64,000 nt of DNA from Candidatus Nanoarchaeia archaeon (GTDB taxonomy: Archaea > Nanobdellota > Nanobdellia > WJKC01). Below are positions 1 through 64,000 of the stretch, piece by piece. The notes under the pieces are model-generated. The model made no database searches. It saw only the letters and a program-made list of their open reading frames with translations, and was not told the origin of the DNA. Made by a program: the position numbers and the translations under genes. The stretch covers positions 125,632-189,631 of the forward strand of contig JBAZFG010000002.1 of the NCBI GenBank assembly GCA_041653515.1, read 5' to 3'. Each line of letters starts with the position of its first letter. Within the stretch, counting starts at the first letter, position 1.

Positions 1-198
1 AAATATAACTGCGGCAAGCTAATCAGACCATTCATAAAAAAACACAAAAAGGAAGGGGTTAAAAGATTATTGTATAAAAAGTCATTTATAAGTTTTGAAT
101 CATTAAAAAAAGAACCAATTACTTATATGGGCTTTTTATTTATGAAATCTCTGGAGTTTACTGCGTGGTGCTTTGGTATCCTAAGAAGCTTTTTCTGA
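1..198 (+). CDS. 3' end of an ORF entering from upstream of the window (65 codons, no recognisable domain)
   Basis: Frame 1 is open from base 1 to TGA at 196-198. It overlaps the convergent radical SAM gene by 18 nt, as most convergent pairs here do. Confidence 0.25.
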   Translation, partial: KYNCGKLIRPFIKKHKKEGVKRLLYKKSFISFESLKKEPITYMGFLFMKSLEFTAWCFGILRSFF

Positions 199-1704
199 TT
201 TATTACCAGCAATTTTTAACTGCCTTGGTTTAAGTAAATCACTTGTTAGATAAGTTTTTAGTTTTTCAATGCTAAACTTCAAGTTATTGAAACTCATAAG
301 TTTGGGCAATATGTTACTGCAAAAGAAGATTGGATTTAATATATGTTTGATTCTTGTTTTATAAAATCTTTGTCTTGCTTCACCAACCAATTTGTTTAAT
401 TCACTTTCACTGAACTTTTTAGTTGGATAATAAGCATAAGATGTTTCTGCATCAGGAATTTCACTATTTAGCAATCCTTCTTTTTTGTATATATCATACA
501 ACTCAGTTCCTGTATAAGGTTGTGCGATATAAAATATTGCGTGGTCTATTCCAGATTCACAAGCATACTTAATCGTTTTTTCTATATCATCACGTGTTTC
601 ATAGGGGAATCCAATTATAAAATTAGCAGTAGTCCAAATACCTTTTTTGTTCATATATCTAATTAATCTTTTTGTTTTTTCAAGGTCAACAGGTTTTCCA
701 ATGAACTTTAATGTATTCTCAGAGCCGGATTCAATAGGCATACACATTCTATAAAACCCTGCTTTCTTCATTATATCTATTGTTTCTTCATCAAGAATCC
801 ATACACTTAATCCTGCAGGTGCGTTTAAAGTAATCTTCAAATTAGCTTTAATTATCAAATTGCATACTTCTTTAACTCTTTTTTTGTTAAGTATAAATGA
901 GTCGTCATAGATTACTATCTCTTTAGCGCCATATTTGTTATGTAATTCCATTATTTCTTTGAATACTCTTTTTGCAGAGTGAGGCCTCCATCTTCTTCTC
1001 CACATAGTTTTAGTGCTGCAGAAGATGCAGTTGTACGGGCAGCCTCTGCTTGTGACCATGGTACAAATCGGCTGGTTTAAAGCATAATAAAAAGTTTCTT
1101 TACCGTTTTTCATGTAAAAATCCATGTCAAGTGCATCTCTGTCCGGCAATGGAAGTGTATCAATATTATTAATTAGTGGTCTATCTTTGTTTATTATTAC
1201 TCTTCCATTACTTTTGTATGTTAATCCTAACACATTCTTTAAACTTTTCTTGTTACTAATAGCATTGAGTAGCTCTAGAGTTGTTATTTCACCTTCACCT
1301 CTTATTATGTAATCTATATAATTTAGTTTTATCAGGTTCTCATGTTCCATTGTTGGGTGAACCCCGCCGAGGATTATCTTTATAGACTTAAAATTGTCTT
1401 TCAGTACTTTGGCCAAATTAAGAGCATCATCTTTATGTATTGTAAAATTGCTTGATATGCCAATAATATCCGGTTTTATTTTATTTATTTCATTAAAAAT
1501 GTTTTTGTTGTTTATACCCACCCTGTATAAATCTTTCTTTATTCTTGTAACCTTGTTTTGATTTAAGGCTATACAGTCAATTATCTTAACTTTATGTCCG
1601 TTCTTTTTTAAAACTGCAGATATGTATGCTAAACCAAGAGGTTCAGTTATGGTTAATTTTGGGTATTTGCTTATTATTGAGGGTTGTATTAATGCTATTT
1701 TCAT
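181..1704 (-). CDS. Class B (B12-binding domain) radical SAM enzyme
   Basis: CxxxCxxC cluster motif in SRGCPYNCIFCS. The N-terminal half looks like a B12-binding Rossmann domain (LGLAYISAVLKKNGHKVKIID, IIGISS, ILGGVHPT). ATGA overlap with the upstream gene. Confidence 0.8.
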   Translation of the reverse strand: MKIALIQPSIISKYPKLTITEPLGLAYISAVLKKNGHKVKIIDCIALNQNKVTRIKKDLYRVGINNKNIFNEINKIKPDIIGISSNFTIHKDDALNLAKVLKDNFKSIKIILGGVHPTMEHENLIKLNYIDYIIRGEGEITTLELLNAISNKKSLKNVLGLTYKSNGRVIINKDRPLINNIDTLPLPDRDALDMDFYMKNGKETFYYALNQPICTMVTSRGCPYNCIFCSTKTMWRRRWRPHSAKRVFKEIMELHNKYGAKEIVIYDDSFILNKKRVKEVCNLIIKANLKITLNAPAGLSVWILDEETIDIMKKAGFYRMCMPIESGSENTLKFIGKPVDLEKTKRLIRYMNKKGIWTTANFIIGFPYETRDDIEKTIKYACESGIDHAIFYIAQPYTGTELYDIYKKEGLLNSEIPDAETSYAYYPTKKFSESELNKLVGEARQRFYKTRIKHILNPIFFCSNILPKLMSFNNLKFSIEKLKTYLTSDLLKPRQLKIAGNKSEKAS

Positions 1705-4430
1705 TTTTTCTCCTTAATAATAAGTTTTCTTATAAACTTAACCAATTGTAAAATCATTAGATAGATTACTATAATTATAAGTGATATGTTTGTAATTAAT
1801 CTTCCTAATCCTATATTATCCTGGTTCTTATGATAAATCCTGATGCTTAATTCTCCTGTTTTATTTATGTAAAAGCTATTCATGAAATAATTAGTTTTTA
1901 TTGAGTTGAATGATTCATTGCCAATAGTGGCAACCCAGTTCTTATCGAAAGTTTCTGTTAAAGTCAAGTAAAAAGGTGAATCTATTGTAATATTCAAAAT
2001 CATTTCTGACGGATTGATTCTTATGAAATTAGTGATGTCAACATTGTTATCTTTGTTTTCATAAGTAGCATTTTCATCAAACATTATTATTGTCTTATTG
2101 CTTAACTCTGAAATCATTTCTTCATAAGTTAATTCATATTCATTATAATCAACTAATTTAATATCATTAATAATATTGTTCTTACCTTGTGAATCAATAG
2201 AAATACAATTATTATTACTGCTTAAATTAATAGTGTAATTAACAATTTTAAATTCATCCTTAATACTAGAAGTTTTGACTTCTTTTATTGTGTTATTAAT
2301 GGAAATAGAAAATCCATCATAATTTGGTCCATCAACATACCTGATTAATAATTCGTATAATCCTTCTTCATTAAGACAGATGTCAAACTTGCTGTTATTT
2401 ATTGTGTAATAACCTTTTGAGTATGTTAATAAAGTAACTATATCCAAGTCATTTAGCATAAAGCGGTATATGCTATCGAAAGACATGTCTTGTATGAACT
2501 GCGGTTTATTTTCTTGAACAATTCTTAATAGATATAAAGCATCATTATTGATTATCCTGTTAATTTCATCACTAAAAGATACTCTGCTGTTTAGCAAACC
2601 GAATAGTAAGTCATTATAACTTTTATTGCAGAATATTATCTTATCCCCGTCTGAATAATTATCAAGAAATTGATTGATAACTCCGTCTTCTTGTTCTCCA
2701 AAGAATATCAAATCATTCTTATCTAAAAAATTGTGATTTAATAATTCTTGATAAGAATCCAATGAACCAATCACTAAATTTTTATGTTCATTTATCTTAA
2801 TTTGTGATACATTATCATTTATGTAAAGAGTGACATCATCACTAAAGCTTTTGTTTTCATATGATTTAAATATTGATTTGTTTATGTACTCTTTATCATC
2901 AAAGAAGTCACCAACTAACATGAAATCATTATGTAATAAAATATATTTTATTCCTAATGCACTAAATAATTTTTTTAATTCTGAAGCATCATTTGAGTTT
3001 AATATATCAAAGTATAGTGACATTATAAACTTGAAATTTAAGTCATTGTAATTATCCTGATAGATAGTATTAAAATACATTGGGAATATTGGTATTGTAT
3101 TATTAGCCCAATCAAATACTAATTGTCCATAACTGAAAGGAAGCCACAAGGCTTTTTGAGTGTCATTTTTGAAGTAATCATTAATATCATAATAACTATT
3201 GGGTATGCTAACTGCTTTAACTTCTCCTTGATTTAATTTAAAATAACCTGATAATAATGGGCAGTTTACTACAATAATTGATACTAATACTATTGATATG
3301 ATAATTTTTTTATACTTTCTTAATTTGTTATTAATCTCCAATAGTCCACTAATAAACTGTGAAAAAAGGAAGGCATAACAAAAGCTTAATACAAAGTTTA
3401 TCTTGTCTGGCTCTCGTATCAACCAAGCCCATGAACCTAATATTGGTATTTTGTTAAGATTTGAATAAATTAATCTTAAAGGCCCAAAAGTTCCTTGGGA
3501 TAATAATAATACTAAAAGTGCTAGTAAAGTGAATGATTTGATTGATTTATCCTTTTTAATTGCTATCGCGCAGAAACTTGCAAATGGCACTATAAATGAC
3601 AATAAATAAGTTATCGGATTACTGTCAGTAGCACCCTTTAAGTAGGATCCTACAAAAAAACCATACAATCTTATTGAATTAGCAATGTTTGAGTTGCTGC
3701 TTAAGAATTCTGATTGACTAAACGGCAGGTGATATATTGTTGTATTTAATCCAGGGAGTACAAAATAACTTATTAATGGAACAAAACAAACAAGAATGAT
3801 GATCATTGTTAAAATTTTGTCTTTGAATTTATGTTTATCAATTAAAATTATGGGTAGCATACACAATGAAGTGTATATTAAATTCCTTGGGTCAAATGAC
3901 ACTATTAGTAACAATAATGACACAACTGGCGAGTATCTTTTATTTTCAAAAGATTTTATCAATGTAAGACAAATTAATGGGGCAATAGAATAACCTAATA
4001 ATATTGCAAAATAACCTAATGATGTTGTATAAACCCAATGATTTAATGTGTAAACCAGGCTTCCTGATAACGCAACTATTATCTTTTGGTTTTGTTTTAA
4101 CTTACCACTTAACTTAATTAGAAGTAAATAAGAACTAAAACTTATCAAGAAATAAACAGAGATGTACAAACATTTTGTTAAGAATTCAAGTGGCAACGGA
4201 ATTGCAGCAATTACCCTCCAAATTAAACTTTGAGGCAAGTCACCACCGCTAGGATAATTGCTTATTGGGTTCCAAGAATAAAAATAATAATTGTTTATGA
4301 TATCCTTATCAAACTGGAATACTAAGTCATTGTACAATGGTAGTCCGGGGTTAAATAATACATTGTGAGTTATTAGAACTGTAAGTAATAGTGAGTAAAC
4401 TAATCCTGTGATTAATATATTATTTTTCAT
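1701..4430 (-). CDS. Large polytopic membrane protein with C-terminal extracytoplasmic domain and terminal TM anchor; GT-C/YfhO-like architecture, function unassigned
   Basis: About 400 aa of hydrophobic TM segments, then a soluble Asn-rich domain. The C-terminal block FDKNWVATIGNESF..NSFYINKTGELSIRIYHKNQ is paralogous to the same block in 4427-7279. Confidence 0.5.
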   Translation of the reverse strand: MKNNILITGLVYSLLLTVLITHNVLFNPGLPLYNDLVFQFDKDIINNYYFYSWNPISNYPSGGDLPQSLIWRVIAAIPLPLEFLTKCLYISVYFLISFSSYLLLIKLSGKLKQNQKIIVALSGSLVYTLNHWVYTTSLGYFAILLGYSIAPLICLTLIKSFENKRYSPVVSLLLLIVSFDPRNLIYTSLCMLPIILIDKHKFKDKILTMIIILVCFVPLISYFVLPGLNTTIYHLPFSQSEFLSSNSNIANSIRLYGFFVGSYLKGATDSNPITYLLSFIVPFASFCAIAIKKDKSIKSFTLLALLVLLLSQGTFGPLRLIYSNLNKIPILGSWAWLIREPDKINFVLSFCYAFLFSQFISGLLEINNKLRKYKKIIISIVLVSIIVVNCPLLSGYFKLNQGEVKAVSIPNSYYDINDYFKNDTQKALWLPFSYGQLVFDWANNTIPIFPMYFNTIYQDNYNDLNFKFIMSLYFDILNSNDASELKKLFSALGIKYILLHNDFMLVGDFFDDKEYINKSIFKSYENKSFSDDVTLYINDNVSQIKINEHKNLVIGSLDSYQELLNHNFLDKNDLIFFGEQEDGVINQFLDNYSDGDKIIFCNKSYNDLLFGLLNSRVSFSDEINRIINNDALYLLRIVQENKPQFIQDMSFDSIYRFMLNDLDIVTLLTYSKGYYTINNSKFDICLNEEGLYELLIRYVDGPNYDGFSISINNTIKEVKTSSIKDEFKIVNYTINLSSNNNCISIDSQGKNNIINDIKLVDYNEYELTYEEMISELSNKTIIMFDENATYENKDNNVDITNFIRINPSEMILNITIDSPFYLTLTETFDKNWVATIGNESFNSIKTNYFMNSFYINKTGELSIRIYHKNQDNIGLGRLITNISLIIIVIYLMILQLVKFIRKLIIKEKK

Positions 4431-7279
4431 TTATTATTACCTTTAATTTTTAGTATTACAAATAAGCATAGGGCAAAGTACCCAATAATACCAATTATGC
4501 CACCAATCAATCTGTTAAGTCTTACAATAAAACCTGAAATTATGATTATAAAAAATGATAATGCAAGTAAATTATTATCAGGTTCTTTTAAAAATAAATA
4601 AATTAAATCATTTTTGATTAATTTATTACTAAATTTTTTGAGATTAGTTTTATACACTTTGATTTTTTTTGGATAATCTTTTGCATTTTTGCCATGTTTG
4701 AATGTTAATAATATGTTAAAGCAAATTATTTTGAGAGTTGATATTGTATACACAAAAAATAATTTTATATACTTATACAAGTTTTTAGTGTGATTACTTG
4801 ACAGTATTTTTGGTAATAGGGTAATAATCAATAATATTAAAGTAACTAATGAGATACTTATCCCTGCACTGTAAGTTAATTGTTCAGACTGATACAATCT
4901 AACAGTATAACTACCCGTTTCATTAATATAAAACGCATTAGCGAACCCGTTAACTACAAAATGATTAAATTTAGTGTTATTTGATTCTGCAATCCAGTCC
5001 TCATCATAACTCTCTGAAAAGACTAAGAAGAATGGTTCACTATTGTTTACGTTGATATTGTATTCGGCAGGATTGGTTTTTATGAATGAAATGTCTGCTT
5101 CATGTACTGCATTGTTGTTTTTTTGTTCTATTGTTTCTAGATCATTACTTATTGCAATACTTGCAAGAAGGGCTTCTCCATTGCTTGTAATGTTTATCCT
5201 ATCAGTTGCGCTGCCAAAATAATGCCATGCAATATCAGTTGAATTGCTTGCTATACTATTAGCAATTATACTGCCTGTAAACTTAATGTACAACCCGCCA
5301 GAAGTGTTAATTGGTATTGTAACTATTGAATTTGGCATTAATGTGATTATTGAACTGTCAATGCCGCTGGTGTAAACAACGTTGTACCACCACCAGCCAA
5401 ATGAATAATCAAATAATCTTGCCCAGCCGTTTGAAGCATTGCTTGTTGTTATGAATTCAGAAGGCTTTAATTTAGTTGAATTGATTAACTCAGAATCAAA
5501 GGTGTTGTCATTGATTTCATCAACCAGATTGACAAGCGCGCTGTCATCTTGTTGTATTGCAAAGAAAATCGCGGGTTTTGAACAATTGTAATCAAGCAGG
5601 TTGTTAATATTAGAGTCAACTAATGAGCTGTGCTCTGCAGCGTATATTACTGGAAGACTATTATTAACCTCAAAGACTTTGATATTGTTATAACTATTCA
5701 TTGTTATTTTTGTCTCGTTTAACTGGCTCTTCAAGTAATCAGTTTTAGATAAACCAAATGATGATACAACTTCAGGGTAATTCCTCGCGTATATTGAATA
5801 ATTGCCAAATTCGGAAATAAAATCATCCCTTGATATAACATACTTAATATTTAGTAGTCTTAACAGGCTGCTTAAATTTGAGTCTGACTCACTACGTATT
5901 AAATTTGATAAAAAAGCAGTAACTCTATTGGAATCTGATTCTACACTTATAACTTGATTAAGTGATGATTTTGGTGAGTATGTAATCATAGGGTCAATGC
6001 CTGCATAATCCAATCCTGTCATGCTTATTGGCTGGTCCAAAGGGAAGTAAAGAACCCTATAATCACTAGGGTCATTAATTAATGAATTAGTTATTTCTCC
6101 ATAACCATTACTCCATTGGTAATCTTGTAACTGCCCCATAAAATTTCCTGAAAATAATGGCAGCGCAAACAATATTATTGCAATTGGAAAAAGAATCCTT
6201 TTGCTTTTTAACAGGTTATAACTTGAGCCTAATAACAGTGCATAGCAGAATGCTGGGATAAACAATAAGTGCTGTGATTCCCTAAACAAGCCAATAAGTG
6301 GTATATTCAAGAATGCTTCCCCGAATGGTGGGTTTGGGCCTTTTGATAAGAACAAACCGATTGCAGTGGTTATTATAAAAAACCATATTTGTTTATCCTT
6401 TGATTTAATGTTAGGCAACAGTAGAATTAGTATTAGTGCGCCGCCACCAATTACTGGTATTAACAGCCAGTTCCATATAGCATCAACAAAATATTTGGCA
6501 CCGATTAATAATGGCACTGCAAAAAATGGAGGGGCATTTCTTGTGATTATGTCAATGCTTGTTGAATAATTAATAGTCGAACTTGACGTGCCGAAATTTA
6601 ACAATATTGGCATTAACCAGAATGAATGGGTTAATAACAAACTTGCGGATATAACTAATGAATTAAAAAATAATTTTTTATCTCTCATGAATATAGAATA
6701 ACAAATCATCAACAAAGGCACCATTATAAAGAACTGCAATTGTGTTACAGTAAAAGTTATCAGTATTATTGAGAGAATCAAATTTGTTTTATTGTCCTTT
6801 GATTTTATGAATGACAGGAATAATAATGGTGCAAGCATGTAAGAAAACAAGTAAGTGATGTGGCCTGCGACAACCCTGTTAAAAACAATTGGGTTTAATG
6901 CATATAACAATCCAGATAATATCCCTGCTTTGTTATTCTTTAAGACATGCCTGCTTAATAAAAACATAAAATAAGCACTGCAGAATACAAATGCTACTAT
7001 TAGCATTCTAGTTAAGAAAACACCCCCCAGACCTATTGAGCTTAGTAAACCAAGGCCTGCGTAAAAAAAGAAAACGCTTTGATAGTCCCATGTTGTTCCT
7101 AAATCTCTTTCATTCCATACATAAAAAAGGTTTTCTGATCCCTTGGTTATCATCTCACCAAATTGAGGTATACTCCAGTCATGTCTGTAACCAATTGCTC
7201 CATTTGCAGCCAGAATCCTCCAGGTTACAAGAATGCTTATAATGGCGAATAAGCAGATCACTAAAAAGTTCTTTCTCAC
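4427..7279 (-). CDS. Tandem paralogue of 1701-4430: large polytopic membrane protein, GT-C/YfhO-like architecture
   Basis: Same layout as 1701-4430. C-terminal block YDEDWIAESNNTKF..NAFYINETGSYTVRLYQSEQ aligns with the neighbour. ATGA overlap at 4427-4430. Confidence 0.5.
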   Translation of the reverse strand: MRKNFLVICLFAIISILVTWRILAANGAIGYRHDWSIPQFGEMITKGSENLFYVWNERDLGTTWDYQSVFFFYAGLGLLSSIGLGGVFLTRMLIVAFVFCSAYFMFLLSRHVLKNNKAGILSGLLYALNPIVFNRVVAGHITYLFSYMLAPLLFLSFIKSKDNKTNLILSIILITFTVTQLQFFIMVPLLMICYSIFMRDKKLFFNSLVISASLLLTHSFWLMPILLNFGTSSSTINYSTSIDIITRNAPPFFAVPLLIGAKYFVDAIWNWLLIPVIGGGALILILLLPNIKSKDKQIWFFIITTAIGLFLSKGPNPPFGEAFLNIPLIGLFRESQHLLFIPAFCYALLLGSSYNLLKSKRILFPIAIILFALPLFSGNFMGQLQDYQWSNGYGEITNSLINDPSDYRVLYFPLDQPISMTGLDYAGIDPMITYSPKSSLNQVISVESDSNRVTAFLSNLIRSESDSNLSSLLRLLNIKYVISRDDFISEFGNYSIYARNYPEVVSSFGLSKTDYLKSQLNETKITMNSYNNIKVFEVNNSLPVIYAAEHSSLVDSNINNLLDYNCSKPAIFFAIQQDDSALVNLVDEINDNTFDSELINSTKLKPSEFITTSNASNGWARLFDYSFGWWWYNVVYTSGIDSSIITLMPNSIVTIPINTSGGLYIKFTGSIIANSIASNSTDIAWHYFGSATDRINITSNGEALLASIAISNDLETIEQKNNNAVHEADISFIKTNPAEYNINVNNSEPFFLVFSESYDEDWIAESNNTKFNHFVVNGFANAFYINETGSYTVRLYQSEQLTYSAGISISLVTLILLIITLLPKILSSNHTKNLYKYIKLFFVYTISTLKIICFNILLTFKHGKNAKDYPKKIKVYKTNLKKFSNKLIKNDLIYLFLKEPDNNLLALSFFIIIISGFIVRLNRLIGGIIGIIGYFALCLFVILKIKGNNK

Positions 7280-7287
7280 AACATTTT

Positions 7288-8443
7288 TTACCTTTTTTGT
7301 GTTATAAATGTTTTCTTAACGTTGTTCAGCATGTCAGTTAACTGCAGCATTACTTTTTTGGTTGAGTATTGCTTTGCGTAAGCTTTTAGTCCTGGTCGCG
7401 GTCGCTCTTTTAGTAATTTGATTATTGCGTTAGCCCAATTAATTGCTTTATAAGGCTCGACTAACTCACCGTTTTCCTTGTTTACTAACTCGTTAAGCGG
7501 CCTGACGTTGCTGGCCAGCACTGGCTTGCCAAGAGCCCATGACTCAAGCAATACTAGTCCAAACCCTTCAACAGTGCTTGGGTTAACAACGAATTTTGAT
7601 TCACTGATTATCTTTAATTTATCAGCATGGCTGACCCTGCCAGTAAACGTAATACTGTTATTAACTCCGAGCCTGCGCGCGAGTGCCATTCACTGCTTCT
7701 TCATTGGACCATCACCAACTATTACGAACTTGGCTTTAGGGTCACGGCCGAGCACTGAAAGCATAGCCCTAATTATTGTGTTAACGTTCTTGTAGAAAAC
7801 GTGCCGGCCAATAAAACAAAACTGATTCTTGAGTCCGGCTCGCAGGTTTTTGTAATCAGCCAAGTCAATCATACAAGGCATGACTTTGATTGGCCTCCTA
7901 ATACCAGCCTTAATTAAATTATCCCTGCTGACACTGCTGATAGTGTGAATTAATGCTGGCCTGAATTTGAGGATGATTTTCTCAAGCAATGGACCCATAA
8001 TTCCGAGGCCTTTGCTGACACCTATCTGCCTGCTCCACTTACTTTAGAACGGGCCACTTGAGTAAAAATCAAAGATGCTCATCAAATGAGAGATTTTAAG
8101 AAAATAAGAAACTAAATGAGCACTGACTGCCGGCGTGTAAGTATTAGAGTGAATGACGTCGGAGTCCTTAGCAATTTTCAGGCCAGCCCTGAATGACTTA
8201 ATAATAAATGAAGCATTATTCAACAAGCTCATGTTAAGGTGGCCTTTGTAATCAATTGGCCTGTCAACCAGGTAAACTTGATGCTGTCAATCTTCTCAAA
8301 AGAAGTAGTGCCCCTTAATTGCTGGGTGATAACATTGACTTCATGCTGCGCTTAACTAACTCGCGCGCGTACTGAAAGAACAAGTACTCGCCACCCCCAT
8401 AGATTGCTGGCGGGTATAAGTGAATGAATTGAGTTATTTTCAT
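7288..8443 (-). pseudogene. Decayed duplicate of the GT4 glycosyltransferase gene at 10659-11789
   Basis: Collinear with the intact paralogue from ATG (8443) to stop (7288), roughly three quarters identical by eye in the C-terminal 95 aa. In-frame TAA at 8044-8046 and TGA at 7690-7692. At least two frameshifts between ~8260 and ~8350. The ORF track splits it into three pieces (7288-7689, 7690-7998, 8044-8232). Confidence 0.85.
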
Positions 8444-8489
8444 TATGTGGAATTGATAAAGGAAACCCTAATAAAACTTACGCAAAGTA

Positions 8490-9173
8490 TTACTTTAAAT
8501 GATCCTTGAACTTGAAATAATTACTCGGGGTCCCAATGTCAATATAATAACCTTCGTATACTTCAGTCCGCATACCTTGTTTAATCAATAATGGGAATAC
8601 TTCTTTTTCAAAACTACTATTGCTAGCAGGTAATAAATCAAGCACACTTCTTTTTAGTAACAAGATGCCGGCGTTCATGAACTTATCATCCTCTGTTGGT
8701 TTCTCAGGCCGCTCTTTCAAGCCAGCAATCAGTCCAGCCTCATTAATTTTAATAATAGTCACTTGAGTAGGATTAACAGTCTTTGTTATAACCATAGTGT
8801 TCATTCCTGTTTTATTGAAGTTTTTTTTGAGTTTTTCATAGTCAAGCTCGTGATAATTATCACCATTAATGAGAATGAAGTCATCATCAATCAATTCTTC
8901 AGCATTCTTAATAGCGCCGCCAGTGCCGAGCGGCTCTGTTTCATCAGAGTACTTAATGTTCGCGCCCCACTTACTGCCGTCGCCGAAATAGTTCTTTATT
9001 ACGTCGCTTTTGTAACCTGTTAGGATTATTATTTCATCAAAGTGTTCTTTTAACTGGATTACTAAGTACTCGATTAATGGCTTGCCATTAAACTCAGCCA
9101 TTGGTTTTGGCCTGTCATTAACAATATCCTTTAGCCTCGTGCCCATGCCGCCAGCGAGGATGACTGCTTTCAT
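8490..9173 (-). CDS. Sugar-1-phosphate nucleotidyltransferase (HddC/ManC-like short form)
   Basis: N-terminal MKAVILAGGMGTRL (GxGTRL pyrophosphorylase signature); 227 aa single-domain form. Confidence 0.8.
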   Translation of the reverse strand: MKAVILAGGMGTRLKDIVNDRPKPMAEFNGKPLIEYLVIQLKEHFDEIIILTGYKSDVIKNYFGDGSKWGANIKYSDETEPLGTGGAIKNAEELIDDDFILINGDNYHELDYEKLKKNFNKTGMNTMVITKTVNPTQVTIIKINEAGLIAGLKERPEKPTEDDKFMNAGILLLKRSVLDLLPASNSSFEKEVFPLLIKQGMRTEVYEGYYIDIGTPSNYFKFKDHLK

Positions 9174-9195
9174 TGTATATTCTATTTTAGTTACC

Positions 9196-9208
9196 TTTTT
9201 AAATATTT
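9196..9208. promoter_or_regulatory. TATA-like box tttttaaatattt, candidate shared bidirectional promoter element
   Basis: Contains the palindrome aaatattt. Its centre (~9202) lies 29 nt from the ATG of the minus gene (9173) and 27 nt from the ATG of the plus gene (9229). Confidence 0.4.
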
Positions 9209-9228
9209 GATTGTAATTAGTTAATAAA

Positions 9229-10662
9229 ATGAATGATAATTACTCATCAATGTTTGGCTCTGACAATAATTTTAAGGCCTTTAGTGTGTCGCAGGACATG
9301 TTCCCCTTGACTGTAAACGAGTCAGTTATAAAAACCGCGGTTGATAAGGGTGCGAGTGAGAACAAGTGGGTTCTTGCTTTTGTTATTGGAACAAAGCCGT
9401 GCTTTTACAAGTTTTATGGCTCAATAATAGCTGCCAAGCAAATGGGTATACCTTACATTGTTATTAATGCTAATCAGCATTATGATGATAATCTTACTTA
9501 TGGTATTAAGGAGTTTGTTATTGATGTTGCCTGTAATCTTAATATTCGCGGCGGCTTGCTACAGAAATCTGTTGAGCTAATGCTGAAATTTAATTGGTTA
9601 TCAGATTATTTTAATAAAATAAACCCTAAAGCTAAAGTTGTTCCTGTTGTGCTTGGTGATACAATATTAACTAGTATTGTGCCTGCAGCCTGGATGTTTT
9701 CAAGGAATGAAAAAGCAATACAAAATGAGGCTGGTCTTAGGAGTATGGCGCCATCAGTTTTGAGAGCTAAGAATTTTGATGTTAAGGATTTTTATGAAAA
9801 ACAAGTGACTTGTGATTGGTTCCTATTGAGAAACGAGCCTTTCCCTGAGCAATGGGATACTTTTGTCTCAGCTGCTGGTTGCGAGTATCATTTTACTCCG
9901 TTGGAGCTTAACAAACAACACTTAATAAGAGAAGGTTATCCTGAGGAAAATATATTTGTTACTGGTGGCGTTGTTGTTGACGCTCTTAATTTGAAGTTAA
10001 ATGAAAAACCAACTAAAAGTGTTTTTGATATTTACCCGCAACTTAATGATGGTGACTGGATTCGTATGGATGTTCATCGCAGGGAGAATCTCACGCCATC
10101 AAGGTTTAAGGCTATTATTGGTTCAATTAAAGGTTTGTTAGATAATGGTTTTAAAGTTAATTTTGTTGAGATGAACGCGACTAAATTTGCTATTGATAAA
10201 TATAATTTTAGAAAAACAATTGATGGCCTGAAAATGAATAAGAATTTTTTAATGACTGATGTCTGGCCTGAGTACGCTAATGTTGTTGAGTTTTATAAGT
10301 CAAAGAATTGTTTGACTGCTTTTACTGATAGTGGTGGGGTTCAGGAGGAAATGAATTTATTGGGAAAGCCTTGTTTGACTTGTCGTTTTAACACTGACCG
10401 ACCTGAGACTGTTTTTGATGCCAAGACTAACTTGTTGGTGCCCCCAATTAGCAGTGATTTTATTTTTAATTCAATTAAACATCTGAATGATTCTGGCTTA
10501 TTAAGTAATCTATCAAAAGGCAAGCCAATATATGGCGCTGGTGTTGGTAATAAATTTATGAGCGTCCTTGATGATTTAATGAAGAATAATAAGCGGTTGT
10601 TTACTTGGTCTCATCAGTTCTTGGGTTTTGGTAATGATGATGATGACGCTGATTTTCTTTAA
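9229..10662 (+). CDS. UDP-N-acetylglucosamine 2-epimerase family protein (long form with N- and C-terminal extensions)
   Basis: Family motifs GTKPCFYKF (GTRPE-like), HRRENL and DSGGVQEE. Confidence 0.75.
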   Translation: MNDNYSSMFGSDNNFKAFSVSQDMFPLTVNESVIKTAVDKGASENKWVLAFVIGTKPCFYKFYGSIIAAKQMGIPYIVINANQHYDDNLTYGIKEFVIDVACNLNIRGGLLQKSVELMLKFNWLSDYFNKINPKAKVVPVVLGDTILTSIVPAAWMFSRNEKAIQNEAGLRSMAPSVLRAKNFDVKDFYEKQVTCDWFLLRNEPFPEQWDTFVSAAGCEYHFTPLELNKQHLIREGYPEENIFVTGGVVVDALNLKLNEKPTKSVFDIYPQLNDGDWIRMDVHRRENLTPSRFKAIIGSIKGLLDNGFKVNFVEMNATKFAIDKYNFRKTIDGLKMNKNFLMTDVWPEYANVVEFYKSKNCLTAFTDSGGVQEEMNLLGKPCLTCRFNTDRPETVFDAKTNLLVPPISSDFIFNSIKHLNDSGLLSNLSKGKPIYGAGVGNKFMSVLDDLMKNNKRLFTWSHQFLGFGNDDDDADFL

Positions 10663-11789
10663 ATTAAAGTTTTGAATATATTTTCTAGTAGTGGCGTGAC
10701 TTTCTTGGTTGAGTATTGTTTGGCGTATTTTTTTATTCCTTGTTTATTTTCTTTTAGCATCTTGTTGATTTTATTTGCCCAGTCGATTGATTTGTAAGGT
10801 TCGGCCAGGTCGCCGTTTTCTTTGTTGATTAATTCATTCATTGGCCTGACATTGCTGGCTATTACTGGTTTGCCTAATGCCCATGACTCGAGTATTATTA
10901 TGCCAAATCCTTCGACTGTGCTTGGGTTGACTACGAATTTTGATTCATTTATTATCCTTAATTTATGCTCGTGACTAACTCGGCCAGTGAATAATACGCT
11001 GCTGCTAACCCCTAATCGTCTGGCTAGTGCCATCCATTGTTTTTTCATTGGTCCGTCACCAACTATTATGAATTTGGTTTTCGGGTTCTTGCCAAGCACT
11101 GATGGCATTGCTTTGATGATTGTGTCAACGTTCTTGTAAAAGACATGCCTACCAACATAACAAAATTGGTTCTTCTCTTCAGTTCTTGGCGTCTTGTAAT
11201 CAGTTAAGTCTATCATGCAGGGCACAACTCTTATTGGTCGCTTAACGCCTGCTTTTATCAAGTCCTCTTTACTGGCGTTGCTGATAGTGTGAATCATTGC
11301 TGGCCTGATTTTTAGTATTATTTTTTCCATTAATGGCCCGATTATACTGAGCCCTTTGCTGACTCCGCGCTGACCACTCCAATTATTCCAGAAACTGCCT
11401 TGAGAGTAAACATCAAAGATGCTGATAACATGGGGTATTTTTAAGCAATAGGATACTGCGTGACCACTTAATGCTGGCGCGTAAGTGTTGGAGTGAATGA
11501 TATCAGAATCCTTAGCTATCTTTAATCCTTTTTTGAATGATTTAATGATGAATGAAGCATTGTTCATTAAACTCATATTCAAGTGGCCTTTGTAATCAAT
11601 TGGTTTGCCGACCCGATGGATTTTAACCCCGTTTAATTCTTCATAGCATTTAGTGCCTTTAAGTCGCTGAGTAATAACATTAACTTCATGGCCTCGTTTG
11701 GCTAATTCTTTAGCGTACTGGAAGAACAAGTACTCGCCGCCGCCGTAGATTGCTGGCGGGTATAATTGACAGAACTGGGTTATTTTCAT
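10659..11789 (-). CDS. GT4 (GT-B fold) glycosyltransferase, intact copy of the 7288-8443 pseudogene
   Basis: C-terminal EGFGIIILESWALGKPVIAS (E-x7-E region). N-terminal YPPAIYGGGEY, typical of GT4. Confidence 0.8.
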   Translation of the reverse strand: MKITQFCQLYPPAIYGGGEYLFFQYAKELAKRGHEVNVITQRLKGTKCYEELNGVKIHRVGKPIDYKGHLNMSLMNNASFIIKSFKKGLKIAKDSDIIHSNTYAPALSGHAVSYCLKIPHVISIFDVYSQGSFWNNWSGQRGVSKGLSIIGPLMEKIILKIRPAMIHTISNASKEDLIKAGVKRPIRVVPCMIDLTDYKTPRTEEKNQFCYVGRHVFYKNVDTIIKAMPSVLGKNPKTKFIIVGDGPMKKQWMALARRLGVSSSVLFTGRVSHEHKLRIINESKFVVNPSTVEGFGIIILESWALGKPVIASNVRPMNELINKENGDLAEPYKSIDWANKINKMLKENKQGIKKYAKQYSTKKVTPLLENIFKTLI

Positions 11790-11825
11790 AAGAGGAATGA
11801 AACTAAGATGGTTTAATAAAATTAA

Positions 11826-12827
11826 CTAAATATTAATTATTTCATAGCCTTTGTCATTGAATTCGAATTCAATTTCATTAGCACCTTCTTTTTTTAGCGC
11901 GTTGCTGATATTGTTTTTAGTGTCTTCTTTGCAGGCCCATATCATGCAGCCCCCTCCGCCTGCGCCGCAGAAACGAGCACCAATTGCACCGTTGTCACGC
12001 GCTATTTTGTCTAGTAATTGCATTCTTTTTGTTGTAACACTTGGATTAAGTTTAGTTTTGAACTCCCAGTCCTTGGTGATTAATTCAGCGAATTGGTTAA
12101 TATCTTCATTTATTAGTGCATCCCTTAGTTCAATAGCAATTGCTTTGGTGTCATCAAGGTTCTTGACAGCGAATTCATTATCTTGCTCATACTTGTCTGT
12201 GTGACCTTGAAGCACTTGGCTTACATGCGGCTTGCCTGTGTACGCTAGTATCATGTTGTCATTAAGGTATTTTTTGAATGATGAGCTAATATTTAGTTTA
12301 CTTACTTTAACATTAGCTCCACCAAGGAATTCTATTTGATTAAACCCACCAAAAACACTTGTGTACTGGTCTTGCCTGCCACCAATATTCTTTAAGTCTT
12401 CTCGTTCAATAAGGAAGCCCATTTCAGCTATTTCATGGTCACTTAATGTTATATTCATTAATCCTTTTAGTGCTCCTATCACGCTGGTGCTTAGTGAGGC
12501 GCTTGCGCCTAAGCCTGATTTTGGTGGTATGTCGCTTCTGACAAAAACGTCAATACCATGGTTTGGTTTTAATCGTTTGATTATTGCTTTAATTAAATCA
12601 AGCTCAGTATCATATGTTAAGTCTTCAATTGAGTTTCTTTCGACAATTGTGTTGTAATCGTTTGAGATGATTTTAATTATACTATCATTGCGCTTGCAAG
12701 CGACTGTTCTAACAAATTGGTTTATTGCTGTATTAATAACAAAACCACCATGTTCGGTTGAGTAAGGTTCAATGTCACTTCCACCCCCACCAAAATCAAT
12801 TCGTACTGGTGCTTTGCAAACAATCAT
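11826..12827 (-). CDS. GHMP-family sugar kinase (HddA / heptose- or hexose-1-kinase-like)
   Basis: GHMP motif PPKSGLGASASL and C-terminal GAGGGG. Sits among nucleotidyltransferase genes. Confidence 0.8.
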   Translation of the reverse strand: MIVCKAPVRIDFGGGGSDIEPYSTEHGGFVINTAINQFVRTVACKRNDSIIKIISNDYNTIVERNSIEDLTYDTELDLIKAIIKRLKPNHGIDVFVRSDIPPKSGLGASASLSTSVIGALKGLMNITLSDHEIAEMGFLIEREDLKNIGGRQDQYTSVFGGFNQIEFLGGANVKVSKLNISSSFKKYLNDNMILAYTGKPHVSQVLQGHTDKYEQDNEFAVKNLDDTKAIAIELRDALINEDINQFAELITKDWEFKTKLNPSVTTKRMQLLDKIARDNGAIGARFCGAGGGGCMIWACKEDTKNNISNALKKEGANEIEFEFNDKGYEIINI

Positions 12828-12862
12828 TATTATAATATTTTAAATATAAACCTTAATAAAAC

Positions 12863-14770
12863 TTGTGTAGTTTAAGTTGTTTAATGAGGCGGGAGCATTT
12901 ATTATTATTGCTAATTTTGTTGCTTGGCGCTGGCTTGCGTTTGTATTCGTTGCGCAATGAATACTTCACTGGTAATGACGCGTTCATTCATTATAGTGTT
13001 ATCAGGCAGGCCTTGGTTGATGGCAACTTAGTTACTTATGAGCTTAGTTATGGTAATCCTGTTATTCTTGAGCCGTTGGGCTTTTATTTAGTGACACTTA
13101 TCCCATCATTTGTTCTTGGGCTTGACATAGCTTTCCTGTTAATGCCTGTGTTGTCTGGCGTGCTGTGCCTGCTGGTTGCTTATTACTTGTTAAGGGATTT
13201 GTTTGGCGAGCGAGCGGCTTTGATTGCAGTGCTGTTATTATCCTTGTCAATGGCTCATATTTACCGCACGAGCGCTAACACTTATCGGGGTGATGGTTTC
13301 TTCCTGACTGCTTTCTTGTTAACGCTTTATTATTTCAATAAGTCACTTAAGGCATCAGTTAAGTATTCAGTAGTTACTGGCTTGTTAATGACTCTTTGCG
13401 CTTCCTTGTGGAATGGTTATCCATTAGGCGTGATTGTTATTATCAGTGGTTTGATAATTAATTCAACTCTTAAGTTCTTGAAGAATGATTTTGCTAAAAA
13501 GGATTTGACTAATATTTTTGCTTTATTAGTGACTTATTATTTCACTGAGTTAATTCTTATTTTGACTGGCGTTACTAAGCGTTTGTTTTTCACGAGCAAT
13601 AACGCTGTTCACGCGGTCATTACTTTTGCGCCTTTGTTTATTGGGGTGATTTATTATTTCACTAAGCGCGTTAAGAAGTCAAGTGTTCTTGGCGTGCTGG
13701 CGGTTGTTGGGGTAGTCTTGTTGTTGTTGAATATTAATACAGTTTCATCGTTAGTGGCTCAGTCATTGTTTGAGAATACTTTGTTCTATGAAGTTGGTGT
13801 TAGTGAATTATTGCCGCCAACTTTTGATTTGTTGAGCGCGATGCTATCATGGTCTCTTTTCCTGATGTGGCCTGGCTTGTTGTTATTAGTGTTGCTAATC
13901 CTGAAGAAGCGTGACGCGCGCCATATTACTTTTCTTGTTTGGTCAGTTATAACAATTTACTTGATGCTTAATTACTCGCGTTATAATTTCATTGTATCAG
14001 TCAGCGCCGCTGCCTTGTCCGCACTGTTCATTAATTATCTTTATTTAAAGGCAGAGCAGTATCGTAAGAACGCTGGTCTTGTGCTGGTCTTAGTTCTTGT
14101 CCTGCTTTATGTGTTTGTTATTCCTTTAACAGGGTCTGTCACTAATTTGTTTAATAATCTTAACAGTGTTAGTCCGCGCGTGAATGCAGAGTGGGCTGAT
14201 GCCTTGACTTGGATGAGAGATAATCTTGAGCCTGACTTAACTGTTACTTGGTGGGACCATGGCTCTTGGGTTCAGTATTTTGCTGGTTTTCCCACAATTG
14301 CTGATAGTGTTACTGGTCAGGATATTGGCCGGATTACTCGAGTGGCTCAATTCTTGATGACTGCTAAGAATGATACTTTTAGTGACCTTGGCGCTAAGTA
14401 CTTAGTCTTGGGGGCTGATGACGTTCTTTATTCTAATGCAATTGTTAGTATTGCTGATGTTAGGGGTTTTGAGATGTATGGGCTTGACAGTGGTTATTTC
14501 CAATCAAATGATGATGAGTTGTATTTTATTAGCGGCGACCTTGTGCTCGCGCCTCGTTTCGTGTTCTTTGCTAATCAGTCAATTCCGTTGATAGAGTCTA
14601 ATGGCACTGGTTGTTTGATGATTAATTATCTTGAGCCAAGGCCTTATTTATTATTCCTTAATGATTATGCTTGCAATACTAATTATGCTCAATTAATGTT
14701 TGGTCTGGGCTTGCCTGGTTTTGAATTATTGTATCAGAATGATTATGTAGTTGTTTATAGGATTGAATGA
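12863..14770 (+). CDS. Short AglB/STT3-like oligosaccharyltransferase paralogue (variant WWDHG motif)
   Basis: Thirteen or so TM segments followed by TVTWWDHGSWVQYFAG (WWDYG-type motif). First-loop acidic motif GNDAFIHY. The likely true start is the ATG at 12884. Confidence 0.65.
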   Translation: MCSLSCLMRREHLLLLLILLLGAGLRLYSLRNEYFTGNDAFIHYSVIRQALVDGNLVTYELSYGNPVILEPLGFYLVTLIPSFVLGLDIAFLLMPVLSGVLCLLVAYYLLRDLFGERAALIAVLLLSLSMAHIYRTSANTYRGDGFFLTAFLLTLYYFNKSLKASVKYSVVTGLLMTLCASLWNGYPLGVIVIISGLIINSTLKFLKNDFAKKDLTNIFALLVTYYFTELILILTGVTKRLFFTSNNAVHAVITFAPLFIGVIYYFTKRVKKSSVLGVLAVVGVVLLLLNINTVSSLVAQSLFENTLFYEVGVSELLPPTFDLLSAMLSWSLFLMWPGLLLLVLLILKKRDARHITFLVWSVITIYLMLNYSRYNFIVSVSAAALSALFINYLYLKAEQYRKNAGLVLVLVLVLLYVFVIPLTGSVTNLFNNLNSVSPRVNAEWADALTWMRDNLEPDLTVTWWDHGSWVQYFAGFPTIADSVTGQDIGRITRVAQFLMTAKNDTFSDLGAKYLVLGADDVLYSNAIVSIADVRGFEMYGLDSGYFQSNDDELYFISGDLVLAPRFVFFANQSIPLIESNGTGCLMINYLEPRPYLLFLNDYACNTNYAQLMFGLGLPGFELLYQNDYVVVYRIE

Positions 14771-16073
14771 GCTGGACGTATTCTTCTAATGCTTTGTCTG
14801 CTATTAGTCTTTCTTCTGCTTCAATGAATACTTTAACTGTGTGCCTAGTCTGGCTTGGTCTTAATAATACGCTTACTTCATCTGGCCTTGTGAATTTGAT
14901 GCCGTCCATTGTTAGTGCTTGAGTGTTTTCTTGCATTAACCGGTTGATTATTTTGGCCGCGACTTCTTCTTTCTCTTGATGAGTGCTAAACTCAACTTCT
15001 TCTTTGATGACAACTACTTTTGGTAGTTCATCTATTAACTCGCTTAGTTTTTTGCCTGTTTCTTTTATTATTCGCGCCATCATGAGAACGCTTAACGCGC
15101 CATCGCTGAAGGGGTAGTATTCATTCCAGTAGAAATGACTGCTTTCCTCGCCGCCGAATAACCCTTTTTGTTTGACTAATTCTTTTTCAATGAAAGTGTG
15201 ACCAACCTTGCACCAAACCATTGTTCCGCCCATTGGCTTGACTATTTTTGTTTCAATAACGCTTGAAACGCTTGGCGGAGCCACTATTACTCCTTTCTTT
15301 TTTTTGAGTATTTCTTTTGTGAATAACATTGTCATCATGTTACCGTCTATTACTCGGCCTTTATCATCAACGAACACGCTGCGGTCTCCATCCCCATCAA
15401 GTCCTGCGCCAAAGCTGGCGTTTTCACTCAATACTCTTTCCTGTAATTCATGTAAGTTCTTTTCTGATGGCTCTGGACTTTTCCCACCAAAGTCTGATTT
15501 TGGCTCATTGTTTAGGACTGTTGCGTCTAATAATTTATTGAACACACTATTAGTTAATGCGCCAGTACTGCCATTAAGGCAGTCAATAACGCATTTAACT
15601 TCTATTCGGCCAAACTCTTTTTCGAGGAATCGGGCGTAATCATTAGTGGCAGTAATATCTTGTTTTACTGAAGCGCTCTCTACTTTGTTGAAGTTATAAT
15701 TATTGAATAATTCCCTGACTTCTTTTAGTTCTTCTGGCGCAATGCCTGAGCCATCCCTCATTATTATTTTAAAGCCGTTATACTCTTTTGGTAAGTGTGA
15801 GGCTGTGATGAACACGCCAAAATCATAAGTATTTAGTATTTTATAATAGCACACTGGTCCAGGCATAAAACCGCCTTTTGTTACGTTAATGCCTGATGAG
15901 CGTAATCCTTCAATTAAGTGCTCGCCTAGTGCTGGGCTTGATTCCCTGCAATCCCACCCAATAAAACAAGTGCCTTTTAGTTTGGTGCCGAGCGCTCGGC
16001 CAAGAATGAACGACTGGTGCGTCGTGATGCCCCTCCCCCTGACGTCGTACGCCATAAAAATCTCCTCCTTCAA
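14679..16073 (-). CDS. Phosphomannomutase / phosphoglucomutase
   Basis: Active-site TASHLP and the metal-binding loop GLDGDGDR. The 3' end overlaps the convergent gene by 92 nt. Confidence 0.85.
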   Translation of the reverse strand: MKEEIFMAYDVRGRGITTHQSFILGRALGTKLKGTCFIGWDCRESSPALGEHLIEGLRSSGINVTKGGFMPGPVCYYKILNTYDFGVFITASHLPKEYNGFKIIMRDGSGIAPEELKEVRELFNNYNFNKVESASVKQDITATNDYARFLEKEFGRIEVKCVIDCLNGSTGALTNSVFNKLLDATVLNNEPKSDFGGKSPEPSEKNLHELQERVLSENASFGAGLDGDGDRSVFVDDKGRVIDGNMMTMLFTKEILKKKKGVIVAPPSVSSVIETKIVKPMGGTMVWCKVGHTFIEKELVKQKGLFGGEESSHFYWNEYYPFSDGALSVLMMARIIKETGKKLSELIDELPKVVVIKEEVEFSTHQEKEEVAAKIINRLMQENTQALTMDGIKFTRPDEVSVLLRPSQTRHTVKVFIEAEERLIADKALEEYVQLIQSYKQLHNHSDTIIQNQASPDQTLIEHN

Positions 16074-16078
16074 TTAGT

Positions 16079-17236
16079 TCACACCCAGTACTTACTGTTT
16101 TCCAGTTCCTCCTTGTCTTCATTGTATACAATGTTGCCGTCAATAATGCCGCTTGCTTTTAGGAATGGCCAGACTGTTGAGCCTTTAATTAAGTTTGAGT
16201 TCTCTTCTATAACGCTTTTATAACCAATCACGCAGAAGTCATTGATCTTCACGTTGTTTTTAATTACTGTTGTGCCGTCAATGATGCTGTTGTTAATTAT
16301 TGATTTCTGGCCTATGTGAGCGTTATCAAATATCACGCTTCCTTTGATGATTGAGCCCTCGCCTACTGTGACATCATGCATTAAGTGAGTGTTTGGGCCA
16401 ATAACGCAGTTCTTGCCAATAATGCACCCTTCTTCTATGATGACTTTGCCTTTGATTTCAGTGCCTTCTTTTATTACTGTGTTCTCGTGAATTATTGAGT
16501 TTTTTAGTTCGCTCATAACTTTATTGTTTAATTCAATGTAACCTCTTGGTGTTCCAATATCTGCCCAGTCACCTTTAAATTTGAAGCCGTGTAATGTGTC
16601 TTTTTCACAGAAGTACTGCCACATACTGCCAATAGTGTCAATGTTTTGGTTTTCATTAATGTATTCTGGTAATTTTTTATCAACCCATCCTTTGCTAAGA
16701 CCATATATTAGTGTGCTACCCAGTTGTGAGCGCGCTTCATCTGCTCTTGGTTTCTCTTGGAATGATGTTATAATATTGTTTTTTAGTTCTGCGACGCCAA
16801 ATAATTCAACCATGTATTTGTGGGGTAATTCGTATAATGCTATTGTTGCGCTGCTTGGTTTTATTGATTTACTAAACTCTTTTAAGTCAAGTCCATTAAT
16901 GTAATTATCCGCGCCTAGTATTATGAAATCATCACTGCCAACTTTTCCTACAGCATAATTAAGTCCTCCAACACTGCCTAGTTTGCCTTCTTCTTGGTTC
17001 TCAATTATTATGTTAACTTTCTTGTTAATTAGGAAGTCATTAATTTTTAGTTGTTTGTTATTAATGCTGACATAAATTTCATTAATTCCTGCTTCGTTTA
17101 GTTTGTTGATTAAGTGAATGATATTTGGCACGCCTGCTATTGGTAGTAAGCATTTAGGTGTTCTTAGTGTTAGTGGGTGTAATCTTGTTCCGCCGCCGCC
17201 TGCTAGTATTAGTGCTTTCACTGAACGCCACCCCAT
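16079..17236 (-). CDS. Bifunctional-type sugar-1-phosphate nucleotidyltransferase with C-terminal left-handed beta-helix domain (GlmU/archaeal ST0452-like)
   Basis: KALILAGGGGTRLHPLT at the N-terminus. The C-terminal half has hexapeptide-like repeats (IGKNCVIGPN, VGEGSIIKGSVI). The likely real start is GTG at 17221, forming a GTGA overlap with the upstream stop. Confidence 0.8.
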   Translation of the reverse strand: MGWRSVKALILAGGGGTRLHPLTLRTPKCLLPIAGVPNIIHLINKLNEAGINEIYVSINNKQLKINDFLINKKVNIIIENQEEGKLGSVGGLNYAVGKVGSDDFIILGADNYINGLDLKEFSKSIKPSSATIALYELPHKYMVELFGVAELKNNIITSFQEKPRADEARSQLGSTLIYGLSKGWVDKKLPEYINENQNIDTIGSMWQYFCEKDTLHGFKFKGDWADIGTPRGYIELNNKVMSELKNSIIHENTVIKEGTEIKGKVIIEEGCIIGKNCVIGPNTHLMHDVTVGEGSIIKGSVIFDNAHIGQKSIINNSIIDGTTVIKNNVKINDFCVIGYKSVIEENSNLIKGSTVWPFLKASGIIDGNIVYNEDKEELENSKYWV

Positions 17237-18051
17237 TCCCTGATAGCCCTCTCGTAACGCTCTGTGTTATCGGTTGGGAGCCATTGGCCTTCGAATGGGT
17301 AACCGTTTAGTTTGCCTTTTTCCTGTATTTTTGGGAAGATGTCATATTCCATTGAGGTAGGGCCTGTTTCATTAATCATGCTGATTATTGATGGGTCAAG
17401 CACGTACACGCCTGCGTTGATTAGTTTACTTACTGGTTCAGTTGGTTTCTCAATGAAATTAGTTATTACTGGGCCTTTTAGTAATGCGACGCCAAAGCTT
17501 GATGGGTCATCAACAGTTGTTAGTGCGATTGTTGCTTGACCTCCATTCTTTCGGTGGAAGTCAAATAAGCTTTCAATATCAATGTTAACTAAGTTGTCGC
17601 CGTTAAGCATTATGAATGGTTCGTTTAGCCATTCTTTGGCTAACCTGAGACAACCTGCTGTTCCTAATGGTTCATCTTCCATTATATATCTTAGTTTGAC
17701 TCCGAACTTGCTGCCGTCTCCAAAGTAATCTTTTACTTTTTCGCCAAGGTACCCGACAGATAGTGTTATGTCGCGAACTTCGTGCTTCCGGAGGAGGCTT
17801 ATTGTGTGTTCGATTAATGGTCTTCCTTGAACAGGTACCATTGGCTTGGGTATTTCGTAAGTTATTGGTCTGAGGCGTGTTCCTTTGCCGCCTGCTAGTA
17901 TTAGTGCTTTTTTAGGGCTTTTTCTGTCAAGGGCTTTTCTTAGTAAAAATTCAATAGCGTGACTGCGGTTCCTAATGCGGACGCCGTCAACAAAAGCATC
18001 AATATCATTTGTAAGTGATTGGTCGACTGTTATAGTGATTCTATCACGCAT
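17218..18051 (-). CDS. Sugar-1-phosphate nucleotidyltransferase fused to an N-terminal ribbon-helix-helix (CopG-like) domain
   Basis: Residues 1-45 (RITITVDQSLTNDIDAFVDG...RNRSHAIEFLLRKAL) have a strand-helix-helix pattern. They are followed by KALILAGGKGTRLRPIT. Confidence 0.75.
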   Translation of the reverse strand: MRDRITITVDQSLTNDIDAFVDGVRIRNRSHAIEFLLRKALDRKSPKKALILAGGKGTRLRPITYEIPKPMVPVQGRPLIEHTISLLRKHEVRDITLSVGYLGEKVKDYFGDGSKFGVKLRYIMEDEPLGTAGCLRLAKEWLNEPFIMLNGDNLVNIDIESLFDFHRKNGGQATIALTTVDDPSSFGVALLKGPVITNFIEKPTEPVSKLINAGVYVLDPSIISMINETGPTSMEYDIFPKIQEKGKLNGYPFEGQWLPTDNTERYERAIREWGGVQ

Positions 18052-18074
18052 AAAGAGTATGAAAAAGTATTACT

Positions 18075-19508
18075 TTATATACATTTTGTCTTTTTGGCAT
18101 ACAATAAGCTAATTATTTTTTTAATTAACTTAGTGATAAAACCCCTATCCTGCTTGTCAAGCACTTTATAGTAAACCATGAGCGCGTAAAAGACTGCTGC
18201 TAGGCTAAATAAAAGTATTTTCATTATTGGTCCAGTATAAACATTAACCACTATTATTAGTGGCAATGCGCTGATTAATGACTTAACATAACTAACCCAA
18301 TTATGTTTGACATACTTACGCTGTGTTACACTCATTATTATCAGTGCGCTAACCATTAAACCAGTAAATATTATTGATGCGTTAAAAGCATTAATTAAAT
18401 AACTGCTTAGTGCTATGGTGATAATTACTTTTATTATTGAAATCCATAAAACTATTCTCGGCTTGCCTGTGCCATAAGTAATTGATTCATATATCTGATA
18501 AAAAGCCATTGCTGATAAGCCAATAGCCATTACTCTAAAAACACTTATCATCCCCAAGTACTCGCTGCCTAATAATAATGTTATGATAAAATTAGATGCT
18601 GAGAAAAAAATAGTTGCTATTGGCAAAGCGTAAATGAAAACATACTTCATGAACCGGCCGGTTAATTCTTTTATTTCCTCTTTTTTCTTATTAATAATGC
18701 TTGGCAGTAACGCGCTACTGATTGCGCCTGAGATTAATAAAATAAACAATCCTGCTTTGTTTGATAAGTCAAAGAAACTAAGCTCACTTGAATTAAAACC
18801 CAAGTATAAGTTCATCAAATAATTTGATAATGTCATAAAAATTGATGTGAAAAACATTGTTGTTGAGTACTTTAATAATTCTTTTCTCTCAGTAAACTCA
18901 CTGCCTTTGCTTAACTTATTGTAAATGACTGCATAAGCAAATAATACTGTTATTAAGTAACTAATGCCATAACCAATCACTGCGCCAGTGATTCCAAGAC
19001 CAATTATTATTAAGAGTAATGACGCAAACTTTGTGGCACTAAACAATAAGTCAACGTTCATGTAATGCTTCAAATTATTAAACCCTTGAAATATGTAGTA
19101 AGAAATATTCATTAATATGAAGAATGGGATAAACAACGCTGTTAATCTTAAATAACTGCCTAGTTCAGTATTGTTGTAAAAAACACCAATATAATCTGCT
19201 GCTACAAACACTGCTATAGCTGTTATTACACCAATTATTAACCTAACACTTATAATTTTCTTAACTAAACTAGCCATTTGCTCCTTATACTTCTGCATGA
19301 AATAAGGGAGCCCATGCTCTAAACCAAGAGTTGTTAGTTGGTGTGATAATGTTAGTATTGTAATTACTAAAGCGAAAGTTCCGTAATCAGTTGGGCCAAG
19401 TAATCTGGCAAGAAAGAATATTAATACCATTGATAGCACTGTGCTAACTGACTTACCTATTAAGTGCCAAGTAGCGTTCTTACCTACTTTCTTGATTACT
19501 TCTTCCAT
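18075..19508 (-). CDS. Wzx-like oligo/polysaccharide flippase (MOP superfamily)
   Basis: 477 aa, about 12-14 TM segments. The N-terminus (LARLLGPTDYGTFAL) is typical of polysaccharide biosynthesis protein / Wzx families. Confidence 0.7.
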   Translation of the reverse strand: MEEVIKKVGKNATWHLIGKSVSTVLSMVLIFFLARLLGPTDYGTFALVITILTLSHQLTTLGLEHGLPYFMQKYKEQMASLVKKIISVRLIIGVITAIAVFVAADYIGVFYNNTELGSYLRLTALFIPFFILMNISYYIFQGFNNLKHYMNVDLLFSATKFASLLLIIIGLGITGAVIGYGISYLITVLFAYAVIYNKLSKGSEFTERKELLKYSTTMFFTSIFMTLSNYLMNLYLGFNSSELSFFDLSNKAGLFILLISGAISSALLPSIINKKKEEIKELTGRFMKYVFIYALPIATIFFSASNFIITLLLGSEYLGMISVFRVMAIGLSAMAFYQIYESITYGTGKPRIVLWISIIKVIITIALSSYLINAFNASIIFTGLMVSALIIMSVTQRKYVKHNWVSYVKSLISALPLIIVVNVYTGPIMKILLFSLAAVFYALMVYYKVLDKQDRGFITKLIKKIISLLYAKKTKCI

Positions 19509-19511
19509 TAT

Positions 19512-20279
19512 CTACTTAGGATTATTGTGTGACTTATAAATTCTTATGAAATCAATCAAGTACCTGATAGTGCTAAACCATAATTTGGCGTTGCCTTTCC
19601 AGTAGCGTGGGTGGTAATCAAATATTAATATGTATTTGATTAATTGTTTTAAGTAAACCATTATCTCTTTGTTAAACGCTTTATCCTTCTTGACACGCTC
19701 AATGTGCATCATCATGTACTTACCACCTTTATCATACTTGCCTTGCTTTGGGTAATGGAGTGTGTCGCCTTTTAGTTCCTTAATTGTTGCTTGTTTTATG
19801 ATAACTGCCCGCTCGTGGAACTTATTCACAAATTTTATCAAACCTTGTTTTGATAATTTTGGCTCACCCCGAATGAATCGTGTAGTCAGGCAGGCCTGAC
19901 TGTTATCAAATTTGAAGTAGTTCCTTCGCTTGATTAAGTAAACGTCAGCTAATTCCTCTTCTTTTATTCCTTTAATGTTCTTTATTAGTTCTTTTGACAA
20001 AAACTCATCAGTATCAAGATAAAGCACATACCAGCCTTTTTTAACTGATTTTAAACCCTTATTTCTTATTTCTGAGAAGTCCTGAGCCTTACAATTAATT
20101 ACCCTGACTTTCTTTGATGCATTCTTAGCTATTTGTATTGTGTCATCACTTGAATTATCTATCAATACTATCTCATCAGCGATTGATTCAACGTTCCTAA
20201 CCCAGTCTTTAATGTTTTCCCCTTCATTCATTGTTGGCGCCTGGACACTTATCTTCATGTTACTTTCTAATAATAGCAA
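19512..20279 (-). CDS. GT2 (GT-A fold) glycosyltransferase
   Basis: LIDNSSDDT and a DTDE (DxD) motif. The likely true start is the ATG at 20258 (MKISVQAP). Confidence 0.7.
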   Translation of the reverse strand: MLLLESNMKISVQAPTMNEGENIKDWVRNVESIADEIVLIDNSSDDTIQIAKNASKKVRVINCKAQDFSEIRNKGLKSVKKGWYVLYLDTDEFLSKELIKNIKGIKEEELADVYLIKRRNYFKFDNSQACLTTRFIRGEPKLSKQGLIKFVNKFHERAVIIKQATIKELKGDTLHYPKQGKYDKGGKYMMMHIERVKKDKAFNKEIMVYLKQLIKYILIFDYHPRYWKGNAKLWFSTIRYLIDFIRIYKSHNNPK

Positions 20280-20280
20280 C

Positions 20281-20290
20281 TTTTAAAAAA
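20281..20290. promoter_or_regulatory. TATA-like box ttttaaaaaa, candidate shared bidirectional promoter element
   Basis: The centre lies ~27.5 nt from ATG 20258 (minus gene) and ~27.5 nt from ATG 20313 (plus gene). Confidence 0.4.
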
Positions 20291-20312
20291 TGATGTCCTC
20301 TATCGTGATTTA

Positions 20313-21041
20313 ATGATTAATAAAGCTGTTATTCTTGCCGGCGGTAAGGGAACCCGCATCGCTAACCCTGACATGCCTAAAGCCATGATTAAACTTAACG
20401 GAACCCCGATACTCGAAAACACCCTGCAATTGCTCGGCGGCTGCGGCATTAACGAGGTATTCATGTTAGTCCATTACCTTAAAGAGCAGATTATTGGTTA
20501 CTTTGGCAGTGATTTTAATGGAATGAAAATTAATTATGTCAACGTTCATGAAATCTTGAAATATGACCAGCCTATTGGTATCGCTGACGTGCTCGGCGTA
20601 ATGGATGGCCGCATTAACGAGCCATTCTTAATGATTCTTGGCGATGAAGTTTACGCTGGCACTAAGCACCCTGATATGCTTAAATCATTTAATCCTGTTT
20701 ATGACGCGATGATTGGTGTCATGCGCACTACTGATGAGCGCGCAATAAAGAAGAATTATACTCTGCGGGTTGATGATGCCTTTAATGTCACTGACCTTGA
20801 AGAGAAGCCTGATGCGCCTTGGAATGACTTGCTTGGCTGCGGCACTTACATCTTTACCCCTAAGGTCTTTGATTATATCAGGCAGACACCGTTGTCTGCT
20901 AAGAGCGGCCGCCGAGAGATTACTGACACGCTTAAGGTGATTGCGGCTAATGGCTTGCTCGCTGCCTTTGACCTTGGCGGCAGTTACGTCAATATTAATT
21001 ATAAAGAAGACATTGCCCTTGCTGAAAAACTTTTTAAGTAG
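20313..21041 (+). CDS. Sugar-1-phosphate nucleotidyltransferase
   Basis: KAVILAGGKGTRI signature; 242 aa single-domain form. Confidence 0.8.
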   Translation: MINKAVILAGGKGTRIANPDMPKAMIKLNGTPILENTLQLLGGCGINEVFMLVHYLKEQIIGYFGSDFNGMKINYVNVHEILKYDQPIGIADVLGVMDGRINEPFLMILGDEVYAGTKHPDMLKSFNPVYDAMIGVMRTTDERAIKKNYTLRVDDAFNVTDLEEKPDAPWNDLLGCGTYIFTPKVFDYIRQTPLSAKSGRREITDTLKVIAANGLLAAFDLGGSYVNINYKEDIALAEKLFK

Positions 21042-21050
21042 CCCACCCGA

Positions 21051-22289
21051 TTGTTTTACTTAATGAAGGTATGCATTGTTTGTGATTACTTGCCTGAATA
21101 CCATGATACTTGGGGTGGGGGTGAGAAAGCCTCAATCAGCATTGCCCGTTTACTGGCAAGTAAAGGCGAGGCTGTGTCAGTGGTAACTAAGAAACCAAAT
21201 AAGCCTGTTAAAGAGTTGTTTAAGCATTATTCTTTAAGGACTACTGAGGACTTCCTTGGCAGTAAGGCTGGTCTTTATTTCTCGCGCTTCAAGTCAATCT
21301 GGGTTCCGTTTGATTTAATCACTTATTTCTCCGCGCTAAAACTATTCAGGCGTATCAAGCCTGACATTATTAGTCTTGGCAATTTCCGCGAGTTATCACT
21401 TTCTGTTGTCCTTGCCGCGCACAAGCTTAACATACCAGTTGTTTATTCGGTTTATGATTACTGGTTATTCTGCCCTAAGATTGATTTAGTTGATAATAAT
21501 GGTTCTTGCAGTGCCAATTGCAATAAGTGTATTTCAGGCGAGCGCTTTGGCTCATTCAAGCGCTTGTTGGTGCCTTTAAGGAATTTTATTTTTAACCGGA
21601 TTAGTTTTGACCGCGTGATTGCATTGTCAGATAACTCGCGTCAGTTAATAGCCCGGCACGGCGTTAATAAGAATAAGTTAAGGGTTGTCCCGTTGCCGTT
21701 TGGTGACTTAAAGACTGACTTGAAGTCAAGGGTTGACCCTAATCTGATATTATTCATGGGCTGGGTTCATCACCGGAAGGGCCTTAAAATCCTTGTTCAG
21801 GCGATGAACTTGCTTGCCAAGTCAAACCCTAAGGCAAGGCTCGTTGCGCTTGGAATGCCAGCTGATAAGTCTTACGAAACTGCTGTCAGGTCAATCATGG
21901 GTGGTAACGTTGAGTTAGTTATTGGCCGTAAACCGCTTGATGAGGTTAAAAAGTTAGTTGCCCGCGCAGGTATTATTGTTATCCCGGAACAATGGGCTAA
22001 CATGTCGCCGGTGCTGCTTATCGAGTCTATGTTTAATGCCAAGCCAATCATTGCGAGCAGGGTTGGGGGCATCCCGTCATTTATCAAGCATGGTGAGAGC
22101 GGCTTGCTCGCCTGCCATGACAAGCCTGATGACTTCGCGCGACAAATTAAGTTATTGCTTGACAGCCCATCACTGGCCAAGCGCTTTGGGCTTAAAGCCC
22201 GGGAGCAGGCGCTTGATAAATTTAATAAGAACAAGGTTTATTTCAAGCTAATGAGTGTTTATGGCGGTTTACTCAAGCAAAAAGCCTGA
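21051..22289 (+). CDS. GT4 glycosyltransferase
   Basis: GT-B layout with the C-terminal block IPEQWANMSPVLLIESMFNAKPIIASRVGGIP. The likely start is the ATG at 21063 (MKVCIV). Confidence 0.8.
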   Translation: MFYLMKVCIVCDYLPEYHDTWGGGEKASISIARLLASKGEAVSVVTKKPNKPVKELFKHYSLRTTEDFLGSKAGLYFSRFKSIWVPFDLITYFSALKLFRRIKPDIISLGNFRELSLSVVLAAHKLNIPVVYSVYDYWLFCPKIDLVDNNGSCSANCNKCISGERFGSFKRLLVPLRNFIFNRISFDRVIALSDNSRQLIARHGVNKNKLRVVPLPFGDLKTDLKSRVDPNLILFMGWVHHRKGLKILVQAMNLLAKSNPKARLVALGMPADKSYETAVRSIMGGNVELVIGRKPLDEVKKLVARAGIIVIPEQWANMSPVLLIESMFNAKPIIASRVGGIPSFIKHGESGLLACHDKPDDFARQIKLLLDSPSLAKRFGLKAREQALDKFNKNKVYFKLMSVYGGLLKQKA

Positions 22290-23286
22290 AGAAGTTTATG
22301 GCAAGTTATTCTCCGATGTTAAGGGCAAGCGGGTAATAATTAAGCCTAACTTAGTTACTGACTTGCCGGCTAATAGCGGCGTCACCACTGACCTGCGCTT
22401 AGTGTCAAAACTAATTAAGTTCCTTAAGGGTCGTGGCGCCAAAGTAATTGTGGCTGAATCAGGTCTTGCTCACACTGATAGTATCATTAAGAAACTTAAA
22501 CCATCATTTAAAGTGGTTAACCTTGACAACTGTGATCGCGTGCCTGTCAAGTCACTGACTGGCTTGATATTAAAGGAGTTCCGCCTGCCAAAAATCGTTG
22601 TTGAAGCGGACTTAATCATTAGTTTTGCTAAGATGAAGACTCACGCTCTCACTACTGTCACGCTGTCAATCAAGAACTTATTTGGCTTGTTATGTCAGGG
22701 CGAGCGGAAGAAATCTCACGTGCAGGGATTAAATGAGTCAATTGTTGATTTATTCTCAGCCCTGCCAAAAGTAGTTGGTTTGGTTGATGGCCTGATCGCT
22801 CTTGACGGCAAGTTCGGGCCAGTCAGCGGTTCGCCCCGCAAAGTAGGGCTGGTCATTGGCTCAACCGACCCGCTTGCTTGTGATTCTTATTGCGCTAAAT
22901 TAATGGGTGCTAACCCTAATAAAATCACTCACATGCGCTTGTGCGCTAAAAATTGTCTTGGCAGTTTTGATGATACTGATGTTAAGGGCTTGTCATTTGA
23001 CTTGCCGCCTTTCTTCATGCCATTAGCCAGCAAGTTATTGGAGCGTTATCGCCGGCGCAAGCCTTATTTGATGAGCCCTGATAATTGCGTTAAGTGCCTT
23101 GAGTGCGTTAATAATTGTCCTGTTAAGGCTATCTCAAAGTCAATTGAGTTTGATTACAATAAGTGTATTGGCTGCATGGTCTGCGTTGAGTCATGCAAGC
23201 ATAAAGCGCTTGGGTATAAACTTAGCCTGCCAACGAGGGTGATTCATTACTTGTTTAAGACTTTCTTTAAGAGACGGCGCAAGTAA
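22255..23286 (+). CDS. DUF362 protein with C-terminal 2x[4Fe-4S] ferredoxin domain
   Basis: DUF362 blocks (IIKPNLV, KMKTHALTTVTLSIKNLFG, DGLIALDG). Two ferredoxin motifs: CVKCLECVNNCP and CIGCMVCVESC. Confidence 0.7.
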   Translation: MFMAVYSSKKPEEVYGKLFSDVKGKRVIIKPNLVTDLPANSGVTTDLRLVSKLIKFLKGRGAKVIVAESGLAHTDSIIKKLKPSFKVVNLDNCDRVPVKSLTGLILKEFRLPKIVVEADLIISFAKMKTHALTTVTLSIKNLFGLLCQGERKKSHVQGLNESIVDLFSALPKVVGLVDGLIALDGKFGPVSGSPRKVGLVIGSTDPLACDSYCAKLMGANPNKITHMRLCAKNCLGSFDDTDVKGLSFDLPPFFMPLASKLLERYRRRKPYLMSPDNCVKCLECVNNCPVKAISKSIEFDYNKCIGCMVCVESCKHKALGYKLSLPTRVIHYLFKTFFKRRRK

Positions 23287-24356
23287 TACTTTATTGTGTA
23301 AGGCCTCATTGACTGGGTCATCTTGTAGATTGCTTCCTGCTGTTCTTTTGGGTAAGCATCTGATTGTGGTTTGGCGTGCTCGCCATAAAAAGTCATGTCT
23401 GCCCGGCTATCATCAGTTGGCGGGATAAAATAAGAGAAGTGGCCGTTGACGCCTTCATTTTTAACCCACTCAACGTTCGCTAGGTCACTCTTGTATGTTG
23501 AGCCCGGCAAGCCAATGATGAAATAACAATTAACACTCCTGAAGTATTTTTTCGCAATCCTGACCGCTTTCTTCACTTGTTCTGGTTTCAAGCCTTTCTT
23601 AATGTTCTTTAATACAACCAGACTTAGGCTCTCCACCCCGAAACTAACGTGATTGCAGCCGGAGCCTGAGATTGCCTTGGCTTGCTCCTTGTTGAATAAG
23701 TCAGCGCGCAAGCCGTTGGTGCAAAACCACTTTAAGTTTAATGGTTTTATCAATTCGCAAAACTCAATAACCCTCTTGTTGACTGCGTTAAAGCAGTCAT
23801 CAATTATCTGAAATGACTTAATGTCATACTCCTTTTTTGCTTTCTTTATTTCTTCATAACAATTCTTGGCGCTTCTCATCCTTAAACGCCTGTTCCTTGA
23901 CGCGCAGTAAATGCACTGGAACGGGCAGCCAAGGCTCGTCAGCACTGGGTAAGCCCACTTGCCGCTTGACCAGTTATCCCTGAACGTCTCGTATGAGTCA
24001 AATAGGGAGTAATCAGGGAATGGCAGTTTGTCATTAAAATCATTGTTAATGTTAACATTGCTCTTGAATTGGTTGAATGGGTAGCAGCACTGGACGTCAA
24101 CAACCCCTGTCACTGACTTGACTCTTGATTTTGGGTGAGCCCGCTTGTACTCAGCCTTTATCCTTTTACTTTCATTGTAAGCGGCTGAGCGGATTGAGAT
24201 TAGTGCTGTGTCATCATTAACTTTTAAGTACCTTTTTTTTGGTTTTTGCTTAGTATTAAGGTCAATTACCCGGCTTTTCTTGAGCGTGGCAATGTAAGCA
24301 AGGCTCATGTTTGGCAGGTCCCTGTTAATCCCAGAATTAGGGTTTATCAGTATCAT
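23247..24356 (-). CDS. Radical SAM enzyme with reduced B12-binding-like N-terminal domain
   Basis: CxxxCxxC in LGCPFQCIYCAS. N-terminus MILINPN...SLAYIATL resembles the start of class B enzymes. Overlaps the convergent DUF362 gene by 40 nt. Confidence 0.7.
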   Translation of the reverse strand: MILINPNSGINRDLPNMSLAYIATLKKSRVIDLNTKQKPKKRYLKVNDDTALISIRSAAYNESKRIKAEYKRAHPKSRVKSVTGVVDVQCCYPFNQFKSNVNINNDFNDKLPFPDYSLFDSYETFRDNWSSGKWAYPVLTSLGCPFQCIYCASRNRRLRMRSAKNCYEEIKKAKKEYDIKSFQIIDDCFNAVNKRVIEFCELIKPLNLKWFCTNGLRADLFNKEQAKAISGSGCNHVSFGVESLSLVVLKNIKKGLKPEQVKKAVRIAKKYFRSVNCYFIIGLPGSTYKSDLANVEWVKNEGVNGHFSYFIPPTDDSRADMTFYGEHAKPQSDAYPKEQQEAIYKMTQSMRPYTIKYYLRRLLKKVLNK

Positions 24357-25465
24357 TTTTTCCTGACCGTTTTTTTGTAGATTGAGCAGTTAGCGCATGG
24401 GGCTGGCACTTTGCCTTTCCTTAAGCCTTCCCTTAATTCTTTGTAGTCCTTCCCAAACCAAATCTCTTTTAGTGAAAGTTCCTTAATGTTGCCAAGCGAT
24501 GTTTTCTTCTGGAAATCCCTTTGATTGGCCTCGTTTCCGACGCAGCAGGGAATAACATGTCCTGTTACGAATACGAAAGGCATTATCCATTCAATGCACT
24601 TATCCATTGGTTCCTTGTCATCTGGTACGTTGGCCCCATAGTGCATTCTTATACCATAAGAATTGGCCTTAGCCTTGACTTGCCTAAAATAAGTGTTAGG
24701 CACTTTAGTTACGAGGTTCTTTATCTCCTTGAATGGGTGTAATAATAATGTGTATATGACTTTAACGTCATCATTCATCTTAATGCTGTTAACGTAGTCC
24801 ATGAATAACGGCACTTCCTTGACGTTTATTTTGTTGACAATGAAGTGAAAGTTGACTTCCGGGAATGGTTTTTTCATTTCCTTTTTTAGTTCTATTAGCT
24901 TCTTGATGTTCTTTGTTACTACGTCAAAATTTGAGCCAACCCTTATTTTCTCGTAAGTCTCCTTTGTGGCTCCGTCAATCGAAGCCAGTATCCTATCAAC
25001 TCCTAATTCAATCAGTTTTCTTGCAATCTTTTCATTGAGGAAGATAAATGAGTCATATATCTCGACGTATATCTTCTTTTTCTTGACGTACTCTATCATC
25101 TTAAGGTAATCTTTATTTAGGAACGCTTCCCCTATCCCTGTCAGACCTATCCATTTCAAGTGTGGGAACTGGTCAATTATTCTCTTAAATTCCTCAAAGT
25201 TCATGTCCCTTGCGGGTTCACTCCAGTACGTGTGCTCGCATATTTTGCATTTGAGGTTGCACTTGGTTGTGACTTCTATTTCCATGAAAGGGGGGGTTAT
25301 ATTAAAGAACCTGCCAAGTTTTATTAGTAGCAGGTTGCTCCAGAATTTTGATTGCCATAATAAGTAGAACCATGTGTAATTATATGTTGCTTTTAGTCCT
25401 TGATGCCTTAACATGTTGTAAATAAATTTTGAGTACCTCTTGACTTTCATTATTACCTGTTTCAT
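24353..25465 (-). CDS. Radical SAM enzyme with C-terminal SPASM/twitch-like Cys-rich domain
   Basis: CNLKCKICEH cluster motif. C-terminal GHVIPCCVG...LGNIKELSLKEIW...CANCSIY. Confidence 0.75.
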   Translation of the reverse strand: MKQVIMKVKRYSKFIYNMLRHQGLKATYNYTWFYLLWQSKFWSNLLLIKLGRFFNITPPFMEIEVTTKCNLKCKICEHTYWSEPARDMNFEEFKRIIDQFPHLKWIGLTGIGEAFLNKDYLKMIEYVKKKKIYVEIYDSFIFLNEKIARKLIELGVDRILASIDGATKETYEKIRVGSNFDVVTKNIKKLIELKKEMKKPFPEVNFHFIVNKINVKEVPLFMDYVNSIKMNDDVKVIYTLLLHPFKEIKNLVTKVPNTYFRQVKAKANSYGIRMHYGANVPDDKEPMDKCIEWIMPFVFVTGHVIPCCVGNEANQRDFQKKTSLGNIKELSLKEIWFGKDYKELREGLRKGKVPAPCANCSIYKKTVRKK

Positions 25466-25490
25466 TATGATCTTTTATGATTATTTTCTT

Positions 25491-26573
25491 TTAAATCTTT
25501 TTATTGGCTTTGAATTCCTTTGAGTACTTTCTGGTTAGTTTAATGTATTCATTTCCGTACTCGTGGCTTGGCTCTATCTCGGTTCCCTCGTGCCACTCGT
25601 TGAAGCTAGTGATTGACACTACTTGAGGGTTCTTCTTTATAGCTGCTTCCCAGCAGCGTTTGTAAACACTGCCTTTTTCCCTTGACACGACTGCGTAATG
25701 CTTGATGCCGAGTGTTATTAATATCCACTTGAAGTCGCCCCTGGCTAATCGCTTGAGTAATTTGACAAATAAAGTCCACACCCGTTTGATTGAGAAATTG
25801 CTTTTTAACCCTTCAGCTAACTCGCCGATGAATTCTTTTGGTATCTCTTTGACCCCTGAGTCATCATAGCCTGGCATGACTGTCAGCACGCAAATCTTCT
25901 TGTGCTTGTCGCACATGCCTTTTATTTTTGAGTACTCAGTGAACATGTTTTTCTTGTTGAATAAAGCGTCAAGGTAAGTGTACCTGAAAGCGCCGTCAAA
26001 ATTACTAACCCATTCTTCATACTTGGAGTCAACTATTAAGTAAGCGCCGGTCGCTTTCTTAACTAAATCCCTGACTACCAGCCACTTGTTGAGTCCTAAT
26101 TGCATTAGCACTCTTGCGTATAATATGATGAACGGCTTGCCGTTAACCCTGAAAAATGATTTGTGCTTGCCATACTTGTTAATCAGTCCAATTAAGTGTT
26201 TGGCCACTTTCTCCGGCTCAAAACTATTGGGCAGGTCCTCGTAATAGAATGTTAGTTTAACGCCGGGCGTCTTGTCAGCGATGCTTAGCATTTTTTCGAA
26301 GTTTTTGTGCGTGTGAGTCATCTTCTGCTCCCAGATTGAGACGAGTAACGCGTTAATGCCTGCTTCTTTTGCCATCCTTAAGTGCTCTTTTATCACTGCT
26401 GGGTCGCTTGAGTCATAAGCGCCGAGTAACGGGTGGTCGGCTGACGCAATATCAGGCAAGCCCTTTATTTTCCTGTCAGGGTCATGGCCGCCTTGTTTCC
26501 ATTTAAGCCATTGCTTTGAGTGTTTTGGGCTGCCAAACCATGGGTAATAAAAAGCGAGCACTTTCTTGTTCAT
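25491..26573 (-). CDS. GH99-like glycoside hydrolase domain protein (endo-alpha-mannosidase-like fold), no signal peptide seen
   Basis: N-terminal AFYYPWFGSP, PLLGAYDSSDP, and C-terminal ITSFNEWHEGTEIEPS resemble GH99 family blocks. Assigned from memory of the family only. Confidence 0.5.
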   Translation of the reverse strand: MNKKVLAFYYPWFGSPKHSKQWLKWKQGGHDPDRKIKGLPDIASADHPLLGAYDSSDPAVIKEHLRMAKEAGINALLVSIWEQKMTHTHKNFEKMLSIADKTPGVKLTFYYEDLPNSFEPEKVAKHLIGLINKYGKHKSFFRVNGKPFIILYARVLMQLGLNKWLVVRDLVKKATGAYLIVDSKYEEWVSNFDGAFRYTYLDALFNKKNMFTEYSKIKGMCDKHKKICVLTVMPGYDDSGVKEIPKEFIGELAEGLKSNFSIKRVWTLFVKLLKRLARGDFKWILITLGIKHYAVVSREKGSVYKRCWEAAIKKNPQVVSITSFNEWHEGTEIEPSHEYGNEYIKLTRKYSKEFKANKKI

Positions 26574-27634
26574 AGAACTTTTTTGAAATTGCTTCCATTT
26601 ATAATTATTCTGTTTAATCCTTTCATGTGCGCTTTGACCCCAAATCTTTCTGCGTTTTTTTTGCAGTCGCTTGCCTTGAATTTATTATGCCAGTTCTGCA
26701 ATACCCTGATTAAGTTCTCCTCGTATGGCTCGTTTATTAGCACGCCTGTTTTGTTAGTGATTGTTTCCTTGAACCCTCCGTCATTGACTGCGATGACTGG
26801 TTTGCCTGACGCATTAGCTTCAACTGGCACTAAGCCAAAGTCCTCGCCTTTGTTTAATTGGATGACTGCCTTGCACTCTGAGTAATATTTTCTTAATTCA
26901 GTCTCACTTAACCGGCCGAGTAACTTAATGTTTTTGTTAGCCATTGCTTTTAGTTCTTCCATCATCATGCCAGTGCCTGCTATCATTAATTCTTGTCCTG
27001 TCTTATTGAACACTTTGATTAGTGTGTCAATGCGCTTGACTGGCTCGAGTCTTGATACGCAAAAGAAGTAATCTTTTGACTTGGCTTGTTTGTAGTCTTT
27101 TAGTTCGGTTGGCGGGTAAATCACTATTATTTTTTTGTCTGGGTAAATCTTTTGCATAATATTTTTCATGTAATAACTGTTAGCGATTACAACATCAATT
27201 TTCTTGACTGCTTTTTGGTCTGCTCTTATTGTTAATTTACTTACTAAGTTGACTAACCAATTCTTTTTTTCCAATCCATAACTGACTTTGTTTGGGTGTT
27301 CTGAGTACCAGATTGTTTTTTTACCTGACTTGCTTGCAACAACGTGACTGTTAGGTGTTTCAGCAAGCACTAAATCATATTGCTTTAGGAACGAGCCTTT
27401 TTTCAGGCACCAGAATAAGTTTACTATTGTCCTAAACATTGGCAGTTTTCGTGCCCAAGGCATTAATTCTATTATTCTTGCTTCCTTGAAGTATTCTGGA
27501 TAAACTTTTGAGTCATAGACGCTGGTATAAATTGTCACGTCATGTTTTTTTGATAATTCCTGATAGTGAATACCTGTTACTTTTTCTGCCCCGCCAATAT
27601 TTGTTAGGAATGGCACGATTATTGCTATTTTCAC
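26570..27634 (-). CDS. GT4 glycosyltransferase
   Basis: EDFGLVPVEANASGKPVIAV block and GT-B layout. GTG start gives MKIAIIVP. Confidence 0.8.
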   Translation of the reverse strand: MKIAIIVPFLTNIGGAEKVTGIHYQELSKKHDVTIYTSVYDSKVYPEYFKEARIIELMPWARKLPMFRTIVNLFWCLKKGSFLKQYDLVLAETPNSHVVASKSGKKTIWYSEHPNKVSYGLEKKNWLVNLVSKLTIRADQKAVKKIDVVIANSYYMKNIMQKIYPDKKIIVIYPPTELKDYKQAKSKDYFFCVSRLEPVKRIDTLIKVFNKTGQELMIAGTGMMMEELKAMANKNIKLLGRLSETELRKYYSECKAVIQLNKGEDFGLVPVEANASGKPVIAVNDGGFKETITNKTGVLINEPYEENLIRVLQNWHNKFKASDCKKNAERFGVKAHMKGLNRIIINGSNFKKVL

Positions 27635-27656
27635 GTTATTTATAATTAATGCAAAC

Positions 27657-27666
27657 TTTTTAAATA
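27657..27666. promoter_or_regulatory. TATA-like box tttttaaata between divergent GT4 genes
   Basis: The centre lies ~27.5 nt from the minus-gene start (27634), and 22.5 or 28.5 nt from the plus-gene ATGs at 27684 and 27690. Confidence 0.35.
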
Positions 27667-27683
27667 CTTTTTATTCATTAATA

Positions 27684-28736
27684 ATGAGTATGCGTATTGC
27701 TTTCGTTATTATTGGTTACCACCCAACTATTGGAGGTTATGGCAGGCATGTTAAACTGGTTTCTGATGAGCTTCGCAGGCGGGGCCACGAAGTCACTATT
27801 TTGACTACTAATTTTAGCCCTGGGCTTGTTGAAGCTGAGTCAGGCGTTATTAGGTTTAAACATGACCCTTTGTTTAAGATTACGCCGTCGCTTTTCTCGC
27901 ACTTGCTTCATAATGATTATGACCTTGTTCACGTTTTTGGTTATCAGAGTTTCCAGCCGTCAATTACTGCTTTGGCTAAGTGTTTTAAGAAATTCCCGTT
28001 AGTGTTTACTCCTCATTATCACCCATTCGGCCATAAGCCAATGTCATTGAGGAAATTGTTTGATGTCACGTTTGGTAATTACTCGCTTAGTCATGCTGAT
28101 TACGTTGTTACTACTACAGATTATGAGATGCGATTGCTTCGCCATCGCGCTAATCATATTAAAGTGATTCCTAATCCTTTAGAGGTTGATAAGCTCAAGA
28201 AGTTGAAAGGTTTTAAGCGCAAGTATGGCCTGAAGGGTGATTTTGTCTTGTTTGTTGGCCGGATTGAGCAGGATAAGGGTTTGCAGTACTTGATTCCGGC
28301 TGTTAAGGGCCTTGATACTACTTTGGTCGTGATTGGCAATGACGCTGGCTTTAAAGCTGAGTTACCAGTTCAGGGTAATGTCTTGTTTACTGGGCCTTTA
28401 TCGCAGGATGATTTGATGCGGGCTTATAATGAGTGCGCGTTTTTAGTGTTGCCGAGCCGTTATGAATCATTTGGGTTAGTGTTAATTGAAGCTATGCATT
28501 ATTCTAAGCCAGTGATTGCTTCGCGTGTTGGTCCTGTTCCATCGATTGTTAAGGATACTGGTTTAGTCGTGCCTTATGGCGATGTTAATGGGTTGCGTTT
28601 AGCTGTTACTAAATTATTGTCTGATAAGAAGTTGCGCCAATCAATGGGCCGTTATGCTTACCGTAACTCACTTGTTTATGGGGTTGATAATGTTGTTGAT
28701 AAATTATTAATGATTTATAATAAGGTGATTGAGTGA
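27684..28736 (+). CDS. GT4 glycosyltransferase
   Basis: ESFGLVLIEAMHYSKPVIASRVGPVP block; N-terminal GGYGRHV. Confidence 0.8.
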   Translation: MSMRIAFVIIGYHPTIGGYGRHVKLVSDELRRRGHEVTILTTNFSPGLVEAESGVIRFKHDPLFKITPSLFSHLLHNDYDLVHVFGYQSFQPSITALAKCFKKFPLVFTPHYHPFGHKPMSLRKLFDVTFGNYSLSHADYVVTTTDYEMRLLRHRANHIKVIPNPLEVDKLKKLKGFKRKYGLKGDFVLFVGRIEQDKGLQYLIPAVKGLDTTLVVIGNDAGFKAELPVQGNVLFTGPLSQDDLMRAYNECAFLVLPSRYESFGLVLIEAMHYSKPVIASRVGPVPSIVKDTGLVVPYGDVNGLRLAVTKLLSDKKLRQSMGRYAYRNSLVYGVDNVVDKLLMIYNKVIE

Positions 28737-29581
28737 AATACACTATTGGTGTCCCTGCCTATAAGGAGATTAGTATTACTAAGTGCTTGCAATCACTCTT
28801 AGCTGAGCAGTTGCCGTCGTCTGAGATAATTGTTGTCTGCCCTGATGATGAGACTGCTTTGCTTGTTAAGTCATTTAAGGGTGTTAAATTAATTAAAGAG
28901 AAGAGTAAGCAGGGCAAGCCCGCGGCTGTTAATAAGATTCTGAAGGCAGCTAAGGGTGATGTTATTATCCTGACTGACGCTGACATGTTCATTAATAATG
29001 GTAGTCTGCGCAAGTTAGTTTCTCATTTTAAGGATAAGAGTGTTGGTGTTGTCTGCGGTCACCCGGTCGTTATTCCGCAGAAGGGCATGCTTGGTTATTG
29101 GGGCAGTGTGTTGTATGACTTGGCTCATCAGTCGCGTTTGGCTGGCGCTAATCACTTATCAACTAATTTGTGTGCTTTTCGCAGGGGTTTAGTTAAGTCT
29201 ATTCCGCTTGAGTCATTGGTTGATGATTATGTTATTGGGCTTGAAGCATCAAAGAAGCATTCTTTTATTTATGAGCCAAGAGCAATTGTTAATGTTAGGT
29301 TCCCGTCCACTACTCGTGATTTTCTTAAGCAGCGGGTTAGGACTTTTGCTGGTTACATGCAAGTCAAGGATTGGTATGGTAGTAGTGAGCGCTCGTTTGG
29401 CAGTGAGGCGCGCGCAGCTAACAGTGTTTTATCCTATGTTAAATCGCCTAAAAACTTGTTTTGGGTTGTTTGTTTGGCTTTTTATCGCTTGCGCGCTTGG
29501 CTGGGCGCTTACTGGGTTTATCGTGTGAAGAAGAAAAGCCTGAAGGATGTTTGGGTTCCTGCTTTGAGCACTAAAAAGTAA
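28733..29581 (+). CDS. GT2 glycosyltransferase
   Basis: IGVPAYKE..., an ILTDADMF (DxD) motif, and a GTGA overlap with the upstream GT4. Confidence 0.7.
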   Translation: MKYTIGVPAYKEISITKCLQSLLAEQLPSSEIIVVCPDDETALLVKSFKGVKLIKEKSKQGKPAAVNKILKAAKGDVIILTDADMFINNGSLRKLVSHFKDKSVGVVCGHPVVIPQKGMLGYWGSVLYDLAHQSRLAGANHLSTNLCAFRRGLVKSIPLESLVDDYVIGLEASKKHSFIYEPRAIVNVRFPSTTRDFLKQRVRTFAGYMQVKDWYGSSERSFGSEARAANSVLSYVKSPKNLFWVVCLAFYRLRAWLGAYWVYRVKKKSLKDVWVPALSTKK

Positions 29582-29614
29582 TCTTTTTAAGTTATTAATT
29601 GTGAGTAATATCTT

Positions 29615-31162
29615 ATGTATTTTAAGGAGCATCAATTGTTTTACTTGTTTCTCGCTGTGTTCACTCTTTTTTCTTTGTTTAATATTGATTTTACTCACTT
29701 GAATTCTGATGAGGGTTCTTATGCTTTGACTGCTGTGTTCTTTAATCGGTTGGTTGGTGATTGGCTGGCTAATCCTACAATTGACCCGTCTGCGTTGTTC
29801 TCTTACGCTAAAGCTTACTACGTGTTCTACCCTAAGTTCATGTTCCTTAATGGCCCGTTGCTTAATTTGATTAACGCGCCAATCTCTTTCTCGCCGCTAC
29901 TGATGAAGTTGGTCACGCTTGCGTTCTCTATTGGCACTATCATTGTTTTGTATCATTTTGTGTTATTATTCTTTAAGAAGGAGCCTGACGCACCACAACT
30001 TGCTTTATTGTCTGCTGTCCTGACTGCTACTTCCAGCGTCTTTTTTTATTCATCTATCACTATCATGCTTGACGTGCCGAGTATTTTCTTTTTTGTGCTC
30101 GCTTTGTTCTTGTTTTTTAAGAATAAGCCTTTGTTGACTGGTTTGTGTCTTGGCTTGAGTGTTTTGATGAAGGATGTTGCCCTGCCTTACGTGGCTATTT
30201 TCTGCTTGCTTATTATTAGGGATTTCCGCAAGCAGTGGAAGTTATTCCTCATGCTTGGCTTGTCATTGTTGCCTTATATTATTTTGATTGCTGCTTCTGG
30301 CGGGCTTGACATTTTTGCCCAATACCCTGCAAAACAATTATGGTATGTTGAGCGTCAGGGCGACCCTCAGTGGTATGATTTGTCCGGCTGGCTTTATTAC
30401 TGGCAGACTATTGTGGCTAATTATTCATTAGTGGTCCTGCCGTTCCTGTTCTTTGGTATGTATTACGCTTACAAGAGTGGCCATGGTTTCATAGTCTTAT
30501 TCATCTTATTATCATTCTTAGTTGTTACTCTTATGAGTGATAAGGCTGAGCGCCGAGTGCTTAACTCAGTGATGTTCTTGTCGCCGTTGATTGCTTTGGG
30601 CGCGGCCCGTTTTTATAATCATATTAAGTCACCTAATAGTCGTTTCTTATTATTGTTCATAATCACTTTGATGTTAGTGGTTCAACTGCCGTTGTTTAAT
30701 CAGCATCTTAGCGTGCCAATGGCTGAGGTGGCTATTGATTTGGTTAATGATTGTCCTGACTGCACTGTGTTAATTGCAAGCGAGACTGGTAATGCTTACT
30801 CTAGTTTCTTAATGTATGAGTCATTAATCCGTGATGAGAACGTGTCTTTGCGTTTCATCAGGCCGGCTGTGTTTGAGTCAATGAGCGCGCTTGAAGTGAT
30901 TAATTCTGAGCGCGTTAATCGCGTTGTAGTGATTGGTGATTTTGATTACTTATGGGCTAATTATGATTACCCTGTTTACTTGCCTCAGATTAATTTCATT
31001 GTTAACCGCTATCAGTTAATCAAGGCTTATGAGTCTGATGTTGTGGGCCACATCTTTGTTTTTGATACTGGTATCACTGACCATAAGGCTTTGCCGTTGT
31101 GCGTCTCGTCGCCGTCACTGGGTTCATCGTTTTGCACTGATGCTAAGCCTTCTTTTGCATAA
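29615..31162 (+). CDS. GT-C fold membrane glycosyltransferase-like protein (ArnT/PMT-like)
   Basis: Polytopic membrane protein with a first-loop acidic motif LNSDEGSYAL, followed by a C-terminal soluble domain. Confidence 0.55.
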   Translation: MYFKEHQLFYLFLAVFTLFSLFNIDFTHLNSDEGSYALTAVFFNRLVGDWLANPTIDPSALFSYAKAYYVFYPKFMFLNGPLLNLINAPISFSPLLMKLVTLAFSIGTIIVLYHFVLLFFKKEPDAPQLALLSAVLTATSSVFFYSSITIMLDVPSIFFFVLALFLFFKNKPLLTGLCLGLSVLMKDVALPYVAIFCLLIIRDFRKQWKLFLMLGLSLLPYIILIAASGGLDIFAQYPAKQLWYVERQGDPQWYDLSGWLYYWQTIVANYSLVVLPFLFFGMYYAYKSGHGFIVLFILLSFLVVTLMSDKAERRVLNSVMFLSPLIALGAARFYNHIKSPNSRFLLLFIITLMLVVQLPLFNQHLSVPMAEVAIDLVNDCPDCTVLIASETGNAYSSFLMYESLIRDENVSLRFIRPAVFESMSALEVINSERVNRVVVIGDFDYLWANYDYPVYLPQINFIVNRYQLIKAYESDVVGHIFVFDTGITDHKALPLCVSSPSLGSSFCTDAKPSFA

Positions 31163-31183
31163 TATTTAAAAGATAGTTATTAT

Positions 31184-32422
31184 TTGAATTTTTTCGTGAA
31201 GATTGTTATTCTGGGCGCTGGGTTGACTGGCTTAGCTGCTAGTCAGTTATTATCTCATGAGCATGACGTGCTCGTTCTTGAGAAGGGTGACCAGCCCGGT
31301 GGGTTAGCTGCTAGTTTTCGCCAGGATGGTTTTGACATCCCGTTCTTTTATCATCACGTGTTCAAGCAGGAGCTTGTTACGCAGGATTACTTAGCTAAGG
31401 CAGGTATTATTATTAATAATTGGTCTAAGGTTCGGATGGGCATTAATGTTGGTGAGGGCACTGTTAATTTCTCTAACCCGCTTGAATTAATTAAATGGCC
31501 TTATTTATCATTTGGTGGCCGCATTCGTTTTGGCTTGTTTGGCGCTCAATTCTTCATGCCGCAGAACTGGTCTCGGTTGAGGGGTGTTAATGCTGAGGCT
31601 TGGCTTTTAAAAGCAGCTGGTAATGAAGTGACTAGTAAGATTTTTGCGCCGTTAATGTTTAACAAGTTTGGCATGCCTCTTAGTAAGATTAGTGCTGAGT
31701 GGTTAGCAACTCGGTTGGCTGCTCGTGAGGCTCAGAGTTTCTTTGGTTACCCTAAGGGTGGTGTGGCTCGTTTGGTTGATTACTTGGTTAAGGATAATAA
31801 CTCGCAGATTATCCTGAAGGCGCGTTTATCTGGTGTTGACTTGAAAGCTAAGACTGTATCCTATAATGGTAAGAAAGTCAAGTATGATGTGTTAATTAAT
31901 ACTATTCCGATGCCTGTGTTCTTGCCGTTAGTTAGTGGTTTGCCTGATAAGTTGCGCAAGCAGTGGTCGCGCGTTAAGTTCATTAAGCATTTGAGTTTGG
32001 TCGTGGCTCATGATAAGTTGTTGGAGGATTTTTATTGGATTAATGTTTTTGGCAAGGATTTTGGTGGCATTATCCAGCATTCTTATTTGAATGATGCTTA
32101 CCCGTTCAAGTTATCGTTCGTGTTTAGTTACGCGCCTAGTGACGCTATTTGGGGTTTGTCTGATAAAGCGGTTCAGTCTTTGTTCCTGAAGCGACTTAAG
32201 GAGTTATACCCTCACGTCAAGCCTAAGTGGTCTAGGGTTACTCGCGCAATCTATGCTGACCCTTTCTGTGATGAAGCGTATAAGTCTTATCGGCCTGATT
32301 ACGAGACTGGCGTTAAGGGTTTTTATAATGCTGGCATCCAAGTCACTAGTCCTGATTACATGCGAAGCATGAATAATTCACTGCTAAGCGGTCAGACGAT
32401 TGCAAAGAAAGTGTTAGGGTAG
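31184..32422 (+). CDS. FAD/NAD(P)-binding oxidoreductase (amine oxidase / phytoene desaturase-like family)
   Basis: KIVILGAGLTGLAAS...VLEKGDQPGGLA dinucleotide-binding motif. The likely start is GTG at 31196. Confidence 0.65.
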   Translation: MNFFVKIVILGAGLTGLAASQLLSHEHDVLVLEKGDQPGGLAASFRQDGFDIPFFYHHVFKQELVTQDYLAKAGIIINNWSKVRMGINVGEGTVNFSNPLELIKWPYLSFGGRIRFGLFGAQFFMPQNWSRLRGVNAEAWLLKAAGNEVTSKIFAPLMFNKFGMPLSKISAEWLATRLAAREAQSFFGYPKGGVARLVDYLVKDNNSQIILKARLSGVDLKAKTVSYNGKKVKYDVLINTIPMPVFLPLVSGLPDKLRKQWSRVKFIKHLSLVVAHDKLLEDFYWINVFGKDFGGIIQHSYLNDAYPFKLSFVFSYAPSDAIWGLSDKAVQSLFLKRLKELYPHVKPKWSRVTRAIYADPFCDEAYKSYRPDYETGVKGFYNAGIQVTSPDYMRSMNNSLLSGQTIAKKVLG

Positions 32423-32457
32423 TAAATCTTTTATTAGCTTGCTTCCTTTATTCTATT

Positions 32458-32775
32458 ATGCGTTACTTGCCCTTGCTTGGTTTGTTGTTGATTCTTGGTT
32501 GCACTAGTGTTGATGAGTGTAACTCAGGCGATGCTTGCACTGATTTTGAGTGTCAGGTGACTAATTGTTGGTGCGCTCATGAAGGGGTTTTATATGAGTC
32601 AGGGGTTATGGTGGTTAGTAATGTTACTGCGGCGAGCGTTGTTAGTGATTACCTTGGCGTTAGTGTTGACCGCGCGGTCAGTATTAGTGATGACTTCTAT
32701 AACGTGTTCGTTGAAGATGAAGCTTATACAGTGTATAAGGATGGAACAATAATAATGACTCAATGCGGCGTTTAA
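32458..32775 (+). CDS. Small Cys-rich secreted lipoprotein-like protein
   Basis: Signal/lipobox-like LLGLLLILGCTS, seven Cys in 105 aa, and one NVT sequon. Confidence 0.45.
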   Translation: MRYLPLLGLLLILGCTSVDECNSGDACTDFECQVTNCWCAHEGVLYESGVMVVSNVTAASVVSDYLGVSVDRAVSISDDFYNVFVEDEAYTVYKDGTIIMTQCGV

Positions 32776-32780
32776 ACTTT

Positions 32781-32820
32781 AAGACCGCCTCTTCTGTTGC
32801 TTTAGCGAAGGCGTGGTCTT
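32781..32820. terminator. Imperfect GC-containing hairpin between convergent genes
   Basis: aagaccgcct (32781-32790) pairs with aggcgtggtctt (32809-32820), leaving a 2-nt bulge. This is the only convergent junction in the window with a real spacer. Confidence 0.3.
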
Positions 32821-33880
32821 ATACTTTTAACCCACCACGTCTGCATAATGGCCTGTATAGTGTTTTTAGCCAGCTGTTCTGGCAGACGTTCTTGGCGTAT
32901 TTCTTGCCGTGCAGGTTGTACCAGATGATTGTGTTATAGATCGTGGCGCCCCAGGCTGGTATCTTGAATATTGGTGTGTCAAAGATTAACCATTTGAGGC
33001 CTGGCACTTTCCTCAAGCTCATCTCTAGTAAAAATATTGGTTGTGAGTTGGCTTTAGGAGGCTTGAATGGGTCAGTGTAGAATTTATCCCCGATAATCTC
33101 GTATTTCATCTCACCCACACCCATCTCTTGAGCATTAATGAGCATTTTATTATCATCTGTTGGTAAGCCCATGAAATTACTGCCTGCAGTGTCAATTGAT
33201 ACTCGGTCGTGGCTAGCCATTATTAAGTCGCATTGTTTTGGCACGCCTGTGCGTGGCGCGTTGCCTTCCATGACCATTGTAACATCCATGACTGCGAACT
33301 GGATTTTCTTTAAGTAAGCGTTAATGTCAGCAATACACTGATTAGCCCTAGTGTGGTATTGGTGTCTGACTCGTGGCACAATGCCCCACTGGTTCTTTAA
33401 GCCGCCGGTTAATCGGGTTAAGCAGTGAGTTTTTAGTATTGGCAGTGTGATTATGACATCAGCGTCAACAACTGTTTTAGGTAAGTCCAGTTCCTTGAAT
33501 ACTTTGCCACCAACCTTGACTTTAACCATCTTATCCTTGCTAAGGTTGATGAATGGCGCGTTGTATTTCTCGCCTAATTGTTTGAAACCCCATGCTTGGA
33601 TTGCTTCATCCAAGTGCTCTGATGCTGCTAGGTCAGCGTCGCCCATAGTGATTTGGGCTTTAGGCAATTCTTTTCTTATCTTCATTAAGACTGCCTCAAC
33701 CACCCAAGGACTGGTGCACTGGCCAGGCACTACTTGGTTGCTCATAGCATTAACTTTAAGGAATATCTTATTGCCTTTAACGTATTTTTTCCAGTCAGCT
33801 AATTCCATTGCGCGCCAAACTGTCTCGAACACGCCTGTACGGCTTCTCTTCTTGATTTTACAGAAAGCTACTTTACTCAT
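32819..33880 (-). CDS. DUF362 protein (no ferredoxin domain), paralogue of 22255-23286
   Basis: FLKVNAM, LPILKTHCLTRLTGGLKNQWG and VMEGNAPRTG blocks, typical of DUF362. Confidence 0.7.
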   Translation of the reverse strand: MSKVAFCKIKKRSRTGVFETVWRAMELADWKKYVKGNKIFLKVNAMSNQVVPGQCTSPWVVEAVLMKIRKELPKAQITMGDADLAASEHLDEAIQAWGFKQLGEKYNAPFINLSKDKMVKVKVGGKVFKELDLPKTVVDADVIITLPILKTHCLTRLTGGLKNQWGIVPRVRHQYHTRANQCIADINAYLKKIQFAVMDVTMVMEGNAPRTGVPKQCDLIMASHDRVSIDTAGSNFMGLPTDDNKMLINAQEMGVGEMKYEIIGDKFYTDPFKPPKANSQPIFLLEMSLRKVPGLKWLIFDTPIFKIPAWGATIYNTIIWYNLHGKKYAKNVCQNSWLKTLYRPLCRRGGLKV

Positions 33881-33958
33881 TATTAAGAAACCTTCACTGG
33901 CGAACTGTTTATTAATTTTTCTATACTATACGCTTTTAAATTAATCTTTCATTAGTTT

Positions 33959-35506
33959 TTGTTAATGCTAGATAAGTTATGGCAGTACGTAGTTGATAAT
34001 AAAGCGTTCTTCATAGTTATTCCATTAATATTGTTATGGACTCGTTTTGATTACGAGTCTTTTGCGATGAGCGTGACCCCGTTTGGCGTGCCGTTAGATG
34101 ATGCTTATATTGGTTATCAGTTCGCGCGCAACTTTGCTCAGGGCAGAGTATTAGAATATAATGTTGGCGAGCAGACTACTGGCGCGTCAACCTTGTTATG
34201 GCCTTTGGTGATGGCATTGATTTACTTATTGACTGGTTACTTATACCCTAATTACGTGATTGCTTTTCTAGTCATATCAAAAGTCACTGCCACAATCCTT
34301 TACTTCTTGTCAATCACTGGCATTTATTATTTGAGCCAGAAGTATTATTTCAAGAATAAGTTTGCTAGCGTGATGCTCTGCTCGTTCCTTGCTTTAGAGT
34401 TGCACATGCTTTGGGGCACGCTGAGTGGGATGGAGATGTCATTGTTTGCTTTCCTAATAACGTTCATGCTGATTGCTTTGCGTGAGAATAAGATTAAGCT
34501 TGGCGCAGTGCTTGGTGGTTTGATTGGTTTAACAAGACCTGAGGGCATGGTTTTGTACCCTGGGTTAATTCTCTTATTATTCTTCTTTAAGTTAGTTAAG
34601 ACTAAGAAAATAGTTTTTAGGGAAGTTAAAGAATTATTATTGCAATTAATTATTTTTGTTGTGATAATGATCCCTTGGCCAATCCTTAATTACATGATTT
34701 CAGGCAAGCCTTTGCCAGCGACTTTTTACATGAAAGGCGGCGTGGTTAGTCTTGCTAATTTGTTGGGTGGTTTCACGTTCGTGTTTGACGTGCTTAATTT
34801 GTTTGGCAGTGATTACGCTTTGTCATTATTATTCGTGGCTGGCGTGATTATTTATTTTGCGCTGAAGAAAGAGTTCAGTCCTGAGGCCTTACTTGCTATA
34901 ATCTTCATGGTTCTTTACGGCACAGCAATCCCTAACCTGACTGGTTTTGGTCGTTATTACATGCCTGTTTTCCCAATAATCGCTTTGGTTGCTTTCTACT
35001 CATTCAAGTTAATTGAGGGTGTTTTACCTTCTAAGTTTAAGAAGTTTGGTTCAGCGTTATTAATGCTCGTGCCAATGATAATAATCACTGTTGTGGCTTC
35101 ACCAATGGCTAATTATCAATTAAGTAATTATGATGTTTGGAAACAAGTTTATGGACATAACGTTTATAGTATTAATCATTTTGAGGTGGCAATGGCTTAC
35201 TGGTTGATTGATAATTCACAAATAACTGATGTTGTTGGCACTTGTGATATTGGTGCGCCTAGTTTTATTGCTAACCGCTACTTGGTTGATGTGTTTGGTT
35301 TGATTGGGCCTGAGGTCAGGTCTTGGAATGGAACTTATGATAGTTACTTGCGTTATCGCAACGTTACTTATTATATTGATTACCCTGCTAACGCTAATGA
35401 TAAAGTTAAGGCTAATTGCACTATTGTTTACAATACTACTTACTTGTCAATGATTACTATTACTGCCGGTTACCAGATGGCTATCTATAAATGCGAGTGG
35501 CTTTAA
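33959..35506 (+). CDS. Polytopic membrane protein, GT-C-like
   Basis: First-loop motif VPLDDAYIGYQFARNFAQG, about 12 TM segments and a C-terminal soluble domain. The likely start is the ATG at 33965. Confidence 0.5.
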   Translation: MLMLDKLWQYVVDNKAFFIVIPLILLWTRFDYESFAMSVTPFGVPLDDAYIGYQFARNFAQGRVLEYNVGEQTTGASTLLWPLVMALIYLLTGYLYPNYVIAFLVISKVTATILYFLSITGIYYLSQKYYFKNKFASVMLCSFLALELHMLWGTLSGMEMSLFAFLITFMLIALRENKIKLGAVLGGLIGLTRPEGMVLYPGLILLLFFFKLVKTKKIVFREVKELLLQLIIFVVIMIPWPILNYMISGKPLPATFYMKGGVVSLANLLGGFTFVFDVLNLFGSDYALSLLFVAGVIIYFALKKEFSPEALLAIIFMVLYGTAIPNLTGFGRYYMPVFPIIALVAFYSFKLIEGVLPSKFKKFGSALLMLVPMIIITVVASPMANYQLSNYDVWKQVYGHNVYSINHFEVAMAYWLIDNSQITDVVGTCDIGAPSFIANRYLVDVFGLIGPEVRSWNGTYDSYLRYRNVTYYIDYPANANDKVKANCTIVYNTTYLSMITITAGYQMAIYKCEWL

Positions 35507-36897
35507 GCAGAGTTATTAATGTAGAATACTATTAGTTGCGCTTGAGCTGCTGATGGGTATGCTTTGATTGGCATGATGAACGAGTAGTTAAGAGTGTAAG
35601 CATAAGCAGGGTATTGTTCGTAAGCGCTGATAACTAGGAATGAGTAATTACTTACTTGTTGGAGGAATAATTCTTCAGTGGCTGGGAACGCGTCAACTGT
35701 TTTCTCGCTGTAATAAGTTAGTTGTGGCACGCTGTTAGCCATGACGTTGCCTTCGTAAGGCAGTAAGAACTCGCCTGCTTGCTTGACATATAAGTATGAA
35801 TCCTTAGCATTATTAATGCTTGTTAACCCTGTTGGCAGGTTCTCAATAATAATGATTATTGTTATTATCGCTAACGCGTAATTAATGATTTGCTTGTTTT
35901 TACTCACGTAACTAATAATGAAGCTTGCGCCAAGAATAGCTGATAAGCAAGCAAAAGGCAGTAAGTGTATTAGGAACCTAACTTCTTTGACGCTGGTTAA
36001 CAATGAGTAGAACGCTAAGTAAATGAATAAATTAAGTGCTATGAACTGCACTTTCTTATTCTTTAATTTGAAGATGATTGGTATGATGCCAATGAACACT
36101 AGTAAACCCATTAATATACCATAATTAAACAGCATGCTAGTTATGTAATAGAACATGTCACCTGCTTGCGCTCCACCAGTCGCGTTAACATTAAATGATA
36201 GGAATGATAGTGGCGTGTATACTGGGTTGTTGAATACTATGATGTCATAAATCATTAGTGGCGCGTAACCGATTAACGCGCCAAACAACCAATAATAATC
36301 CTTTAATTTTTTCTCTTTATTAATTAATGAGTAAGCAAGGTATACTACGCTCCCAATTATTGCCGTGAACTTAATACTAGCTGCTAAACCCAATAATAAA
36401 CCACTAGGCAACCGCTTGCCTTTAATGAATAATAACGCGCTTAGCACTAATAGGAACGCGCTTGGCACATCAATAGTGAACCGTAGTGACCAGTAAAGGA
36501 AGACCCATTGAAAACACATTATTAACCCTGTAATAATCCCATACTTCTCGCCTAATAATTCCTTACCTAAGTAATAAGACGCGATTGTTAAGCCCAACCC
36601 GAATAAGATGTTAATGAACCTGATTACTAATTCATTATAACCAAAAGGCAATGATAACCCATATAATATTGCTGGGTAAACGATTGACCTGCCATCCCAC
36701 CAACCAGTTGTTGGCGTGCCAATAAACAAGCTTTTAGTCATCACTAAGTATTGAGCCTCATCCCACCAGACAGTGCTATAAGCACTAATTAATGGCAGTC
36801 TTGTTATCAGGAAGACCGCACTGATTAAACCAACCCAGAAGTACTTATTATTCACTAAATCCTTTAAGTTAATCTCGTCATTATCATTCATATTCAA
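35503..36897 (-). CDS. GT-C fold membrane glycosyltransferase (ArnT/PMT, GT39/GT83-like)
   Basis: First-loop motif VWWDEAQYLVMTKSL; polytopic. The likely start is the ATG at 36891 (MNDNDEINL). Confidence 0.6.
   Translation of the reverse strand: MNMNDNDEINLKDLVNNKYFWVGLISAVFLITRLPLISAYSTVWWDEAQYLVMTKSLFIGTPTTGWWDGRSIVYPAILYGLSLPFGYNELVIRFINILFGLGLTIASYYLGKELLGEKYGIITGLIMCFQWVFLYWSLRFTIDVPSAFLLVLSALLFIKGKRLPSGLLLGLAASIKFTAIIGSVVYLAYSLINKEKKLKDYYWLFGALIGYAPLMIYDIIVFNNPVYTPLSFLSFNVNATGGAQAGDMFYYITSMLFNYGILMGLLVFIGIIPIIFKLKNKKVQFIALNLFIYLAFYSLLTSVKEVRFLIHLLPFACLSAILGASFIISYVSKNKQIINYALAIITIIIIIENLPTGLTSINNAKDSYLYVKQAGEFLLPYEGNVMANSVPQLTYYSEKTVDAFPATEELFLQQVSNYSFLVISAYEQYPAYAYTLNYSFIMPIKAYPSAAQAQLIVFYINNSA
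36822..36894. repeat. Direct repeat copy 1 (5' end of the GT-C gene); partner at 39059-39128
   Basis: The first 33 nt (tgattaaaccaacccagaagtacttattattca) are identical in both copies. The remainder has ~10 substitutions and one 3-nt indel. Confidence 0.85.
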
Positions 36898-36945
36898 TCA
36901 CTTCTTTATTATTAATAGTCATTCTTAGTTAATAGTTTTAACCTT

Positions 36946-38328
36946 TTAGTTTAAGAGAATCTTTGAAGGTTTAAAGAAATTATTCAGAATGTTCCTAATA
37001 GGTGCTTCCCTGTGTGAGATATTATTGAATATATAAGCTAGTTTGGTAAAGTCTATTAACTCATCGAATGGAATCTTTTCTTTCAGCAGGTAAGTGCCTT
37101 TCCTAATCATGTTGTCATAATCAAGCCATTCCATTGGTTTGATAACACCTTTCTTCTTGAGTAATTCATAATAATCTGCGCCAGGGTCAGGGGTAAATAC
37201 GTAGAAATGAGCAAAGTTAGTTTTATTCTTAATGGCAAAATTAATTGTTTTAATTATAGAATCCCTTGTTTCACCTGGTGCCCCAATGATGTGGCTTGCA
37301 CTAATTTCTATACCAAAAGCCTTTAATTTTTCAATACCTTGGCTTATCTGCCTGATTGTTAAGCATTTGTTCATTGACTTAAGTATTTCATCATCCCCTG
37401 ATTCAACCCCAACAAAAGCTCTCTTGTAACCTGTTTTATGCATTATATTGAGCAAGTCATTATTTATTGTGTCAAGCCGAGTGTTACTGCCCCATGTGAT
37501 GTCAAGTTTTTCTTTTTTAATTAGACTTGTGAATTCAGTGATAAACTTATGATTAGCTGTCATTGTATCATCATAAAACATAATCTTATTGGATTTAGTG
37601 ACGTCAATAACCTGTTTTATTTCATTGATAACACTTGATGGGCTTCTAAAATTAACCTTTTTTCCAAACATTTTTTTAGAAGCACAAAACTTGCAACCAA
37701 AAGGGCATCCTCTTGAAGCTATTAATACATTATAAGTATCTTCTGCCCCAAGTTTTCTATGATTACTTGGTTTGTATTTATCTAATGGGAATAAATCTCT
37801 GGCTGGGAAAGGCAGGTCATTCAGGTCAGTACTGGTTGGTTTTGTGGGGTTTAGGATGATCTTCTTGCCTTTTTTGAATACAATACCATTAACCTCTTCT
37901 AACCTTTGGTTAGCCAGTATCTTAACAATGGTTTCTTCTCCTTCACCTAGCACGCCTATATCAAAACAGTTTAATGAAATGGTTTCTAAAGGTTCTGATG
38001 TGATGTGAATGCCGCCTAGAATTATCTTTGCATTAGTTTTTGATTTTATTTCACTGGCTATCTTAATCGTATTCTTCATAAGAGGGGTTGTTGATGTAAG
38101 ACCTATAAACTTAATGTCCTTTGAGTTAATCCTTTTTATTACATCCTCAATAGTGAATTCTTCAACATTTAAGTCAAGGCATTCAACCCTATAACCTGCT
38201 TTTCTTACGCTTGCGGCAATGTATGCTAGTCCAAGGGGTAAGCTTACTGTTTGGTTTTCCTGTCTTGAGATGTTGAAATGTTTTTTTTCAAAAAAATCTT
38301 TTTGCGGGGGATTAATGAGCAATAACAT
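36946..38328 (-). CDS. Class B (B12-binding domain) radical SAM enzyme
   Basis: SRGCPFGCKFCAS cluster motif. N-terminal LPLGLAYIAASVRKAGYRVECLD, FIGLTS and ILGGIHIT form the B12-binding-type domain. Markedly AT-rich. Confidence 0.8.
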   Translation of the reverse strand: MLLLINPPQKDFFEKKHFNISRQENQTVSLPLGLAYIAASVRKAGYRVECLDLNVEEFTIEDVIKRINSKDIKFIGLTSTTPLMKNTIKIASEIKSKTNAKIILGGIHITSEPLETISLNCFDIGVLGEGEETIVKILANQRLEEVNGIVFKKGKKIILNPTKPTSTDLNDLPFPARDLFPLDKYKPSNHRKLGAEDTYNVLIASRGCPFGCKFCASKKMFGKKVNFRSPSSVINEIKQVIDVTKSNKIMFYDDTMTANHKFITEFTSLIKKEKLDITWGSNTRLDTINNDLLNIMHKTGYKRAFVGVESGDDEILKSMNKCLTIRQISQGIEKLKAFGIEISASHIIGAPGETRDSIIKTINFAIKNKTNFAHFYVFTPDPGADYYELLKKKGVIKPMEWLDYDNMIRKGTYLLKEKIPFDELIDFTKLAYIFNNISHREAPIRNILNNFFKPSKILLN

Positions 38329-38417
38329 ACTAGAAATTAGTTTAATTAGTATTATAAGACTTTTTTAAAATTTTTTTAGAATCATAAAATTTATTTTATA
38401 AAAACTCTAAAGATGAA

Positions 38418-38573
38418 ATGCGTAAGTACAAGCCAAAGTATTTGTACTTAATTAAACAATTAAAAGATAGAGGTGTTGTGCATACTAAAATAAGGAGTGA
38501 TAAACAGTTATGCATTAAGTTAACACCTACTGGTCATTTTCTGTTAAAAATTTTGAACAAAGCGGGTAATTAA
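38418..38573 (+). CDS. Small ORF (51 aa), possibly a winged-helix-like DNA-binding protein; below the ORF-track cutoff
   Basis: Translates to MRKYKPKYLYLIKQLKDRGVVHTKIRSDKQLCIKLTPTGHFLLKILNKAGN. Its TAA shares a TTAA with the convergent NUDIX stop, a pattern seen at three other convergent pairs. Confidence 0.3.
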   Translation: MRKYKPKYLYLIKQLKDRGVVHTKIRSDKQLCIKLTPTGHFLLKILNKAGN

Positions 38574-38986
38574 TTCCGTATTAAATTGATGAAATCAATT
38601 ATACCTGGTAATAACTCGTCTTCCTTTAATTTATTAATTTCAATCCATTTTAGGTCCTTTGTTTTATGGTCATCAAGGTTTGGTTGCCCGCTGATTAATT
38701 GTGATTCATAGCATAGTACAATAACGTGTTTTCTATGGTCAGGGTAATCCCATATATTTGTATGAACATATGGAATCATTTGTTTTGGTTTAACAATATA
38801 ACCTGTTTCTTCTAATACTTCTCTGGCCACAGCATCTTCAGGTTTCTCGCCAAAATCAATTTTTCCACCTGGTAATTCCCATTTTAAATGCGCGCCCGGC
38901 ATAATTTCTTCATCCCTTAGTAAAAGTAGTATTTCATTACCTCTTTTAATTAGGGCTGTCGCGACAATAATTATTTGGTCATTCAT
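38570..38986 (-). CDS. NUDIX hydrolase
   Basis: Nudix box GGKIDFGEKPEDAVAREVLEETG. Confidence 0.85.
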   Translation of the reverse strand: MNDQIIIVATALIKRGNEILLLLRDEEIMPGAHLKWELPGGKIDFGEKPEDAVAREVLEETGYIVKPKQMIPYVHTNIWDYPDHRKHVIVLCYESQLISGQPNLDDHKTKDLKWIEINKLKEDELLPGIIDFINLIRN

Positions 38987-39035
38987 GAATTAAAAATTAC
39001 CAGATAATCCATTAAGTATTTTGTGATTACCTTTT

Positions 39036-39125
39036 TTAAATTTGATGTTGGTCAGTGATGATTAAACCAACCCAGAAGTACTTATTATTCATTAGGTCTT
39101 TTAGGTTTATTTCATCTTCATTCAT
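39036..39125 (-). pseudogene. Orphan 5' fragment (29 codons) duplicated from the GT-C gene 35503-36897
   Basis: Translates to MNEDEINLKDLMNNKYFWVGLII..., against MNDNDEINLKDLVNNKYFWVGLIS in the intact gene. Its ATG overlaps the stop of the upstream gene as ATGA. It terminates after 29 codons. Confidence 0.7.
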
Positions 39126-40141
39126 ATTGTCATCCTCGCTATGATGAATGCTGCCACGCAGAATAATGATTCAATCATCATTAAGAATGGAGTGATGTAT
39201 TCTTCTCGTTTTACTAATCTCATAGCTAAGTGTGTTAGTGAGTAAGTCTTCTTGTACTTAGGTTTTAGTGTGCCATCTTTCTGTAGTTCACCAAGACTGC
39301 TGGCCTTGAATTTCTTACGAGCTTTTAATGCAAACTCAATGAACCAAGGCGCGAACGCTATTAGCGCGAACTTCTCAATATTACCAATAATGATTGACGC
39401 GCCAAACACTGTGCCAACTAAGTATGGCAGTGTGTCGCCTGGCAGGAAACTCGCTGGGTACTTGTTGAATTTAAGGAAGCCTGCAAGACAAGCAGCTGTT
39501 GTTAAAGCAAGTATTGCGCCTTCAATCGTGCCGTAAAAATATGAGTATAAGCCAGTGCCAGTGAGTAATACTAAGCCTAAGCCTGTTTCTAAACCATTCA
39601 TGCCCGCGAGCATATTAGTCGCGTTGCCGCTGAAAATAATGATTAATGGCACAATGATTAGTGGGTAAATAATACCAATATTAACTGGCCCAACAAATGG
39701 AATGCTCACTAAGCTTTGGCCAGCGTTAATAGCCATTAATGGCACAGCAGCTATTAGTGAGATAATCACTTTATGCCATTGTTTTAATCCGATCCGCGTG
39801 TCAATCTCATCCTTATTAGTTCGTTGTTCTGGTTGAATGTTAATATCATCAAGGGTTATTAGTAAGGTTATTGTTAACACGCTTGTTAGGCCGGCGAATA
39901 ATAATGTTAAATTAGTTCCTGCGTTAGTGACAAAGACTGTGATGAAAATATAAGCCATTAAAGCTGTTAGTAAACCAATTGCTATTGGTATGCCACCACT
40001 GGTCGCCATCTTAGGCTTATTTTTCTTCTGGATATCCATTGCCTTCATACCTATTTTCTCAAGGAATCGCTTCAAGTAAGGGGCTATTATTATTGTGGCC
40101 ACAAAACCAGTTATTATTGTTATGATTAATGATTCATCCAT
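39122..40141 (-). CDS. UDP-GlcNAc:dolichyl-phosphate GlcNAc-1-phosphate transferase family (MraY/WecA/AglH-type)
   Basis: NATNMLAGMNGLETG motif; about 10 TM segments; directly downstream of aglB. Confidence 0.8.
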   Translation of the reverse strand: MDESLIITIITGFVATIIIAPYLKRFLEKIGMKAMDIQKKNKPKMATSGGIPIAIGLLTALMAYIFITVFVTNAGTNLTLLFAGLTSVLTITLLITLDDINIQPEQRTNKDEIDTRIGLKQWHKVIISLIAAVPLMAINAGQSLVSIPFVGPVNIGIIYPLIIVPLIIIFSGNATNMLAGMNGLETGLGLVLLTGTGLYSYFYGTIEGAILALTTAACLAGFLKFNKYPASFLPGDTLPYLVGTVFGASIIIGNIEKFALIAFAPWFIEFALKARKKFKASSLGELQKDGTLKPKYKKTYSLTHLAMRLVKREEYITPFLMMIESLFCVAAFIIARMTI

Positions 40142-40177
40142 TAAGGAAATGTTAGGGTGATTAGTTTTTTAATTGTT

Positions 40178-40339
40178 TGCCCCCGCAGTTTGGAATAAAC
40201 TTTTTTCAATAAGCAGGGGGATCAGGAAATGCCTAAAACTGAGGGGGATGTGCCCCCGCGGTTTGGAATAAACTTTTTTCAATAAGCAGGGGGATCAGGA
40301 AATGCCTAAAACTGAGGGGGATGTGCCCCCGCGGTTTGG
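40178..40339 (-). repeat. Tandem repeat, 73-bp unit x 2.2, each unit carrying one GC-hairpin element of the dispersed family
   Basis: Units start at 40178, 40251 and 40324 (tgcccccgc[a/g]gtttgg...) and are nearly identical. The array fills the aglB-to-GPT intergenic region, starting right after the aglB stop. Confidence 0.9.
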
Positions 40340-42958
40340 TTACCAGGCAGGACTGCCGTTATCAACCCATGGCATCATTGCAGTATAATTAATGTGATAA
40401 ATATTAATGTTGGTTGGGTCGTATTGTGATATTAATCCTCTTATGTTTAGTGAGTTACTTGAGTAGACTAATTCAAAACCAGGTATTGTTTCGTTCAATA
40501 AGTATAAGTGAGTCATGAAACGATCATTTAAGTCTGATGGGATGTGAATTAAGCCTCCTTCAATGAATTCAATACAAGAGTCAATGCCGTTAGTCTCATT
40601 AAAGTAAGTGCAGCCATTACCATAATCACAAACGCAATTGTATGGGTGAAGCGTGTTACTGCCCGTAGCTAAGTTATAAACTACTGCTTGTGGCTGACCA
40701 AAAGATTGGTCTTCAGCCATTGGTATTAAAACGTTTACTATGTAACTCTCGCCTTTAGGGAATAATACACCATCAATGATTGTGTCAGCGCCAACATAAC
40801 CTGGTGAGGCTAAGTAATTGAAAACTAGTAGTGTGCTGAATTGTTCAGGATTATACAAGTTATTATCCACTTGCTGGCTGTAAGTGTAAGGTGCGTAATA
40901 ACCTGGCCTGCCACCAATATTAGCCATCTGAACATATTTTAGTATATCATCATCCATGACTAATAAATAATTAGGCCTATTGCCTGTTTCATTATTCTTG
41001 AAGTAATCAAGTGAGTCATAAACCTCTGTCATGTTAAAGCCGCTAAACATTTGGCCGCCAATAACTTCATCCCATACTACTTGGAAGTTACCCCCATCAA
41101 CTGTTGTTGCCCGCTCGCCCATGGTTTGAACCCAGTAACCATAATCCCACCAATGAGTGAATACAGCGTTAGTGTCAGTGTTATTCCTAACCCAACTCAT
41201 TGATTCGCCCCAATCATTAGTGAAGCTTGGAATCATTGTTGAAGCATCTTCAACAATAACATAGTAACTCCATATTACTAATAGTATTGCGACTGCGTAA
41301 ATAGCTGTTGAGTAAACTTTATCACTTGTTATTTTGCTGATTAAATTATTTATCCGCTCAATAGCGTAAGCAGCTAATAACACGAATATTGGGGTGCTAG
41401 CAAAGACAATTCTTATTGCGCCCCTAGTTGCAATAACACTTAAAGCAAACCATAAGATGATTATTAGTTTACTTGGCGTTAACTCACCCCACTTACTGCT
41501 CTTATGGAATTTAATGTAAAATAATATTACTGTTAAAGCCAATAATGGCAGTGTTAGTAAGTAAGTGTTCTCAAAGAATAAATTAATTGCTTCATAACCG
41601 TTTAAGTTAACGAATTTGCTAAACATGAAGAATAAGATGAACACAGTAAACATTATCACTACTGATGTGGCTTTCTTGCCAAACTTACCTAATACTTCTT
41701 GAACTAATAATGCTCCACCAATAACAAATAATGGCACAAACCATTGAAGCCTATGCCACCAGTCAACCCCGTTAGGGTCATAGAACCATGGGGCTTGGTT
41801 TTCAGTAACTGAGACGCAGAAAGCACAAGTGCCAAAAGGGTTTAGTATTGTATCAAGAGCGCCTTGTAGTTTGGCGCCAACATCAAATAATCCAGTTAAT
41901 TGCATTACTGGCAGACCAACCATTATTAATACTGCCATCATTATTACGAAATAAAAATTATCAGGCCACTTCTTGTTCTTGATTAAGTTACTGATGAATA
42001 AATCATAAACAATTTTTAATCCAAGCACTAACGCTGTGATAGTTGGTATTAAGAACATATCAATCATGATTAAACCAAAACCATTATAGCGCAGGGTCAT
42101 TGTAGCGTTCATTAATATTATTGGGATGAACCACGCAAAGTAAGTGATTACGTTTTTATTGCTTAATTTACCCATTAAAGCAAGGAATAGGAATGCTAAG
42201 CCAATGCTGAAGAATAAGAAGTTAGCCCCACCCCAAGTCAGGCTTGATAAGCCAGCTAATACGCCTGATATTAACCCGTAAATTAATGCTTGTTTAGTCT
42301 TATTTGCCCTAATTGATTTGACTAATGCATAAATCATGCTAAACCAAAAGACTGTTGCAAGCGCTTCCTTATCACTAAACCCTGCCATGGTCCTGAATAA
42401 ATATGATGGGATTAATGATAAAAACGCTGTGGCAATTAACGCTGTTTTCTTGTTGAATATTTCTTTAGTCATTAAGAAAAAGAATATCATGCTTATTACA
42501 AACGCAACAACTGGGTAAATCATTGAATAACTCATTAGTTCGCCGCCAAATAATGGGTGAAATATTGTGTATAATCCTGCAACAAAGTAAGACACTAATT
42601 GGTGCTCCTTGAAAGTGCTAAAACCTTCTGGAAAATAACGAAATGAATCCATTTCAGGCAGGGTGCCCTGCTCCACTAGTGTTTCAGTGTAGCGGTAAAA
42701 AACATACGGGTCAAGACCAAGCAATAAACCATTGTATAATGGTATGCTTAGCATCCTAACCCAAGCCCCAACTAATATAATACTAATTAATGCTGCGTAT
42801 AATATTATCTTCTTATTTTCTTTGAGGAATTTTACTGCTTCGCCAAAATTAAGTTCATCCTCATCAGTGGTTGCTGGTTTTTTCTCTTTCTTATCACTGC
42901 TAAACCAGCCTTTAATCTTTCGCCCTATCTCCCCGAAATCAATTTCTTCATCACTCAA
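40340..42958 (-). CDS. aglB: Archaeal oligosaccharyltransferase AglB (STT3 family), long form
   Basis: Canonical HWWDYGYWVQ motif, first-loop GLDPYVFYRY, about 13 TM segments and a large C-terminal domain. Confidence 0.9.
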   Translation of the reverse strand: MSDEEIDFGEIGRKIKGWFSSDKKEKKPATTDEDELNFGEAVKFLKENKKIILYAALISIILVGAWVRMLSIPLYNGLLLGLDPYVFYRYTETLVEQGTLPEMDSFRYFPEGFSTFKEHQLVSYFVAGLYTIFHPLFGGELMSYSMIYPVVAFVISMIFFFLMTKEIFNKKTALIATAFLSLIPSYLFRTMAGFSDKEALATVFWFSMIYALVKSIRANKTKQALIYGLISGVLAGLSSLTWGGANFLFFSIGLAFLFLALMGKLSNKNVITYFAWFIPIILMNATMTLRYNGFGLIMIDMFLIPTITALVLGLKIVYDLFISNLIKNKKWPDNFYFVIMMAVLIMVGLPVMQLTGLFDVGAKLQGALDTILNPFGTCAFCVSVTENQAPWFYDPNGVDWWHRLQWFVPLFVIGGALLVQEVLGKFGKKATSVVIMFTVFILFFMFSKFVNLNGYEAINLFFENTYLLTLPLLALTVILFYIKFHKSSKWGELTPSKLIIILWFALSVIATRGAIRIVFASTPIFVLLAAYAIERINNLISKITSDKVYSTAIYAVAILLVIWSYYVIVEDASTMIPSFTNDWGESMSWVRNNTDTNAVFTHWWDYGYWVQTMGERATTVDGGNFQVVWDEVIGGQMFSGFNMTEVYDSLDYFKNNETGNRPNYLLVMDDDILKYVQMANIGGRPGYYAPYTYSQQVDNNLYNPEQFSTLLVFNYLASPGYVGADTIIDGVLFPKGESYIVNVLIPMAEDQSFGQPQAVVYNLATGSNTLHPYNCVCDYGNGCTYFNETNGIDSCIEFIEGGLIHIPSDLNDRFMTHLYLLNETIPGFELVYSSNSLNIRGLISQYDPTNINIYHINYTAMMPWVDNGSPAW

Positions 42959-42965
42959 TTTAACA

Positions 42966-43784
42966 TCATACTCCTAATGAAATGTAAACCTCTAATAATC
43001 CCCCGATTATTAATACAATGCTTGCAAGCACTATTAAATCAATGGAATCAAGTAATACCTCTTTAAATTTATTACTCTTAGGGTCATGCCTTATTACTGC
43101 TGCACTAATAATGCCTCCTGCAATGCCTGCGAGGAAGTAAGCAATTAATTCTGGCAGACCATGAACTAAGTAACGACCAAACCCTAGTGGCACTGCCTGA
43201 AAATAAGAAGACCAATTACTAATATTGGTTTTAATTGCGTTGCCAATAGCGACGCCGAGCACGCTTGAGTTCCACGTGATAATAAATATTGCGCCCGCCC
43301 CGTATAATAAGCTAAATATTAAGCAGAAGAGTAATACTTTGAAGTTATTGGCTAATATTATTTTTAATAAATCTGTTTGCACTGCATTGCCTTGAATGGC
43401 TGATGAGTTAATGCTTCTGATAGTGTTTATTTGCTCTGAGAATATTTTTGCGTTAAGGCTGTCAGGCATTATGACATACCATGTGGTGAATGTTATTAAT
43501 AATCCCATTGACATGAAGAATATTACGCCGAGCACATCTTTATGATTGCCAATTAAGGGGTATTGTTTTTTGGTGAAATCCTCTGATTCCTCTCGTTTTA
43601 GCACGTTAACTAGTAATGGCACGCCAGCCATTGTTGTAAGAAAAACCATACTTAATGACGGGTCTGATGGGAATAACCACATGCTGACTACTAAGCCAAG
43701 GCTCGCGTATATCACGCCTAATATTGTCATTTTCCAAGGCTTGGCTCTAACTTCTTTACTGCTTAATATTGACTCAAAAACCAT
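42966..43784 (-). CDS. Integral membrane protein, SpoIIM/DUF95-like
   Basis: Six or so TM segments. GLPELIAYFLAGIAGG resembles SpoIIM-family blocks. Assigned from memory only. Confidence 0.4.
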   Translation of the reverse strand: MVFESILSSKEVRAKPWKMTILGVIYASLGLVVSMWLFPSDPSLSMVFLTTMAGVPLLVNVLKREESEDFTKKQYPLIGNHKDVLGVIFFMSMGLLITFTTWYVIMPDSLNAKIFSEQINTIRSINSSAIQGNAVQTDLLKIILANNFKVLLFCLIFSLLYGAGAIFIITWNSSVLGVAIGNAIKTNISNWSSYFQAVPLGFGRYLVHGLPELIAYFLAGIAGGIISAAVIRHDPKSNKFKEVLLDSIDLIVLASIVLIIGGLLEVYISLGV

Positions 43785-44838
43785 TAATCACCTCTAATTT
43801 TCGGCTCCTGCCTTGGAATCCTTCGCCAGTATCAGTTGCTTTGATTAGTCCTTGTTTTCTTAATCGGTTAATGTAGCGCCTAAAACTCCTAATGCTTAAT
43901 TCGCCATGTATCTCGCGGTAATTCTTGTAAGCATCGCCGCTAATAATATTAGGGTTCTCTTTTATGATGTTAATTATTTTTTCTTCATGGTCGCTTAATT
44001 CCTGAGGTAAGTTAATAGTTATTGTCTTAATTGCTTCTTCAACGTGCTTGACTGTTATTTTCCTGCTAGCATCCCGCTCAGCCCTGCGTCCAGCTTCTAA
44101 TAATAAGTTGATTGCTTTCCTAACATCTGTGCCTGAATTAATACTTACTTCATGGACTACTCCTTCGCTTACAACACTTGGGTGGAACGCTTGTTTGGCC
44201 CTGCGTTCAATAATGTTTTTCATCTCGCGCGTAGTGTATGGCTTGAACTCCATGTTATTAAGGTTTAATCGCGACATTAATCGTGGTTCAATATAATTCT
44301 TGTACTTAGGGTTGTTAGTGACCATTAAGATGCATACCCGTTCTAAGTTTAGTAATGAGTATATTATGTCAAGGTCTTTTATTTTATCCACTTCATCAAG
44401 GCAGACTACTGCTCCTTTTTCCCTTAGTTTTCTCATCGCGTTATTAAGTATTTCTTCGGTCGGCACACCTTTAGGGGGATAGAGCATGCCTAATCGTCGC
44501 GCTATCTCTAAAGCTATTGTGTGAGTGGTCTGGCTTTCCCAGCAATTAATGAATACTGGTACAATATCGCTGGTCTCTTTTAATTCGTTAAAAATATATT
44601 TGATGCTCGCTGTCTTGCCAAGCCCAGGCATGCCGTGGATGAATACATTACTCCCTAAGCGATTTTGTAATAATGGTTTGATGAAACTAGCTATTTCTTT
44701 AATCTCATTGTCCCGTTCAGGCATTTCTTCTGGTTGGAATTTATAATCGAGAATAGTTTCATCCTTGAACAAAGTCTCGTTGTCCATCAGGATATCTTTG
44801 AATAAGCCCCCCATAATAGTAAGGGACACGCTAATCAT
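43774..44838 (-). CDS. cdc6: Orc1/Cdc6 replication initiator
   Basis: Walker A GMPGLGKT, Walker B VVCLDEVD and a C-terminal winged-helix region (RSFRRYINRLRKQGLI). Confidence 0.9.
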   Translation of the reverse strand: MISVSLTIMGGLFKDILMDNETLFKDETILDYKFQPEEMPERDNEIKEIASFIKPLLQNRLGSNVFIHGMPGLGKTASIKYIFNELKETSDIVPVFINCWESQTTHTIALEIARRLGMLYPPKGVPTEEILNNAMRKLREKGAVVCLDEVDKIKDLDIIYSLLNLERVCILMVTNNPKYKNYIEPRLMSRLNLNNMEFKPYTTREMKNIIERRAKQAFHPSVVSEGVVHEVSINSGTDVRKAINLLLEAGRRAERDASRKITVKHVEEAIKTITINLPQELSDHEEKIINIIKENPNIISGDAYKNYREIHGELSIRSFRRYINRLRKQGLIKATDTGEGFQGRSRKLEVINGF

Positions 44839-44860
44839 TATTAAAGGTTCCGATAATAAG

Positions 44861-44870
44861 TCTTAAATAA
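44861..44870. promoter_or_regulatory. TATA-like box tcttaaataa shared by cdc6 and the divergent ORF
   Basis: The centre (~44866) is 28 nt from ATG 44838 and 27 nt from ATG 44893. Confidence 0.4.
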
Positions 44871-44892
44871 TTGTTAAGCACAATAATTAATC

Positions 44893-45384
44893 ATGGCAAA
44901 GGAGTTTTCAGATAATTTAGGTGATAAAGCTAATGAGGATTATCAGCAAACACTTGAGATTATTTTTAGCTCAATTCTTGACCCATTGTTTGAGTTACAA
45001 AACGATGTTTTTGAGTTAAAGGGTTATGTGACTAATGTGCTGCCTGATTATATTAAAAAGTTAGTTACAACTGGTGTTGAAGAATTATACGTTAAAATAA
45101 TTGCATTCTTTAATGAGCGTGACCGAAAAATAAATGATTATTTTGACCAACAAAGAGGTCAGATTAATCAGCCAACTAATATTCCTGTTAATAGTTATGT
45201 TGTAGGTAACACTGCTATTGGTTTTAAGACGCTTGATGATTTAACCCCGCCACCGCCGCCTAAGAAGCTTGATCAATCATTTGAGAGTTCTATGTGTGAA
45301 GTAAAAAATAAACAGGATACTGTTCGTAAAAATATTATTGATGAATTAAAAGAATTGTTTACTAAGCGCGGCCCAATTGATTAA
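44893..45384 (+). CDS. Hypothetical protein (helical, with a PPPPP tract)
   Basis: Intact ORF with a TATA-like box at the expected distance. No recognisable domain. Confidence 0.4.
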   Translation: MAKEFSDNLGDKANEDYQQTLEIIFSSILDPLFELQNDVFELKGYVTNVLPDYIKKLVTTGVEELYVKIIAFFNERDRKINDYFDQQRGQINQPTNIPVNSYVVGNTAIGFKTLDDLTPPPPPKKLDQSFESSMCEVKNKQDTVRKNIIDELKELFTKRGPID

Positions 45385-45848
45385 TTTCTTAGTATATTAA
45401 CTGCTTTGATTGCTTTAATGAGCATTTTCTTGTTGACTGGTTTATTGCTTTTTAATGCGTTTTGTTGTTGTTTCCTATGCAATTCATTTATTGAGTAGCT
45501 TAGTATTACTTCAACACTTTTATCATAGTAACCGCTGGTTTTTAAGTAATAAGTGCCGTTTCCGAAATAAGTTATTCTAATATTATACTCATCGGTTTTA
45601 CTAAGCCCTACTGCTGTGAATGAATTCTTTGCTGGTGTCTTAATTGATTGATTAATCATCTGTTCTAACTGGCTGATTGATAACTCTTTTTGGTTAAGTG
45701 TTTTAAGGCTTTTTTCTTTAGCACTGATTAATTCAAGTGTTAACCCGCTTAGCCAGCCAATTGCAACGTATGTTTTTCCTGTTATTGCTTTGCTCATTTC
45801 TTGAGCAACGAATAACTCATCATCAAATTTTAGTGATGTGTACATCAT
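45381..45848 (-). CDS. Hypothetical protein
   Basis: Intact AT-rich ORF. Its stop shares a TTAA with the convergent gene. No recognisable domain. Confidence 0.4.
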   Translation of the reverse strand: MMYTSLKFDDELFVAQEMSKAITGKTYVAIGWLSGLTLELISAKEKSLKTLNQKELSISQLEQMINQSIKTPAKNSFTAVGLSKTDEYNIRITYFGNGTYYLKTSGYYDKSVEVILSYSINELHRKQQQNALKSNKPVNKKMLIKAIKAVNILRN

Positions 45849-45877
45849 TAATTGTTTCTTTTTATTATCTTATATAC

Positions 45878-46393
45878 TTAATTGGTTGATTCAAATAAGT
45901 TGTTGAGTGTTTTGTAATCAATTATTAGGCTTTTTTTTAGCTGAAATTTTGTTGTGTTAATTAATTGTTCTTGGTTTAAGTCTTTGATTTTGTTTACTTT
46001 GATGATTACATCATCCTCGTTCTTGATTATTACTGAGTCAATAGTATTGTATTGGGTAAACGTATTAGTTCTTAACTCAAATTGTTTGTTCTTCTTAACT
46101 ATTTTAAGGAAACTAAAATAACCTTCATCAAATAAAGGTTCTTTCATTGAATCATTAATTATGTTGTTAAACTCATTTTTGTTAATAAATTTATATGGGT
46201 TAATTATTATTAATCTAACCTCATCTAATCTTAACATACCTATTAATTGCTCTCTTCTTCTTCCCATTAATGCTGCTAAATTGATTGGTCCATGGTTGAA
46301 ATCATACCAGTAGTTAGTAATTAATTTATGGTCATTGCTCTCTCTAATCTTATGATTAACATCTGGTTTTGGTTTGTATTGGCCATTATTCAT
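45878..46393 (-). CDS. Hypothetical protein
   Basis: Intact AT-rich ORF. No recognisable domain. Confidence 0.4.
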   Translation of the reverse strand: MNNGQYKPKPDVNHKIRESNDHKLITNYWYDFNHGPINLAALMGRRREQLIGMLRLDEVRLIIINPYKFINKNEFNNIINDSMKEPLFDEGYFSFLKIVKKNKQFELRTNTFTQYNTIDSVIIKNEDDVIIKVNKIKDLNQEQLINTTKFQLKKSLIIDYKTLNNLFESTN

Positions 46394-46444
46394 ATTCTTT
46401 ATTACCCATAATCTTTTTTATAACAATTACTGTCCTACAATCCC

Positions 46445-47440
46445 ATGGGTGTTAATATTCGCGATTTAGTTACGCCAGTTAGGACAGACCTTAAGTCTTT
46501 ATCTGGCTGTAAGATTGGGGTTGACGCTTTTAACTGGTTATACCAGTTTATCTCAACTATCCGCCAGCCTGACGGCACGCCGTTAATGGATTCTAAAGGC
46601 AGGGTGACTAGTCATTTAACTGGCTTATTTTATCGGGTGTTTAAGTTGCTTGAGTATGGGATTAAGCCTTGTTTTGTTTTTGACGGCAAAGCGCCTGATT
46701 TTAAGTTAGTGACTGCTGAGCGTGTTAAGCGTAAGGTTGAGGCTAAGCGTAAGTATGCGCAAGCGTTGGCTGAGGAGGATTTTGTTCGCGCCCGCAGTCT
46801 GGCAGGTCAGACGAGCCGATTAACTGGTGAAATGGTATCTCAGGCTAAGGAGTTAATCATTGCTATGGGCTTGCCTGTTATTCAGGCGCCAAGCGAGGGC
46901 GAGGCCCAGATTGCTTATATGACTAGTCAGGGTGATTTTTGGGCTAGTGCTAGTCAGGATTATGATACTTTGTTGTTTGGTAGTCCGCGGTTGGTTAAGA
47001 ATATTAATATTGTTGGCAAGAAGCGCTTGCCTCGTGGTGGTTTTGTTGAGGTTGTGCCTGAAGTGATTGAATTAAAATCATTACTTGAATCACTTGGCTT
47101 GTCCCGAGAGCAATTAATTCAGCTTGGCGTATTAGTTGGTACTGATTTTAATCCTGGCGGGGTTAAGGGTGTTGGGCCTAAGACTGCGCTTAAATTAGTC
47201 CGCGCTCATACTAATCCTTTTACGCAAGTTGATTGGGTATCCAGTATTAAACCTGAGTTTATTATTGATTTTTTCCTTCATCCACCAGTGATTAAGGATT
47301 ACAAACTGGTTTGGTCTGCGCCTGATTTTGATAAAGTTAAGTCAATCTTAACTTCATTTGAGTTTAGTGAGACAAGGATTGAGAATGTTTTTAAGAAATT
47401 CCGTGAGTCAGGTCAATCACAATTAAATAAGTGGTTTTAG
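46445..47440 (+). CDS. fen: Flap endonuclease 1
   Basis: MGVNIRDLV...IGVDAFNWLYQF...TSHLTGLFYR...KPCFVFDGKAP, which are XPG N/I domain blocks. Confidence 0.9.
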   Translation: MGVNIRDLVTPVRTDLKSLSGCKIGVDAFNWLYQFISTIRQPDGTPLMDSKGRVTSHLTGLFYRVFKLLEYGIKPCFVFDGKAPDFKLVTAERVKRKVEAKRKYAQALAEEDFVRARSLAGQTSRLTGEMVSQAKELIIAMGLPVIQAPSEGEAQIAYMTSQGDFWASASQDYDTLLFGSPRLVKNINIVGKKRLPRGGFVEVVPEVIELKSLLESLGLSREQLIQLGVLVGTDFNPGGVKGVGPKTALKLVRAHTNPFTQVDWVSSIKPEFIIDFFLHPPVIKDYKLVWSAPDFDKVKSILTSFEFSETRIENVFKKFRESGQSQLNKWF

Positions 47441-48211
47441 TTATTTTCTTTTTTTCTTGAAAAAACTCTTAGCAGGTCCTTCCTTGATCGCCCAGCCAAA
47501 ACCAATGCCAATAGCAAGGCTAATACCAAGACTAACCCCTAATACAATATACTTAAAAGTGTCTTCGAGTAAGCTTGTGTTAGTTAGGCCGAATTTTGGT
47601 AAAGCCATTACCACTGCAAAGAATAATATAATGCCATAAACAATTTCTGCTATTGTCTCGTTGAATGGTATTGCGTTGCTCTTGATTTTCTTGCGCACGA
47701 AGTCAGCAAATACCATTGCAATAATTATTATTCCTGCCCCAACGCTTACTTCTGGTATTGCTCTTATTATGCCGTCAAATAATTCTGCCAAGAAAGTTAG
47801 GCTGGTCCTGACAGCTGCTTCTTTGAGGAATATAATGATAATGTAATACTTAACTATTAAGCTGACCGCATTAGTTACTGATATATTATAGAGTGATTCT
47901 TTTAGTTTCATTTTTTTTAGCCATTCATCAATTTGTGAGGCAGTCATTAATTTCTTGATTATTACTTCACTTATTTTTGCCACAACCCAACCGAGTAGTA
48001 ATATTAGTAATGCAGTGATTATTTTTGGCAAAGCTAGTATTAATGCTGTGGCTGATTCTTGTAATGCTTGAGCTGGTAATTCAACAATATTTAGTAAAGT
48101 ATCATTAACCATTATTCTTGTCTTAATGACCGTTAATTTTAAAACGTTTACTAATACTATTATTATTTGTATGGAGCTTGATTCACAGTTAGAAAAAGAG
48201 TACGCGCGCAC
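47441..48211 (-). CDS. Membrane protein (conserved TM-helix-repeat type)
   Basis: Four or five TM segments. The likely start is the ATG at 48112 (MVNDTLLNIV), which removes the overlap with the divergent gene. Confidence 0.5.
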   Translation of the reverse strand: MRAYSFSNCESSSIQIIIVLVNVLKLTVIKTRIMVNDTLLNIVELPAQALQESATALILALPKIITALLILLLGWVVAKISEVIIKKLMTASQIDEWLKKMKLKESLYNISVTNAVSLIVKYYIIIIFLKEAAVRTSLTFLAELFDGIIRAIPEVSVGAGIIIIAMVFADFVRKKIKSNAIPFNETIAEIVYGIILFFAVVMALPKFGLTNTSLLEDTFKYIVLGVSLGISLAIGIGFGWAIKEGPAKSFFKKKRK

Positions 48212-48443
48212 TGTTTTCGCGTTTAAAGAGTTATCAGTGACTGACTCACAGCAAGCGCGTGAATTATATGAGCTGGTTAAATCTTATTATGATGACGCGC
48301 TTCACTTTTACAATAAGGGCTTGAAATTAGAATCTTTTGAGTTATTCGCTTATGTTTGGGGTTTGCTTGACGCTGGCGCCAGGCTTGGTTTGTTTGACCC
48401 TGGTGCTGCGCGCCAGCACTATAAGATAGAGCAACATATTTAA
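48126..48443 (+). CDS. DUF357-like small archaeal protein
   Basis: SYYDDALHFYNKG...AYVWGLLDAGARLGL resembles DUF357. The likely start is the ATG at 48171. Confidence 0.45.
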   Translation: MTVNFKTFTNTIIICMELDSQLEKEYARTVFAFKELSVTDSQQARELYELVKSYYDDALHFYNKGLKLESFELFAYVWGLLDAGARLGLFDPGAARQHYKIEQHI

Positions 48444-48469
48444 ACCATTAATCTTTCTTTTTTCTTTTA

Positions 48470-48634
48470 ATGGTAAAGCATTGTGTTTCTTGTGGTAAGG
48501 ATGTTAGCACTATCAATAATAGTGTTGTTTTTGATTGCCCTAAGTGCGGTAAGGGTAAGATTGTTCGTTGTGGTAAGTGTCGCAGGTTAGGGATTAGTTA
48601 CTCGTGTGTTGAATGCGGGTTTAAGGGGTTGTGA
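48470..48634 (+). CDS. Zn-ribbon protein (COG2888-type, translation-associated), 54 aa, missed by the ORF track
   Basis: Translates to MVKHCVSCGKDVSTINNSVVFDCPKCGKGKIVRCGKCRRLGISYSCVECGFKGL, containing four CxxC pairs. It lies immediately upstream of aEF-1beta, which is the conserved neighbourhood of this family. Confidence 0.6.
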   Translation: MVKHCVSCGKDVSTINNSVVFDCPKCGKGKIVRCGKCRRLGISYSCVECGFKGL

Positions 48635-48910
48635 TTGTTTATGCCAAATAAAGTTATTATGACTGTTAGAGTAATGCCTGAGGGGCTTGAAGTTAATCTT
48701 GATGAATTAAAACAAGCTATTACTAATGCTTTAAAGGGCGTGGCTGAACCTGGTATTACAATTAAGAAGGAGCCGATTGCTTTTGGTCTTAATGCGCTTG
48801 ATGTTACGTTCGTGACTGATGAGGTTACTGGTTCTAGTATTATTGATGATAAATTAGCTGTTTTGTCAGGGGTTCAAACTGCTAGTTTATCCAGTGTTAG
48901 TTTGTTTTAG
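48635..48910 (+). CDS. ef1b: Translation elongation factor aEF-1beta
   Basis: VIMTVRVMPEG...IKKEPIAFGLNALDV pattern and about 89 aa. The likely start is the ATG at 48641. Confidence 0.8.
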   Translation: MFMPNKVIMTVRVMPEGLEVNLDELKQAITNALKGVAEPGITIKKEPIAFGLNALDVTFVTDEVTGSSIIDDKLAVLSGVQTASLSSVSLF

Positions 48911-49274
48911 TTAGCATTACTGCTCGCGCGTCATTAAATACTCCGTCAATAATTGATTGTTTTTTGAAGCCAGCTGACTCAAGTATTTTTATTCGCCCTT
49001 CATTGCTTTCTTGTTCTGCTGCTGCTATTGGGCCATTAATTTTTCTAGTTATTGCTTTTAGTAATAATGAGTGCTCTGGGTTCAAGTGCCAAGCGCTTAA
49101 CTCGTTTAGTGCGCCTAGTTTTTTTATTAACGCAAACCCTTTGATGCCATCATCTTCTATTACTATTTTGTTGATTGCATTATTGAATAAATTAGTTATT
49201 ATGTCTGTGTTAGTGTTGGTTAAATCTTTAATATATTTAATATCATCTCGTGTCATTTCCCGTAATCTTATCAT
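48897..49274 (-). CDS. Small GNAT-like acetyltransferase (tentative)
   Basis: MIRLREMTRDDIKYI... and C-terminal LESAGFKK resemble GNAT ends. No clear acetyl-CoA motif seen. Confidence 0.3.
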   Translation of the reverse strand: MIRLREMTRDDIKYIKDLTNTNTDIITNLFNNAINKIVIEDDGIKGFALIKKLGALNELSAWHLNPEHSLLLKAITRKINGPIAAAEQESNEGRIKILESAGFKKQSIIDGVFNDARAVMLTKTN

Positions 49275-49294
49275 AATCCTTATATGCGCATCCT

Positions 49295-50197
49295 GTGTAT
49301 AAAAGACTTATGTTGTCGCGGGTCGCATCTGATATTAAGGCGTTGCGCATTCAGGGTGCGACTAATATTGCTTATGCCAGTCTTAGTGCTTTGCGCTACG
49401 TGATGAGTAAATCTGTTAAGTCATCCAAATCTTTATTCGTTAAAGAATTATTGTCTGCGCGTAAATTATTGTTTAATGCCCGGCCTAATGAGCCAATGAT
49501 GTTTAACGCGCTTAATCACGTTATTAATAGTATTAATGATTATAGTGGTCTTGACTTCAAGGTTTATGGCTTGAGTGTTCTTGACTCGTTGAAGTCAAGG
49601 GTTGATTTAGCTAAAACTGCGATGACTAAGGTTGGGGCTGGTTTGTTAAAGAAGAATAGTGTGTTATTCACTCATTGCCACTCGAGCAGTGTGATGAGTA
49701 TTATTAAGTCAGCTAAGCCAAGAGAAGTGTATTGCACTGAGAGCAGGCCTCGTTATCAGGGTCGCATTACTGCCACTGAATTAATTAAGGCAGGGCTGAA
49801 GGTTAATATGATTGTTGATTCAGCGGTTGCTGATTATGTTAAGAAAGCTGATTGCTTCCTGATTGGTTGTGATGTTATCACGTCAACTAATATTATTAAT
49901 AAGGTTGGCTCGCGAATGATTTCTATTCTCTGCGATAAGTATGATATCCCATTGTACGTCTGCTCGTTGAGTTATAAGTTCGAGCCTGGCTCGATTGATG
50001 GTTTTATTAGCGCTGTTGAGGAGCGTAACACTAAGGAGGTCTGGGATAAACCACCGCGTGGACTGCAGATTCATAACCCTGCATTTGACGTGGTTGACTT
50101 TGAGGCTATATCTGGTTTCATCACTGACTTAGGGGTTTTGCCGCCTAATTCTTTTATTAATGCGATGCGACAAAAGAAAGGTAAGTTGTTTGATTAA
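49295..50197 (+). CDS. e2b2: Ribose-1,5-bisphosphate isomerase (eIF-2B alpha/beta/delta family)
   Basis: IQGATNIA, CTESRPRYQGRITATEL and IGCDVITS blocks. Adjacent to AMP phosphorylase. The likely start is the ATG at 49310. Confidence 0.8.
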   Translation: MYKRLMLSRVASDIKALRIQGATNIAYASLSALRYVMSKSVKSSKSLFVKELLSARKLLFNARPNEPMMFNALNHVINSINDYSGLDFKVYGLSVLDSLKSRVDLAKTAMTKVGAGLLKKNSVLFTHCHSSSVMSIIKSAKPREVYCTESRPRYQGRITATELIKAGLKVNMIVDSAVADYVKKADCFLIGCDVITSTNIINKVGSRMISILCDKYDIPLYVCSLSYKFEPGSIDGFISAVEERNTKEVWDKPPRGLQIHNPAFDVVDFEAISGFITDLGVLPPNSFINAMRQKKGKLFD

Positions 50198-50204
50198 TAA
50201 TTCA

Positions 50205-50217
50205 TTTTTTTTTTTTT
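50205..50217 (+). terminator. T13 run, archaeal oligo-T terminator candidate
   Basis: Thirteen consecutive T residues, starting 8 nt after the stop of the R15P isomerase gene. Confidence 0.5.
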
Positions 50218-50260
50218 ATAAGGGTAATATCTTTAAATCCTGATATGTTAAGAAACATTA

Positions 50261-51748
50261 ATGAGGTTTAAGGTTAAGGATTTGAATATTTCTGGTGGCA
50301 GTCATTATGTTGTGGTGATGAGTGAGGAGACTGCTGCGCTTGAAGGAGTTCATGTTAGTAGTCGTGTTAGGTTAGCTGACCATACTAAGAATATTATTGC
50401 AGTGGTTGATATTGCTGAGAAGGGCGTGCTCGACCGTTATGAATTAGGCTTGTTTAATGAGGTTGCTGAAGTCTTGCGTGTTAAGAATGGTGATTATGTT
50501 GAGGCTGTGCCTGTATCCCAGCCTAAGAGCATTGAGTATATTAAGAAGAAATTAGATGGCTTGGAGTTAACTGCGCTTGAGATTGAAGCAATTGTTAGTG
50601 ATATAATTAAGAATCGCTTGAGTCAGGTTGAGATGAGTGCTTTCGTGACTGCTTGTTATACACGTGAGTTAACAATGAATGAGACTTATTATTTGACTCG
50701 GAGCGTGGTTGATACTGGTTGTGTTATTAATTTTGGCAAAGGGGTTATTGCTGATAAGCATTGTGTTGGTGGCATTAGTGGTAATCGGACTACGATGGTG
50801 TTAGTGCCTATTATTGCCAGTCTTGGTCTTACTATTCCTAAGACTAGTAGTCGGAGTATTACTAGCCCGTCAGGTACAGCTGATACAATGGAAGTGTTTG
50901 CGCCTGTTGAATTAACTTTAAAGCGGATTAAGAGTGTTGTTAAGAAAGCAGGTGGTTGTATTGTCTGGGGTGGCAACATGAACTTGGCTGCGGCTGATGA
51001 TAAATTAATTAGTATTCGCCATCCATTATCGCTTGACCCGTTGGGTTTGATGCTGGCTAGTATTATGGCTAAGAAGAAAGCGGTTGGTAGCACTCATGTG
51101 ATTATTGATATTCCTTTGGGTGTTGGGGCTAAAACTAAGAGTATTGGTGAAGCCAAGTACCTTGGCGGTCAGTTTGAGGAGTTAGGTAAGCGTTTGGGTA
51201 TTAATGTTAAAGTGTTAATTACTGAGGGCAATAAGCCTATTGGTCGTGGTATCGGGCCCTCGCTTGAGGCCCGTGACGTTGCTTGGGTGTTAGAAGGTGA
51301 CCCTCAGGGTCCAATTGATTTGCGGGATAAGAGTCTTTATTTAGCAGGGGAATTACTTGAGTTGTGCGGTAAAGCTAGTCCTGGCGAGGGCTTATTAATG
51401 GCTCGTGAAGCGTTGGATAGTGGTCGTGCATTAGCTAAGTTTAAGGAGATTGTTAAGTTGCAGGGCGGTAAGTACAAGTCTGGGGCATCATTAAAGCCTG
51501 GTAAGTTTTCTCAGGAAGTTAAGTCAACCCGTAAGGGTATGATTATGTCAATTAATGATGACTTAATCTCTATTGTCGCGCGAATGGCAGGCGCGCCGTT
51601 GGATAAAGGGGCAGGAGTTTACTTGCATAAGACTGTTGATGAGTACGTGCTTAAGGGTCAGTTATTAATGACTGTTTACGCTGATAACGAGCGATTACTC
51701 AAGGAAGCGGTTAATAAGGTTAGTAAGGGCTTGTTTGTGATTAAGTAA
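50261..51748 (+). CDS. deoA: AMP phosphorylase (thymidine phosphorylase family)
   Basis: ADKHCVGGISGNRTT...IPKTSSRSITSPSGTADTMEVF, plus the AMPpase-type N-terminal domain (MRFKVKDLNISGG...). Confidence 0.85.
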   Translation: MRFKVKDLNISGGSHYVVVMSEETAALEGVHVSSRVRLADHTKNIIAVVDIAEKGVLDRYELGLFNEVAEVLRVKNGDYVEAVPVSQPKSIEYIKKKLDGLELTALEIEAIVSDIIKNRLSQVEMSAFVTACYTRELTMNETYYLTRSVVDTGCVINFGKGVIADKHCVGGISGNRTTMVLVPIIASLGLTIPKTSSRSITSPSGTADTMEVFAPVELTLKRIKSVVKKAGGCIVWGGNMNLAAADDKLISIRHPLSLDPLGLMLASIMAKKKAVGSTHVIIDIPLGVGAKTKSIGEAKYLGGQFEELGKRLGINVKVLITEGNKPIGRGIGPSLEARDVAWVLEGDPQGPIDLRDKSLYLAGELLELCGKASPGEGLLMAREALDSGRALAKFKEIVKLQGGKYKSGASLKPGKFSQEVKSTRKGMIMSINDDLISIVARMAGAPLDKGAGVYLHKTVDEYVLKGQLLMTVYADNERLLKEAVNKVSKGLFVIK

Positions 51749-51782
51749 AGTTTTTAAACCAATCATTGTTTTCTTTTCTTTC

Positions 51783-52025
51783 ATGGGTCGAATAAGAACT
51801 AATGAGATAAAGACAATAACTAAACTTGTTGTTGATAAATATGGATTAGATTCATTCTCTGATGATTTTGATAAGAATAAAGAATCCTTGAAGTCATTGG
51901 CAGAGGAGTTCCCGAGCCATCAAGTATTGAATAAAGTGGCTGGTTGCATAGTTAATTTAGTTAAGGATGCTAGGATTGAAGCCAAAGCCCTTGCAGCGCC
52001 CTCAGTGGTTAATGAGGATGAGTGA
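51783..52025 (+). CDS. rps17e: Ribosomal protein eS17
   Basis: MGRIRTNEIKTITKLVVDKY N-terminus; 80 aa. Confidence 0.85.
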   Translation: MGRIRTNEIKTITKLVVDKYGLDSFSDDFDKNKESLKSLAEEFPSHQVLNKVAGCIVNLVKDARIEAKALAAPSVVNEDE

Positions 52026-52132
52026 TTACTAAAATTTATAAATAATAAAGTCTATTATTATTTTTTATGAAAACTAAATGTGATTGTCTCTGGCAATGAT
52101 TTAGTTAGTCTTACTCTTAGTGGTGTTTTCTT

Positions 52133-52462
52133 ATGATTGACTTGCGCGAGTTTTATGGTGTTTTTAGCGAGCAAGTAGTGCGCGCGTATGATTGTGCTCC
52201 TGATAAGTATGTGACTAAGTCAATTAATGATGGTTTGATTGTTTATGACTTTGTTAGTTTTGATTCAATTGACTTAAAAATATTGGCTGGTACTAAGCGC
52301 TCAATGAAGGAGTTAATTAACCCAATTAGTTGTTGTAATTTATTCATTAAAGTTCCTGCAAGTCTTGATGGTTATATTAGTGATTTGGAGTCAATTGGTT
52401 TTAAGGTTCAAGCTGGCAAAGACTTATTATTACTCAGGCGCTTAGGTGATAGTAATGGCTGA
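52133..52462 (+). CDS. Hypothetical protein
   Basis: Intact ORF overlapping the trpS start by 17 nt. No recognisable domain. Confidence 0.35.
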   Translation: MIDLREFYGVFSEQVVRAYDCAPDKYVTKSINDGLIVYDFVSFDSIDLKILAGTKRSMKELINPISCCNLFIKVPASLDGYISDLESIGFKVQAGKDLLLLRRLGDSNG

Positions 52463-53534
52463 TAATGTTGTTAGTGCTTTTGGTACTAGTGAGATAAGAG
52501 ATTATGATAAATTGTTGCGCGAGTTCGGGGTTGAATCATTTAGTAAAGTTAAGTTGTCTGAGCCATTAATTATTATGCGCCGAGCCAAGGTCTTTGGTCA
52601 GCGCGACTTAAAGTCAGTTATTAATGCAATGAAGAATGGCAAGCGCTTCGCAGTTGTTAGTGGTATTAAGCCAAGCAGTCAATTGCATATTGGTTCTAAA
52701 TTAATTGTTGACCAGATTGTTTACTTTCAGAATCATGGCGGACTGGTTTATTACCCGATTGCTGATTTAGAATCATTGGTTGATAATGGTCTTGAATTAG
52801 ACAAAGCGCGTTTGCTGGCTCGTGATAATTTATTGGACTTAGCTGCATTAGGTATTGATTTTAAGAAAGCGCGGATTTACTTCCAGTCAGAGGAAGTGAA
52901 GGTTCAGCGATTAGCTTATGTTTACTCGCGTAACGTGACTAATAATATGCTTAAAGCAATTTATGGCGAGCATCCAATTGGGATGTATATGGCTGCTTTA
53001 ATTCAAGTGGCTGATATTTTATTGCCACAAATCGAGCATGGGCCAATGCCTGTGGTCGTGCCAGTTGGTTTTGACCAGGACCCTCATATTCGTTTGACGC
53101 GTGATATAGCAGTTAAGCATGGCTTGGTGCCTCCGTCATCAACTTATGTTAAGTTCATTAGTTCTTTATTGGGTGTTGAGCGTAAGATGAGTAAGCGCGA
53201 GCCTCAGGGCATGATTATGCTTAGTGAGTCACCTAAGGATGCTCGTAAGAAAATAATGAAGTACGCTTTTAGTGGCGGTCAGGCAACGGTTGAGGCTCAC
53301 CGCAAGAAGGGTGGTGACCCTGATGTTGACGTTGCTTATCAGTACTTAACTTATTTTGAGTCTGATGATAAGAAGTTAAAGAAAGTTTTTGATGATTATA
53401 AGGCAGGCCGATTATTGAGCGGTGAATTAAAAGTTATTCTTGCTGATAAAATAGAGTCTTTCTTAATTGAGCATCAAGCTAAGCGTAAGAAAGCTGAAGT
53501 AATGGTTGATAAATTCTTGAAGAAAACTTTATAA
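52446..53534 (+). CDS. trpS: Tryptophanyl-tRNA synthetase (archaeal/eukaryotic type)
   Basis: HIGH-type SQLHIGS, the GFDQDPHIRLTRDIA block and KMSKR (KMSKS-type). Confidence 0.85.
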   Translation: MIVMADNVVSAFGTSEIRDYDKLLREFGVESFSKVKLSEPLIIMRRAKVFGQRDLKSVINAMKNGKRFAVVSGIKPSSQLHIGSKLIVDQIVYFQNHGGLVYYPIADLESLVDNGLELDKARLLARDNLLDLAALGIDFKKARIYFQSEEVKVQRLAYVYSRNVTNNMLKAIYGEHPIGMYMAALIQVADILLPQIEHGPMPVVVPVGFDQDPHIRLTRDIAVKHGLVPPSSTYVKFISSLLGVERKMSKREPQGMIMLSESPKDARKKIMKYAFSGGQATVEAHRKKGGDPDVDVAYQYLTYFESDDKKLKKVFDDYKAGRLLSGELKVILADKIESFLIEHQAKRKKAEVMVDKFLKKTL

Positions 53535-53556
53535 ACTCCTTAAATAAATTCTTATT

Positions 53557-54126
53557 TTGATGAAAAAAGTTGCTTTGGTTGACTGGGGTAAGGGTGTTAC
53601 TGGTTTAGATGGGTTGCCTGCGTTCCTGGCTGATATTTTTCCAGTTAAAGCTTGCGATGACGTTCTTAAAGTCAGGCAATTATTAACAAAGCCTTTTAAT
53701 CACTGGCTTAAATCGCTTGACTCTAAGATTTGCCGTGAGTACAGCGACGTTATTGGTGTGGCGTTAATGCCTTACGTACCTAGCACAAAGGCGTTGTATG
53801 GCAATAATTTTGATAACGCTTCATTAATCCTTAATATTGCTGTTAATTCACATAATTATAATGGTTCGTTAATCTCAATTGACGTTAATACTATTGGGCC
53901 TGACCGCGCCAAAACGATTAGTATTCATGAGTTATTTGAGGTCTTTCATGGCCGGCATGAGACTCATGATGGCCGGGGCCAGCCTTGCGCTAATAATGGT
54001 GACTTGAGTAAATTAAGTTTTTGCTGCAGTCTTGAGAACACGCTTAATTATATTGATTCATTAAGCCCTTTCTTGTGCGGTCATTGTGATTATAAAGTTA
54101 AAAAGTCACGATTAATTGATTATTAA
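53557..54126 (+). CDS. Divergent archaemetzincin-like putative Zn protein (tentative)
   Basis: HELFEVFHGRHETH...C...CC...CGHC resembles the archaemetzincin HExxHxxGxxH + Cys4 layout, but the second His position is Glu. Confidence 0.3.
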   Translation: MMKKVALVDWGKGVTGLDGLPAFLADIFPVKACDDVLKVRQLLTKPFNHWLKSLDSKICREYSDVIGVALMPYVPSTKALYGNNFDNASLILNIAVNSHNYNGSLISIDVNTIGPDRAKTISIHELFEVFHGRHETHDGRGQPCANNGDLSKLSFCCSLENTLNYIDSLSPFLCGHCDYKVKKSRLIDY

Positions 54127-55597
54127 TCACTGCGTATAATTCTTTAGCATTATTATGTAATTGTTTTATTATTGCTGATACGTAATCAATACTGCTTATT
54201 ACTTCTTTTTTGTTTATTTCAAGTACTCGCATTTCCTCTGCGTTCCTGAAACCAAATCCCCTTCCTTCGCGGAATATTGGTGCAATGAATACTTCGTTTT
54301 CATTAAGGCCTGGGAGTACTTTGTTTGTTATTCCAATTGTTGTTCCAAGGTATTTTCTTGCAAATTCTTCGTTAATTAATACTGATGTTGTTTGATTAAT
54401 TCTCTCGCTTATTTCATTTAGGCTTTTGTTTCTAAGAACCATTTCACTTTTGAATTTTTGAGGCAGGCCAATCACAAAAGTACCTTTTGTTGCGATTGGT
54501 ATTTTTTCAATTCCAGTGCATTTATTATTCTTGAAAAATAGTCGTAGTAATCCCTTGCTGCTATTGAATGCAAGGACGTTTTTATCTGACCTTTTTTTTA
54601 TGTAATTGGGTTTACTGCTTAAGTAATCCTTGAATAATTCATTTATTTTTTTATCTGTCATTGGGTAAAAATTTATTCTTTCATATTCATCCGGATTAAT
54701 GCCACTTTCATTAATAGTTATTCTTTTATAATCACTTATGATTATTTTTTTTGCTTTCATTATTTCTTTGATGAATTCTACTTTCAATAAGTTCTCATCT
54801 AATTTGTTTGTGTAAGCTTCAAGCCATGCCGGCCTGAAGTCAATACTTAATGGTTTGCTGTCAGTGACTTGTATTACTATGTCCTGGCTTTTGTAATTGA
54901 ACATGAACAAGTTTTTCCATTCGCGCCAGCCAGTCTTGATTAGTAATTCGCTGATAGATTGGCCTGGGCTGAGTTCGTAAGAATAAGGGTTTATTCGCCT
55001 GACTGTTGCTGGTTTAGTGGTTGATTCTGTCATCACTGTTTTAGTTTCTTGTTTTGGCAGTTTCTGCGGGTATAATCCTACTTGCGCTACTGCCGCGCCC
55101 GCTTCATTATCCTGGTTTAATAATTTGTTAAGCACTAATTTTAGGAAACCATAAGCTTTTGTTTCTGTTATTTTTTCTTTGAATAATTGTTTCACTTCAT
55201 TGTTAATGCCTGTTTTCTTGAATGTGTTTTTTAATTCATTAATAAGTGTTTTTGAGTAATGCTCAAACATGAATTCATTGTAGTATTTGCTGAAGAAAAT
55301 ATTATCCTGGTTTAAGTCCTTAAGTGAGTTAATTGCTTTTAGTGTTTTGAAGTCATTGGTGTTAAAAATCTTCTTGCGTCTCATTGAGTGAAGTATTTTT
55401 TCTTCAACAATTTTTTGCTTAGCAGGGTTCATAACAGTGTTGGCTATCCTGATAAGCCATTTGAATAAGTTGTAATTAATTGAGTTGTTTGAAAGGTTTT
55501 TTAATTGCTCGGCTGACGCATTAATGATGGTGATTAATTCTTCATTACTTAAATTAAGACTGCTCTTCCTGCTGTTAAACCTGAAGTTAACTATCAT
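54098..55597 (-). CDS. Hypothetical protein (499 aa, AT-rich)
   Basis: Long intact ORF. No recognisable domain. Confidence 0.5.
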   Translation of the reverse strand: MIVNFRFNSRKSSLNLSNEELITIINASAEQLKNLSNNSINYNLFKWLIRIANTVMNPAKQKIVEEKILHSMRRKKIFNTNDFKTLKAINSLKDLNQDNIFFSKYYNEFMFEHYSKTLINELKNTFKKTGINNEVKQLFKEKITETKAYGFLKLVLNKLLNQDNEAGAAVAQVGLYPQKLPKQETKTVMTESTTKPATVRRINPYSYELSPGQSISELLIKTGWREWKNLFMFNYKSQDIVIQVTDSKPLSIDFRPAWLEAYTNKLDENLLKVEFIKEIMKAKKIIISDYKRITINESGINPDEYERINFYPMTDKKINELFKDYLSSKPNYIKKRSDKNVLAFNSSKGLLRLFFKNNKCTGIEKIPIATKGTFVIGLPQKFKSEMVLRNKSLNEISERINQTTSVLINEEFARKYLGTTIGITNKVLPGLNENEVFIAPIFREGRGFGFRNAEEMRVLEINKKEVISSIDYVSAIIKQLHNNAKELYAVINNQLIVTF

Positions 55598-55621
55598 ATA
55601 ATTGATTTAGCATTTTTTTGT

Positions 55622-56797
55622 TTAAGTAATTAGTCTTTCCCTGATTTTAGTGACTTCGTTTCTTAGTTTTTCTTCATTAATGCCCAATAAGTTCTTGCCA
55701 TCACGAACAATTTCTTTTCCTTTTAAGTAAACGCTTTTGATTGCGTTCTTATTCATTATTTTAGCTACAAATTCACTAACTGTCTTAAATGGTTTTAATT
55801 GGCTCATATCAATTAGTGAGAAACTAGCTTCGCTTTCTGGCCCGAATGGCTCATGAGTCATAGTGTATGCTTGATTAATTGTTACGCCAGTGAGCTCGTA
55901 GGACTCCCATGCTTCATTTAATATTGATGATGATGGGTTCCAAGCGTAACTGTCAGTGCCTAGTAACATTTTAACATTATTATTAAGCATTACTTTGTTT
56001 GGCGGCGCGTTATCACTAATCGCTTTATTGCTCGTCGGGCAGTGCATTACTTGAACGTTATTTTCAGCTAACATTAATATGTCCTTGCTGTCAGCGTAAG
56101 TGCAATGAGCTAACCTTAAGTCATGCTCAAGCATTCCAAGACTATTCAAGTAATCAATTGTTCTCATGCCAGTTAATTTCTTTATATGCTTAACATCCTC
56201 AAGTGTCTCGCATGCGTGCATGTGAATTGGCAGGTCATTTTCCTGTGCAAACAATAATCCTTCTTTTATTAATTGTGGTGTGCATTCATACTCGTTAGCT
56301 AAGCCTAACATTATTTTATTGCCGTACTTCTTTTTTAATTCAAGCGTTTGGTTGAATTGTTTGCTAATACTGCTTTTCTCTTTATGAGCATCCTTGACTG
56401 CAAGGCAAGCAGTGTAACCTAACTTGCATTTATTAATTGCTTTAATTACTGGCTCAGGGTTCATGTCCATGGTGTCAACATGAGTCACGCCTTCCTTGAT
56501 TGATTCAAGGCAGGCTAACAGTGATGCTTTGTAAACATCAATTGTTTTGCGCCTGTCATGAACCTTAAAACCAATATTATCAAAATACTCATATTTTTTC
56601 AAGCCAAGCGCAGCCCCACTCACTGCTCGACTACCAAGGTGAACGTGAGCGTTAGTTAATCCTGGCAGTAAGAATAAGCCAGTGCAATCAACGCCTTTAC
56701 TCAGGTTGTTCTTAATGTAATGAACTGATTGGTCAAAGAATATGTCTGTCTTGATTAACCGACCACCTTTCAGAATAGTGATATTATTGAGTATCAT
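55622..56797 (-). CDS. Amidohydrolase-superfamily deaminase (MTA/SAH deaminase or guanine/cytosine deaminase-like)
   Basis: PGLTNAHVHLGS, HMHACET and LGTDS metal-ligand blocks. Confidence 0.8.
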   Translation of the reverse strand: MILNNITILKGGRLIKTDIFFDQSVHYIKNNLSKGVDCTGLFLLPGLTNAHVHLGSRAVSGAALGLKKYEYFDNIGFKVHDRRKTIDVYKASLLACLESIKEGVTHVDTMDMNPEPVIKAINKCKLGYTACLAVKDAHKEKSSISKQFNQTLELKKKYGNKIMLGLANEYECTPQLIKEGLLFAQENDLPIHMHACETLEDVKHIKKLTGMRTIDYLNSLGMLEHDLRLAHCTYADSKDILMLAENNVQVMHCPTSNKAISDNAPPNKVMLNNNVKMLLGTDSYAWNPSSSILNEAWESYELTGVTINQAYTMTHEPFGPESEASFSLIDMSQLKPFKTVSEFVAKIMNKNAIKSVYLKGKEIVRDGKNLLGINEEKLRNEVTKIRERLIT

Positions 56798-56823
56798 TGA
56801 TTAATCTTTAAGTATTTTAATGC

Positions 56824-57300
56824 TTAAATAATATATTTCTCAAACAAGTTGCCTGGTCCTTTACTTGTTTTATAAAGCGTGTGTTTTTTTAGCCAATTAA
56901 TTAAGTTCATAGTTTTCTTATTATTAGTTAAGTGCAAGCCCCATGTTGATGGGTCACAAATGTATTCTTCTTCTTGATAAGTAAATTTATTCCAAACGTG
57001 ACTTAATGGTTCATTAAAGAACTCATTTGTAAGTAAGTAATTTCTGCCTTCAATGATTTTATTGTAAGCTTTACCCATTATCATAATTGTTTTAAATTGT
57101 TTATTCTCTGATAAGACGTTGTTTAGGAATTGTGCGAAGTGATTGCATAAACCTCCTTTATTTATGAATTCATTAGTGGTGGTTTCCCAATTATTTGGCG
57201 CGCAATAAGGGATATTAGCAATCGTTTCTTCAAGAAATAATTCTAATTCCTTTATGTTATTTATTTTTTTATGATAAGTGTTGTCAATTATATCATTCAT
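56824..57300 (-). CDS. Small transglutaminase-like (Cys-His-Asp) fold protein (tentative)
   Basis: GGLCNHFAQFLNNVL ... SHVWNKF ... ICDPS matches the order and spacing of the C/H/D triad of transglutaminase-like peptidases. Confidence 0.4.
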   Translation of the reverse strand: MNDIIDNTYHKKINNIKELELFLEETIANIPYCAPNNWETTTNEFINKGGLCNHFAQFLNNVLSENKQFKTIMIMGKAYNKIIEGRNYLLTNEFFNEPLSHVWNKFTYQEEEYICDPSTWGLHLTNNKKTMNLINWLKKHTLYKTSKGPGNLFEKYII

Positions 57301-57336
57301 GTTAAATTAACTTTTTTTTAGTATTTTTAAAGTTTT

Positions 57337-57488
57337 TTAGAAATCACTGAGTTTTTTCTGCTTAGTCCCTAACCGCAGGGAGGGGTGACCCCTCCCTTCA
57401 GTTTTAGGGTAATCCTGATTCCCACCCCCCTACGATTGTAATTATGCCAGAGACATGTTAGAAATCACTGAGTTTTTTCTGCTTAGTC
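57337..57488 (+). repeat. GC-hairpin element copy A (57368-57457), bracketed by 31-bp direct repeats (57337-57367 and 57458-57488)
   Basis: ttagaaatcactgagttttttctgcttagtc occurs twice, identically. The right copy is the last 31 nt (stop codon included) of nucS. The core aaccgcagggaggggtgacccctcccttcagttttagggtaatcctgattccc lies at 57371-57423. Confidence 0.85.
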
Positions 57489-58210
57489 TTATCAACTATG
57501 TTCCTGTTTGGTGGTTCTACTTGGCAGAACTTAAAGCTCCAGTCATGGAGCATTTGTTCAGCGTTCTTAGTGATGCCTGGCGCTGCGATGTAACCAATGA
57601 CTTTGTCAATTCCTTTAGCTGCCTTGATTCTCTCAACGTAGCGCCTTAGTTGTTGGACCGCGCTAAGCCCGGCAGTCACTCGCTTACACTCAATAATTAT
57701 TAATGCTCCTTCACCATCATGGCCCATCACGTCAATAAAACCATATTTTGTTTGTTCTTCAAGGCTGACTGGCCTAAAGTCAATGCTAATAATATGTGGG
57801 TGCTCATAAATCATGCGCGCCATGTCAGCTTCACTGCCCATAATCATTACTTCTTCATCATCGCTTAGTTGGCCTGAGATTAGTAAGTCAATGCTGGTTA
57901 TTTTAATGACCATTTGTTCTCTTGGGTTGATTGATTCAGCAGTGATGAATAATGAGTCGCCAGCTTCAACCCTGATGCTCGCGCCTTCTTTTATCCAGTT
58001 AACTGGGTTCCTGCCTGTTGGTTTGTGAACTAATAGTGTTTTGTCTGTTTTGATGGTGACTGCCCTGCCGCCCCGCTCGAGCTTTGAGTAAGCCCTGCCT
58101 TCATACTTAACCTCGCACTCGCAGTAAAGTGTGATTAACTCGTTTCGCTTGAGTGCTTGGTCTAATACGTTCTTGGTTGTATCAAAATCAGGTTTAACAT
58201 AATTGCTCAT
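57458..58210 (-). CDS. nucS: NucS/EndoMS mismatch-specific endonuclease
   Basis: C-terminal RecB-like nuclease block IDVMGHDGEGALIIIECKR...AVQQLRRYV; 250 aa. Confidence 0.85.
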   Translation of the reverse strand: MSNYVKPDFDTTKNVLDQALKRNELITLYCECEVKYEGRAYSKLERGGRAVTIKTDKTLLVHKPTGRNPVNWIKEGASIRVEAGDSLFITAESINPREQMVIKITSIDLLISGQLSDDEEVMIMGSEADMARMIYEHPHIISIDFRPVSLEEQTKYGFIDVMGHDGEGALIIIECKRVTAGLSAVQQLRRYVERIKAAKGIDKVIGYIAAPGITKNAEQMLHDWSFKFCQVEPPNRNIVDKTKQKKLSDF

Positions 58211-58239
58211 CTAATTCTTTATCTCGATACACATATAAA

Positions 58240-58647
58240 TTGATTTTGTTATCTTTATTATTCATGGAAGTTATTGTTGACATTTTTGATCCTAGCAAAC
58301 AGGAGTTCATTATTGGTGACCGTAGATTACCAAGCTACTTTGTTGGTAATGTAATTGGTCATTTAAAGGGTTATAAATTGTTAGGGGATGATAGTGTCCA
58401 GCAGATGCTTCCGTTACTTAATGAAATTGAATTAAATATGTATAAAACGCTTGATGATAAAACTACTCAATTAAGATTCTTGGCTTCTAAGCTGGTTGAG
58501 AAATTAACTTTTTTTGGCTCATATGACGAGCGAGTTATTATCTTAGAGGATTTCATTAACTCTGAATGTGATATGTATGTTAAGAAATTAAGGATTGATG
58601 ACCAGACTAAGAAAGAGTTAAAGCGCTTAATGGCTCTTACTCGATAA
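58240..58647 (+). CDS. Hypothetical protein
   Basis: Intact ORF. The likely start is the ATG at 58264, which places a TATA-like box (58233-58240) ~27 nt from both divergent starts. Confidence 0.4.
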   Translation: MILLSLLFMEVIVDIFDPSKQEFIIGDRRLPSYFVGNVIGHLKGYKLLGDDSVQQMLPLLNEIELNMYKTLDDKTTQLRFLASKLVEKLTFFGSYDERVIILEDFINSECDMYVKKLRIDDQTKKELKRLMALTR

Positions 58648-61456
58648 GTATTCCTGGTTTGCATGGCATTGCTTTCGGGTTATCTGCTTTGACTACATCA
58701 ACTTCTGTGTTATACTCTTGTTCAAGGAATTTGATTGCTTCGTTTAGTGATTGGTACTCACCATTCCTGTCTGGCGCGCTTAATGGCACGCGGCTTGGGT
58801 TCCTGATTAATGACTGGATGATGCCTGTCGCGTCCTTGGCGTGAGCTTTGACTGAAGCGTTCTTTAAGGCATTAGTAATTAATTCTTTTAAGTCATGCTT
58901 GTTCTTTGACTTAACCACTGATTTGTATAAGTCATACTTCCATTGGTCAGCGATGAATAATGTTATCTTTTTTGGTTTTGTTTTTATTATGCTTAATAAA
59001 CCATTAATGTCCTTGATTGTGTTCATTATTATTGATTCGTTCTGCTCAATTGATTGGTTAATCATTGATTCATTGATTTTTGGGAATCGGGCTAGTGAGA
59101 CAAACCCTTTGTTAATTTTGCTCCAAGCCTCCTCGCAGATGTGGGGTATTAATGGCTCGAGTGCTATCAGCCAGTCAGCTAGGAAAGTCCTGATTACACT
59201 ATTAAATTGTTGCGCGCTCACTCTTTTCTTGTAGTAGTTAAGCTCGTTCATGAACTCAAAGAAAATGTTAATTGCGTAAGGCCTAATCATGATATTACAT
59301 CCCTGCTCGTAAGCTTCTTTTATTCTTGAGTAAAAACGGCTGGTAATCCACTTGTCGATGCTGGTTAATTTCTTGGCTGGCAGCGCTTTACTTGCTGTCA
59401 GCACTAGATTAGCAAAATTAGTTATTTTTGTTTTGACGCTGGCAACCTCGTTCTCGCGCCAGTCAACTACTGAGTCAATGTCGCTTGAGCTTAATAAGAA
59501 CATTCTTAGTAAGTCAGCGCTGTACTTTTCAGCTACTTCAGCTAATGGTATAACGTTGCCTTTGCTCTTACTCATCTTAACCCCTTCGCGGATGACCATT
59601 TCGTTGAAACTTATTTCTTTTGGCCAGTACTTTTTGGGGAATATCTTGGTGTGGTGGAATAAGAAGAATGTTAGGTGGTTGCTGATGTGTGCTGGCGCAG
59701 TGTGGCGGTGGTCAAGTGGGTACCAATAAGTGAAATCTTCACGCATCTCACGCGCCCATTTAACTTTAAACTCACCTTTACCTAGGAATACATAATCAAA
59801 TAATTCAGGGGTTAATTGTTCTGGTTTTATTTTCTCGCGGTGAATAATGTTAATGATTGTGTAAAATGCCATGTAAATCGTTGAGTCGCTTAAGCTTTCA
59901 ATAACCCACTTGTCATCATAAGGCAGTTTTGTGCCTAAGCCTCTTTTGCGCGCGCAAGGTCTTTTCTCAAGCCAGTCAACCGTGTCAATGAATGACTTGC
60001 GGTACTTGTCAGGTATTATTGTCATATCATTAATTAATCTTCTAGTCTTGTCTTTCCATTCTTTGCTTGTGTAATCAAGGAACCATTGATCGTTAAGCAC
60101 TGCCACTATTACCTTGCCAGTGCAACGGCACTCAGCTTTGCGGCTGGTCTCGTAGAATGTGAAAGCGTCGCCTTGGCTTATTAGTTTGTTCCTGACACGG
60201 TCTTTAATTTCATTTATCTTGAGTCCTTTGAATTCAGCGCACTTTTCATTAAGCACTCCTTTGTAGAATTCATCTTTGTAAACCCTCTTGGTTGCTTGTT
60301 CTATTAGTTCCTTGTTGCGTTGGTTTTTAACGCCTAATTTGTTAATCATTTCAACTGCAGGTTCATTGCTGTAACCCTCAATGTTAATGATTGTTATTGG
60401 CTTAATTGACTTGATTTCCTTACTGTCAAGCCCGTAATCAGTTATGCCCTTGCTATCATTTTGCAAGTCTCTTAATGCTGCGTAATCAAACGGTGCGTGG
60501 GCTGGCACTGAGTAAACAATGCCTGTGGCCACGTCTGGGTCAACGAACTGACCTGGAAGTATTGGTACTTCAGTTCCTAATGGGGTGGTGACGTGTTTGC
60601 CTATTAGCTCTGTGCCAGCTAGTTCCCTTGTTTTCTTTAATCCTGTTTGCTGGTATTTTAATTTGTTGAATGCTTCAACGCTTATGATTAAGTTATTATT
60701 AGTCTCAACGTACAATGATTCAGGGTTAACCCATAAGTTAGTAATGCCATAAATTGTTTCAGGCCTTAGTGTACCTGCTACTAATTGTTTGCTGCCTAAA
60801 TCGAATTTGATTGCAGTGAACTCATTAATGCTTACTTTATCAGCGTCACCATCCTTAATATCATCCTCGCCAACAGCGTTGTCACAGTTAACACAGAAAT
60901 TAATTGGGTAACTACCCTGGGTTAATGCTTTGCCTTGTTTTAGTTTTTTAAACTGCCATTCAATAAATTTATTGTACTCTTTGTCGCCAGTGGTGAATTG
61001 TCTTGTCCAATCAACGCTGACCCCAATACTCTCAAAGTCTTGTCTGATAACGCTGGCGAAGTGCTTGGCAACGTTCATTGGTTCCTTGAATGACTCAATT
61101 ATCTTCTTGACTTTACTTTCATCTTTTTCTCTTAAGCGGACGTAATTAGTGAATAACTCGATGTAATTCTTATCACCTTTCCTTATGCGGTCGCTGATAG
61201 CTAATATTGGCGTGCCTGAGATGTGATAAGCCATGGGCCATAAGACATTATAACCTTGCTTTCGCTTGAAGCGCGCAATGAAGTCGCCGATACTGTAAGT
61301 CCTGCCGTGGCCAATATGGTAAGGGCCACTGGTATATGGGTATGGTACTGTGAAGAAATACTTCTTGCCTGTTTTTTTGGGCTCAAAGATTTTATCCTTA
61401 ACCCATTGCTTCTGCCACTTACGCTCTATTTTAGATAAATCCATCTTGTTAATCAC
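58637..61456 (-). CDS. leuS: Leucyl-tRNA synthetase (archaeal type)
   Basis: HIGH motif PYHIGHGRTY, KMSKSKGN, and a CP1 editing-domain insertion. The likely start is the ATG at 61444 (MDLSKIERKWQ). Confidence 0.95.
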   Translation of the reverse strand: MINKMDLSKIERKWQKQWVKDKIFEPKKTGKKYFFTVPYPYTSGPYHIGHGRTYSIGDFIARFKRKQGYNVLWPMAYHISGTPILAISDRIRKGDKNYIELFTNYVRLREKDESKVKKIIESFKEPMNVAKHFASVIRQDFESIGVSVDWTRQFTTGDKEYNKFIEWQFKKLKQGKALTQGSYPINFCVNCDNAVGEDDIKDGDADKVSINEFTAIKFDLGSKQLVAGTLRPETIYGITNLWVNPESLYVETNNNLIISVEAFNKLKYQQTGLKKTRELAGTELIGKHVTTPLGTEVPILPGQFVDPDVATGIVYSVPAHAPFDYAALRDLQNDSKGITDYGLDSKEIKSIKPITIINIEGYSNEPAVEMINKLGVKNQRNKELIEQATKRVYKDEFYKGVLNEKCAEFKGLKINEIKDRVRNKLISQGDAFTFYETSRKAECRCTGKVIVAVLNDQWFLDYTSKEWKDKTRRLINDMTIIPDKYRKSFIDTVDWLEKRPCARKRGLGTKLPYDDKWVIESLSDSTIYMAFYTIINIIHREKIKPEQLTPELFDYVFLGKGEFKVKWAREMREDFTYWYPLDHRHTAPAHISNHLTFFLFHHTKIFPKKYWPKEISFNEMVIREGVKMSKSKGNVIPLAEVAEKYSADLLRMFLLSSSDIDSVVDWRENEVASVKTKITNFANLVLTASKALPAKKLTSIDKWITSRFYSRIKEAYEQGCNIMIRPYAINIFFEFMNELNYYKKRVSAQQFNSVIRTFLADWLIALEPLIPHICEEAWSKINKGFVSLARFPKINESMINQSIEQNESIIMNTIKDINGLLSIIKTKPKKITLFIADQWKYDLYKSVVKSKNKHDLKELITNALKNASVKAHAKDATGIIQSLIRNPSRVPLSAPDRNGEYQSLNEAIKFLEQEYNTEVDVVKADNPKAMPCKPGILIE

Positions 61457-61545
61457 TTATTAACTCCTCTTTTTTTAACGTTGCGTAATTATTATCGCAT
61501 TATTTTTTTAAGATTTTTCCCAAGAAGACTTTAAATAATCCTAAT

Positions 61546-62748
61546 GTGTGTTCATTATTCATGCGCAATAATCTTAATAATTTCTTTGTTGAGCGCGTGA
61601 AGCACTTTAAGCACATGGCTTCATTATCCAATACTTTTTTCTTTTACTTGTTCGCCTGGGGTCTAGTCACGCCAATATTTAATATTCATATTAATGAAGT
61701 GACTAATTCACTTTTCTTGTCCGGCATTATCTTTTCTGTGTTTGGTTTTGCTAGAATATTTTTTGACCCGTCAATCGGTTTGTTATGCGACCGCGTTAAC
61801 CCTAAGAGATTATTGCAGGGTAGTCTATTGTCTTATACATTAATATTTTTCTTATACACGATTGCTAATAATTTTTATTTATTATTAATCGTGCGAGTAT
61901 TGCACGCAATTGCTTGTGCCATGCTCTGGATTTCTGGTTGGACTTTAGTTAGATTAAAGAGTAAAGGTAATTCTGCTCAGGAAGAGATTAGTGTTTGGTA
62001 CTCAGTTCAGTACATTGCTTATGTTATTGCTCCTTTAATTGGTGGCTCGTTGATAACAATGTTTTCGTGGCAACCTGTTTATTACTTAGCGTCAATAACT
62101 GCTTTTATTGCTTTTGTTTACGCTTCAATTAATGTTAAGAGTGTTCATACAAGTAATAATAGTAAGAAGCGGTTTAGGGATTTATGGCACCAGTTCTTCA
62201 TAAATAAATCATCATCAATTAGGCTAGTATTATTAACATTCCTTGAAATATTAATCGTGATTGGTTTCTATGAGTTCATGCCATTATTATTAGATCAGGC
62301 TGGGCTTAATATTGAGGAGATTAGCGTTGTGTTTGCTTTGGCTTATACTACCCCATTTATTTTATTCCCAGTAATTATTGGAGTTATTAGTGATAAGTAT
62401 GGTCGCAAAATACCAACTGCTATTGGTTTGATAATCATTAGCTTTGGGTTATTATTGTTCTGCAACGCCAGTACTTTTACTCAATTCCTGTTTTATACTT
62501 TCATTATTGTTACTGGTGATGCGTTTGTTAACTTAAGTTTTAACGCAGAGCTTAATGATATGACACCAAAAAACAGTGCTGGTGGTTTTACTGGTATTTT
62601 TGAGATGATTAAGGATTTGGCTGTGGCCATCGGCCCGTTGTTAGTTGGTGTTTTAAGTGCTGTAACTAATATTTCATTTGCTTTTATAATAATGAGTGTG
62701 ATGTCATTAGGCACTATATTAGTGCTTAAAGGGTTTAAGAATTTCTAA
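61546..62748 (+). CDS. MFS transporter
   Basis: Twelve TM segments. Motif A-like GLLCDRVNPKR and GVISDKYGRK in the two halves. The likely start is the ATG at 61561. Confidence 0.8.
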   Translation: MCSLFMRNNLNNFFVERVKHFKHMASLSNTFFFYLFAWGLVTPIFNIHINEVTNSLFLSGIIFSVFGFARIFFDPSIGLLCDRVNPKRLLQGSLLSYTLIFFLYTIANNFYLLLIVRVLHAIACAMLWISGWTLVRLKSKGNSAQEEISVWYSVQYIAYVIAPLIGGSLITMFSWQPVYYLASITAFIAFVYASINVKSVHTSNNSKKRFRDLWHQFFINKSSSIRLVLLTFLEILIVIGFYEFMPLLLDQAGLNIEEISVVFALAYTTPFILFPVIIGVISDKYGRKIPTAIGLIIISFGLLLFCNASTFTQFLFYTFIIVTGDAFVNLSFNAELNDMTPKNSAGGFTGIFEMIKDLAVAIGPLLVGVLSAVTNISFAFIIMSVMSLGTILVLKGFKNF

Positions 62749-62791
62749 AAGCAAGCCTTAAAAAGTAATTAATTCTTTTCTAAATATTAGT

Positions 62792-62935
62792 GGGCCCGTA
62801 GCGCAGTTTGGATAGCGCGACAGGCTTCTACACTCGACGCTTCGCGTCTCGTTCCGTCCTTCGGACGGCCGCTCGCTTAAAACGAGCGGGGGTGAGGATA
62901 CCTGTAGGTCGTGGGTTCAAATCCCTCCGGGCTCG
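62792..62935 (+). tRNA. tRNA-Arg (anticodon UCU) with a 69-nt intron at the canonical 37/38 position
   Basis: Acceptor GGGCCCG/CGGGCTC, D arm GCGC-agtttggata-GCGC, anticodon stem ACAGG/CCTGT with loop ct-TCT-a, T arm GTGGG-ttcaaat-CCCTC. Exon 1 is 62792-62830, the intron 62831-62899 and exon 2 62900-62935. No encoded CCA. Confidence 0.85.
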
Positions 62936-63077
62936 CACGAAAACCGCAGGGAGGGGAGACCCCTCCCTTCAGTTCATCTCCTGATTCCCACCTCCTTGAC
63001 AATTTGCGCCAGGGGTGCTGAAATATTAATCTGCACGAAGTTTTGGATGATTAGTCCAATTTACTCCGGGCTCACAC
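62925..63077 (+). repeat. GC-hairpin element copy B, bracketed by the tRNA 3' end and a 13/14-nt copy of it
   Basis: ctccgggctcgcac (62925-62938) is repeated as ctccgggctcacac (63064-63077). The core aaccgcagggaggggagacccctcccttcagttcatctcctgattccc lies at 62942-62989. Confidence 0.8.
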
Positions 63078-63179
63078 TCAAACTCGGCTACGCCTCGTTT
63101 TCGTTCTGTTTCGCTAGAAGGCTTGTTGTTTTTTAGAGCTACAAACTTATAATTATTAATTGCATTGTTTTTTAACTGG

Positions 63180-64000
63180 ATGAAAGTTGTTGAGCAGTTT
63201 CTTGGTAGTAAGAAAGGTGACTTATCTGTTTGTGAGGATAATTTAATATTATCTAATCGTTATATTGGCGTTGTTGATGGTGGGACTGATAAGTCTGGGC
63301 TTGATTGGGGTGGTCAGCTTGGCGGTAAATTATTATCTGATTTAGTGAAGCGCGTTTTTGAGACTAATGACTTGCCTGTTGATAAGATTGAAGCTTTAAT
63401 TAGAACTGAGTTCGGGCGCTTGGCTCGTGGGTTTGGCATTGATTTGGGCAATAAGTTTAACTTACCTGATGCTGCGTTGGTTGTTTATGATAGTGTTAAG
63501 CAGTTGGTTTATTATGTTGGTGATTGCAAGCTGCGTTTTGTTTATGATGATGGTTCATTAAGCGAGCAATTAATCCCTGAGTTAAAGATTGATTTGATTA
63601 ATGCTTCCTTGCGCAAAGCAGTTATTGACTCATTTAAGCAGTTAGGCTTTGACCCGTTTAAGGGTGGTTTTGATTATGGTCGCGAGTTCATTAAGCCATT
63701 ATTATTAAAGCAGTCATTGCTAGCTAACTCTAAGCAGGTTGGTGAGTGGTTTATGGGTATTCCTTACGAGTTAGTTAAGTTTAGTATTATCAATGGTGTT
63801 GATAAGATAGTTTTTAATGAGTTAAGAGTGCCTAAGAATGTTAGTCAGTTAATAATGGGTTCTGATGGTTTTATTGAATTGAAGCGGACGTTAAAGCAGA
63901 GTCTTAATCATTTGAAAAAGACAATAAGTATTGACCCTCATCGGTGCGGCAAGTACCCGTCAACCAAAGGGGTTAGTCAGGGGATGGCTTATCCTGATGA
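63180..64000 (+). CDS. 5'-partial view of an ORF running off the window end; weak PP2C/SpoIIE-like hints
   Basis: Open frame from ATG 63180 to the window end (273 codons, translated by hand). GVVDGGTDKSG and LIMGSDGF resemble PP2C-type metal-binding blocks. Absent from the ORF track because it has no stop. Confidence 0.5.
   Translation, partial: MKVVEQFLGSKKGDLSVCEDNLILSNRYIGVVDGGTDKSGLDWGGQLGGKLLSDLVKRVFETNDLPVDKIEALIRTEFGRLARGFGIDLGNKFNLPDAALVVYDSVKQLVYYVGDCKLRFVYDDGSLSEQLIPELKIDLINASLRKAVIDSFKQLGFDPFKGGFDYGREFIKPLLLKQSLLANSKQVGEWFMGIPYELVKFSIINGVDKIVFNELRVPKNVSQLIMGSDGFIELKRTLKQSLNHLKKTISIDPHRCGKYPSTKGVSQGMAYPD

What the first reader, a model, noticed from the sequence alone, without database searches (positions are those of the whole stretch)
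40178..63077. Dispersed family of GC-hairpin elements (4 copies at 3 loci) abutting gene 3' ends, with hairpin covariation
Three loci share a ~50-55 nt core. Copy A (57371-57423, + strand) reads AACCGC-AGGGAGGGG-tga-CCCCTCCCT-TCAGTTTTAGGGtaaTCCTGATTCCC. Copy B (62942-62989, + strand) reads AACCGC-AGGGAGGGG-aga-CCCCTCCCT-TCAGTTcatcTCCTGATTCCC. Copies C1 and C2 (complements of 40287-40337 and 40214-40264) read AACCGC-GGGGG-cacat-CCCCC-TCAGTTTTAGGcattTCCTGATCCCC. The flanks AACCGC, TCAGTT(TTAGG) and TCCTGAT(T)CCC are conserved. The stem sequence differs (9 bp versus 5 bp) but stays self-complementary. That is the pattern expected for a structured RNA or protein-recognised hairpin, not for chance similarity. 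A and B remain alignable for ~30 more nt (acc[c/t]cc..ac[g/a]att..gccag). All copies are strongly GC-rich islands in AT-rich intergenic DNA. All sit within a few nt of a gene end (aglB stop, nucS stop, tRNA discriminator). Candidate roles, all inference: a MITE-like or miniature integrative element, a 3'-end processing or termination module, or a small ncRNA.
Basis: partly seen in the sequence, partly recalled or inferred. Interest (0 to 1): 0.8.

Follow-up and report, generated by a model that had tools for sequence, protein, structure and literature searches.

The report
Mobile hairpin element doubling as tRNA intron
The four GC-rich hairpin copies are recent insertions of a short mobile DNA element found across tiny DPANN archaea, and the same element also sits inside tRNA genes as an intron, so it may show how archaeal tRNA introns spread.

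Summary
In detail: four copies at three loci, with none expected by chance. They are not conserved 3' UTRs. Close relatives have empty sites at all three loci. Copy A carries an exact 31-bp target-site duplication of the nucS 3' end. Copy B carries a decayed ~24-30-bp duplication of the tRNA-Arg 3' end. Copy C is a 2.2-unit head-to-tail array with no duplication.

The same ~55-nt core occurs in more than 114 loci, almost all in DPANN archaea, several per genome. Neighbours are housekeeping genes, in any orientation. No transposase, integrase or reverse transcriptase was seen nearby in the ORFs that were screened.

The core folds on the reverse strand as AACUG-A-[variable stem]-G-CGGUU, with strong covariation. 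A third segment mirrors the stem base by base, which suggests a triple helix.

About a third of copies have flanking repeats of 12-60 bp. One end is fixed (CNG+AACCGC) and the other varies. There are no terminal inverted repeats.

About a quarter to a third of copies lie in or beside tRNA genes. At least 10 split a T-loop, and removing the insert in silico restores a tRNA.

Best reading: a new non-autonomous mobile element. Its spread by target-primed copying from the hairpin end is inferred, not shown.

The parts
57368..57457 (+). Copy A: a 90-nt inserted element, written in AACCGC-to-tail orientation. The strand that folds is the reverse strand.
   Evidence: The core matches the family model at 65.7 bits, E = 6e-15. 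The element is absent from the orthologous site in L118, whose NucS is 90% identical. No copy was found in L119 or L121 either.
57337..57367 (.). Copy A, left copy of the 31-bp target-site duplication. It is a detached repeat of the last 10 codons plus stop codon of nucS.
   Evidence: It is a perfect 31-nt direct repeat of 57458-57488. The empty site in L118 shows that a single copy is ancestral.
57458..57488 (.). Copy A, right copy of the duplication. This is the real 3' end of nucS, which runs on the - strand.
57371..57403 (-). Long hairpin P1 of copy A, read on the reverse strand as AACUG-A-AGGGAGGGG-loop-CCCCUCCCU-G-CGGUU.
   Evidence: Inverted repeat of 16 nt at 88%. It appears in the minimum-free-energy fold: -31.2 kcal/mol on the reverse strand against -22.9 on the + strand. 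Family covariation is shown.
57420..57430 (+). Copy A 'third segment', TCCCACCCCCC, which mirrors the 3' arm CCCCTCCCT.
   Evidence: The mirror rule holds across the family. Copy A matches at 8 of 9 positions.
62939..63053 (+). Copy B: an inserted element of about 115 nt that starts 3-4 nt after the tRNA-Arg discriminator base.
   Evidence: Model match at 47.6 bits, E = 2e-10. The orthologous tRNA-Arg(TCT) genes in L119 and L121 are followed directly by AT-rich DNA with no element.
62915..62938 (.). Copy B, left copy of the duplication. It runs from the T-loop to the 3' trailer of the functional tRNA-Arg.
   Evidence: A 30-nt repeat at 77% identity, with a 14-nt core (CTCCGGGCTCGCAC / CTCCGGGCTCACAC) differing at one base.
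63054..63083 (.). Copy B, right and decayed copy of the duplication. It keeps the ancestral ending CGGGCTCA.
   Evidence: The relatives' tRNAs end in CGGGCTCA.
62792..62936 (+). tRNA-Arg(TCT) with a 69-nt intron at the canonical position. This is the target gene of copy B; its intron is not a member of the element family.
   Evidence: Rfam tRNA model, 49.7 bits. ARAGORN with the intron option.
40267..40339 (-). Copy C, unit 1: a full 73-nt unit that starts directly after the aglB stop codon.
   Evidence: Model match at 60.5 bits. Tandem period of 73 nt.
40194..40266 (-). Copy C, unit 2: a full 73-nt unit, head to tail with unit 1.
40178..40193 (-). Copy C, unit 3: truncated after 16 nt (CCAAACTGCGGGGGCA), inside the hairpin loop.
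   Evidence: The relatives L123 and L125 have only 36 and 34 nt between aglB and the next gene. The window has 198 nt, which equals 36 nt plus the 162-nt array. No sequence like this 16-mer is visible in the two empty-site intergenic spacers, so it belongs to the insertion.

Best explanation
SHOWN. The four copies belong to a family of short (about 45-240 nt), non-coding, non-autonomous mobile insertion elements, found almost only in DPANN archaea. The window comes from a 'Candidatus Nanoarchaeia' metagenome-assembled genome. The elements entered these three sites after this lineage split from its sequenced relatives. Insertion duplicates a variable stretch of target DNA, 0-60 bp with a median of 26. 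This leaves a gene end or tRNA end intact, which is why the copies appear to abut gene ends. The conserved ~55-nt core is a structured handle. On the reverse strand it forms a long hairpin (AACUG-A-variable stem-G-CGGUU, followed by 3 nt CNG). A purine run further upstream mirrors the stem.

INFERRED MECHANISM. The element spreads by copy-and-paste through a single-stranded intermediate of reverse-strand polarity, most likely RNA. Copying is primed at a nick in the target and starts at the fixed ...GCGGUU-CNG end, as in target-primed reverse transcription of SINEs. The far end is variable. A second, loosely placed nick produces the variable duplication. Jumping from one template to the next produces head-to-tail arrays whose last unit aborts inside the hairpin. 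The enzyme acting in trans is unknown.

Shown for location, inferred for splicing: tRNA genes, especially the T-loop, are preferred landing sites. When the element lands there without a duplication, it persists because the host splicing endonuclease can remove it as an intron.
For: Insertion status. Empty orthologous sites exist for A, B and C. No copy was found in 66 kb of syntenic DNA from relatives.

Family size. More than 114 loci, almost all DPANN, several per genome, with genome-specific tails. Extra diverged copies appear near known ones.

Duplications. 43 of 123 copies have a flanking repeat of 12-60 nt whose left copy ends 0-10 nt before AACCGC (most often at -3). Only 3 of 112 displaced-flank controls reach the same score. 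The repeats differ from locus to locus.

Fixed end. The trinucleotide before AACCGC is CCG, CTG, CCA or CGG in 106 of 123 copies.

Minimal copies. Elements of 54-62 nt are just the core.

Arrays. Head-to-tail arrays or single units followed by a unit cut off in the hairpin occur in window copy C, L001, L088 and L104.

Structure and strand. 96.9% of stem cells are paired, and 101 cells carry changes on both sides, against 29.5 +/- 6.3 in shuffles. Non-Watson-Crick stem pairs number 14 A.C against 3 G.T on the + strand, and the invariant basal pair is U.G only on the reverse strand. The reverse strand also folds better.

tRNA link. Removing the insert in silico restores an ARAGORN-callable tRNA in 10 loci. 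A canonical bulge-helix-bulge geometry with a 4/4 central helix is seen in L020, L111, L022, L033, L080 and L060.

Not a regulatory module. There is no orientation bias relative to genes.
Against: No reverse transcriptase or any other recurrent mobility gene was found next to copies or among the 20 window ORFs screened against Pfam. No longer autonomous version was seen.

The search pattern required the core, so truncated copies lacking the core could not be counted. The 'fixed end / variable end' asymmetry is therefore partly a result of how copies were found.

The T-loop is a breakpoint next to either end of the element: compare window copy B with L054. A simple one-nick-first model does not predict this.

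If the mirror repeat forms a purine-motif triplex on the reverse strand, established knowledge says DNA forms it more readily than RNA. That would favour a single-stranded DNA intermediate over RNA.

About two thirds of copies show no clear duplication.

The one apparent case of co-mobilised flank (L040a/b) turned out to be a segmental duplication.
Confidence: 0.5

Rival explanations
1. A DNA transposon-like miniature element. It would be cut or copied as DNA and pasted by an unknown trans-acting nuclease or recombinase, possibly one that recognises hairpin loops in single-stranded DNA. This enzyme would make widely and variably staggered breaks.
For: Target duplications and empty sites. Both the target breakpoints (T-loop, anticodon loop) and the truncation points of partial units (hairpin loop) lie in loops of stem-loops. 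The mirror repeat fits a purine-motif DNA triplex on the reverse strand.
Against: There are no terminal inverted repeats. No known transposase family makes duplications ranging from 0 to 60 bp (established knowledge). No transposase or HUH-nuclease gene recurs near copies. The element is absent from IMG/VR viral contigs.
Confidence: 0.22
2. Primarily a tRNA intron. It would spread at the RNA level, by mis-ligation or reverse splicing of the excised intron into other RNAs by the splicing endonuclease and RtcB ligase. Reverse transcription and recombination would then fix it in the genome. Intergenic copies with duplications would be by-products.
For: At least 17 copies split tRNA T-loops or anticodon loops without a duplication, in the tRNA sense orientation, with the fixed end at or near the 3' splice site. 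Subfamilies carry 3' adaptors (UGAG, UGGG) that pair with the universal T-loop sequence UUCR. The same intron sits in six different tRNA 3' ends of one genome, AUK256.
Against: A recombination route should not create 12-60-bp duplications of non-tRNA targets, such as the nucS 3' end. Window copies A and C are antisense to, or outside, any RNA that could plausibly carry a bulge-helix-bulge motif. Bulge-helix-bulge geometry is poor in several loci.
Confidence: 0.12
3. Remnants or miniature derivatives of integrase-borne integrative elements. The flanking repeats would be attL and attR sites.
For: Direct repeats of 13-60 bp covering tRNA 3' ends are typical of archaeal integrated elements (PMC3293823). 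Some long repeats are imperfect.
Against: The repeats are different at every locus, so there is no common att core. No integrase was found nearby. Elements as short as 54 nt are complete. The empty site of copy C has no att-like sequence, and copy C has no repeat. There are no long-range repeats.
Confidence: 0.05
4. A conserved functional RNA or cis-regulatory module, such as a terminator, 3'-end stabiliser or small RNA gene, kept at gene ends by selection rather than by mobility.
For: Deep conservation of the core and strong structural covariation across phyla. The copies are GC-rich islands in AT-rich DNA.
Against: The element is absent from orthologous loci of close relatives. All four gene-orientation classes are about equally frequent. 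Target duplications are present. Copy numbers and tails are genome-specific. No Rfam family matches.
Confidence: 0.03

Closest known systems
Transposed bulge-helix-bulge tRNA introns of Thermoproteales (Fujishima et al. 2010, as summarised in PMC4090602)
   Same: [quoted passage not shown] The review states that the mechanism is unknown and presumes it acts at the DNA level.
   Different: Here the same element also occurs outside tRNA genes, with long target duplications and verified empty sites. It has a ~55-nt core conserved across phyla. It occurs in DPANN rather than Thermoproteales. No such core or duplication is mentioned in the two papers read here.
SINEs / non-LTR retroposons (target-primed reverse transcription)
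   Same: Short and non-coding, with variable-length target duplications, one defined end and one variable end. Head-to-tail joins are explicable by template jumping. A structured end could serve as the recognition handle. Some families prefer tRNA genes as targets.
   Different: No A-rich or LINE-shared tail. No internal promoter is known. No reverse transcriptase partner was found. This class is not described in archaea (own knowledge). Membership is therefore not claimed.
MITEs (for example Sulfolobus SM1-SM4; own knowledge)
   Same: Small, non-autonomous, multi-copy, flanked by duplications, and located between genes.
   Different: No terminal inverted repeats, and the duplication length is not fixed. 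No parent IS element was seen.
IS200/IS605-derived PATEs and REP/RAYT elements (own knowledge)
   Same: A conserved hairpin in which structure rather than sequence is conserved, strand-specific, and probably recognised in single-stranded form.
   Different: Those elements insert without target duplication, next to a fixed tetra- or pentanucleotide. Here duplications of up to 60 bp are present and there is no fixed target motif.
Integrated archaeal viruses and plasmids in tRNA genes (SSV-type and pNOB8-type integrases; PMC3293823)
   Same: Direct repeats of tRNA 3' parts flank the insert, and the tRNA is reconstituted.
   Different: There is no integrase, no common att core, inserts are as short as 54 nt, and non-tRNA targets also occur.
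Intramolecular triple helices (H-DNA and 'paperclip' triplex oligonucleotides; RNA triplexes such as the MALAT1 3' end; own knowledge)
   Same: The order purine arm - loop - pyrimidine arm - linker - mirror pyrimidine segment is the classic design of a single-strand triplex.
   Different: Triplex formation is untested here. No mobile element is known to me to use such a fold.

Membership tests
MITE | Terminal inverted repeats | tested here: not met
   The best inverted match between the first and last 22 nt of 43 repeat-delimited copies scores 3-8. Random 22-mer pairs score a mean of 4.1, with a 95th percentile of 6.
MITE | Target-site duplication of fixed length | tested here: not met
   Flanking repeats are 12-60 nt (median 26) in 43 copies, and absent at window copy C.
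MITE | A related autonomous IS element with the same ends | tested here: inconclusive
   No protein family recurs near copies (at most 6 of 108 loci, all housekeeping), and there are no long-range repeats. Only 8-kb flanks were available, not whole genomes.
SINE / target-primed retroposon | Variable-length target duplications and empty sites | tested here: met
SINE / target-primed retroposon | Defined 3' end with a variable or truncated 5' end | tested here: inconclusive
   There is a fixed CNG+AACCGC end and variable tails of 0-190 nt, and arrays end in a truncated unit. However, the search required the core, so the asymmetry is partly an ascertainment effect.
SINE / target-primed retroposon | RNA intermediate and a reverse transcriptase partner | not testable with these tools
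   No reverse transcriptase was seen in the 20 window ORFs screened or among the recurrent neighbour families that were annotated. No transcript data and no whole genomes were available.
Archaeal bulge-helix-bulge (BHB) tRNA intron | Interrupts a tRNA gene, and its removal restores a cloverleaf | tested here: met
   Met for related loci only, not for the window copies. The loci are L020, L111, L033, L080, L029, L061, L068, L092, L077 and L076. Copies at the canonical intron position are L063, L046 and L030.
Archaeal bulge-helix-bulge (BHB) tRNA intron | BHB motif at the exon-intron junctions | tested here: inconclusive
   The geometry T-stem / 3-nt bulge / 4-bp helix / 3-nt bulge has 4/4 pairs in L020, L111, L022, L033, L080 and L060. 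It has only 0-3 of 4 pairs in L029, L076, L061, L068, L092 and L077. The canonical-position cases are unclear.
Archaeal bulge-helix-bulge (BHB) tRNA intron | Cleaved by the splicing endonuclease and absent from mature tRNA | not testable with these tools
   This needs RNA-seq or an enzyme assay.
Integrase-mediated integrative element | A common att core shared by element and targets, and an integrase gene | tested here: not met
   Repeats differ at every locus. The empty site of copy C lacks any att-like sequence. No integrase was found.
IS200/IS605 PATE or REP element | Insertion without duplication at a fixed short target motif | tested here: not met
   A 31-bp duplication is verified at copy A. 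Junction sequences are varied.
Casposon / CRISPR-like Cas1 integration | Terminal inverted repeats, ruler-like fixed duplication, and a cas1 gene | tested here: not met
   There are no terminal inverted repeats and the duplication length varies. No recurrent neighbouring gene was found.
Terminator / 3' UTR module | Fixed orientation downstream of genes, and conservation at orthologous loci | tested here: not met
   Orientation classes are about equal. Orthologous loci are empty.
Any Rfam 15 family | A match at the gathering threshold | tested here: not met
   Only the tRNA model matches in the window. The best hits over copy A have E >= 1.

The most novel reading that the evidence does not exclude
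This would be the first recognisable mobile form of archaeal tRNA introns. It is a DPANN-wide, SINE-like element that copies itself into DNA from a structured single-stranded intermediate, and it is tolerated inside tRNA genes because the splicing endonuclease removes it. Its core would be held together by an intramolecular triple helix (stem plus mirror strand), a fold not known to me in any mobile element. If so, archaeal tRNA introns at non-canonical positions are insertion scars of such elements, and the unknown enzyme that moves them is a new kind of archaeal mobility machinery.
Probability: 0.3. Interest if true: 0.92.

Novelty: new variant of a known kind. Interest (0 to 1): 0.8.

Why it matters
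How archaeal tRNA introns reach new positions and new tRNA genes is an open question. [quoted passage not shown] A 2012 study says there is 'no direct evidence' linking disrupted tRNA genes to mobile elements (PMC3293823).

This family provides one sequence that appears in two forms. It occurs as a T-loop or anticodon-loop insert in tRNA genes. It also occurs as a free insertion with target duplications and verified empty sites. That makes the question testable by transcriptomics, enzyme assays and comparative genomics.

It also adds a widespread repeat class to DPANN genomes, which are small and thought to be poor in mobile DNA. It explains assembly breaks in these metagenome-assembled genomes. 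The three-way covariation points to a possible natural intramolecular triplex.

Tried and rejected
- **Known RNA families.** Rfam at the gathering threshold and at permissive E-values gave only the tRNA.
- **Default ARAGORN.** It misses the intron-bearing tRNA; the intron option is needed.
- **Autonomous partner.** All-against-all clustering of 1,750 neighbouring ORFs found no family in more than 6 of 108 loci, and the top families are housekeeping genes such as aminoacyl-tRNA synthetase, Trm5, FEN1, FtsZ and EndA. A search for long-range repeats up to 9 kb found none.
- **Viral origin.** The IMG/VR scan gave one chance hit with no hairpin.
- **Strain polymorphism.** Exact-protein look-ups returned only Logan contigs from the same sample, and these break at the elements.
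- **Subfamily-specific metagenome scan.** Zero hits. A broader scan gave 8 loci.
- **CRISPR-like reading.** I considered that the L050-family repeats might be a CRISPR array. They are a 54-nt tandem repeat into which the element inserted.
- **RNA-processed ends.** L040a looked like a retro-copy ending at the RNase Z site. Alignment showed it is a segmental duplication of the whole locus.
- **Alternative Watson-Crick helix for the third segment.** The mirror run is longer than the best alternative helix in 46 of 100 cases and equal in 26.
- **Bulge-helix-bulge at canonical-position copies.** The minimum-free-energy fold and manual pairing were not convincing.
- **Heuristic T-arm finder.** It gave many AT-rich false positives, so only GC-rich TTCRA cases were kept.
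- **Literature search.** Searches by sequence string and by topic found no description of this element.

Full report
**1.

The pattern AACCGC-gap-TCAGTT-gap-TCCTGAT matches four times in the window: 40221-40263(-), 40294-40336(-), 57371-57419(+) and 62942-62985(+). It matched 0 times in 100 shuffles. A covariance model built later from 97 family members recovers exactly these four copies (E = 6e-15 to 2e-10) and nothing else in 64 kb.

- STT3/AglB at 40340..42958(-).
- NucS at 57458..58210(-).
- tRNA-Arg(TCT) with a 69-nt intron at 62792-62936.

**2.

- **Copy A.** A perfect 31-nt repeat (57337-57367 and 57458-57488) brackets a 90-nt element. The right copy is the true end of nucS: its last 10 codons plus the stop codon.
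- **Copy B.** A 30-nt repeat at 77% identity (62915-62944 and 63054-63083) covers the tRNA-Arg from the T-loop into the trailer.
- **Copy C.** This is 2.2 head-to-tail units of 73 nt (40178-40339). The last unit stops after 16 nt, inside the hairpin loop.

**3. All three loci are insertions**

- **Copy A.** In L118, whose NucS is 90% identical, the nucS stop codon is followed directly by the spacer and the start of the next gene. In the window the same junction holds the 90-nt element plus the second copy of the 31 nt, after which the spacer resumes. This is a textbook filled site versus empty site, with a 31-bp target-site duplication.
- **Copy B.** The orthologous tRNA-Arg(TCT) genes of L119 and L121 are followed by AT-rich DNA with no element. 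The decayed right repeat in the window still ends in CGGGCTCA, as the relatives' tRNAs do.
- **Copy C.** L123 and L125 have 36 and 34 nt between aglB and the next gene. The window has 198 nt, which is 36 nt plus the 162-nt array. Nothing like CCAAACYGCGGGGGCA is visible in the two empty-site intergenic spacers. The truncated third unit therefore arrived with the insertion, and copy C has no detectable duplication.
- The model finds no copy in 66 kb of syntenic DNA from these relatives.
- The window comes from a 'Candidatus Nanoarchaeia archaeon' metagenome-assembled genome.

**4. The family is large and almost entirely restricted to DPANN archaea**

Nearly all are Micrarchaeota, Aenigmatarchaeota, Altiarchaeota, Nanoarchaeota, Iainarchaeota and unclassified archaea, often with several loci per genome. 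About six bacterial hits lack the hairpin and look like chance.

Copies within one genome share a tail after the core. For example, CSMAG_931 has eight copies and AUK256 has six. This is what a repeat amplifying inside a genome looks like. The model finds further diverged copies close to known ones. The element is absent from IMG/VR viral contigs apart from one chance hit. A second metagenome scan added eight loci, including a 54-nt element with a 31-nt duplication (L127) from the same subfamily as copy C.

**5. Structure of the core**

On the reverse strand the conserved 'flanks' pair with each other. AACUG pairs with CGGUU, then comes a 1x1 A/G loop, then a variable upper stem. The main measurements are:

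| Measure | Result |
|---|---|
| Stem cells that are paired (12 pairs, 97 distinct sequences) | 96.9% |
| Cells with changes on both sides | 101, against 29.5 +/- 6.3 in shuffles (0 of 500 shuffles reach it) |
| Pairing when the register is slid | falls to 36-60% |
| Non-Watson-Crick stem pairs (+ strand reading) | 14 A.C against 3 G.T |
| Fold energy of copy A | -31.2 kcal/mol on the reverse strand, -22.9 on the + strand |

An A.C on the + strand is a G.U wobble on the reverse strand. The invariant basal pair is likewise U.G only on the reverse strand. The structure therefore forms in one strand, of reverse polarity.

**6. A three-way covariation**

The segment right after TCCTGAT mirrors the 3' arm of the stem base by base. 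Examples are GGGGGAGG / CCTCCCCC / CCCCCTCC, AGGGAGGGC / GCCCTCCCT / TCCCTCCCG and AGGGGA / TCCCCT / TCCCCT.

- G-run length in the stem and C-run length in this segment correlate (Spearman 0.80).
- A stem A after the G run is matched by T in 39 of 41 cases.
- Parallel identity is 0.93, against 0.78 +/- 0.01 when partners are shuffled.
- The mirror run is longer than the best possible alternative Watson-Crick helix in 46 of 100 sequences and equal in 26.

Proteins do not read mirror repeats, and ordinary helices cannot form between them. The physically sensible reading is an intramolecular triplex. In favour of the reverse strand: the variants A-for-T and C-opposite-A.C are all legal triples there (G.G-C, A.A-T, T.A-T). 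This is inference; no tool here tests triplexes.

**7. Insertion signature across the family **

- 43 of 123 copies have a flanking repeat scoring at least 12 whose left copy ends 0-10 nt before AACCGC, most often at -3. Only 3 of 112 displaced-flank controls reach that score.
- Repeat lengths are 12-60 nt, with a median of 26.
- Element lengths are 45-242 nt. The shortest are the bare core.
- The three bases before AACCGC are CCG (53), CTG (21), CCA (18) or CGG (14). They belong to the element and mark a fixed end.
- Terminal inverted repeats are absent: scores of 3-8, against a random mean of 4.1.
- The repeats are unrelated from locus to locus.
- Full unit(s) followed head to tail by a unit cut off in or near the hairpin occur in window copy C, L001, L088 and L104.
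- One family (L050 and relatives) sits in a pre-existing 54-nt tandem repeat, so its 'repeats' are not target duplications.

**8. Context**

Neighbouring genes are ordinary housekeeping genes. No protein family recurs in more than 6 of 108 loci. All four orientation classes relative to flanking genes are similarly frequent. Among the 20 window ORFs checked there is no reverse transcriptase, integrase or transposase.

**9. The tRNA connection**

Roughly a quarter to a third of copies touch a tRNA gene. ARAGORN alone places 20 of 121 within 250 nt of one.

- **T-loop duplications.** The break often lies in the T-loop, and the duplication runs to a few nt past the tRNA 3' end (L054, L057, L060, L076, L093, L096, L017).
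- **T-loop splits without duplication.** In many more loci the element, in tRNA-sense (reverse-strand) orientation, splits the T-loop with no duplication. In AUK256, copies of the same element abut the T-loop and 3' end of six different tRNAs; the full interrupted gene could be read in L111 and L020.
- **Restoration test.** Deleting the insert in silico restores an ARAGORN-callable cloverleaf with a UUCRAAU T-loop in L020, L111, L033, L080, L029, L061, L068, L092, L077 and L076.
- **Adaptor subfamilies.** Subfamilies with a short 3' adaptor (UGAG, UGGG, UGGA) can be drawn as a canonical bulge-helix-bulge motif: T-stem, 3-nt bulge, 4-bp helix with UUCR, 3-nt bulge. Pairing is 4/4 in six loci. 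Others score only 0-3 of 4.
- **Canonical-position copies.** Three copies lie at the 3' end of introns at the canonical position (L063, L046, L030). L133 has an inverted pair of copies in an anticodon-loop insert.
- **Other placements.** Some copies sit just after a tRNA 3' end (window copy B, L006, L086, L098, L103, L110). Others sit just before a tRNA 5' end (L070, L109).

**10. Mechanism**

Shown: these are DNA insertions of a non-coding, structured, multi-copy element, with variable target duplications and one fixed end.

Inferred: copying starts at the fixed hairpin end on a single-stranded template and is primed by a nick in the target. A loosely placed second nick sets the duplication length (0-60 bp). 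Jumping to a second template gives head-to-tail units, and the last unit aborts in the GC hairpin.

This is how target-primed reverse transcription behaves (established knowledge of non-LTR elements and of group II/R2 reverse transcriptases). It accounts for more of the anatomy than any transposase or integrase model.

Weak points:
- No reverse transcriptase was found.
- The search required the core, which biases the view of which end is fixed.
- The T-loop is a breakpoint next to either end of the element.
- A purine-motif triplex would favour DNA over RNA.

I therefore put 0.5 on the combined statement. Most of the doubt lies on the RNA step.

**11. Comparison with known systems**

The element behaves like a SINE but is not shown to be one. 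It is not a MITE, an IS200/IS605 derivative, a casposon or an integrase-borne element, because defining features of each were tested and not met. In part of its copies it is, by position and geometry, a tRNA intron.

The closest described phenomenon is the 'large-scale intron transposition' of Thermoproteales, whose mechanism the literature read here calls unknown. Searches by sequence string and by topic found no description of this element. The library is incomplete, so prior description cannot be excluded.

**12. Verdict**

The finding is confirmed and extended. It is a new variant of known kinds of element (short non-autonomous mobile elements and transposing tRNA introns) with unusual features. 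It could be categorically new if the mechanism or the triplex is borne out.

Noticed in passing
window 62792-62936; L119 2490-2640(-); L121 5736-5818(-): The same tRNA-Arg(TCT) has one 69-nt GC-rich intron in the window, apparently two introns in L119 and none in L121. This shows fast intron gain and loss among close relatives. ARAGORN without the intron option misses the window gene entirely.
   Followed up: partly
window 1-6000: GC content is 27-30% here, against 35-45% elsewhere in the window. The region holds two very large ORFs: 1701..4430 (909 aa, no Pfam hit) and 4427..7279 (950 aa, only a faint GT-C hit). It may be a foreign or fast-evolving cell-surface glycosylation island.
   Followed up: partly
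window 12863-14770 and 40340-42958; 181-1704 and 36946-38328: There are two STT3/AglB-like oligosaccharyltransferase paralogues and two B12-binding radical SAM paralogues in one 64-kb window that is rich in glycosyltransferases.
   Followed up: no
L115, L116, L117 (Logan contigs of SRR18595300): Short-read contigs from the same organism end exactly at the element or its duplication. The repeat therefore breaks assemblies. This is indirect evidence of multiple near-identical copies in this genome.
   Followed up: partly
L050 5096-5311 (also L062, L081, L101, L114): A 54-nt tandem repeat (GGGCAAAAGGTTCCCAAAACCCTGAG...) occurs in a Bilamarchaeaceae genome. The element has inserted into it several times. 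The nature of the repeat (coding or satellite) is unknown.
   Followed up: partly
L133 11220-11480: An insert in a tRNA anticodon loop is made of one full element in tRNA-sense '+' orientation plus an inverted, hairpin-only partial copy. The fixed ends of both face the two splice sites.
   Followed up: partly
L126, L132, L106 (left flank of the element): Three loci share the same GC-rich flank (GGCCATGCACGCGCCTGCAGTCCA) next to the element. This is either an orthologous old insertion or insertion into an unidentified structured RNA gene.
   Followed up: no
L040 4340-4640 and 5740-6040: The whole unit (tRNA-Leu 3' part, element, duplicated tRNA fragment, downstream flank) is duplicated 1.4 kb away, and the tRNA part of the second copy has decayed. 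This is a segmental duplication, not a new insertion.
   Followed up: yes
element end, all copies (e.g. window 57368-57376): On the reverse strand the fixed end reads GCGGUUCNG. This resembles the 5' half of a tRNA T-arm (stem GCGG plus UUCG). Together with a 12-15-bp hairpin and a 3-nt tail, it looks like a tRNA minihelix. It is unclear whether this is mimicry or a relic.
   Followed up: no
window 54098-55597 and 56824-57300: The 499-aa and 158-aa ORFs have no Pfam match. The 158-aa gene sits directly downstream of nucS and appears to be conserved in L118.
   Followed up: no

What the first reader, a model, noticed from the sequence alone, without database searches (positions are those of the whole stretch)
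40178..40339. 73-bp tandem array of the hairpin element fills the aglB-to-GlcNAc-1-P-transferase intergenic region
Units begin at 40178, 40251 and 40324, giving 2.2 copies with only one substitution seen (a/g at the ninth base of the unit). The array starts right after the aglB stop codon. It ends ~37 nt before the next gene's ATG, just upstream of a TATA-like caattaaaaaac. Each unit combines the GC hairpin with an A/T-rich segment (cttattgaaaaaagtttatt on the coding strand). It therefore sits exactly where transcription of the two core N-glycosylation genes must be either coupled or separated. Near identity of the units implies recent amplification.
Basis: seen in the sequence. Interest (0 to 1): 0.55.

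Follow-up and report, generated by a model that had tools for sequence, protein, structure and literature searches.

The report
Tandem copies of a DPANN hairpin repeat
The 73-bp array is a clean 162-bp insertion made of two and a bit copies of a small folded repeat that is scattered through tiny DPANN archaeal genomes, where it inserts next to gene ends and duplicates the last few dozen bases of the gene.

Summary
Window 40178-40339 holds 2.2 head-to-tail copies of a 73-nt unit with one substitution. It starts at the base after the aglB (STT3) stop codon and ends 36 nt before the GT4 start codon.

It is not a local device. A syntenic relative has only the 36-nt spacer, so the whole array is an insertion. 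Each unit is a 51-nt structured core (K) plus a 22-nt tail. Two more K copies lie in the window, at 57368-57424 and 62941-62990.

The K pattern matched 99 loci from DPANN metagenome-assembled genomes (MAGs): Micrarchaeota, Aenigmatarchaeota, Altiarchaeota, Iainarchaeota and Nano/Woesearchaeota. It was absent from Rfam, from viral contigs and from the held literature. The hairpin shows compensatory changes.

One end of K is fixed at the hairpin foot; the other end varies. Exact direct repeats of 12-49 nt flank 31 of 88 copies, against 0.45% of control sites. These repeats are usually the terminal segment of a tRNA or protein gene. Clusters and arrays are common. No transposase, integrase or reverse transcriptase lies nearby.

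Best reading: a non-autonomous mobile repeat, amplified locally. The way it moves is inferred; I favour template switching through an RNA/cDNA intermediate.

The parts
40178..40339 (-). Whole array. Read on the minus (aglB-sense) strand it is K-S-K-S-K'. It is a 162-nt insertion relative to the ancestral aglB-GT4 spacer.
   Evidence: The empty site is seen in syntenic L116.
40289..40339 (-). K core, copy 1 (51 nt): CCA-AACCGC-GGGGG-CACAT-CCCCC-TCAGTT-TTAGGCATT-TCCTGAT-C-CCCC.
   Evidence: Covariance model R1 scores 62.3 bits, E 1.4e-15; the modelled strand is '+'.
40267..40288 (-). Tail S, copy 1 (22 nt): TGCTTATTGAAAAAAGTTTATT. It carries a T6 run on the plus strand.
40216..40266 (-). K core, copy 2, identical to copy 1.
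   Evidence: R1 scores 62.3 bits.
40194..40215 (-). Tail S, copy 2.
40178..40193 (-). K', the first 16 nt of K only (CCAAACTGCGGGGGCA). It carries the single substitution (C>T on this strand), which turns the fixed C.A mismatch into a U-A pair.
   Evidence: The junction is confirmed in the Logan contig L115.
40142..40177 (-). Native 36-nt spacer with the TATA-like AATTAAAAAAC upstream of the GT4 ATG. It is the same length as the whole spacer in L116.
40340..42958 (-). STT3/AglB oligosaccharyltransferase gene. Its stop codon directly abuts the array.
   Evidence: Pfam STT3, E 9.5e-15; 60% identical to the L116 homologue.
39122..40141 (-). Glycosyltransferase family 4 gene (GlcNAc-1-P-transferase type).
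   Evidence: Pfam Glycos_transf_4, E 2.8e-24.
57368..57457 (+). Dispersed copy B: K (57368-57424) plus a 33-nt tail. K-forward is on the plus strand, antisense to nucS.
   Evidence: R1 scores 62.0 bits; sequence.
57337..57367 (.). Left copy of the perfect 31-nt direct repeat flanking B. It duplicates the last 31 nt of nucS, stop codon included.
   Evidence: family D17, 100%.
57458..57488 (.). Right copy of the 31-nt repeat. It forms the true 3' end of nucS (57458-58210, minus strand).
62941..62990 (+). Dispersed copy C: a degenerate K lacking 5 nt of the linker and the foot pairing. It starts 5 nt after an intron-containing tRNA (62792-62935).
   Evidence: R1 scores 43.6 bits; tRNA from Rfam at 49.7 bits; sequence.
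63054..63077 (+). Degenerate copy (19 of 24) of the tRNA's T-loop-to-3'-end segment (62915-62938), lying downstream of copy C.
   Evidence: Read directly from the sequence; a 10-nt exact core CTCCGGGCTC was found.

Best explanation
The array is a recent local amplification of one member of a family of small, non-autonomous, structured mobile repeats, here called K elements. These are dispersed in DPANN archaeal genomes. A K element is a roughly 51-nt core followed by a lineage-specific tail of 0-140 nt. The core is a long imperfect hairpin: a foot helix with a 2-nt bulge, a fixed 3x3 internal loop and a GC-rich variable stem. A 22-nt linker and a C-run whose length matches the stem G-run follow the hairpin.

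Shown: in this genome a K element was inserted exactly after the aglB stop codon, upstream of the intact native GT4 promoter spacer. Elsewhere, family members have one fixed end at the hairpin foot and one variable end, and they are flanked by direct duplications of 12-65 nt of target. The duplicated segment is typically the terminal piece of a gene: tRNA T-loop to 3' end, tRNA 5' end to D-loop, or the last codons plus stop of an ORF. Repeated insertions at one site build arrays.

Inferred (about 0.4): copies are made from an RNA or single-strand intermediate whose terminus is the hairpin foot. A polymerase, most simply a reverse transcriptase, switches template between that intermediate and the end of a cellular transcript. 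The hybrid product then enters the chromosome by homology or by target priming. Under this model the K-S-K-S-K' layout arises in one of two ways. Either end-to-end template jumps produced two full copies and one aborted copy, or replication slippage or unequal exchange between the 16-nt K 5' repeats followed the insertion.

The element is probably selfish. At this locus it adds a hairpin plus U4 in the aglB-sense direction and a hairpin plus U6 in the antisense direction. It does not remove the GT4 promoter.
For: Insertion: the syntenic relative L116 (GT4 72%, AglB 60%, SpoIIM 74% amino-acid identity) has a 36-nt aglB-GT4 spacer. The window has 162 nt of array plus 36 nt.

Of these, 99 are archaeal with the GC hairpin, nearly all labelled DPANN. 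The 15 bacterial matches lack the hairpin and score only 19-27 bits, against 50-76 bits for the archaeal ones. The window's LeuRS is closest to 'Candidatus Nanoarchaeia archaeon' among named sequences.

Structure: 93.2% of cells are paired. 93 cells show double-sided changes, against 31.7 in shuffles (0 of 500 shuffles reach the observed value). The foot pair -2:mid3 is CG 55, TA 15, GC 11.

Mobility signature: 31 of 88 copies have an exact flanking repeat of at least 11 nt adjacent to the fixed end, against 8 of 1760 control sites. The left repeat ends 0-3 nt from the conserved C-Y-R-AACCGC end. Inserts are 47-197 nt.

Repeats coincide with gene termini. Window copy B: 31 of 31 nt to the nucS stop. 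tRNA cases: 24/25, 18/20, 16/17 and 17/17 nt to the tRNA 3' end.

Filled versus empty sites: relatives L155-L159 (LeuRS 66-69%) have nucS and the same tRNA but no K.

Arrays and clusters occur in L001, L027, L056, L058, L093, L042, L066 and L031. L019 holds two different hairpin elements, each followed by a fresh copy of the same tRNA end, which shows successive insertions.

Non-autonomous: no recurrent neighbouring gene (at most 7 of 99 loci, all housekeeping). No reverse transcriptase, integrase or transposase lies in the window.

Array layout: L001 also has full units followed by a truncated K next to a tRNA 3' end.

Precedents: reverse transcriptases switch end-to-end between templates (bioRxiv 10.1101/792986, abstract shown). 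Integration by hybrid cDNA plus homologous recombination is named in the title of Chiang et al. 1994 (reference 39 of PMC12737674; details recalled from memory).
Against: No polymerase, reverse transcriptase or transposase could be linked to the element. No CCA or other untemplated RNA mark is present at tRNA junctions, so the boundaries could equally be DNA-level cuts.

The array itself shows no flanking target duplication.

The acting strand is ambiguous. The reverse strand folds better (-20.3 versus -13.6 and -37.4 versus -27.8 kcal/mol) and turns the fixed C.A and 12 stem A.C mismatches into G.U pairs. However, the foot pair -1:mid0 is G.T on the forward strand in 45 of 85 copies.

Invariance of AACCGC, TCAGTT and TCCTGATYCCC is partly forced by the search pattern.

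Copy number in the array rests on a single assembly.
Confidence: 0.7

Rival explanations
1. K is a DNA transposon derivative (MITE-like) or a small integrative element. It would be moved in trans by an enzyme that makes widely staggered cuts, such as a Cas1/casposase-like integrase, an IS1634-type transposase or a tRNA-targeting recombinase. The flanking repeats would then be ordinary target-site duplications.
For: Flanking direct repeats occur at 35% of copies against 0.45% of controls. Insertion occurs in both orientations relative to the target gene. (Target-insert)n arrays at tRNA 3' ends (L056, L058, L019) resemble tandem casposon insertions and CRISPR repeat duplication (my knowledge of the casposon literature). 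There is microhomology between the K end GGTTCRG and the tRNA T-loop GGTTCRA. No CCA is present at junctions.
Against: There are no terminal inverted repeats: 3.5 of 16 matches against 3.9 in the control. Only one end is conserved. Repeat length varies widely (12-49 nt exact, up to about 65 nt with mismatches), whereas DDE or Cas1 enzymes give a fixed length. No candidate enzyme gene lies beside any of 99 loci or in the window. There are no hits in 2.9 million viral contigs.
Confidence: 0.2
2. K is a host-selected functional RNA or cis element, such as a 3'-end processing or stability element, a terminator or a small RNA gene. On this view the array is there to insulate aglB from GT4, and mobility is incidental or absent.
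For: The structure is conserved across phyla with compensatory changes. Position is immediately after stop codons and tRNA 3' ends. There is a hairpin plus UCAGUUUUAG on the aglB-sense strand and a hairpin followed by T6 on the other strand. The equal-length G-run and C-run with concerted R/Y/Y changes suggest a tertiary fold.
Against: K is absent from the orthologous aglB-GT4, nucS and tRNA sites of the closest relatives. It occurs in either orientation relative to the neighbouring gene. Flanking duplications mark it as an insertion. There is no Rfam family. In the array the better-folding strand is antisense to both genes.
Confidence: 0.07
3. K is an integron attC-type recombination site, making the locus a cluster of attC sites lacking an integrase.
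For: An imperfect hairpin is bracketed by ...AAC and GTT..., with bulged bases and a variable terminal loop, placed at gene 3' ends. Integrons and attC clusters have been reported in archaeal MAGs, including DPANN lineages (PMC9668308).
Against: The R'' box would need RYYYAAC and the R' box GTTRRRY. Here the base before AAC is a purine in 94 of 99 copies, and the base after GTT is a pyrimidine in 85 of 85. The element boundary lies 3 nt before AAC, not inside GTT. Flanking 12-49-nt duplications are not produced by IntI. The neighbours are core housekeeping genes and tRNAs, not promoterless cassettes. There is an extra conserved TCCTGAT-Y-C(n) module. No intI is present.
Confidence: 0.02
4. The array is a one-off slippage repeat or an assembly artefact with no wider meaning.
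For: The units are perfectly identical. The short-read Logan contig breaks inside the repeat.
Against: The unit is a 62-bit match to a model built from other genomes. Two further copies lie in the window. The variant base in K' and both outer junctions are present in the contig, and the promoter-side junction appears in an independent assembly.
Confidence: 0.01

Closest known systems
REP/BIME and other bacterial small intergenic palindromic repeats (e.g. ERIC, RUP, Correia)
   Same: Short GC-rich imperfect palindromes, extragenic, often just after stop codons, in many copies per genome, often clustered or tandem, non-coding, with side effects on termination or mRNA stability.
   Different: K has one fixed end and one variable end. 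It has long, variable flanking duplications of the target, an extra linker plus C-run module, and is found in DPANN archaea. No RAYT/IS200-type partner was seen, and REP insertion makes no duplication.
SINE/LINE-type retroposition (target-primed reverse transcription)
   Same: Non-autonomous short elements. One end is constant and structured (a stem-loop) and the other is variable or truncated. Target duplications vary in length between copies. Copies sit head to tail. tRNA genes are preferred neighbours.
   Different: No reverse-transcriptase partner was identified. There is no A-tail or simple-repeat tail. The hosts are prokaryotes. Duplications are longer, and their edges coincide with gene termini.
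Neurospora mitochondrial retroplasmid integration (hybrid cDNA plus homologous recombination; Chiang et al. 1994, cited in PMC12737674)
   Same: This is a proposed route, not a demonstrated parallel. A polymerase switches between the element RNA and the end of a tRNA or mRNA. The chimeric copy then enters the genome at the gene whose end it carries, leaving that gene end duplicated.
   Different: That system has a known reverse transcriptase and a 3' tRNA-like CCA end, and the captured tRNA copies carry CCA. Here no reverse transcriptase is known and there is no CCA at the junctions.
Casposons and CRISPR repeat duplication (Cas1 integrases)
   Same: Insertion at tRNA or gene 3' ends with duplication of a 14-37-bp target; repeated insertion at one site gives (target-insert)n arrays.
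   Different: Those duplications have a fixed length and the inserts have two defined ends (terminal inverted repeats or processed spacers). K has neither, and no cas1 gene lies nearby.
Integron attC sites
   Same: A folded imperfect hairpin with AAC...GTT at its base, bulged bases and a variable loop, located at gene 3' ends.
   Different: The R''/R' consensus is not met, the boundary is different, flanking duplications are present, and there is neither cassette context nor an integrase.

Membership tests
Tandem repeat (minisatellite-type array) | At least two head-to-tail copies of one unit with high identity | tested here: met
   Period 73, 2.2 copies, 98% matches.
K-element family (defined here) | Match to covariance model R1, built from 60 copies in other genomes | tested here: met
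   62.3 bits twice in the array, 62.0 bits for copy B and 43.6 bits for copy C. The next best hit in the 64-kb window scores 11.9 bits.
K-element family (defined here) | Flanking direct duplication of the target next to the fixed end | tested here: inconclusive
   Met for window copy B (31 nt, perfect) and, in degenerate form, for copy C. The array itself has no host duplication, only the 16-nt K'.
MITE (miniature inverted-repeat transposable element) | Terminal inverted repeats at both ends | tested here: not met
   Terminal 16-mers of 30 delimited inserts match at a mean of 3.5 of 16 positions, against 3.9 in the shuffled control.
MITE | Short target-site duplication of fixed length | tested here: not met
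   Flanking repeats are 12-49 nt exact and variable.
REP/BIME | Extragenic imperfect palindrome, multi-copy, clustered | tested here: met
REP/BIME | Associated RAYT (IS200/IS605-like TnpA) and insertion without target duplication | tested here: not met
   Duplications are present. No such gene lies in the window or among neighbours. Whole genomes were not searchable.
SINE-like retroposon | One constant structured end, one variable or truncated end, and target duplications of variable length | tested here: met
SINE-like retroposon | A reverse-transcriptase-encoding partner sharing the constant end | not testable with these tools
   Only 8-kb blocks around matches were available. None of the 99 loci has K beside a recurrent ORF.
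Integron attC | R'' = RYYYAAC and R' = GTTRRRY | tested here: not met
   Position -1 is a purine in 94 of 99 copies. The first base after GTT is a pyrimidine in 85 of 85.
Integron attC | Array of promoterless cassettes, with intI or at least two attC sites within 4 kb | tested here: not met
   The neighbours are aglB, GT4, nucS, LeuRS and a tRNA. No recombinase is present.
Intrinsic (hairpin plus oligo-U) terminator | GC stem directly followed by a U-rich run on the transcribed strand | tested here: inconclusive
   A consensus scan flags GGGGGCACATCCCCC plus TCAGTTTTAG twice on the aglB-sense strand, but the longest T run is only 4. A T6 run lies on the opposite strand. Archaeal termination was not assayed.
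Known RNA families (Rfam 15), including group II intron domains and self-cleaving ribozymes | Score at or above the family gathering threshold | tested here: not met
   Only the tRNA passes in the window. Permissive scans of the array and of copy B give only chance-level hits.
CRISPR array | Identical repeats separated by unique spacers of similar length | tested here: not met
   Whole units, including the part between hairpins, are identical.

The most novel reading that the evidence does not exclude
K elements are an archaeal counterpart of SINEs. They would be small structured RNAs, with termini defined at the hairpin foot, that are copied by a template-switching polymerase together with the ends of tRNAs and mRNAs and pasted back at those genes. 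That would make retroposition-like copy-and-paste a general force shaping gene ends in DPANN genomes. The matched G-run/C-run and the concerted R/Y/Y positions would form a triple helix that the copying machinery recognises.
Probability: 0.3. Interest if true: 0.85.

Novelty: new variant of a known kind. Interest (0 to 1): 0.66.

Why it matters
DPANN archaea have very small, gene-dense genomes and are generally thought to be poor in mobile DNA. A conserved, structured repeat shared by several DPANN phyla would be a new handle on how these genomes change, because it inserts at gene termini, duplicates tRNA and ORF ends, and builds arrays. It would also be a practical marker for assembly breaks and strain variation. 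If an RNA/cDNA route is confirmed, it would be a rare prokaryotic case of SINE-like retroposition outside group II introns. For this locus the consequence is narrower. The two core N-glycosylation genes were adjacent, with a 36-nt spacer, before a selfish repeat landed between them. Any effect on their coupling is therefore a by-product to be measured, not a designed switch.

Tried and rejected
- **Rfam.** I ran it at gathering and permissive thresholds. Only a tRNA passed, with no ribozyme, group II intron domain or sRNA family.
- **Group II intron domain V and HDV-like fold, checked by eye.** K has no AGC triad with a 2-nt bulge and GNRA loop, and no P3/L3 hairpin, so I dropped both.
- **Integron attC.** The box consensus is not met (paper PMC9668308).
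- **Integrated provirus between copies B and C.** The interval holds nucS, LeuRS and an MFS transporter, which are housekeeping genes.
- **A linked enzyme.** I clustered 2219 ORFs from 99 loci and found no family in more than 7 loci; all were housekeeping genes. All 56 window ORFs scanned against Pfam gave no reverse transcriptase, integrase, transposase or Cas1.
- **Viral contigs.** There were 0 matches.
- **Terminal inverted repeats.** None were found.
- **Watson-Crick pairing of the distal C-run with the stem G-run.** The orientation is wrong for the concerted Y positions and there is no consistent flanking complement.
- **Literature.** Searches for DPANN repeats, long target duplications and the literal core sequences found nothing relevant.
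- **Copy-number variation in relatives.** 39 loci with GT4 relatives and 5 loci with LeuRS relatives contain no K at all. They gave empty sites, not variant arrays.
- **Independent assemblies of the array.** Logan contigs stop inside or short of it.
- **Exact-match look-ups of AglB and LeuRS products.** Neither was on record.
Full report
**1. The observation**

Tandem Repeats Finder reports one strong array in the window: 40178-40339, period 73, 2.2 copies, 98% matches, no indels, score 317. Every other hit scores 46 or less. The two full units differ at one base, and the third, partial unit is 16 nt long.

Both flanking genes are on the minus strand. The upstream ORF is an 872-codon STT3/AglB gene (42958..40340). 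The downstream ORF is a 339-codon family-4 glycosyltransferase gene, GT4 (40141..39122). The array begins at the base after the aglB TAA and ends 36 nt before the GT4 ATG. An independent Logan contig from run SRR18595300 carries the identical GT4 gene and starts inside the repeat. This confirms the promoter-side junction and shows that short-read assembly breaks here. The exact copy number rests on one assembly.

**2. Anatomy**

Read in the aglB sense, the array is K-S-K-S-K'.
- K (51 nt) is CCA-AACCGC-GGGGG-CACAT-CCCCC-TCAGTT-TTAGGCATT-TCCTGAT-C-CCCC.
- S (22 nt) is TGCTTATTGAAAAAAGTTTATT.
- K' is the first 16 nt of K and carries the only substitution.

That substitution converts a family-wide C.A mismatch into a U-A pair.

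**3. The array is an insertion**

A metagenome contig, L116, is syntenic with the window. Amino-acid identities are 74% for the SpoIIM-like protein, 60% for AglB, 72% for GT4, 58% for the Alg9-like GT22 and 67% for Cdc6. Its aglB stop and GT4 start are separated by 36 nt and it carries no K.

In the window, exactly 36 nt remain between the array and the GT4 ATG, including the TATA-like AATTAAAAAAC. The AglB C-termini align up to the stop codon. The 162 nt were therefore inserted between the stop codon and an intact spacer. None of 39 loci with GT4 relatives contains K.

**4. Other copies in the window**

A covariance model built from other genomes (section 5) finds exactly four full K copies in the 64 kb. 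Two are in the array. Copy B is at 57368-57424 and copy C at 62941-62990.

Copy B lies between the nucS stop codon and the next gene. It is flanked by a perfect 31-nt direct repeat, which is the last 31 nt of nucS including its stop codon.

Copy C starts 5 nt after an intron-containing tRNA. It is followed, about 65 nt further on, by a degenerate copy (19 of 24) of that tRNA's T-loop-to-3'-end segment.

Relatives with 66-69% identical LeuRS keep nucS and the same tRNA next to the MFS gene, but they have no K anywhere in 61 kb. B and C are therefore also insertions.

**5. The family**

The core pattern was AACCGC, a gap, TCAGTT, a gap, then TCCTGATYCCC.

Ninety-nine of these carry the GC hairpin. 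They come from Micrarchaeota, Aenigmatarchaeota, Altiarchaeota, Iainarchaeota, Woese/Nanoarchaeota and unclassified archaeal metagenome-assembled genomes (MAGs), often on several contigs of one MAG. The 15 bacterial matches lack the hairpin. A model built from 60 non-redundant copies scores the archaeal copies at 50-76 bits and the bacterial pattern matches at only 19-27 bits.

The window's LeuRS is nearest, among named sequences, to 'Candidatus Nanoarchaeia archaeon' (57%), so the source is probably a DPANN archaeon.

One caveat applies. The three motifs in the pattern are invariant by construction. The model also recovers copies in which they vary, for example TCCTGACCC, CCAGTT and GCTGTT.

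**6. Structure**

The columns that the pattern did not fix support a long hairpin.
- 93.2% of cells are paired.
- 93 cells show changes on both sides, against 31.7 in shuffles (0 of 500 shuffles reach the observed value). All slid registers score much worse.
- The foot helix pairs position -2 with the fourth base after GTT: CG 55, TA 15, GC 11. This places the element's fixed end exactly at the hairpin foot. Conservation stops 3 nt before AACCGC.

Two further regularities are not Watson-Crick.
- The pyrimidine closing the stem and the pyrimidine in TCCTGAT-Y are identical in 96 of 96 copies.
- The stem G-run and the distal C-run have equal length in 72 of 99 copies (r = 0.74).

The polarity fits a third strand laid along the purine strand, that is a triple helix, on either strand. 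This was not tested.

The reverse strand folds better: -20.3 versus -13.6 kcal/mol for an array unit and -37.4 versus -27.8 kcal/mol for copy B. It also turns the fixed C.A and most stem mismatches into G.U pairs. One foot pair, however, is G.T on the forward strand in 45 of 85 copies. The acting strand is unresolved.

**7. Insertion signature**

Of 88 copies with enough flank, 31 have an exact direct repeat of 11 nt or more. Its left copy ends within 12 nt, usually 0-3 nt, of the fixed end. Its right copy follows a tail of 0-140 nt. Only 8 of 1760 random control sites do the same. Repeat lengths are 12-49 nt exact, and two cases extend to about 60-65 nt with mismatches. Inserts are 47-197 nt and have no terminal inverted repeats.

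The duplicated segment is typically the terminal piece of a gene.
- For tRNAs it runs from the T-loop to the 3' end plus 0-3 nt: 24/25, 18/20, 16/17 and 17/17 nt.
- For ORFs it ends at or near the stop codon: 31/31, 12/12 and 51/49 nt.
- In L017 and L058 it runs from 2 nt upstream of a tRNA 5' end to the D-loop.

K copies lie within 10 nt of a tRNA gene eleven times more often than random sites do. Both orientations relative to the target gene occur.

Clusters are frequent. (Target-K-tail)n arrays occur in L056, L058, L027 and L001. L019 holds two different hairpin elements, each followed by its own copy of the same tRNA end, which shows successive insertions at one site.

No gene family recurs next to K. 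The window encodes a glycosylation island plus housekeeping genes and no mobile-element enzyme. No viral contig carries K.

**8. Mechanism**

Shown: K is an inserted, multi-copy, structured, non-autonomous element. It has one fixed terminus at the hairpin foot, it carries duplications of the target, and it recurs at gene termini.

Inferred: how it moves. Three observations suggest that nucleic-acid ends, not a sequence-specific nuclease, set the boundaries.
- The duplication lengths are broad, which argues against a DDE or Cas1-type enzyme with a fixed stagger.
- The duplication edges coincide with RNA landmarks: transcript or tRNA termini, and the T-loop and D-loop.
- The K end (GGTTCRG) shares microhomology with the T-loop.

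I therefore favour, at about 0.4, a copy-and-paste route. A polymerase, most simply a reverse transcriptase, starts on the end of a cellular RNA and switches to the K RNA. It runs to the K terminus and then switches back. The hybrid copy then enters the chromosome by homology with the gene end, or by target priming.

End-to-end template switching is a documented property of non-LTR-type reverse transcriptases (bioRxiv 10.1101/792986, abstract). Integration by a hybrid cDNA plus homologous recombination is the title claim of Chiang et al. 1994 for a Neurospora retroplasmid (reference 39 of PMC12737674). I could not read that paper, so its details are from memory.

Evidence against this route:
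- No reverse transcriptase was found.
- tRNA junctions carry no CCA.
- Both element orientations would need both strands to be transcribed.

A DNA route with widely staggered cuts remains a serious rival, at about 0.2.

**9. The array itself**

The K-S-K-S-K' layout has two simple origins.
- Concatenation during copying: two complete passes and one aborted in the hairpin loop.
- A single K-S-K' insertion followed by slippage or unequal exchange between the two 16-nt K 5' segments.

The second origin explains why the two full units are identical and the variant base sits in the outer, partial copy. L001 shows the same layout, full units ending in a truncated K beside a tRNA-Phe 3' end, but there the units have diverged. 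The layout therefore recurs in the family. I cannot choose between the two origins.

**10. Effect at this locus**

The GT4 spacer with its TATA-like box is intact. GT4 probably keeps its own promoter, now 162 nt further from aglB.

On the aglB-sense strand each unit offers a 5-bp GC hairpin followed by UCAGUUUUAG. A bacterial-type scan flags this, but it contains only four consecutive U. On the opposite strand each unit has a T6 run about 10 nt after the better-folding hairpin. Termination, read-through and antisense effects are all possible, and none was measured.

**11. Comparison and novelty**

K works like the small intergenic repeats of bacteria (REP/BIME, MITEs) and, in its asymmetry and variable duplications, like SINEs. 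It fails the defining tests for four families.
- MITEs: no terminal inverted repeats and no fixed short duplication.
- REP/RAYT: duplications are present.
- attC: the box consensus, the boundary and the context are all wrong.
- CRISPR: whole units, including the part between hairpins, are identical.

It matches no Rfam family. The literal core sequences and several topic searches found no description in the held literature. Absence from that library is not proof that the family is undescribed.

I rate it a new variant of a known kind: a small non-autonomous prokaryotic repeat with an unusual insertion signature and an unusual fold, apparently confined to DPANN archaea. The array that prompted the finding is an ordinary manifestation of that family. 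The family is the interesting part.

Noticed in passing
window 36822-39121: A NUDIX gene (38570-38986) and a B12-binding radical-SAM gene (36946-38328) lie between GT4 and the Alg9-like GT22 gene. They are flanked by a 63-nt direct repeat (84% identity; 36822-36884 and 39059-39121) that is the first 22 or so codons of GT22. In syntenic L116, GT4 and GT22 overlap (ATGA). This is a 2.2-kb two-gene insertion with duplication of a gene's 5' end. It has the same signature as the K inserts but contains no K.
   Followed up: partly
L155 2160-2260 (relative with 69% identical LeuRS): The orthologous intron-containing tRNA has its last 18 nt (AATCCCTCCGGGCTCGTA) duplicated 62 nt downstream. The insert ends in an unrelated hairpin (CTCTGTGCTAAAGCACAG) preceded by GGAGGG, which pairs with the copied T-stem strand. 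The same tRNA segment is therefore duplicated around a different insert in a related genome.
   Followed up: partly
L019 about 4150-4290: A second, different hairpin element (AGCTTTTCAGGGGGGATACTTCCCCCCTAAAAGCT) sits between tRNA-Thr and the K copy. It is also followed by its own copy of the tRNA 3' end and preceded by a G6 run equal to its stem G6. This hints at a wider superfamily that shares the matched-run feature.
   Followed up: no
L001 2330-2490; L093 431-532; L100 (second copy in the array): K variants carry 55-260-nt insertions inside the hairpin loop, and in L001 also inside the linker. The loop therefore tolerates large additions.
   Followed up: no
window 62792-62935: A tRNA gene with an intron of about 70 nt was found by Rfam (49.7 bits) but missed by ARAGORN with default settings.
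   Followed up: partly
window 7288-7998 and 10659-11789: Two adjacent short ORFs (133 and 102 aa) together match one group-1 glycosyltransferase. They are 73-82% identical at the DNA level to the intact paralogue 3.3 kb away, so this is probably a disrupted duplicate gene.
   Followed up: no
window 12863-14770: A second, shorter STT3/PMT_2-type oligosaccharyltransferase paralogue (635 aa) lies inside the same 40-kb glycosylation gene island. The island also holds many GT1/GT2/GT4 genes, NDP-sugar enzymes and four radical-SAM genes.
   Followed up: no
window 43774-44838: An Orc1/Cdc6 gene lies two genes upstream of aglB and is conserved in synteny with L116. A replication origin may be close by; this was not examined.
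   Followed up: no

What the first reader, a model, noticed from the sequence alone, without database searches (positions are those of the whole stretch)
57337..57488. 31-bp perfect direct duplication of the nucS 3' end brackets a 90-bp element
ttagaaatcactgagttttttctgcttagtc occurs at 57337-57367 and again at 57458-57488. The second copy is the last 31 nt of nucS, including its stop codon. Between the two lies copy A of the hairpin element (57368-57457). A duplicated gene terminus flanking foreign DNA is the classic footprint of site-specific integration into a gene 3' end, with attL/attR reconstituting the gene. Here, however, the insert is only 90 bp and encodes nothing. The element is antisense relative to nucS, whereas copies B and C are sense relative to their upstream gene.
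Basis: seen in the sequence. Interest (0 to 1): 0.7.

Follow-up and report, generated by a model that had tools for sequence, protein, structure and literature searches.

The report
Tiny mobile element duplicated nucS end
A 90-base non-coding element inserted just after the nucS gene and duplicated the gene's last 31 bases; it belongs to an apparently undescribed family of tiny insertion elements, found across DPANN-type archaea, whose copies are often flanked by long target duplications of variable length.

Summary
The 31-mer occurs exactly twice (57337-57367 and 57458-57488). The second copy is the nucS 3' end, including the stop codon. A 90-nt element lies between the copies.

A relative with 90% identical NucS has the same gene order but only one copy of the 31-mer region and no element. 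The window therefore carries an insertion plus a target duplication.

The att-site reading is not supported. The element's about 50-nt core matches at least 114 loci from about 50 archaeal MAGs, mostly DPANN-type. Of 97 testable copies, 36 have a flanking direct repeat of 12-60 nt, each with a different sequence (control positions: 4 of 600). Total element length is 57-242 nt.

One element end is sharp; the other varies. Junctions often show microhomology, especially at tRNA T-loops. No integrase, transposase or reverse transcriptase gene is linked, and viral contigs give no match.

The core is a covarying GC hairpin plus a third, mirror-symmetric strand that also covaries, which suggests a triplex.

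Best reading: a non-autonomous mobile element inserted at a staggered break, probably by primed copying of a structured single strand (SINE-like). The enzyme is unknown. I found no prior description.

The parts
57337..57367 (.). Left copy of the 31-bp target duplication. This is the left-over copy of the nucS terminus and is not joined to the gene. It lies 36 nt upstream of the ATG of the next minus-strand gene (56824..57300).
   Evidence: Exact 31/31 match to 57458-57488. It is absent, together with the element, from the empty site in L116.
57368..57457 (+). Element copy A, 90 nt, written in the F orientation (core reads CCGCAGGG...). The leader cctaa is at 57368-57372, the conserved core at 57373-57422 and the variable tail at 57423-57457. 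The opposite (R) strand is sense with nucS.
   Evidence: Pattern and HMM matches (E=3.5e-15). Similarity to other copies stops about 5 nt left of CCGC and about 10-20 nt right of the core. The element is missing from L116.
57377..57397 (+). GC-rich hairpin of the core: AGGGAGGGG / TGA loop / CCCCTCCCT. On the R strand it is extended by a second helix, AACUG/CGGUU, which contains a U.G pair and ends 3 nt from the element terminus.
   Evidence: Folding. Family covariation: 6 of 9 pairs have compensatory changes, and 0 of 500 shuffles reach the observed score.
57420..57428 (+). Third, pyrimidine-rich strand (TCCCACCCC). It mirrors the hairpin's 3' strand, which makes it a parallel complement of the purine strand. 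In copy A, 8 of 9 positions follow the rule.
   Evidence: Three-way covariation across 113 copies.
57458..57488 (.). Right copy of the 31-bp duplication. This is the genuine 3' end of nucS. On the minus strand it encodes TKQKKLSDF plus the stop codon, a PIP-box-like QxxLxxF tail.
   Evidence: The C-terminal motif is conserved in NucS relatives.
57458..58210 (-). nucS (EndoMS/NucS endonuclease), 250 aa, intact.
   Evidence: Pfam NucS_N and NucS_C; 162 homologues with E<=1e-30.
62939..63063 (+). Element copy C, 125 nt in the F orientation. It starts 4 nt after the 3' end of an intron-containing tRNA-Arg(TCT) gene (62792-62935). It is flanked by a decayed duplication of the tRNA 3' end: 62925-62938 CTCCGGGCTCGCAC and 63064-63077 CTCCGGGCTCACAC.
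40178..40339 (-). Element copies B: two 73-nt units plus a 16-nt partial third unit that stops in the hairpin loop. The array starts directly after the stop codon of AglB/STT3 (40340..42958, minus strand).

Best explanation
The 31-bp repeat is a target-site duplication made when a tiny non-coding mobile element inserted immediately after the nucS stop codon. The duplicated segment runs to the end of the gene, so one copy stays attached to nucS and the gene, including its PIP-like tail, is unharmed. That is why such insertions survive at gene and tRNA 3' ends.

Shown: it is an insertion relative to a related genome. It belongs to a multi-copy family found in many mostly DPANN-type archaeal MAGs. 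About a third of the copies keep flanking direct repeats of 12-60 nt, each with a unique sequence. The element has one sharply defined end, about 5 nt outside a conserved 50-nt core, and one end of variable length. No coding partner is linked.

Inferred mechanism (about 0.35-0.4 of my belief within this explanation): insertion happens at a staggered break by primed copying of a structured single-stranded form of the element. That form is most likely a transcript of the R strand, whose 3' end is a long GC hairpin ending ...CUGCGGUUCGG. A target 3'-OH would anneal by a few bases to that terminus. The T-loop sequence GGTTCGA of tRNA genes matches it, which would explain the tRNA bias. The element would then be copied towards its variable 5' side, the second strand cut 12-60 nt away, and gap repair would duplicate the target. 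This is the logic of SINE/LINE target-primed reverse transcription. The polymerase would be an unlinked reverse transcriptase or a host enzyme, and it is unknown. The mirror-symmetric third strand of the core may form a triplex that caps or marks this end.

The confidence value of 0.75 applies to the insertion and target-duplication reading, not to the specific copying mechanism.
For: Insertion shown by an empty site: L116 has 90% identical NucS, the same downstream gene and a 121-nt gap equal to the element plus one 31-mer. Three more distant relatives also lack the element.

The window holds 4 copies.

Flanking repeats: 39 copies listed, repeats 12-60 nt, elements 57-242 nt. The rate is 36 of 97 at real cores against 4 of 600 at shifted control positions.

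Ends: the left end is sharp, since similarity between copies stops 2-7 nt before CCGC. The right end varies, with subfamily tails of up to about 170 nt.

Junction microhomology: 13 of 38 junctions overlap the element's 5-nt leader. Seven overlap by at least 3 nt, against about 0.6 expected (and my count).

tRNA association: 25 of 121 copies lie within 400 nt of a tRNA gene. tRNA-derived duplications start at the T-loop.

Strand: the R strand folds better than the F strand for A, B and C, through an extra helix with a U.G pair. Internal A.C mismatches on F, which are G.U pairs on R, outnumber G.T by 11 to 4.

Structure under selection: covariation in the hairpin and in the third strand.

No linked gene and no viral copies.
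Against: No reverse transcriptase or any other candidate enzyme was identified, and whole genomes could not be searched. No transcript data exist, so RNA versus DNA is undecided. There is no A-rich or other simple 3' tail of the kind seen in most SINEs. Two thirds of the copies show no detectable flanking repeat; this could reflect age, but a second insertion mode cannot be excluded. Tandem arrays such as copy B, L002, L026 and L051, some ending inside the hairpin loop, are not simply predicted by the model. The wobble-pair evidence for the R strand is modest and comes mostly from one base pair. Folding z-scores of single copies are weak (-0.2 to -2.5). Only one filled/empty pair was obtained, the nucS site itself.
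Confidence: 0.75

Rival explanations
1. DNA cut/copy-and-paste by an unlinked, trans-acting transposase or Cas1-like integrase. The enzyme would recognise the structured core at one end and make widely staggered cuts. Under this reading the element is a MITE-like DNA transposon.
For: The elements are small, non-coding and multi-copy, with target duplications. The 31-bp duplication is in the size range of CRISPR repeat duplication by Cas1-Cas2. tRNA and gene 3' ends are also preferred targets of casposons (my knowledge, not tested here).
Against: No terminal inverted repeats are present and only one end is defined. Duplication length ranges from 12 to 60 nt, whereas known transposases and casposases give a fixed length (established knowledge). 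Junctions show microhomology and filler bases. No transposase or cas gene is enriched near 121 copies.
Confidence: 0.2
2. Replication-based templated insertion (fork stalling and template switching, or microhomology-mediated break-induced replication). A nascent strand leaves the nucS terminus, copies an element elsewhere in the genome, and returns upstream of where it left, re-copying 31 nt. The hairpin/triplex core would make the element a recurrent donor because it stalls polymerases.
For: Duplication lengths vary, and junctions show microhomology and filler bases. The sequence is a strong structure-former with mirror symmetry. Tandem arrays and partial units end at the hairpin loop in copy B and L002. 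No dedicated enzyme is needed.
Against: It does not explain why one element end is so precisely fixed about 5 nt outside the core in lineages from different phyla. It does not explain why the core sequence itself (CCGC, TCAGTT, TCCTGAT) is conserved across phyla, as if it were recognised. It does not explain the tRNA T-loop preference beyond microhomology.
Confidence: 0.15
3. One reading: a remnant of site-specific integration. An integrase-bearing element carrying a copy of the nucS 3' end recombined with nucS, giving attL and attR, and then decayed to 90 bp.
For: A duplicated gene terminus around foreign DNA is the classic footprint. Copy C likewise duplicates a tRNA 3' end, a common att site.
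Against: The same core sits between unrelated repeats at dozens of different sites. Repeats start or end at the element's own leader, with microhomology. Minimal copies are 57-70 nt with perfect repeats, so they are not decayed remnants. No integrase is nearby or enriched. No larger element with the core or the 31-mer was found in the window or in viral contigs.
Confidence: 0.04
4. An RNA-processing element related to archaeal BHB introns. The element spreads at the RNA level by splicing-endonuclease cuts and RtcB ligation, possibly through circular RNA, and is then copied back into DNA. The nucS copy would be a by-product.
For: In three loci the element lies inside a tRNA gene: the T-loop in L062 and L069, and the canonical anticodon-loop intron position in L064. 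These tRNAs would need splicing to function. In L064 the insert's two ends pair (CGGAACC/GGUUCCG). Unit arrays of 2.2 and 1.4 copies (copy B, L002) would fit copying of a small circle. DPANN endonucleases are known to accept relaxed substrates (PMC3239211, abstract seen).
Against: I could not show a BHB motif at the junctions. Ligation-based insertion does not predict target duplications. Most copies are outside RNA genes. A reverse transcription step is still required.
Confidence: 0.08
5. Assembly artefact: a 121-nt loop in a k=31 de Bruijn graph was wrongly threaded into the contig.
For: The repeat length equals the Logan k-mer size, and the Logan contig breaks at the repeat.
Against: A graph branch at that 31-mer requires reads that join the element to the 31-mer on both sides. 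The same architecture, with repeat lengths of 12-60 nt, occurs in assemblies made with k=141 MEGAHIT, SPAdes and others. Two other copies in the window have different flanks.
Confidence: 0.02

Closest known systems
SINEs / non-autonomous non-LTR retroposons (target-primed reverse transcription)
   Same: Short and non-coding, with many dispersed copies. Target duplications vary in length. One end is conserved and structured, and the other end is variably truncated. Junctions show microhomology. Mobilisation must be in trans.
   Different: No A-rich or simple-repeat tail and no internal promoter. No partner LINE or reverse transcriptase was identified. To my knowledge, nothing of this kind is known in Archaea or Bacteria. 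An RNA intermediate has not been shown.
Prokaryotic MITEs (non-autonomous DNA transposons)
   Same: Size (57-242 nt), lack of coding capacity, copy number, intergenic location and presence of target duplications.
   Different: MITEs have terminal inverted repeats and a short, fixed duplication (2-10 bp) set by the parent IS transposase. Here there are no terminal inverted repeats, only one end is defined, the duplications are 12-60 bp, and no parent IS is apparent.
Integrase-mediated integration into tRNA or protein-gene 3' ends (attL/attR)
   Same: The gene's 3' end is duplicated on both sides of the insert and the gene stays intact. tRNA genes are favoured.
   Different: The repeats differ at every site and vary in length. 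The insert is 57-242 nt with no integrase. The junctions show microhomology rather than a fixed crossover core.
Casposon / CRISPR-spacer integration by Cas1
   Same: Integration duplicates a stretch of target tens of bases long. Casposon targets include tRNA and gene 3' ends.
   Different: The Cas1 family gives fixed duplication lengths: 14-15 bp for casposons, or one repeat length for CRISPR. Casposons also have terminal inverted repeats. No cas1 gene is linked here.
REP/BIME, Correia and similar bacterial intergenic hairpin repeats
   Same: GC-rich hairpin repeats that sit just downstream of genes in an AT-rich genome.
   Different: Those families make no target duplication or only a 2-bp one, and they are tied to RAYT or IS transposases. 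They show no third-strand mirror symmetry.
Intramolecular triplexes (H-DNA mirror repeats; RNA triple helices such as the ENE of MALAT1/PAN and of transposon RNAs)
   Same: A purine-strand / pyrimidine-strand / mirrored pyrimidine-strand arrangement, with base triples that covary: A,T,T or G,C,C.
   Different: Triplex formation was not tested physically. The linker is a conserved 24-30-nt module. A run of C+.G-C triples would be weak at neutral pH on the F strand; the R strand would instead use G.G-C and A.A-T triples. Any functional link to mobility is conjecture.

Membership tests
Site-specific integrative element (tyrosine/serine recombinase, attL/attR) | An integrase gene within or beside the element | tested here: not met
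   The insert is 90 nt with no ORF. No integrase was found among the Pfam-scanned unknown ORFs of the window. No gene family is enriched within 3 kb of 121 copies.
Site-specific integrative element (tyrosine/serine recombinase, attL/attR) | The same att core sequence at all insertions of one element type | tested here: not met
   The 39 flanking repeats all differ in sequence and range from 12 to 60 nt.
MITE (non-autonomous DNA transposon) | Terminal inverted repeats | tested here: not met
   Left ends read (C)CGAACCGC, while right ends are unrelated and variable. Only L064 shows complementary ends.
MITE (non-autonomous DNA transposon) | A short target duplication of fixed length | tested here: not met
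   Lengths of 12-60 nt, median about 22.
MITE (non-autonomous DNA transposon) | A parent IS sharing the ends | tested here: inconclusive
   None was seen in the 121 roughly 8-kb loci or in viral contigs. Whole genomes could not be searched.
SINE-like retroposon (target-primed reverse transcription) | Variable-length target duplications flanking the insert | tested here: met
SINE-like retroposon (target-primed reverse transcription) | A conserved 3' end with variable 5' truncation | tested here: inconclusive
   There is one sharp end and one variable end. Whether the sharp end is an RNA 3' end rests on indirect strand evidence.
SINE-like retroposon (target-primed reverse transcription) | An RNA intermediate and a reverse transcriptase partner | not testable with these tools
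   No transcriptomes and no whole-genome gene content were available.
Casposon / Cas1-mediated integration | A fixed duplication length and terminal inverted repeats, with cas1 present | tested here: not met
   Duplication lengths vary, there are no terminal inverted repeats and no enriched neighbouring gene.
Archaeal BHB intron | A bulge-helix-bulge motif at both boundaries inside an RNA gene | tested here: inconclusive
   Three copies lie inside tRNA genes. Minimum-free-energy folds bring the junctions together but show no clear BHB motif. The nucS copy lies outside any RNA gene.
Known RNA families (Rfam 15) | A match to a curated covariance model | tested here: not met
   The only gathering-score hit in the window is the tRNA. 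The E-value search of 57250-57550 gave only a chance-level hit, 13.5 bits at E=1.4.

The most novel reading that the evidence does not exclude
These are the first SINE-like retroposons of Archaea. A small structured RNA, whose 3' end is a hairpin clamped by a third strand (triplex), is reverse-transcribed into staggered breaks by an unlinked reverse transcriptase or a host polymerase. Priming uses microhomology with tRNA T-loops, among other sites. When a copy lands inside a tRNA gene it is tolerated because it is spliced out, so the family would also be a source of new non-canonical tRNA introns in DPANN archaea.
Probability: 0.2. Interest if true: 0.9.

Novelty: new variant of a known kind. 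Interest (0 to 1): 0.72.

Why it matters
DPANN archaea have very small genomes and are thought to carry few mobile elements. Here, a 57-242-nt element with no gene of its own is spread through many of their lineages and is apparently still active: the nucS duplication is 31/31 identical and a close relative has the empty site.

Its long, variable target duplications, single defined end and junction microhomology do not fit any prokaryotic transposon class I know. They resemble eukaryotic retroposition. If that holds, it extends target-primed copying to Archaea and bears on where such mechanisms originated.

The element also explains why annotators see duplicated gene and tRNA termini without integrases. 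It may generate tRNA gene disruptions or introns. Its core offers a rare natural case of three-way, triplex-type covariation that can be tested biophysically.

Practically, these repeats break short-k assemblies, as happened with the Logan contig here.

Tried and rejected
1. The 31-mer as part of the element. An apparent 20/31 similarity between the 31-mer and the tail of copy C suggested that C had transduced a nucS-like end. Shuffling showed it is not significant: 168 of 1000 and 266 of 500 shuffles scored as well. Rejected.

2. A linked autonomous element. ORFs within 3 kb of 121 copies were clustered. The largest cluster was class-I aminoacyl-tRNA synthetases in 8 loci, and nothing resembled a mobile-element gene. 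A search for repeats up to 7 kb away gave only chance-sized matches.

3. Viral or plasmid origin. There were no core matches in the viral contigs.

4. More alleles of the nucS site. A metagenome scan with the back-translated C-terminus returned 95 loci but only one distant nucS, with no element.

5. Rfam. There was no family match.

6. A second small stem (UCAGG/CCUGA) in the linker. It shows no covariation, so it is not claimed.

7. Hammerhead or other ribozyme, C/D-box RNA and tRNA-like readings of the core. I considered these by eye and found no match to their defining motifs. They were not pursued.

8. DGR (VR/TR) reading of the repeat. Rejected because the repeat is perfect, only 31 nt long, and nucS is not a DGR-type target.

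9. Target consensus. No base preference was found at either boundary of the duplicated segment.

10. Literature. Six full-text searches found no description of the family. The library is incomplete, so prior description cannot be excluded.

Full report
OBSERVATION

The 31-mer TTAGAAATCACTGAGTTTTTTCTGCTTAGTC is present at 57337-57367 and 57458-57488. It has no other copy even with three mismatches allowed, and none is expected by chance (also repeat family D17). The bases on either side of the two copies differ, so the repeat is exactly 31 nt.

The ORF 57458..58210 on the minus strand is a 250-aa NucS (Pfam NucS_N and NucS_C; 162 homologues). On the minus strand the right-hand 31-mer reads ..T K Q K K L S D F stop. 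It therefore contains the C-terminal QxxLxxF tail. From my own knowledge of NucS/EndoMS, this is the PCNA-binding motif. Relatives keep a similar tail.

The 90 nt between the copies are GC-rich in a window of 37% GC. They contain one of four matches in the window to a shared core.

IT IS AN INSERTION

The closest NucS relative is P0001, 90% identical, on JGI contig Ga0226659_10060888 (locus L116). It has the same downstream gene, a homologue of the 158-aa ORF 56824..57300. There, the nucS stop codon is followed directly by the AT-rich spacer and that gene. Aligned with the window, L116 has a single gap that corresponds to the element plus one 31-mer. Three further relatives at 74-76% identity also have nothing of the kind after nucS. 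The window therefore carries an insertion placed exactly after the stop codon, with 31 bp of target duplicated. The 31/31 identity suggests the event is recent.

THE ELEMENT BELONGS TO A LARGE FAMILY

The three window copies share AACCGCRGGG, a hairpin, CYTCAGTT, 4-9 variable nt, then TCCTGATYCCC. A pattern built on this matched only the four window copies locally, with 0 expected.

All of these come from archaeal metagenome-assembled genomes, about 50 assemblies among the 80 rows shown. The labels include Micrarchaeota, Aenigmatarchaeota, Altiarchaeales, Woesearchaeota/Nanoarchaeota and Iainarchaeum. Several genomes have four to six or more contigs with a copy.

There was no match in the viral contigs and none in Rfam. 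Six literature searches found no description.

LONG TARGET DUPLICATIONS ARE A FAMILY TRAIT

For each copy I searched the 80 nt to the left of the core against the 400 nt to its right.

- Thirty-nine copies have a direct repeat of 12-60 nt (median about 22) at 85-100% identity. The left copy of the repeat ends 0-13 nt before CCGC, most often 5 nt. The right copy lies so that the enclosed element is 57-242 nt long.
- Every repeat has a different sequence.
- With the same procedure, 36 of 97 real cores had such a repeat, against 4 of 600 anchors shifted by 1-3 kb.
- Copy C in the window fits the pattern. It starts 4 nt after tRNA-Arg(TCT) and is followed 125 nt later by a 13/14 (19/25 when extended) copy of the tRNA 3' end.

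This rules out a fixed att core. It also rules out an assembly artefact tied to k=31, although the Logan contig L001 does break at the 31-mer as a k=31 graph would.

ANATOMY OF THE ELEMENT

Similarity between copies stops 2-7 nt to the left of CCGC, so that end is sharp. Its leader is (C)CGAA, CTGAA, CCAAA or similar; in copy A it is CCTAA. To the right, similarity usually ends 5-25 nt after the core. Subfamilies share tails of up to about 170 nt that contain further hairpins. The shortest elements with perfect repeats are 57-70 nt. There are no terminal inverted repeats.

In 13 of 38 junctions the duplicated target overlaps the leader by 1-5 nt. Seven overlap by at least 3 nt, where about 0.6 would be expected. 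In 12 junctions there are extra bases (with my own count).

No base preference is seen at the boundaries of the duplicated segment.

tRNA genes are strongly over-represented: 25 of 121 copies lie within 400 nt of one.

- In eight cases the element starts 4-9 nt after the tRNA 3' end.
- In about twelve cases the tRNA lies on the other strand, just beyond the tail. There the duplicated piece runs from the T-loop to the tRNA end.

The element's sharp end reads GCGGTTCGG on the opposite strand. This resembles the universal T-loop sequence GGTTCGA, so the T-loop junctions are microhomologies.

In three loci the element lies inside a tRNA gene: the T-loop in L062 and L069, and the canonical intron position in L064.

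STRUCTURE OF THE CORE

The hairpin covaries. On a 50-sequence alignment, 6 of 9 pairs show compensatory changes, the covariation score is 0.250 against 0.120 in shuffles (0 of 500 reach it), and the score is best in register.

Unexpectedly, the C-rich stretch that begins at the Y of TCCTGATY also covaries with the hairpin, but in parallel register. It is the mirror image of the hairpin's 3' strand.

- The base triple at the foot of the stem is A,T,T in 90 copies, G,C,C in 14 and A,C,C in 9. No other combination occurs.
- Overall, 87% of positions follow the parallel rule, against 72.6 +/- 0.9% when third strands are swapped among copies, and 64.5% for an antiparallel rule.
- Four informative parallel 'pairs' score 0.497 against 0.263 in shuffles (0 of 500), again best in register.
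- The rule holds even for apical C/G positions.

Templated copying cannot produce a mirror repeat. The natural explanation is selection for Hoogsteen-type pairing, that is, an intramolecular triplex. On the F strand the triples would be T.A-T and C+.G-C. On the R strand they would be A.A-T and G.G-C. This is an inference, not a demonstration. A proposed small second stem has no covariation support.

WHICH STRAND FOLDS

On the R strand the GC hairpin is extended by a helix AACUG/CGGUU that contains a U.G pair; the same position is a C.A mismatch on the F strand. This helix leaves only 3-5 nt to the element's end. For copies A, C and B the R strand folds to -33.4, -41.9 and -20.3 kcal/mol, against -25.9, -36.5 and -14.9 for F. 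Internal A.C mismatches on F, which are G.U pairs on R, outnumber G.T by 11 to 4. This favours the R strand as the folded form, but only modestly. For copy A, the R strand is the sense strand of nucS.

NO PARTNER GENE

Clustering of all ORFs within 3 kb of 121 copies found no enriched family beyond housekeeping genes. The window itself is a glycosylation and housekeeping region. A Pfam scan of ten unassigned or neighbouring ORFs found AglB/STT3, Cdc6 and an epimerase, but no integrase, transposase or reverse transcriptase.

MECHANISM

What is shown: an unlinked, non-coding element of 57-242 nt inserts at many kinds of site and duplicates 12-60 nt of target. One of its ends is fixed and often joined through a few bases of homology. 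The other end is variable.

What I infer: insertion occurs at a staggered break by primed copying of a structured single strand. Most likely this is an R-strand transcript ending in the long hairpin ...CUGCGGUUCGG, with a target 3'-OH annealing to that end. Variable extension or truncation would set the other end, and gap repair would create the duplication. This is how SINEs insert.

The main rivals are a DNA transposon with an unknown trans-acting enzyme, and replication template switching provoked by the structure-forming core. I cannot separate these with the data available. The tandem arrays fit copying errors or later unequal exchange and are not decisive. Examples are copy B, with 2.2 units ending in the hairpin loop, and L002, L026 and L051.

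The long duplication itself explains the 'reconstituted gene' appearance. Any insertion within the last few tens of bases of a gene leaves a complete copy of the terminus attached to the gene. Such insertions are therefore neutral and persist. No site-specific recombination needs to be invoked.

VERDICT

The nucS repeat is one fresh instance of an apparently undescribed, DPANN-wide family of miniature insertion elements with unusual properties. I rate the family a new variant of a known kind (a non-autonomous mobile element). There is a real but unproven possibility that it is retroposon-like.

Noticed in passing
window 57377-57397 with 57420-57428; alignment A2 columns 13-21, 30-38 and 64-72: The core shows three-way covariation. 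The hairpin's purine strand, its Watson-Crick partner and a downstream C-rich strand form a mirror repeat. The foot triple is A,T,T in 90 copies, G,C,C in 14 and A,C,C in 9, with no other combination. This suggests an intramolecular triplex.
   Followed up: partly
L062 380-540, L064 5311-5497, L069 3613-3832: The element lies inside tRNA genes: in the T-loop of tRNA-Lys and tRNA-Arg, and at the canonical anticodon-loop intron position of tRNA-Ser. These tRNAs would need splicing to work. In L069 the two T-loop copies (GUUCGAAC and GUUCGGAU) can pair and loop the element out.
   Followed up: partly
window 40178-40339 (-); also L002 2248-2340, L026, L051: Tandem arrays of the element occur. Copy B has two 73-nt units (99% identical) plus a 16-nt third unit that stops in the hairpin loop, and it starts directly after the AglB stop codon. 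L002 likewise ends with a partial unit that stops at the loop. This could reflect polymerase stalling, rolling-circle copying of a small circle, or unequal exchange.
   Followed up: partly
window 62792-62935 (+): A tRNA-Arg(TCT) gene with a 69-nt intron. ARAGORN in its default mode missed it. Rfam (49.7 bits) and ARAGORN with introns allowed found it.
   Followed up: yes
L001 2970-3003: The Logan (k=31) contig carrying this nucS stops one base before the end of the 31-mer. These element-generated repeats therefore fragment short-k assemblies.
   Followed up: yes
L049, L063, L083, L108 (Bilamarchaeaceae and related MAGs): The duplicated target here is a 23-35-nt sequence (..CTCAGGGTTTTGGGAACCTTTTGCCC) that recurs several times per locus with spacers of about 30 nt. 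It may be another repeat family or an array into which the element inserted.
   Followed up: no
window 7347-8443 and 10694-11789: Two paralogous stretches of about 1.1 kb (73-82% identical, 3.35 kb apart) lie inside the glycosyltransferase cluster. This looks like an old tandem gene duplication.
   Followed up: no
window 43774-44838 (-): A Cdc6/Orc1 gene, so a replication origin may lie nearby. Element copy B is about 3.5 kb away.
   Followed up: no
window 54098-55597 (-): A 499-aa ORF, separated from the nucS site by the 158-aa and amidohydrolase genes, has no Pfam match.
   Followed up: no
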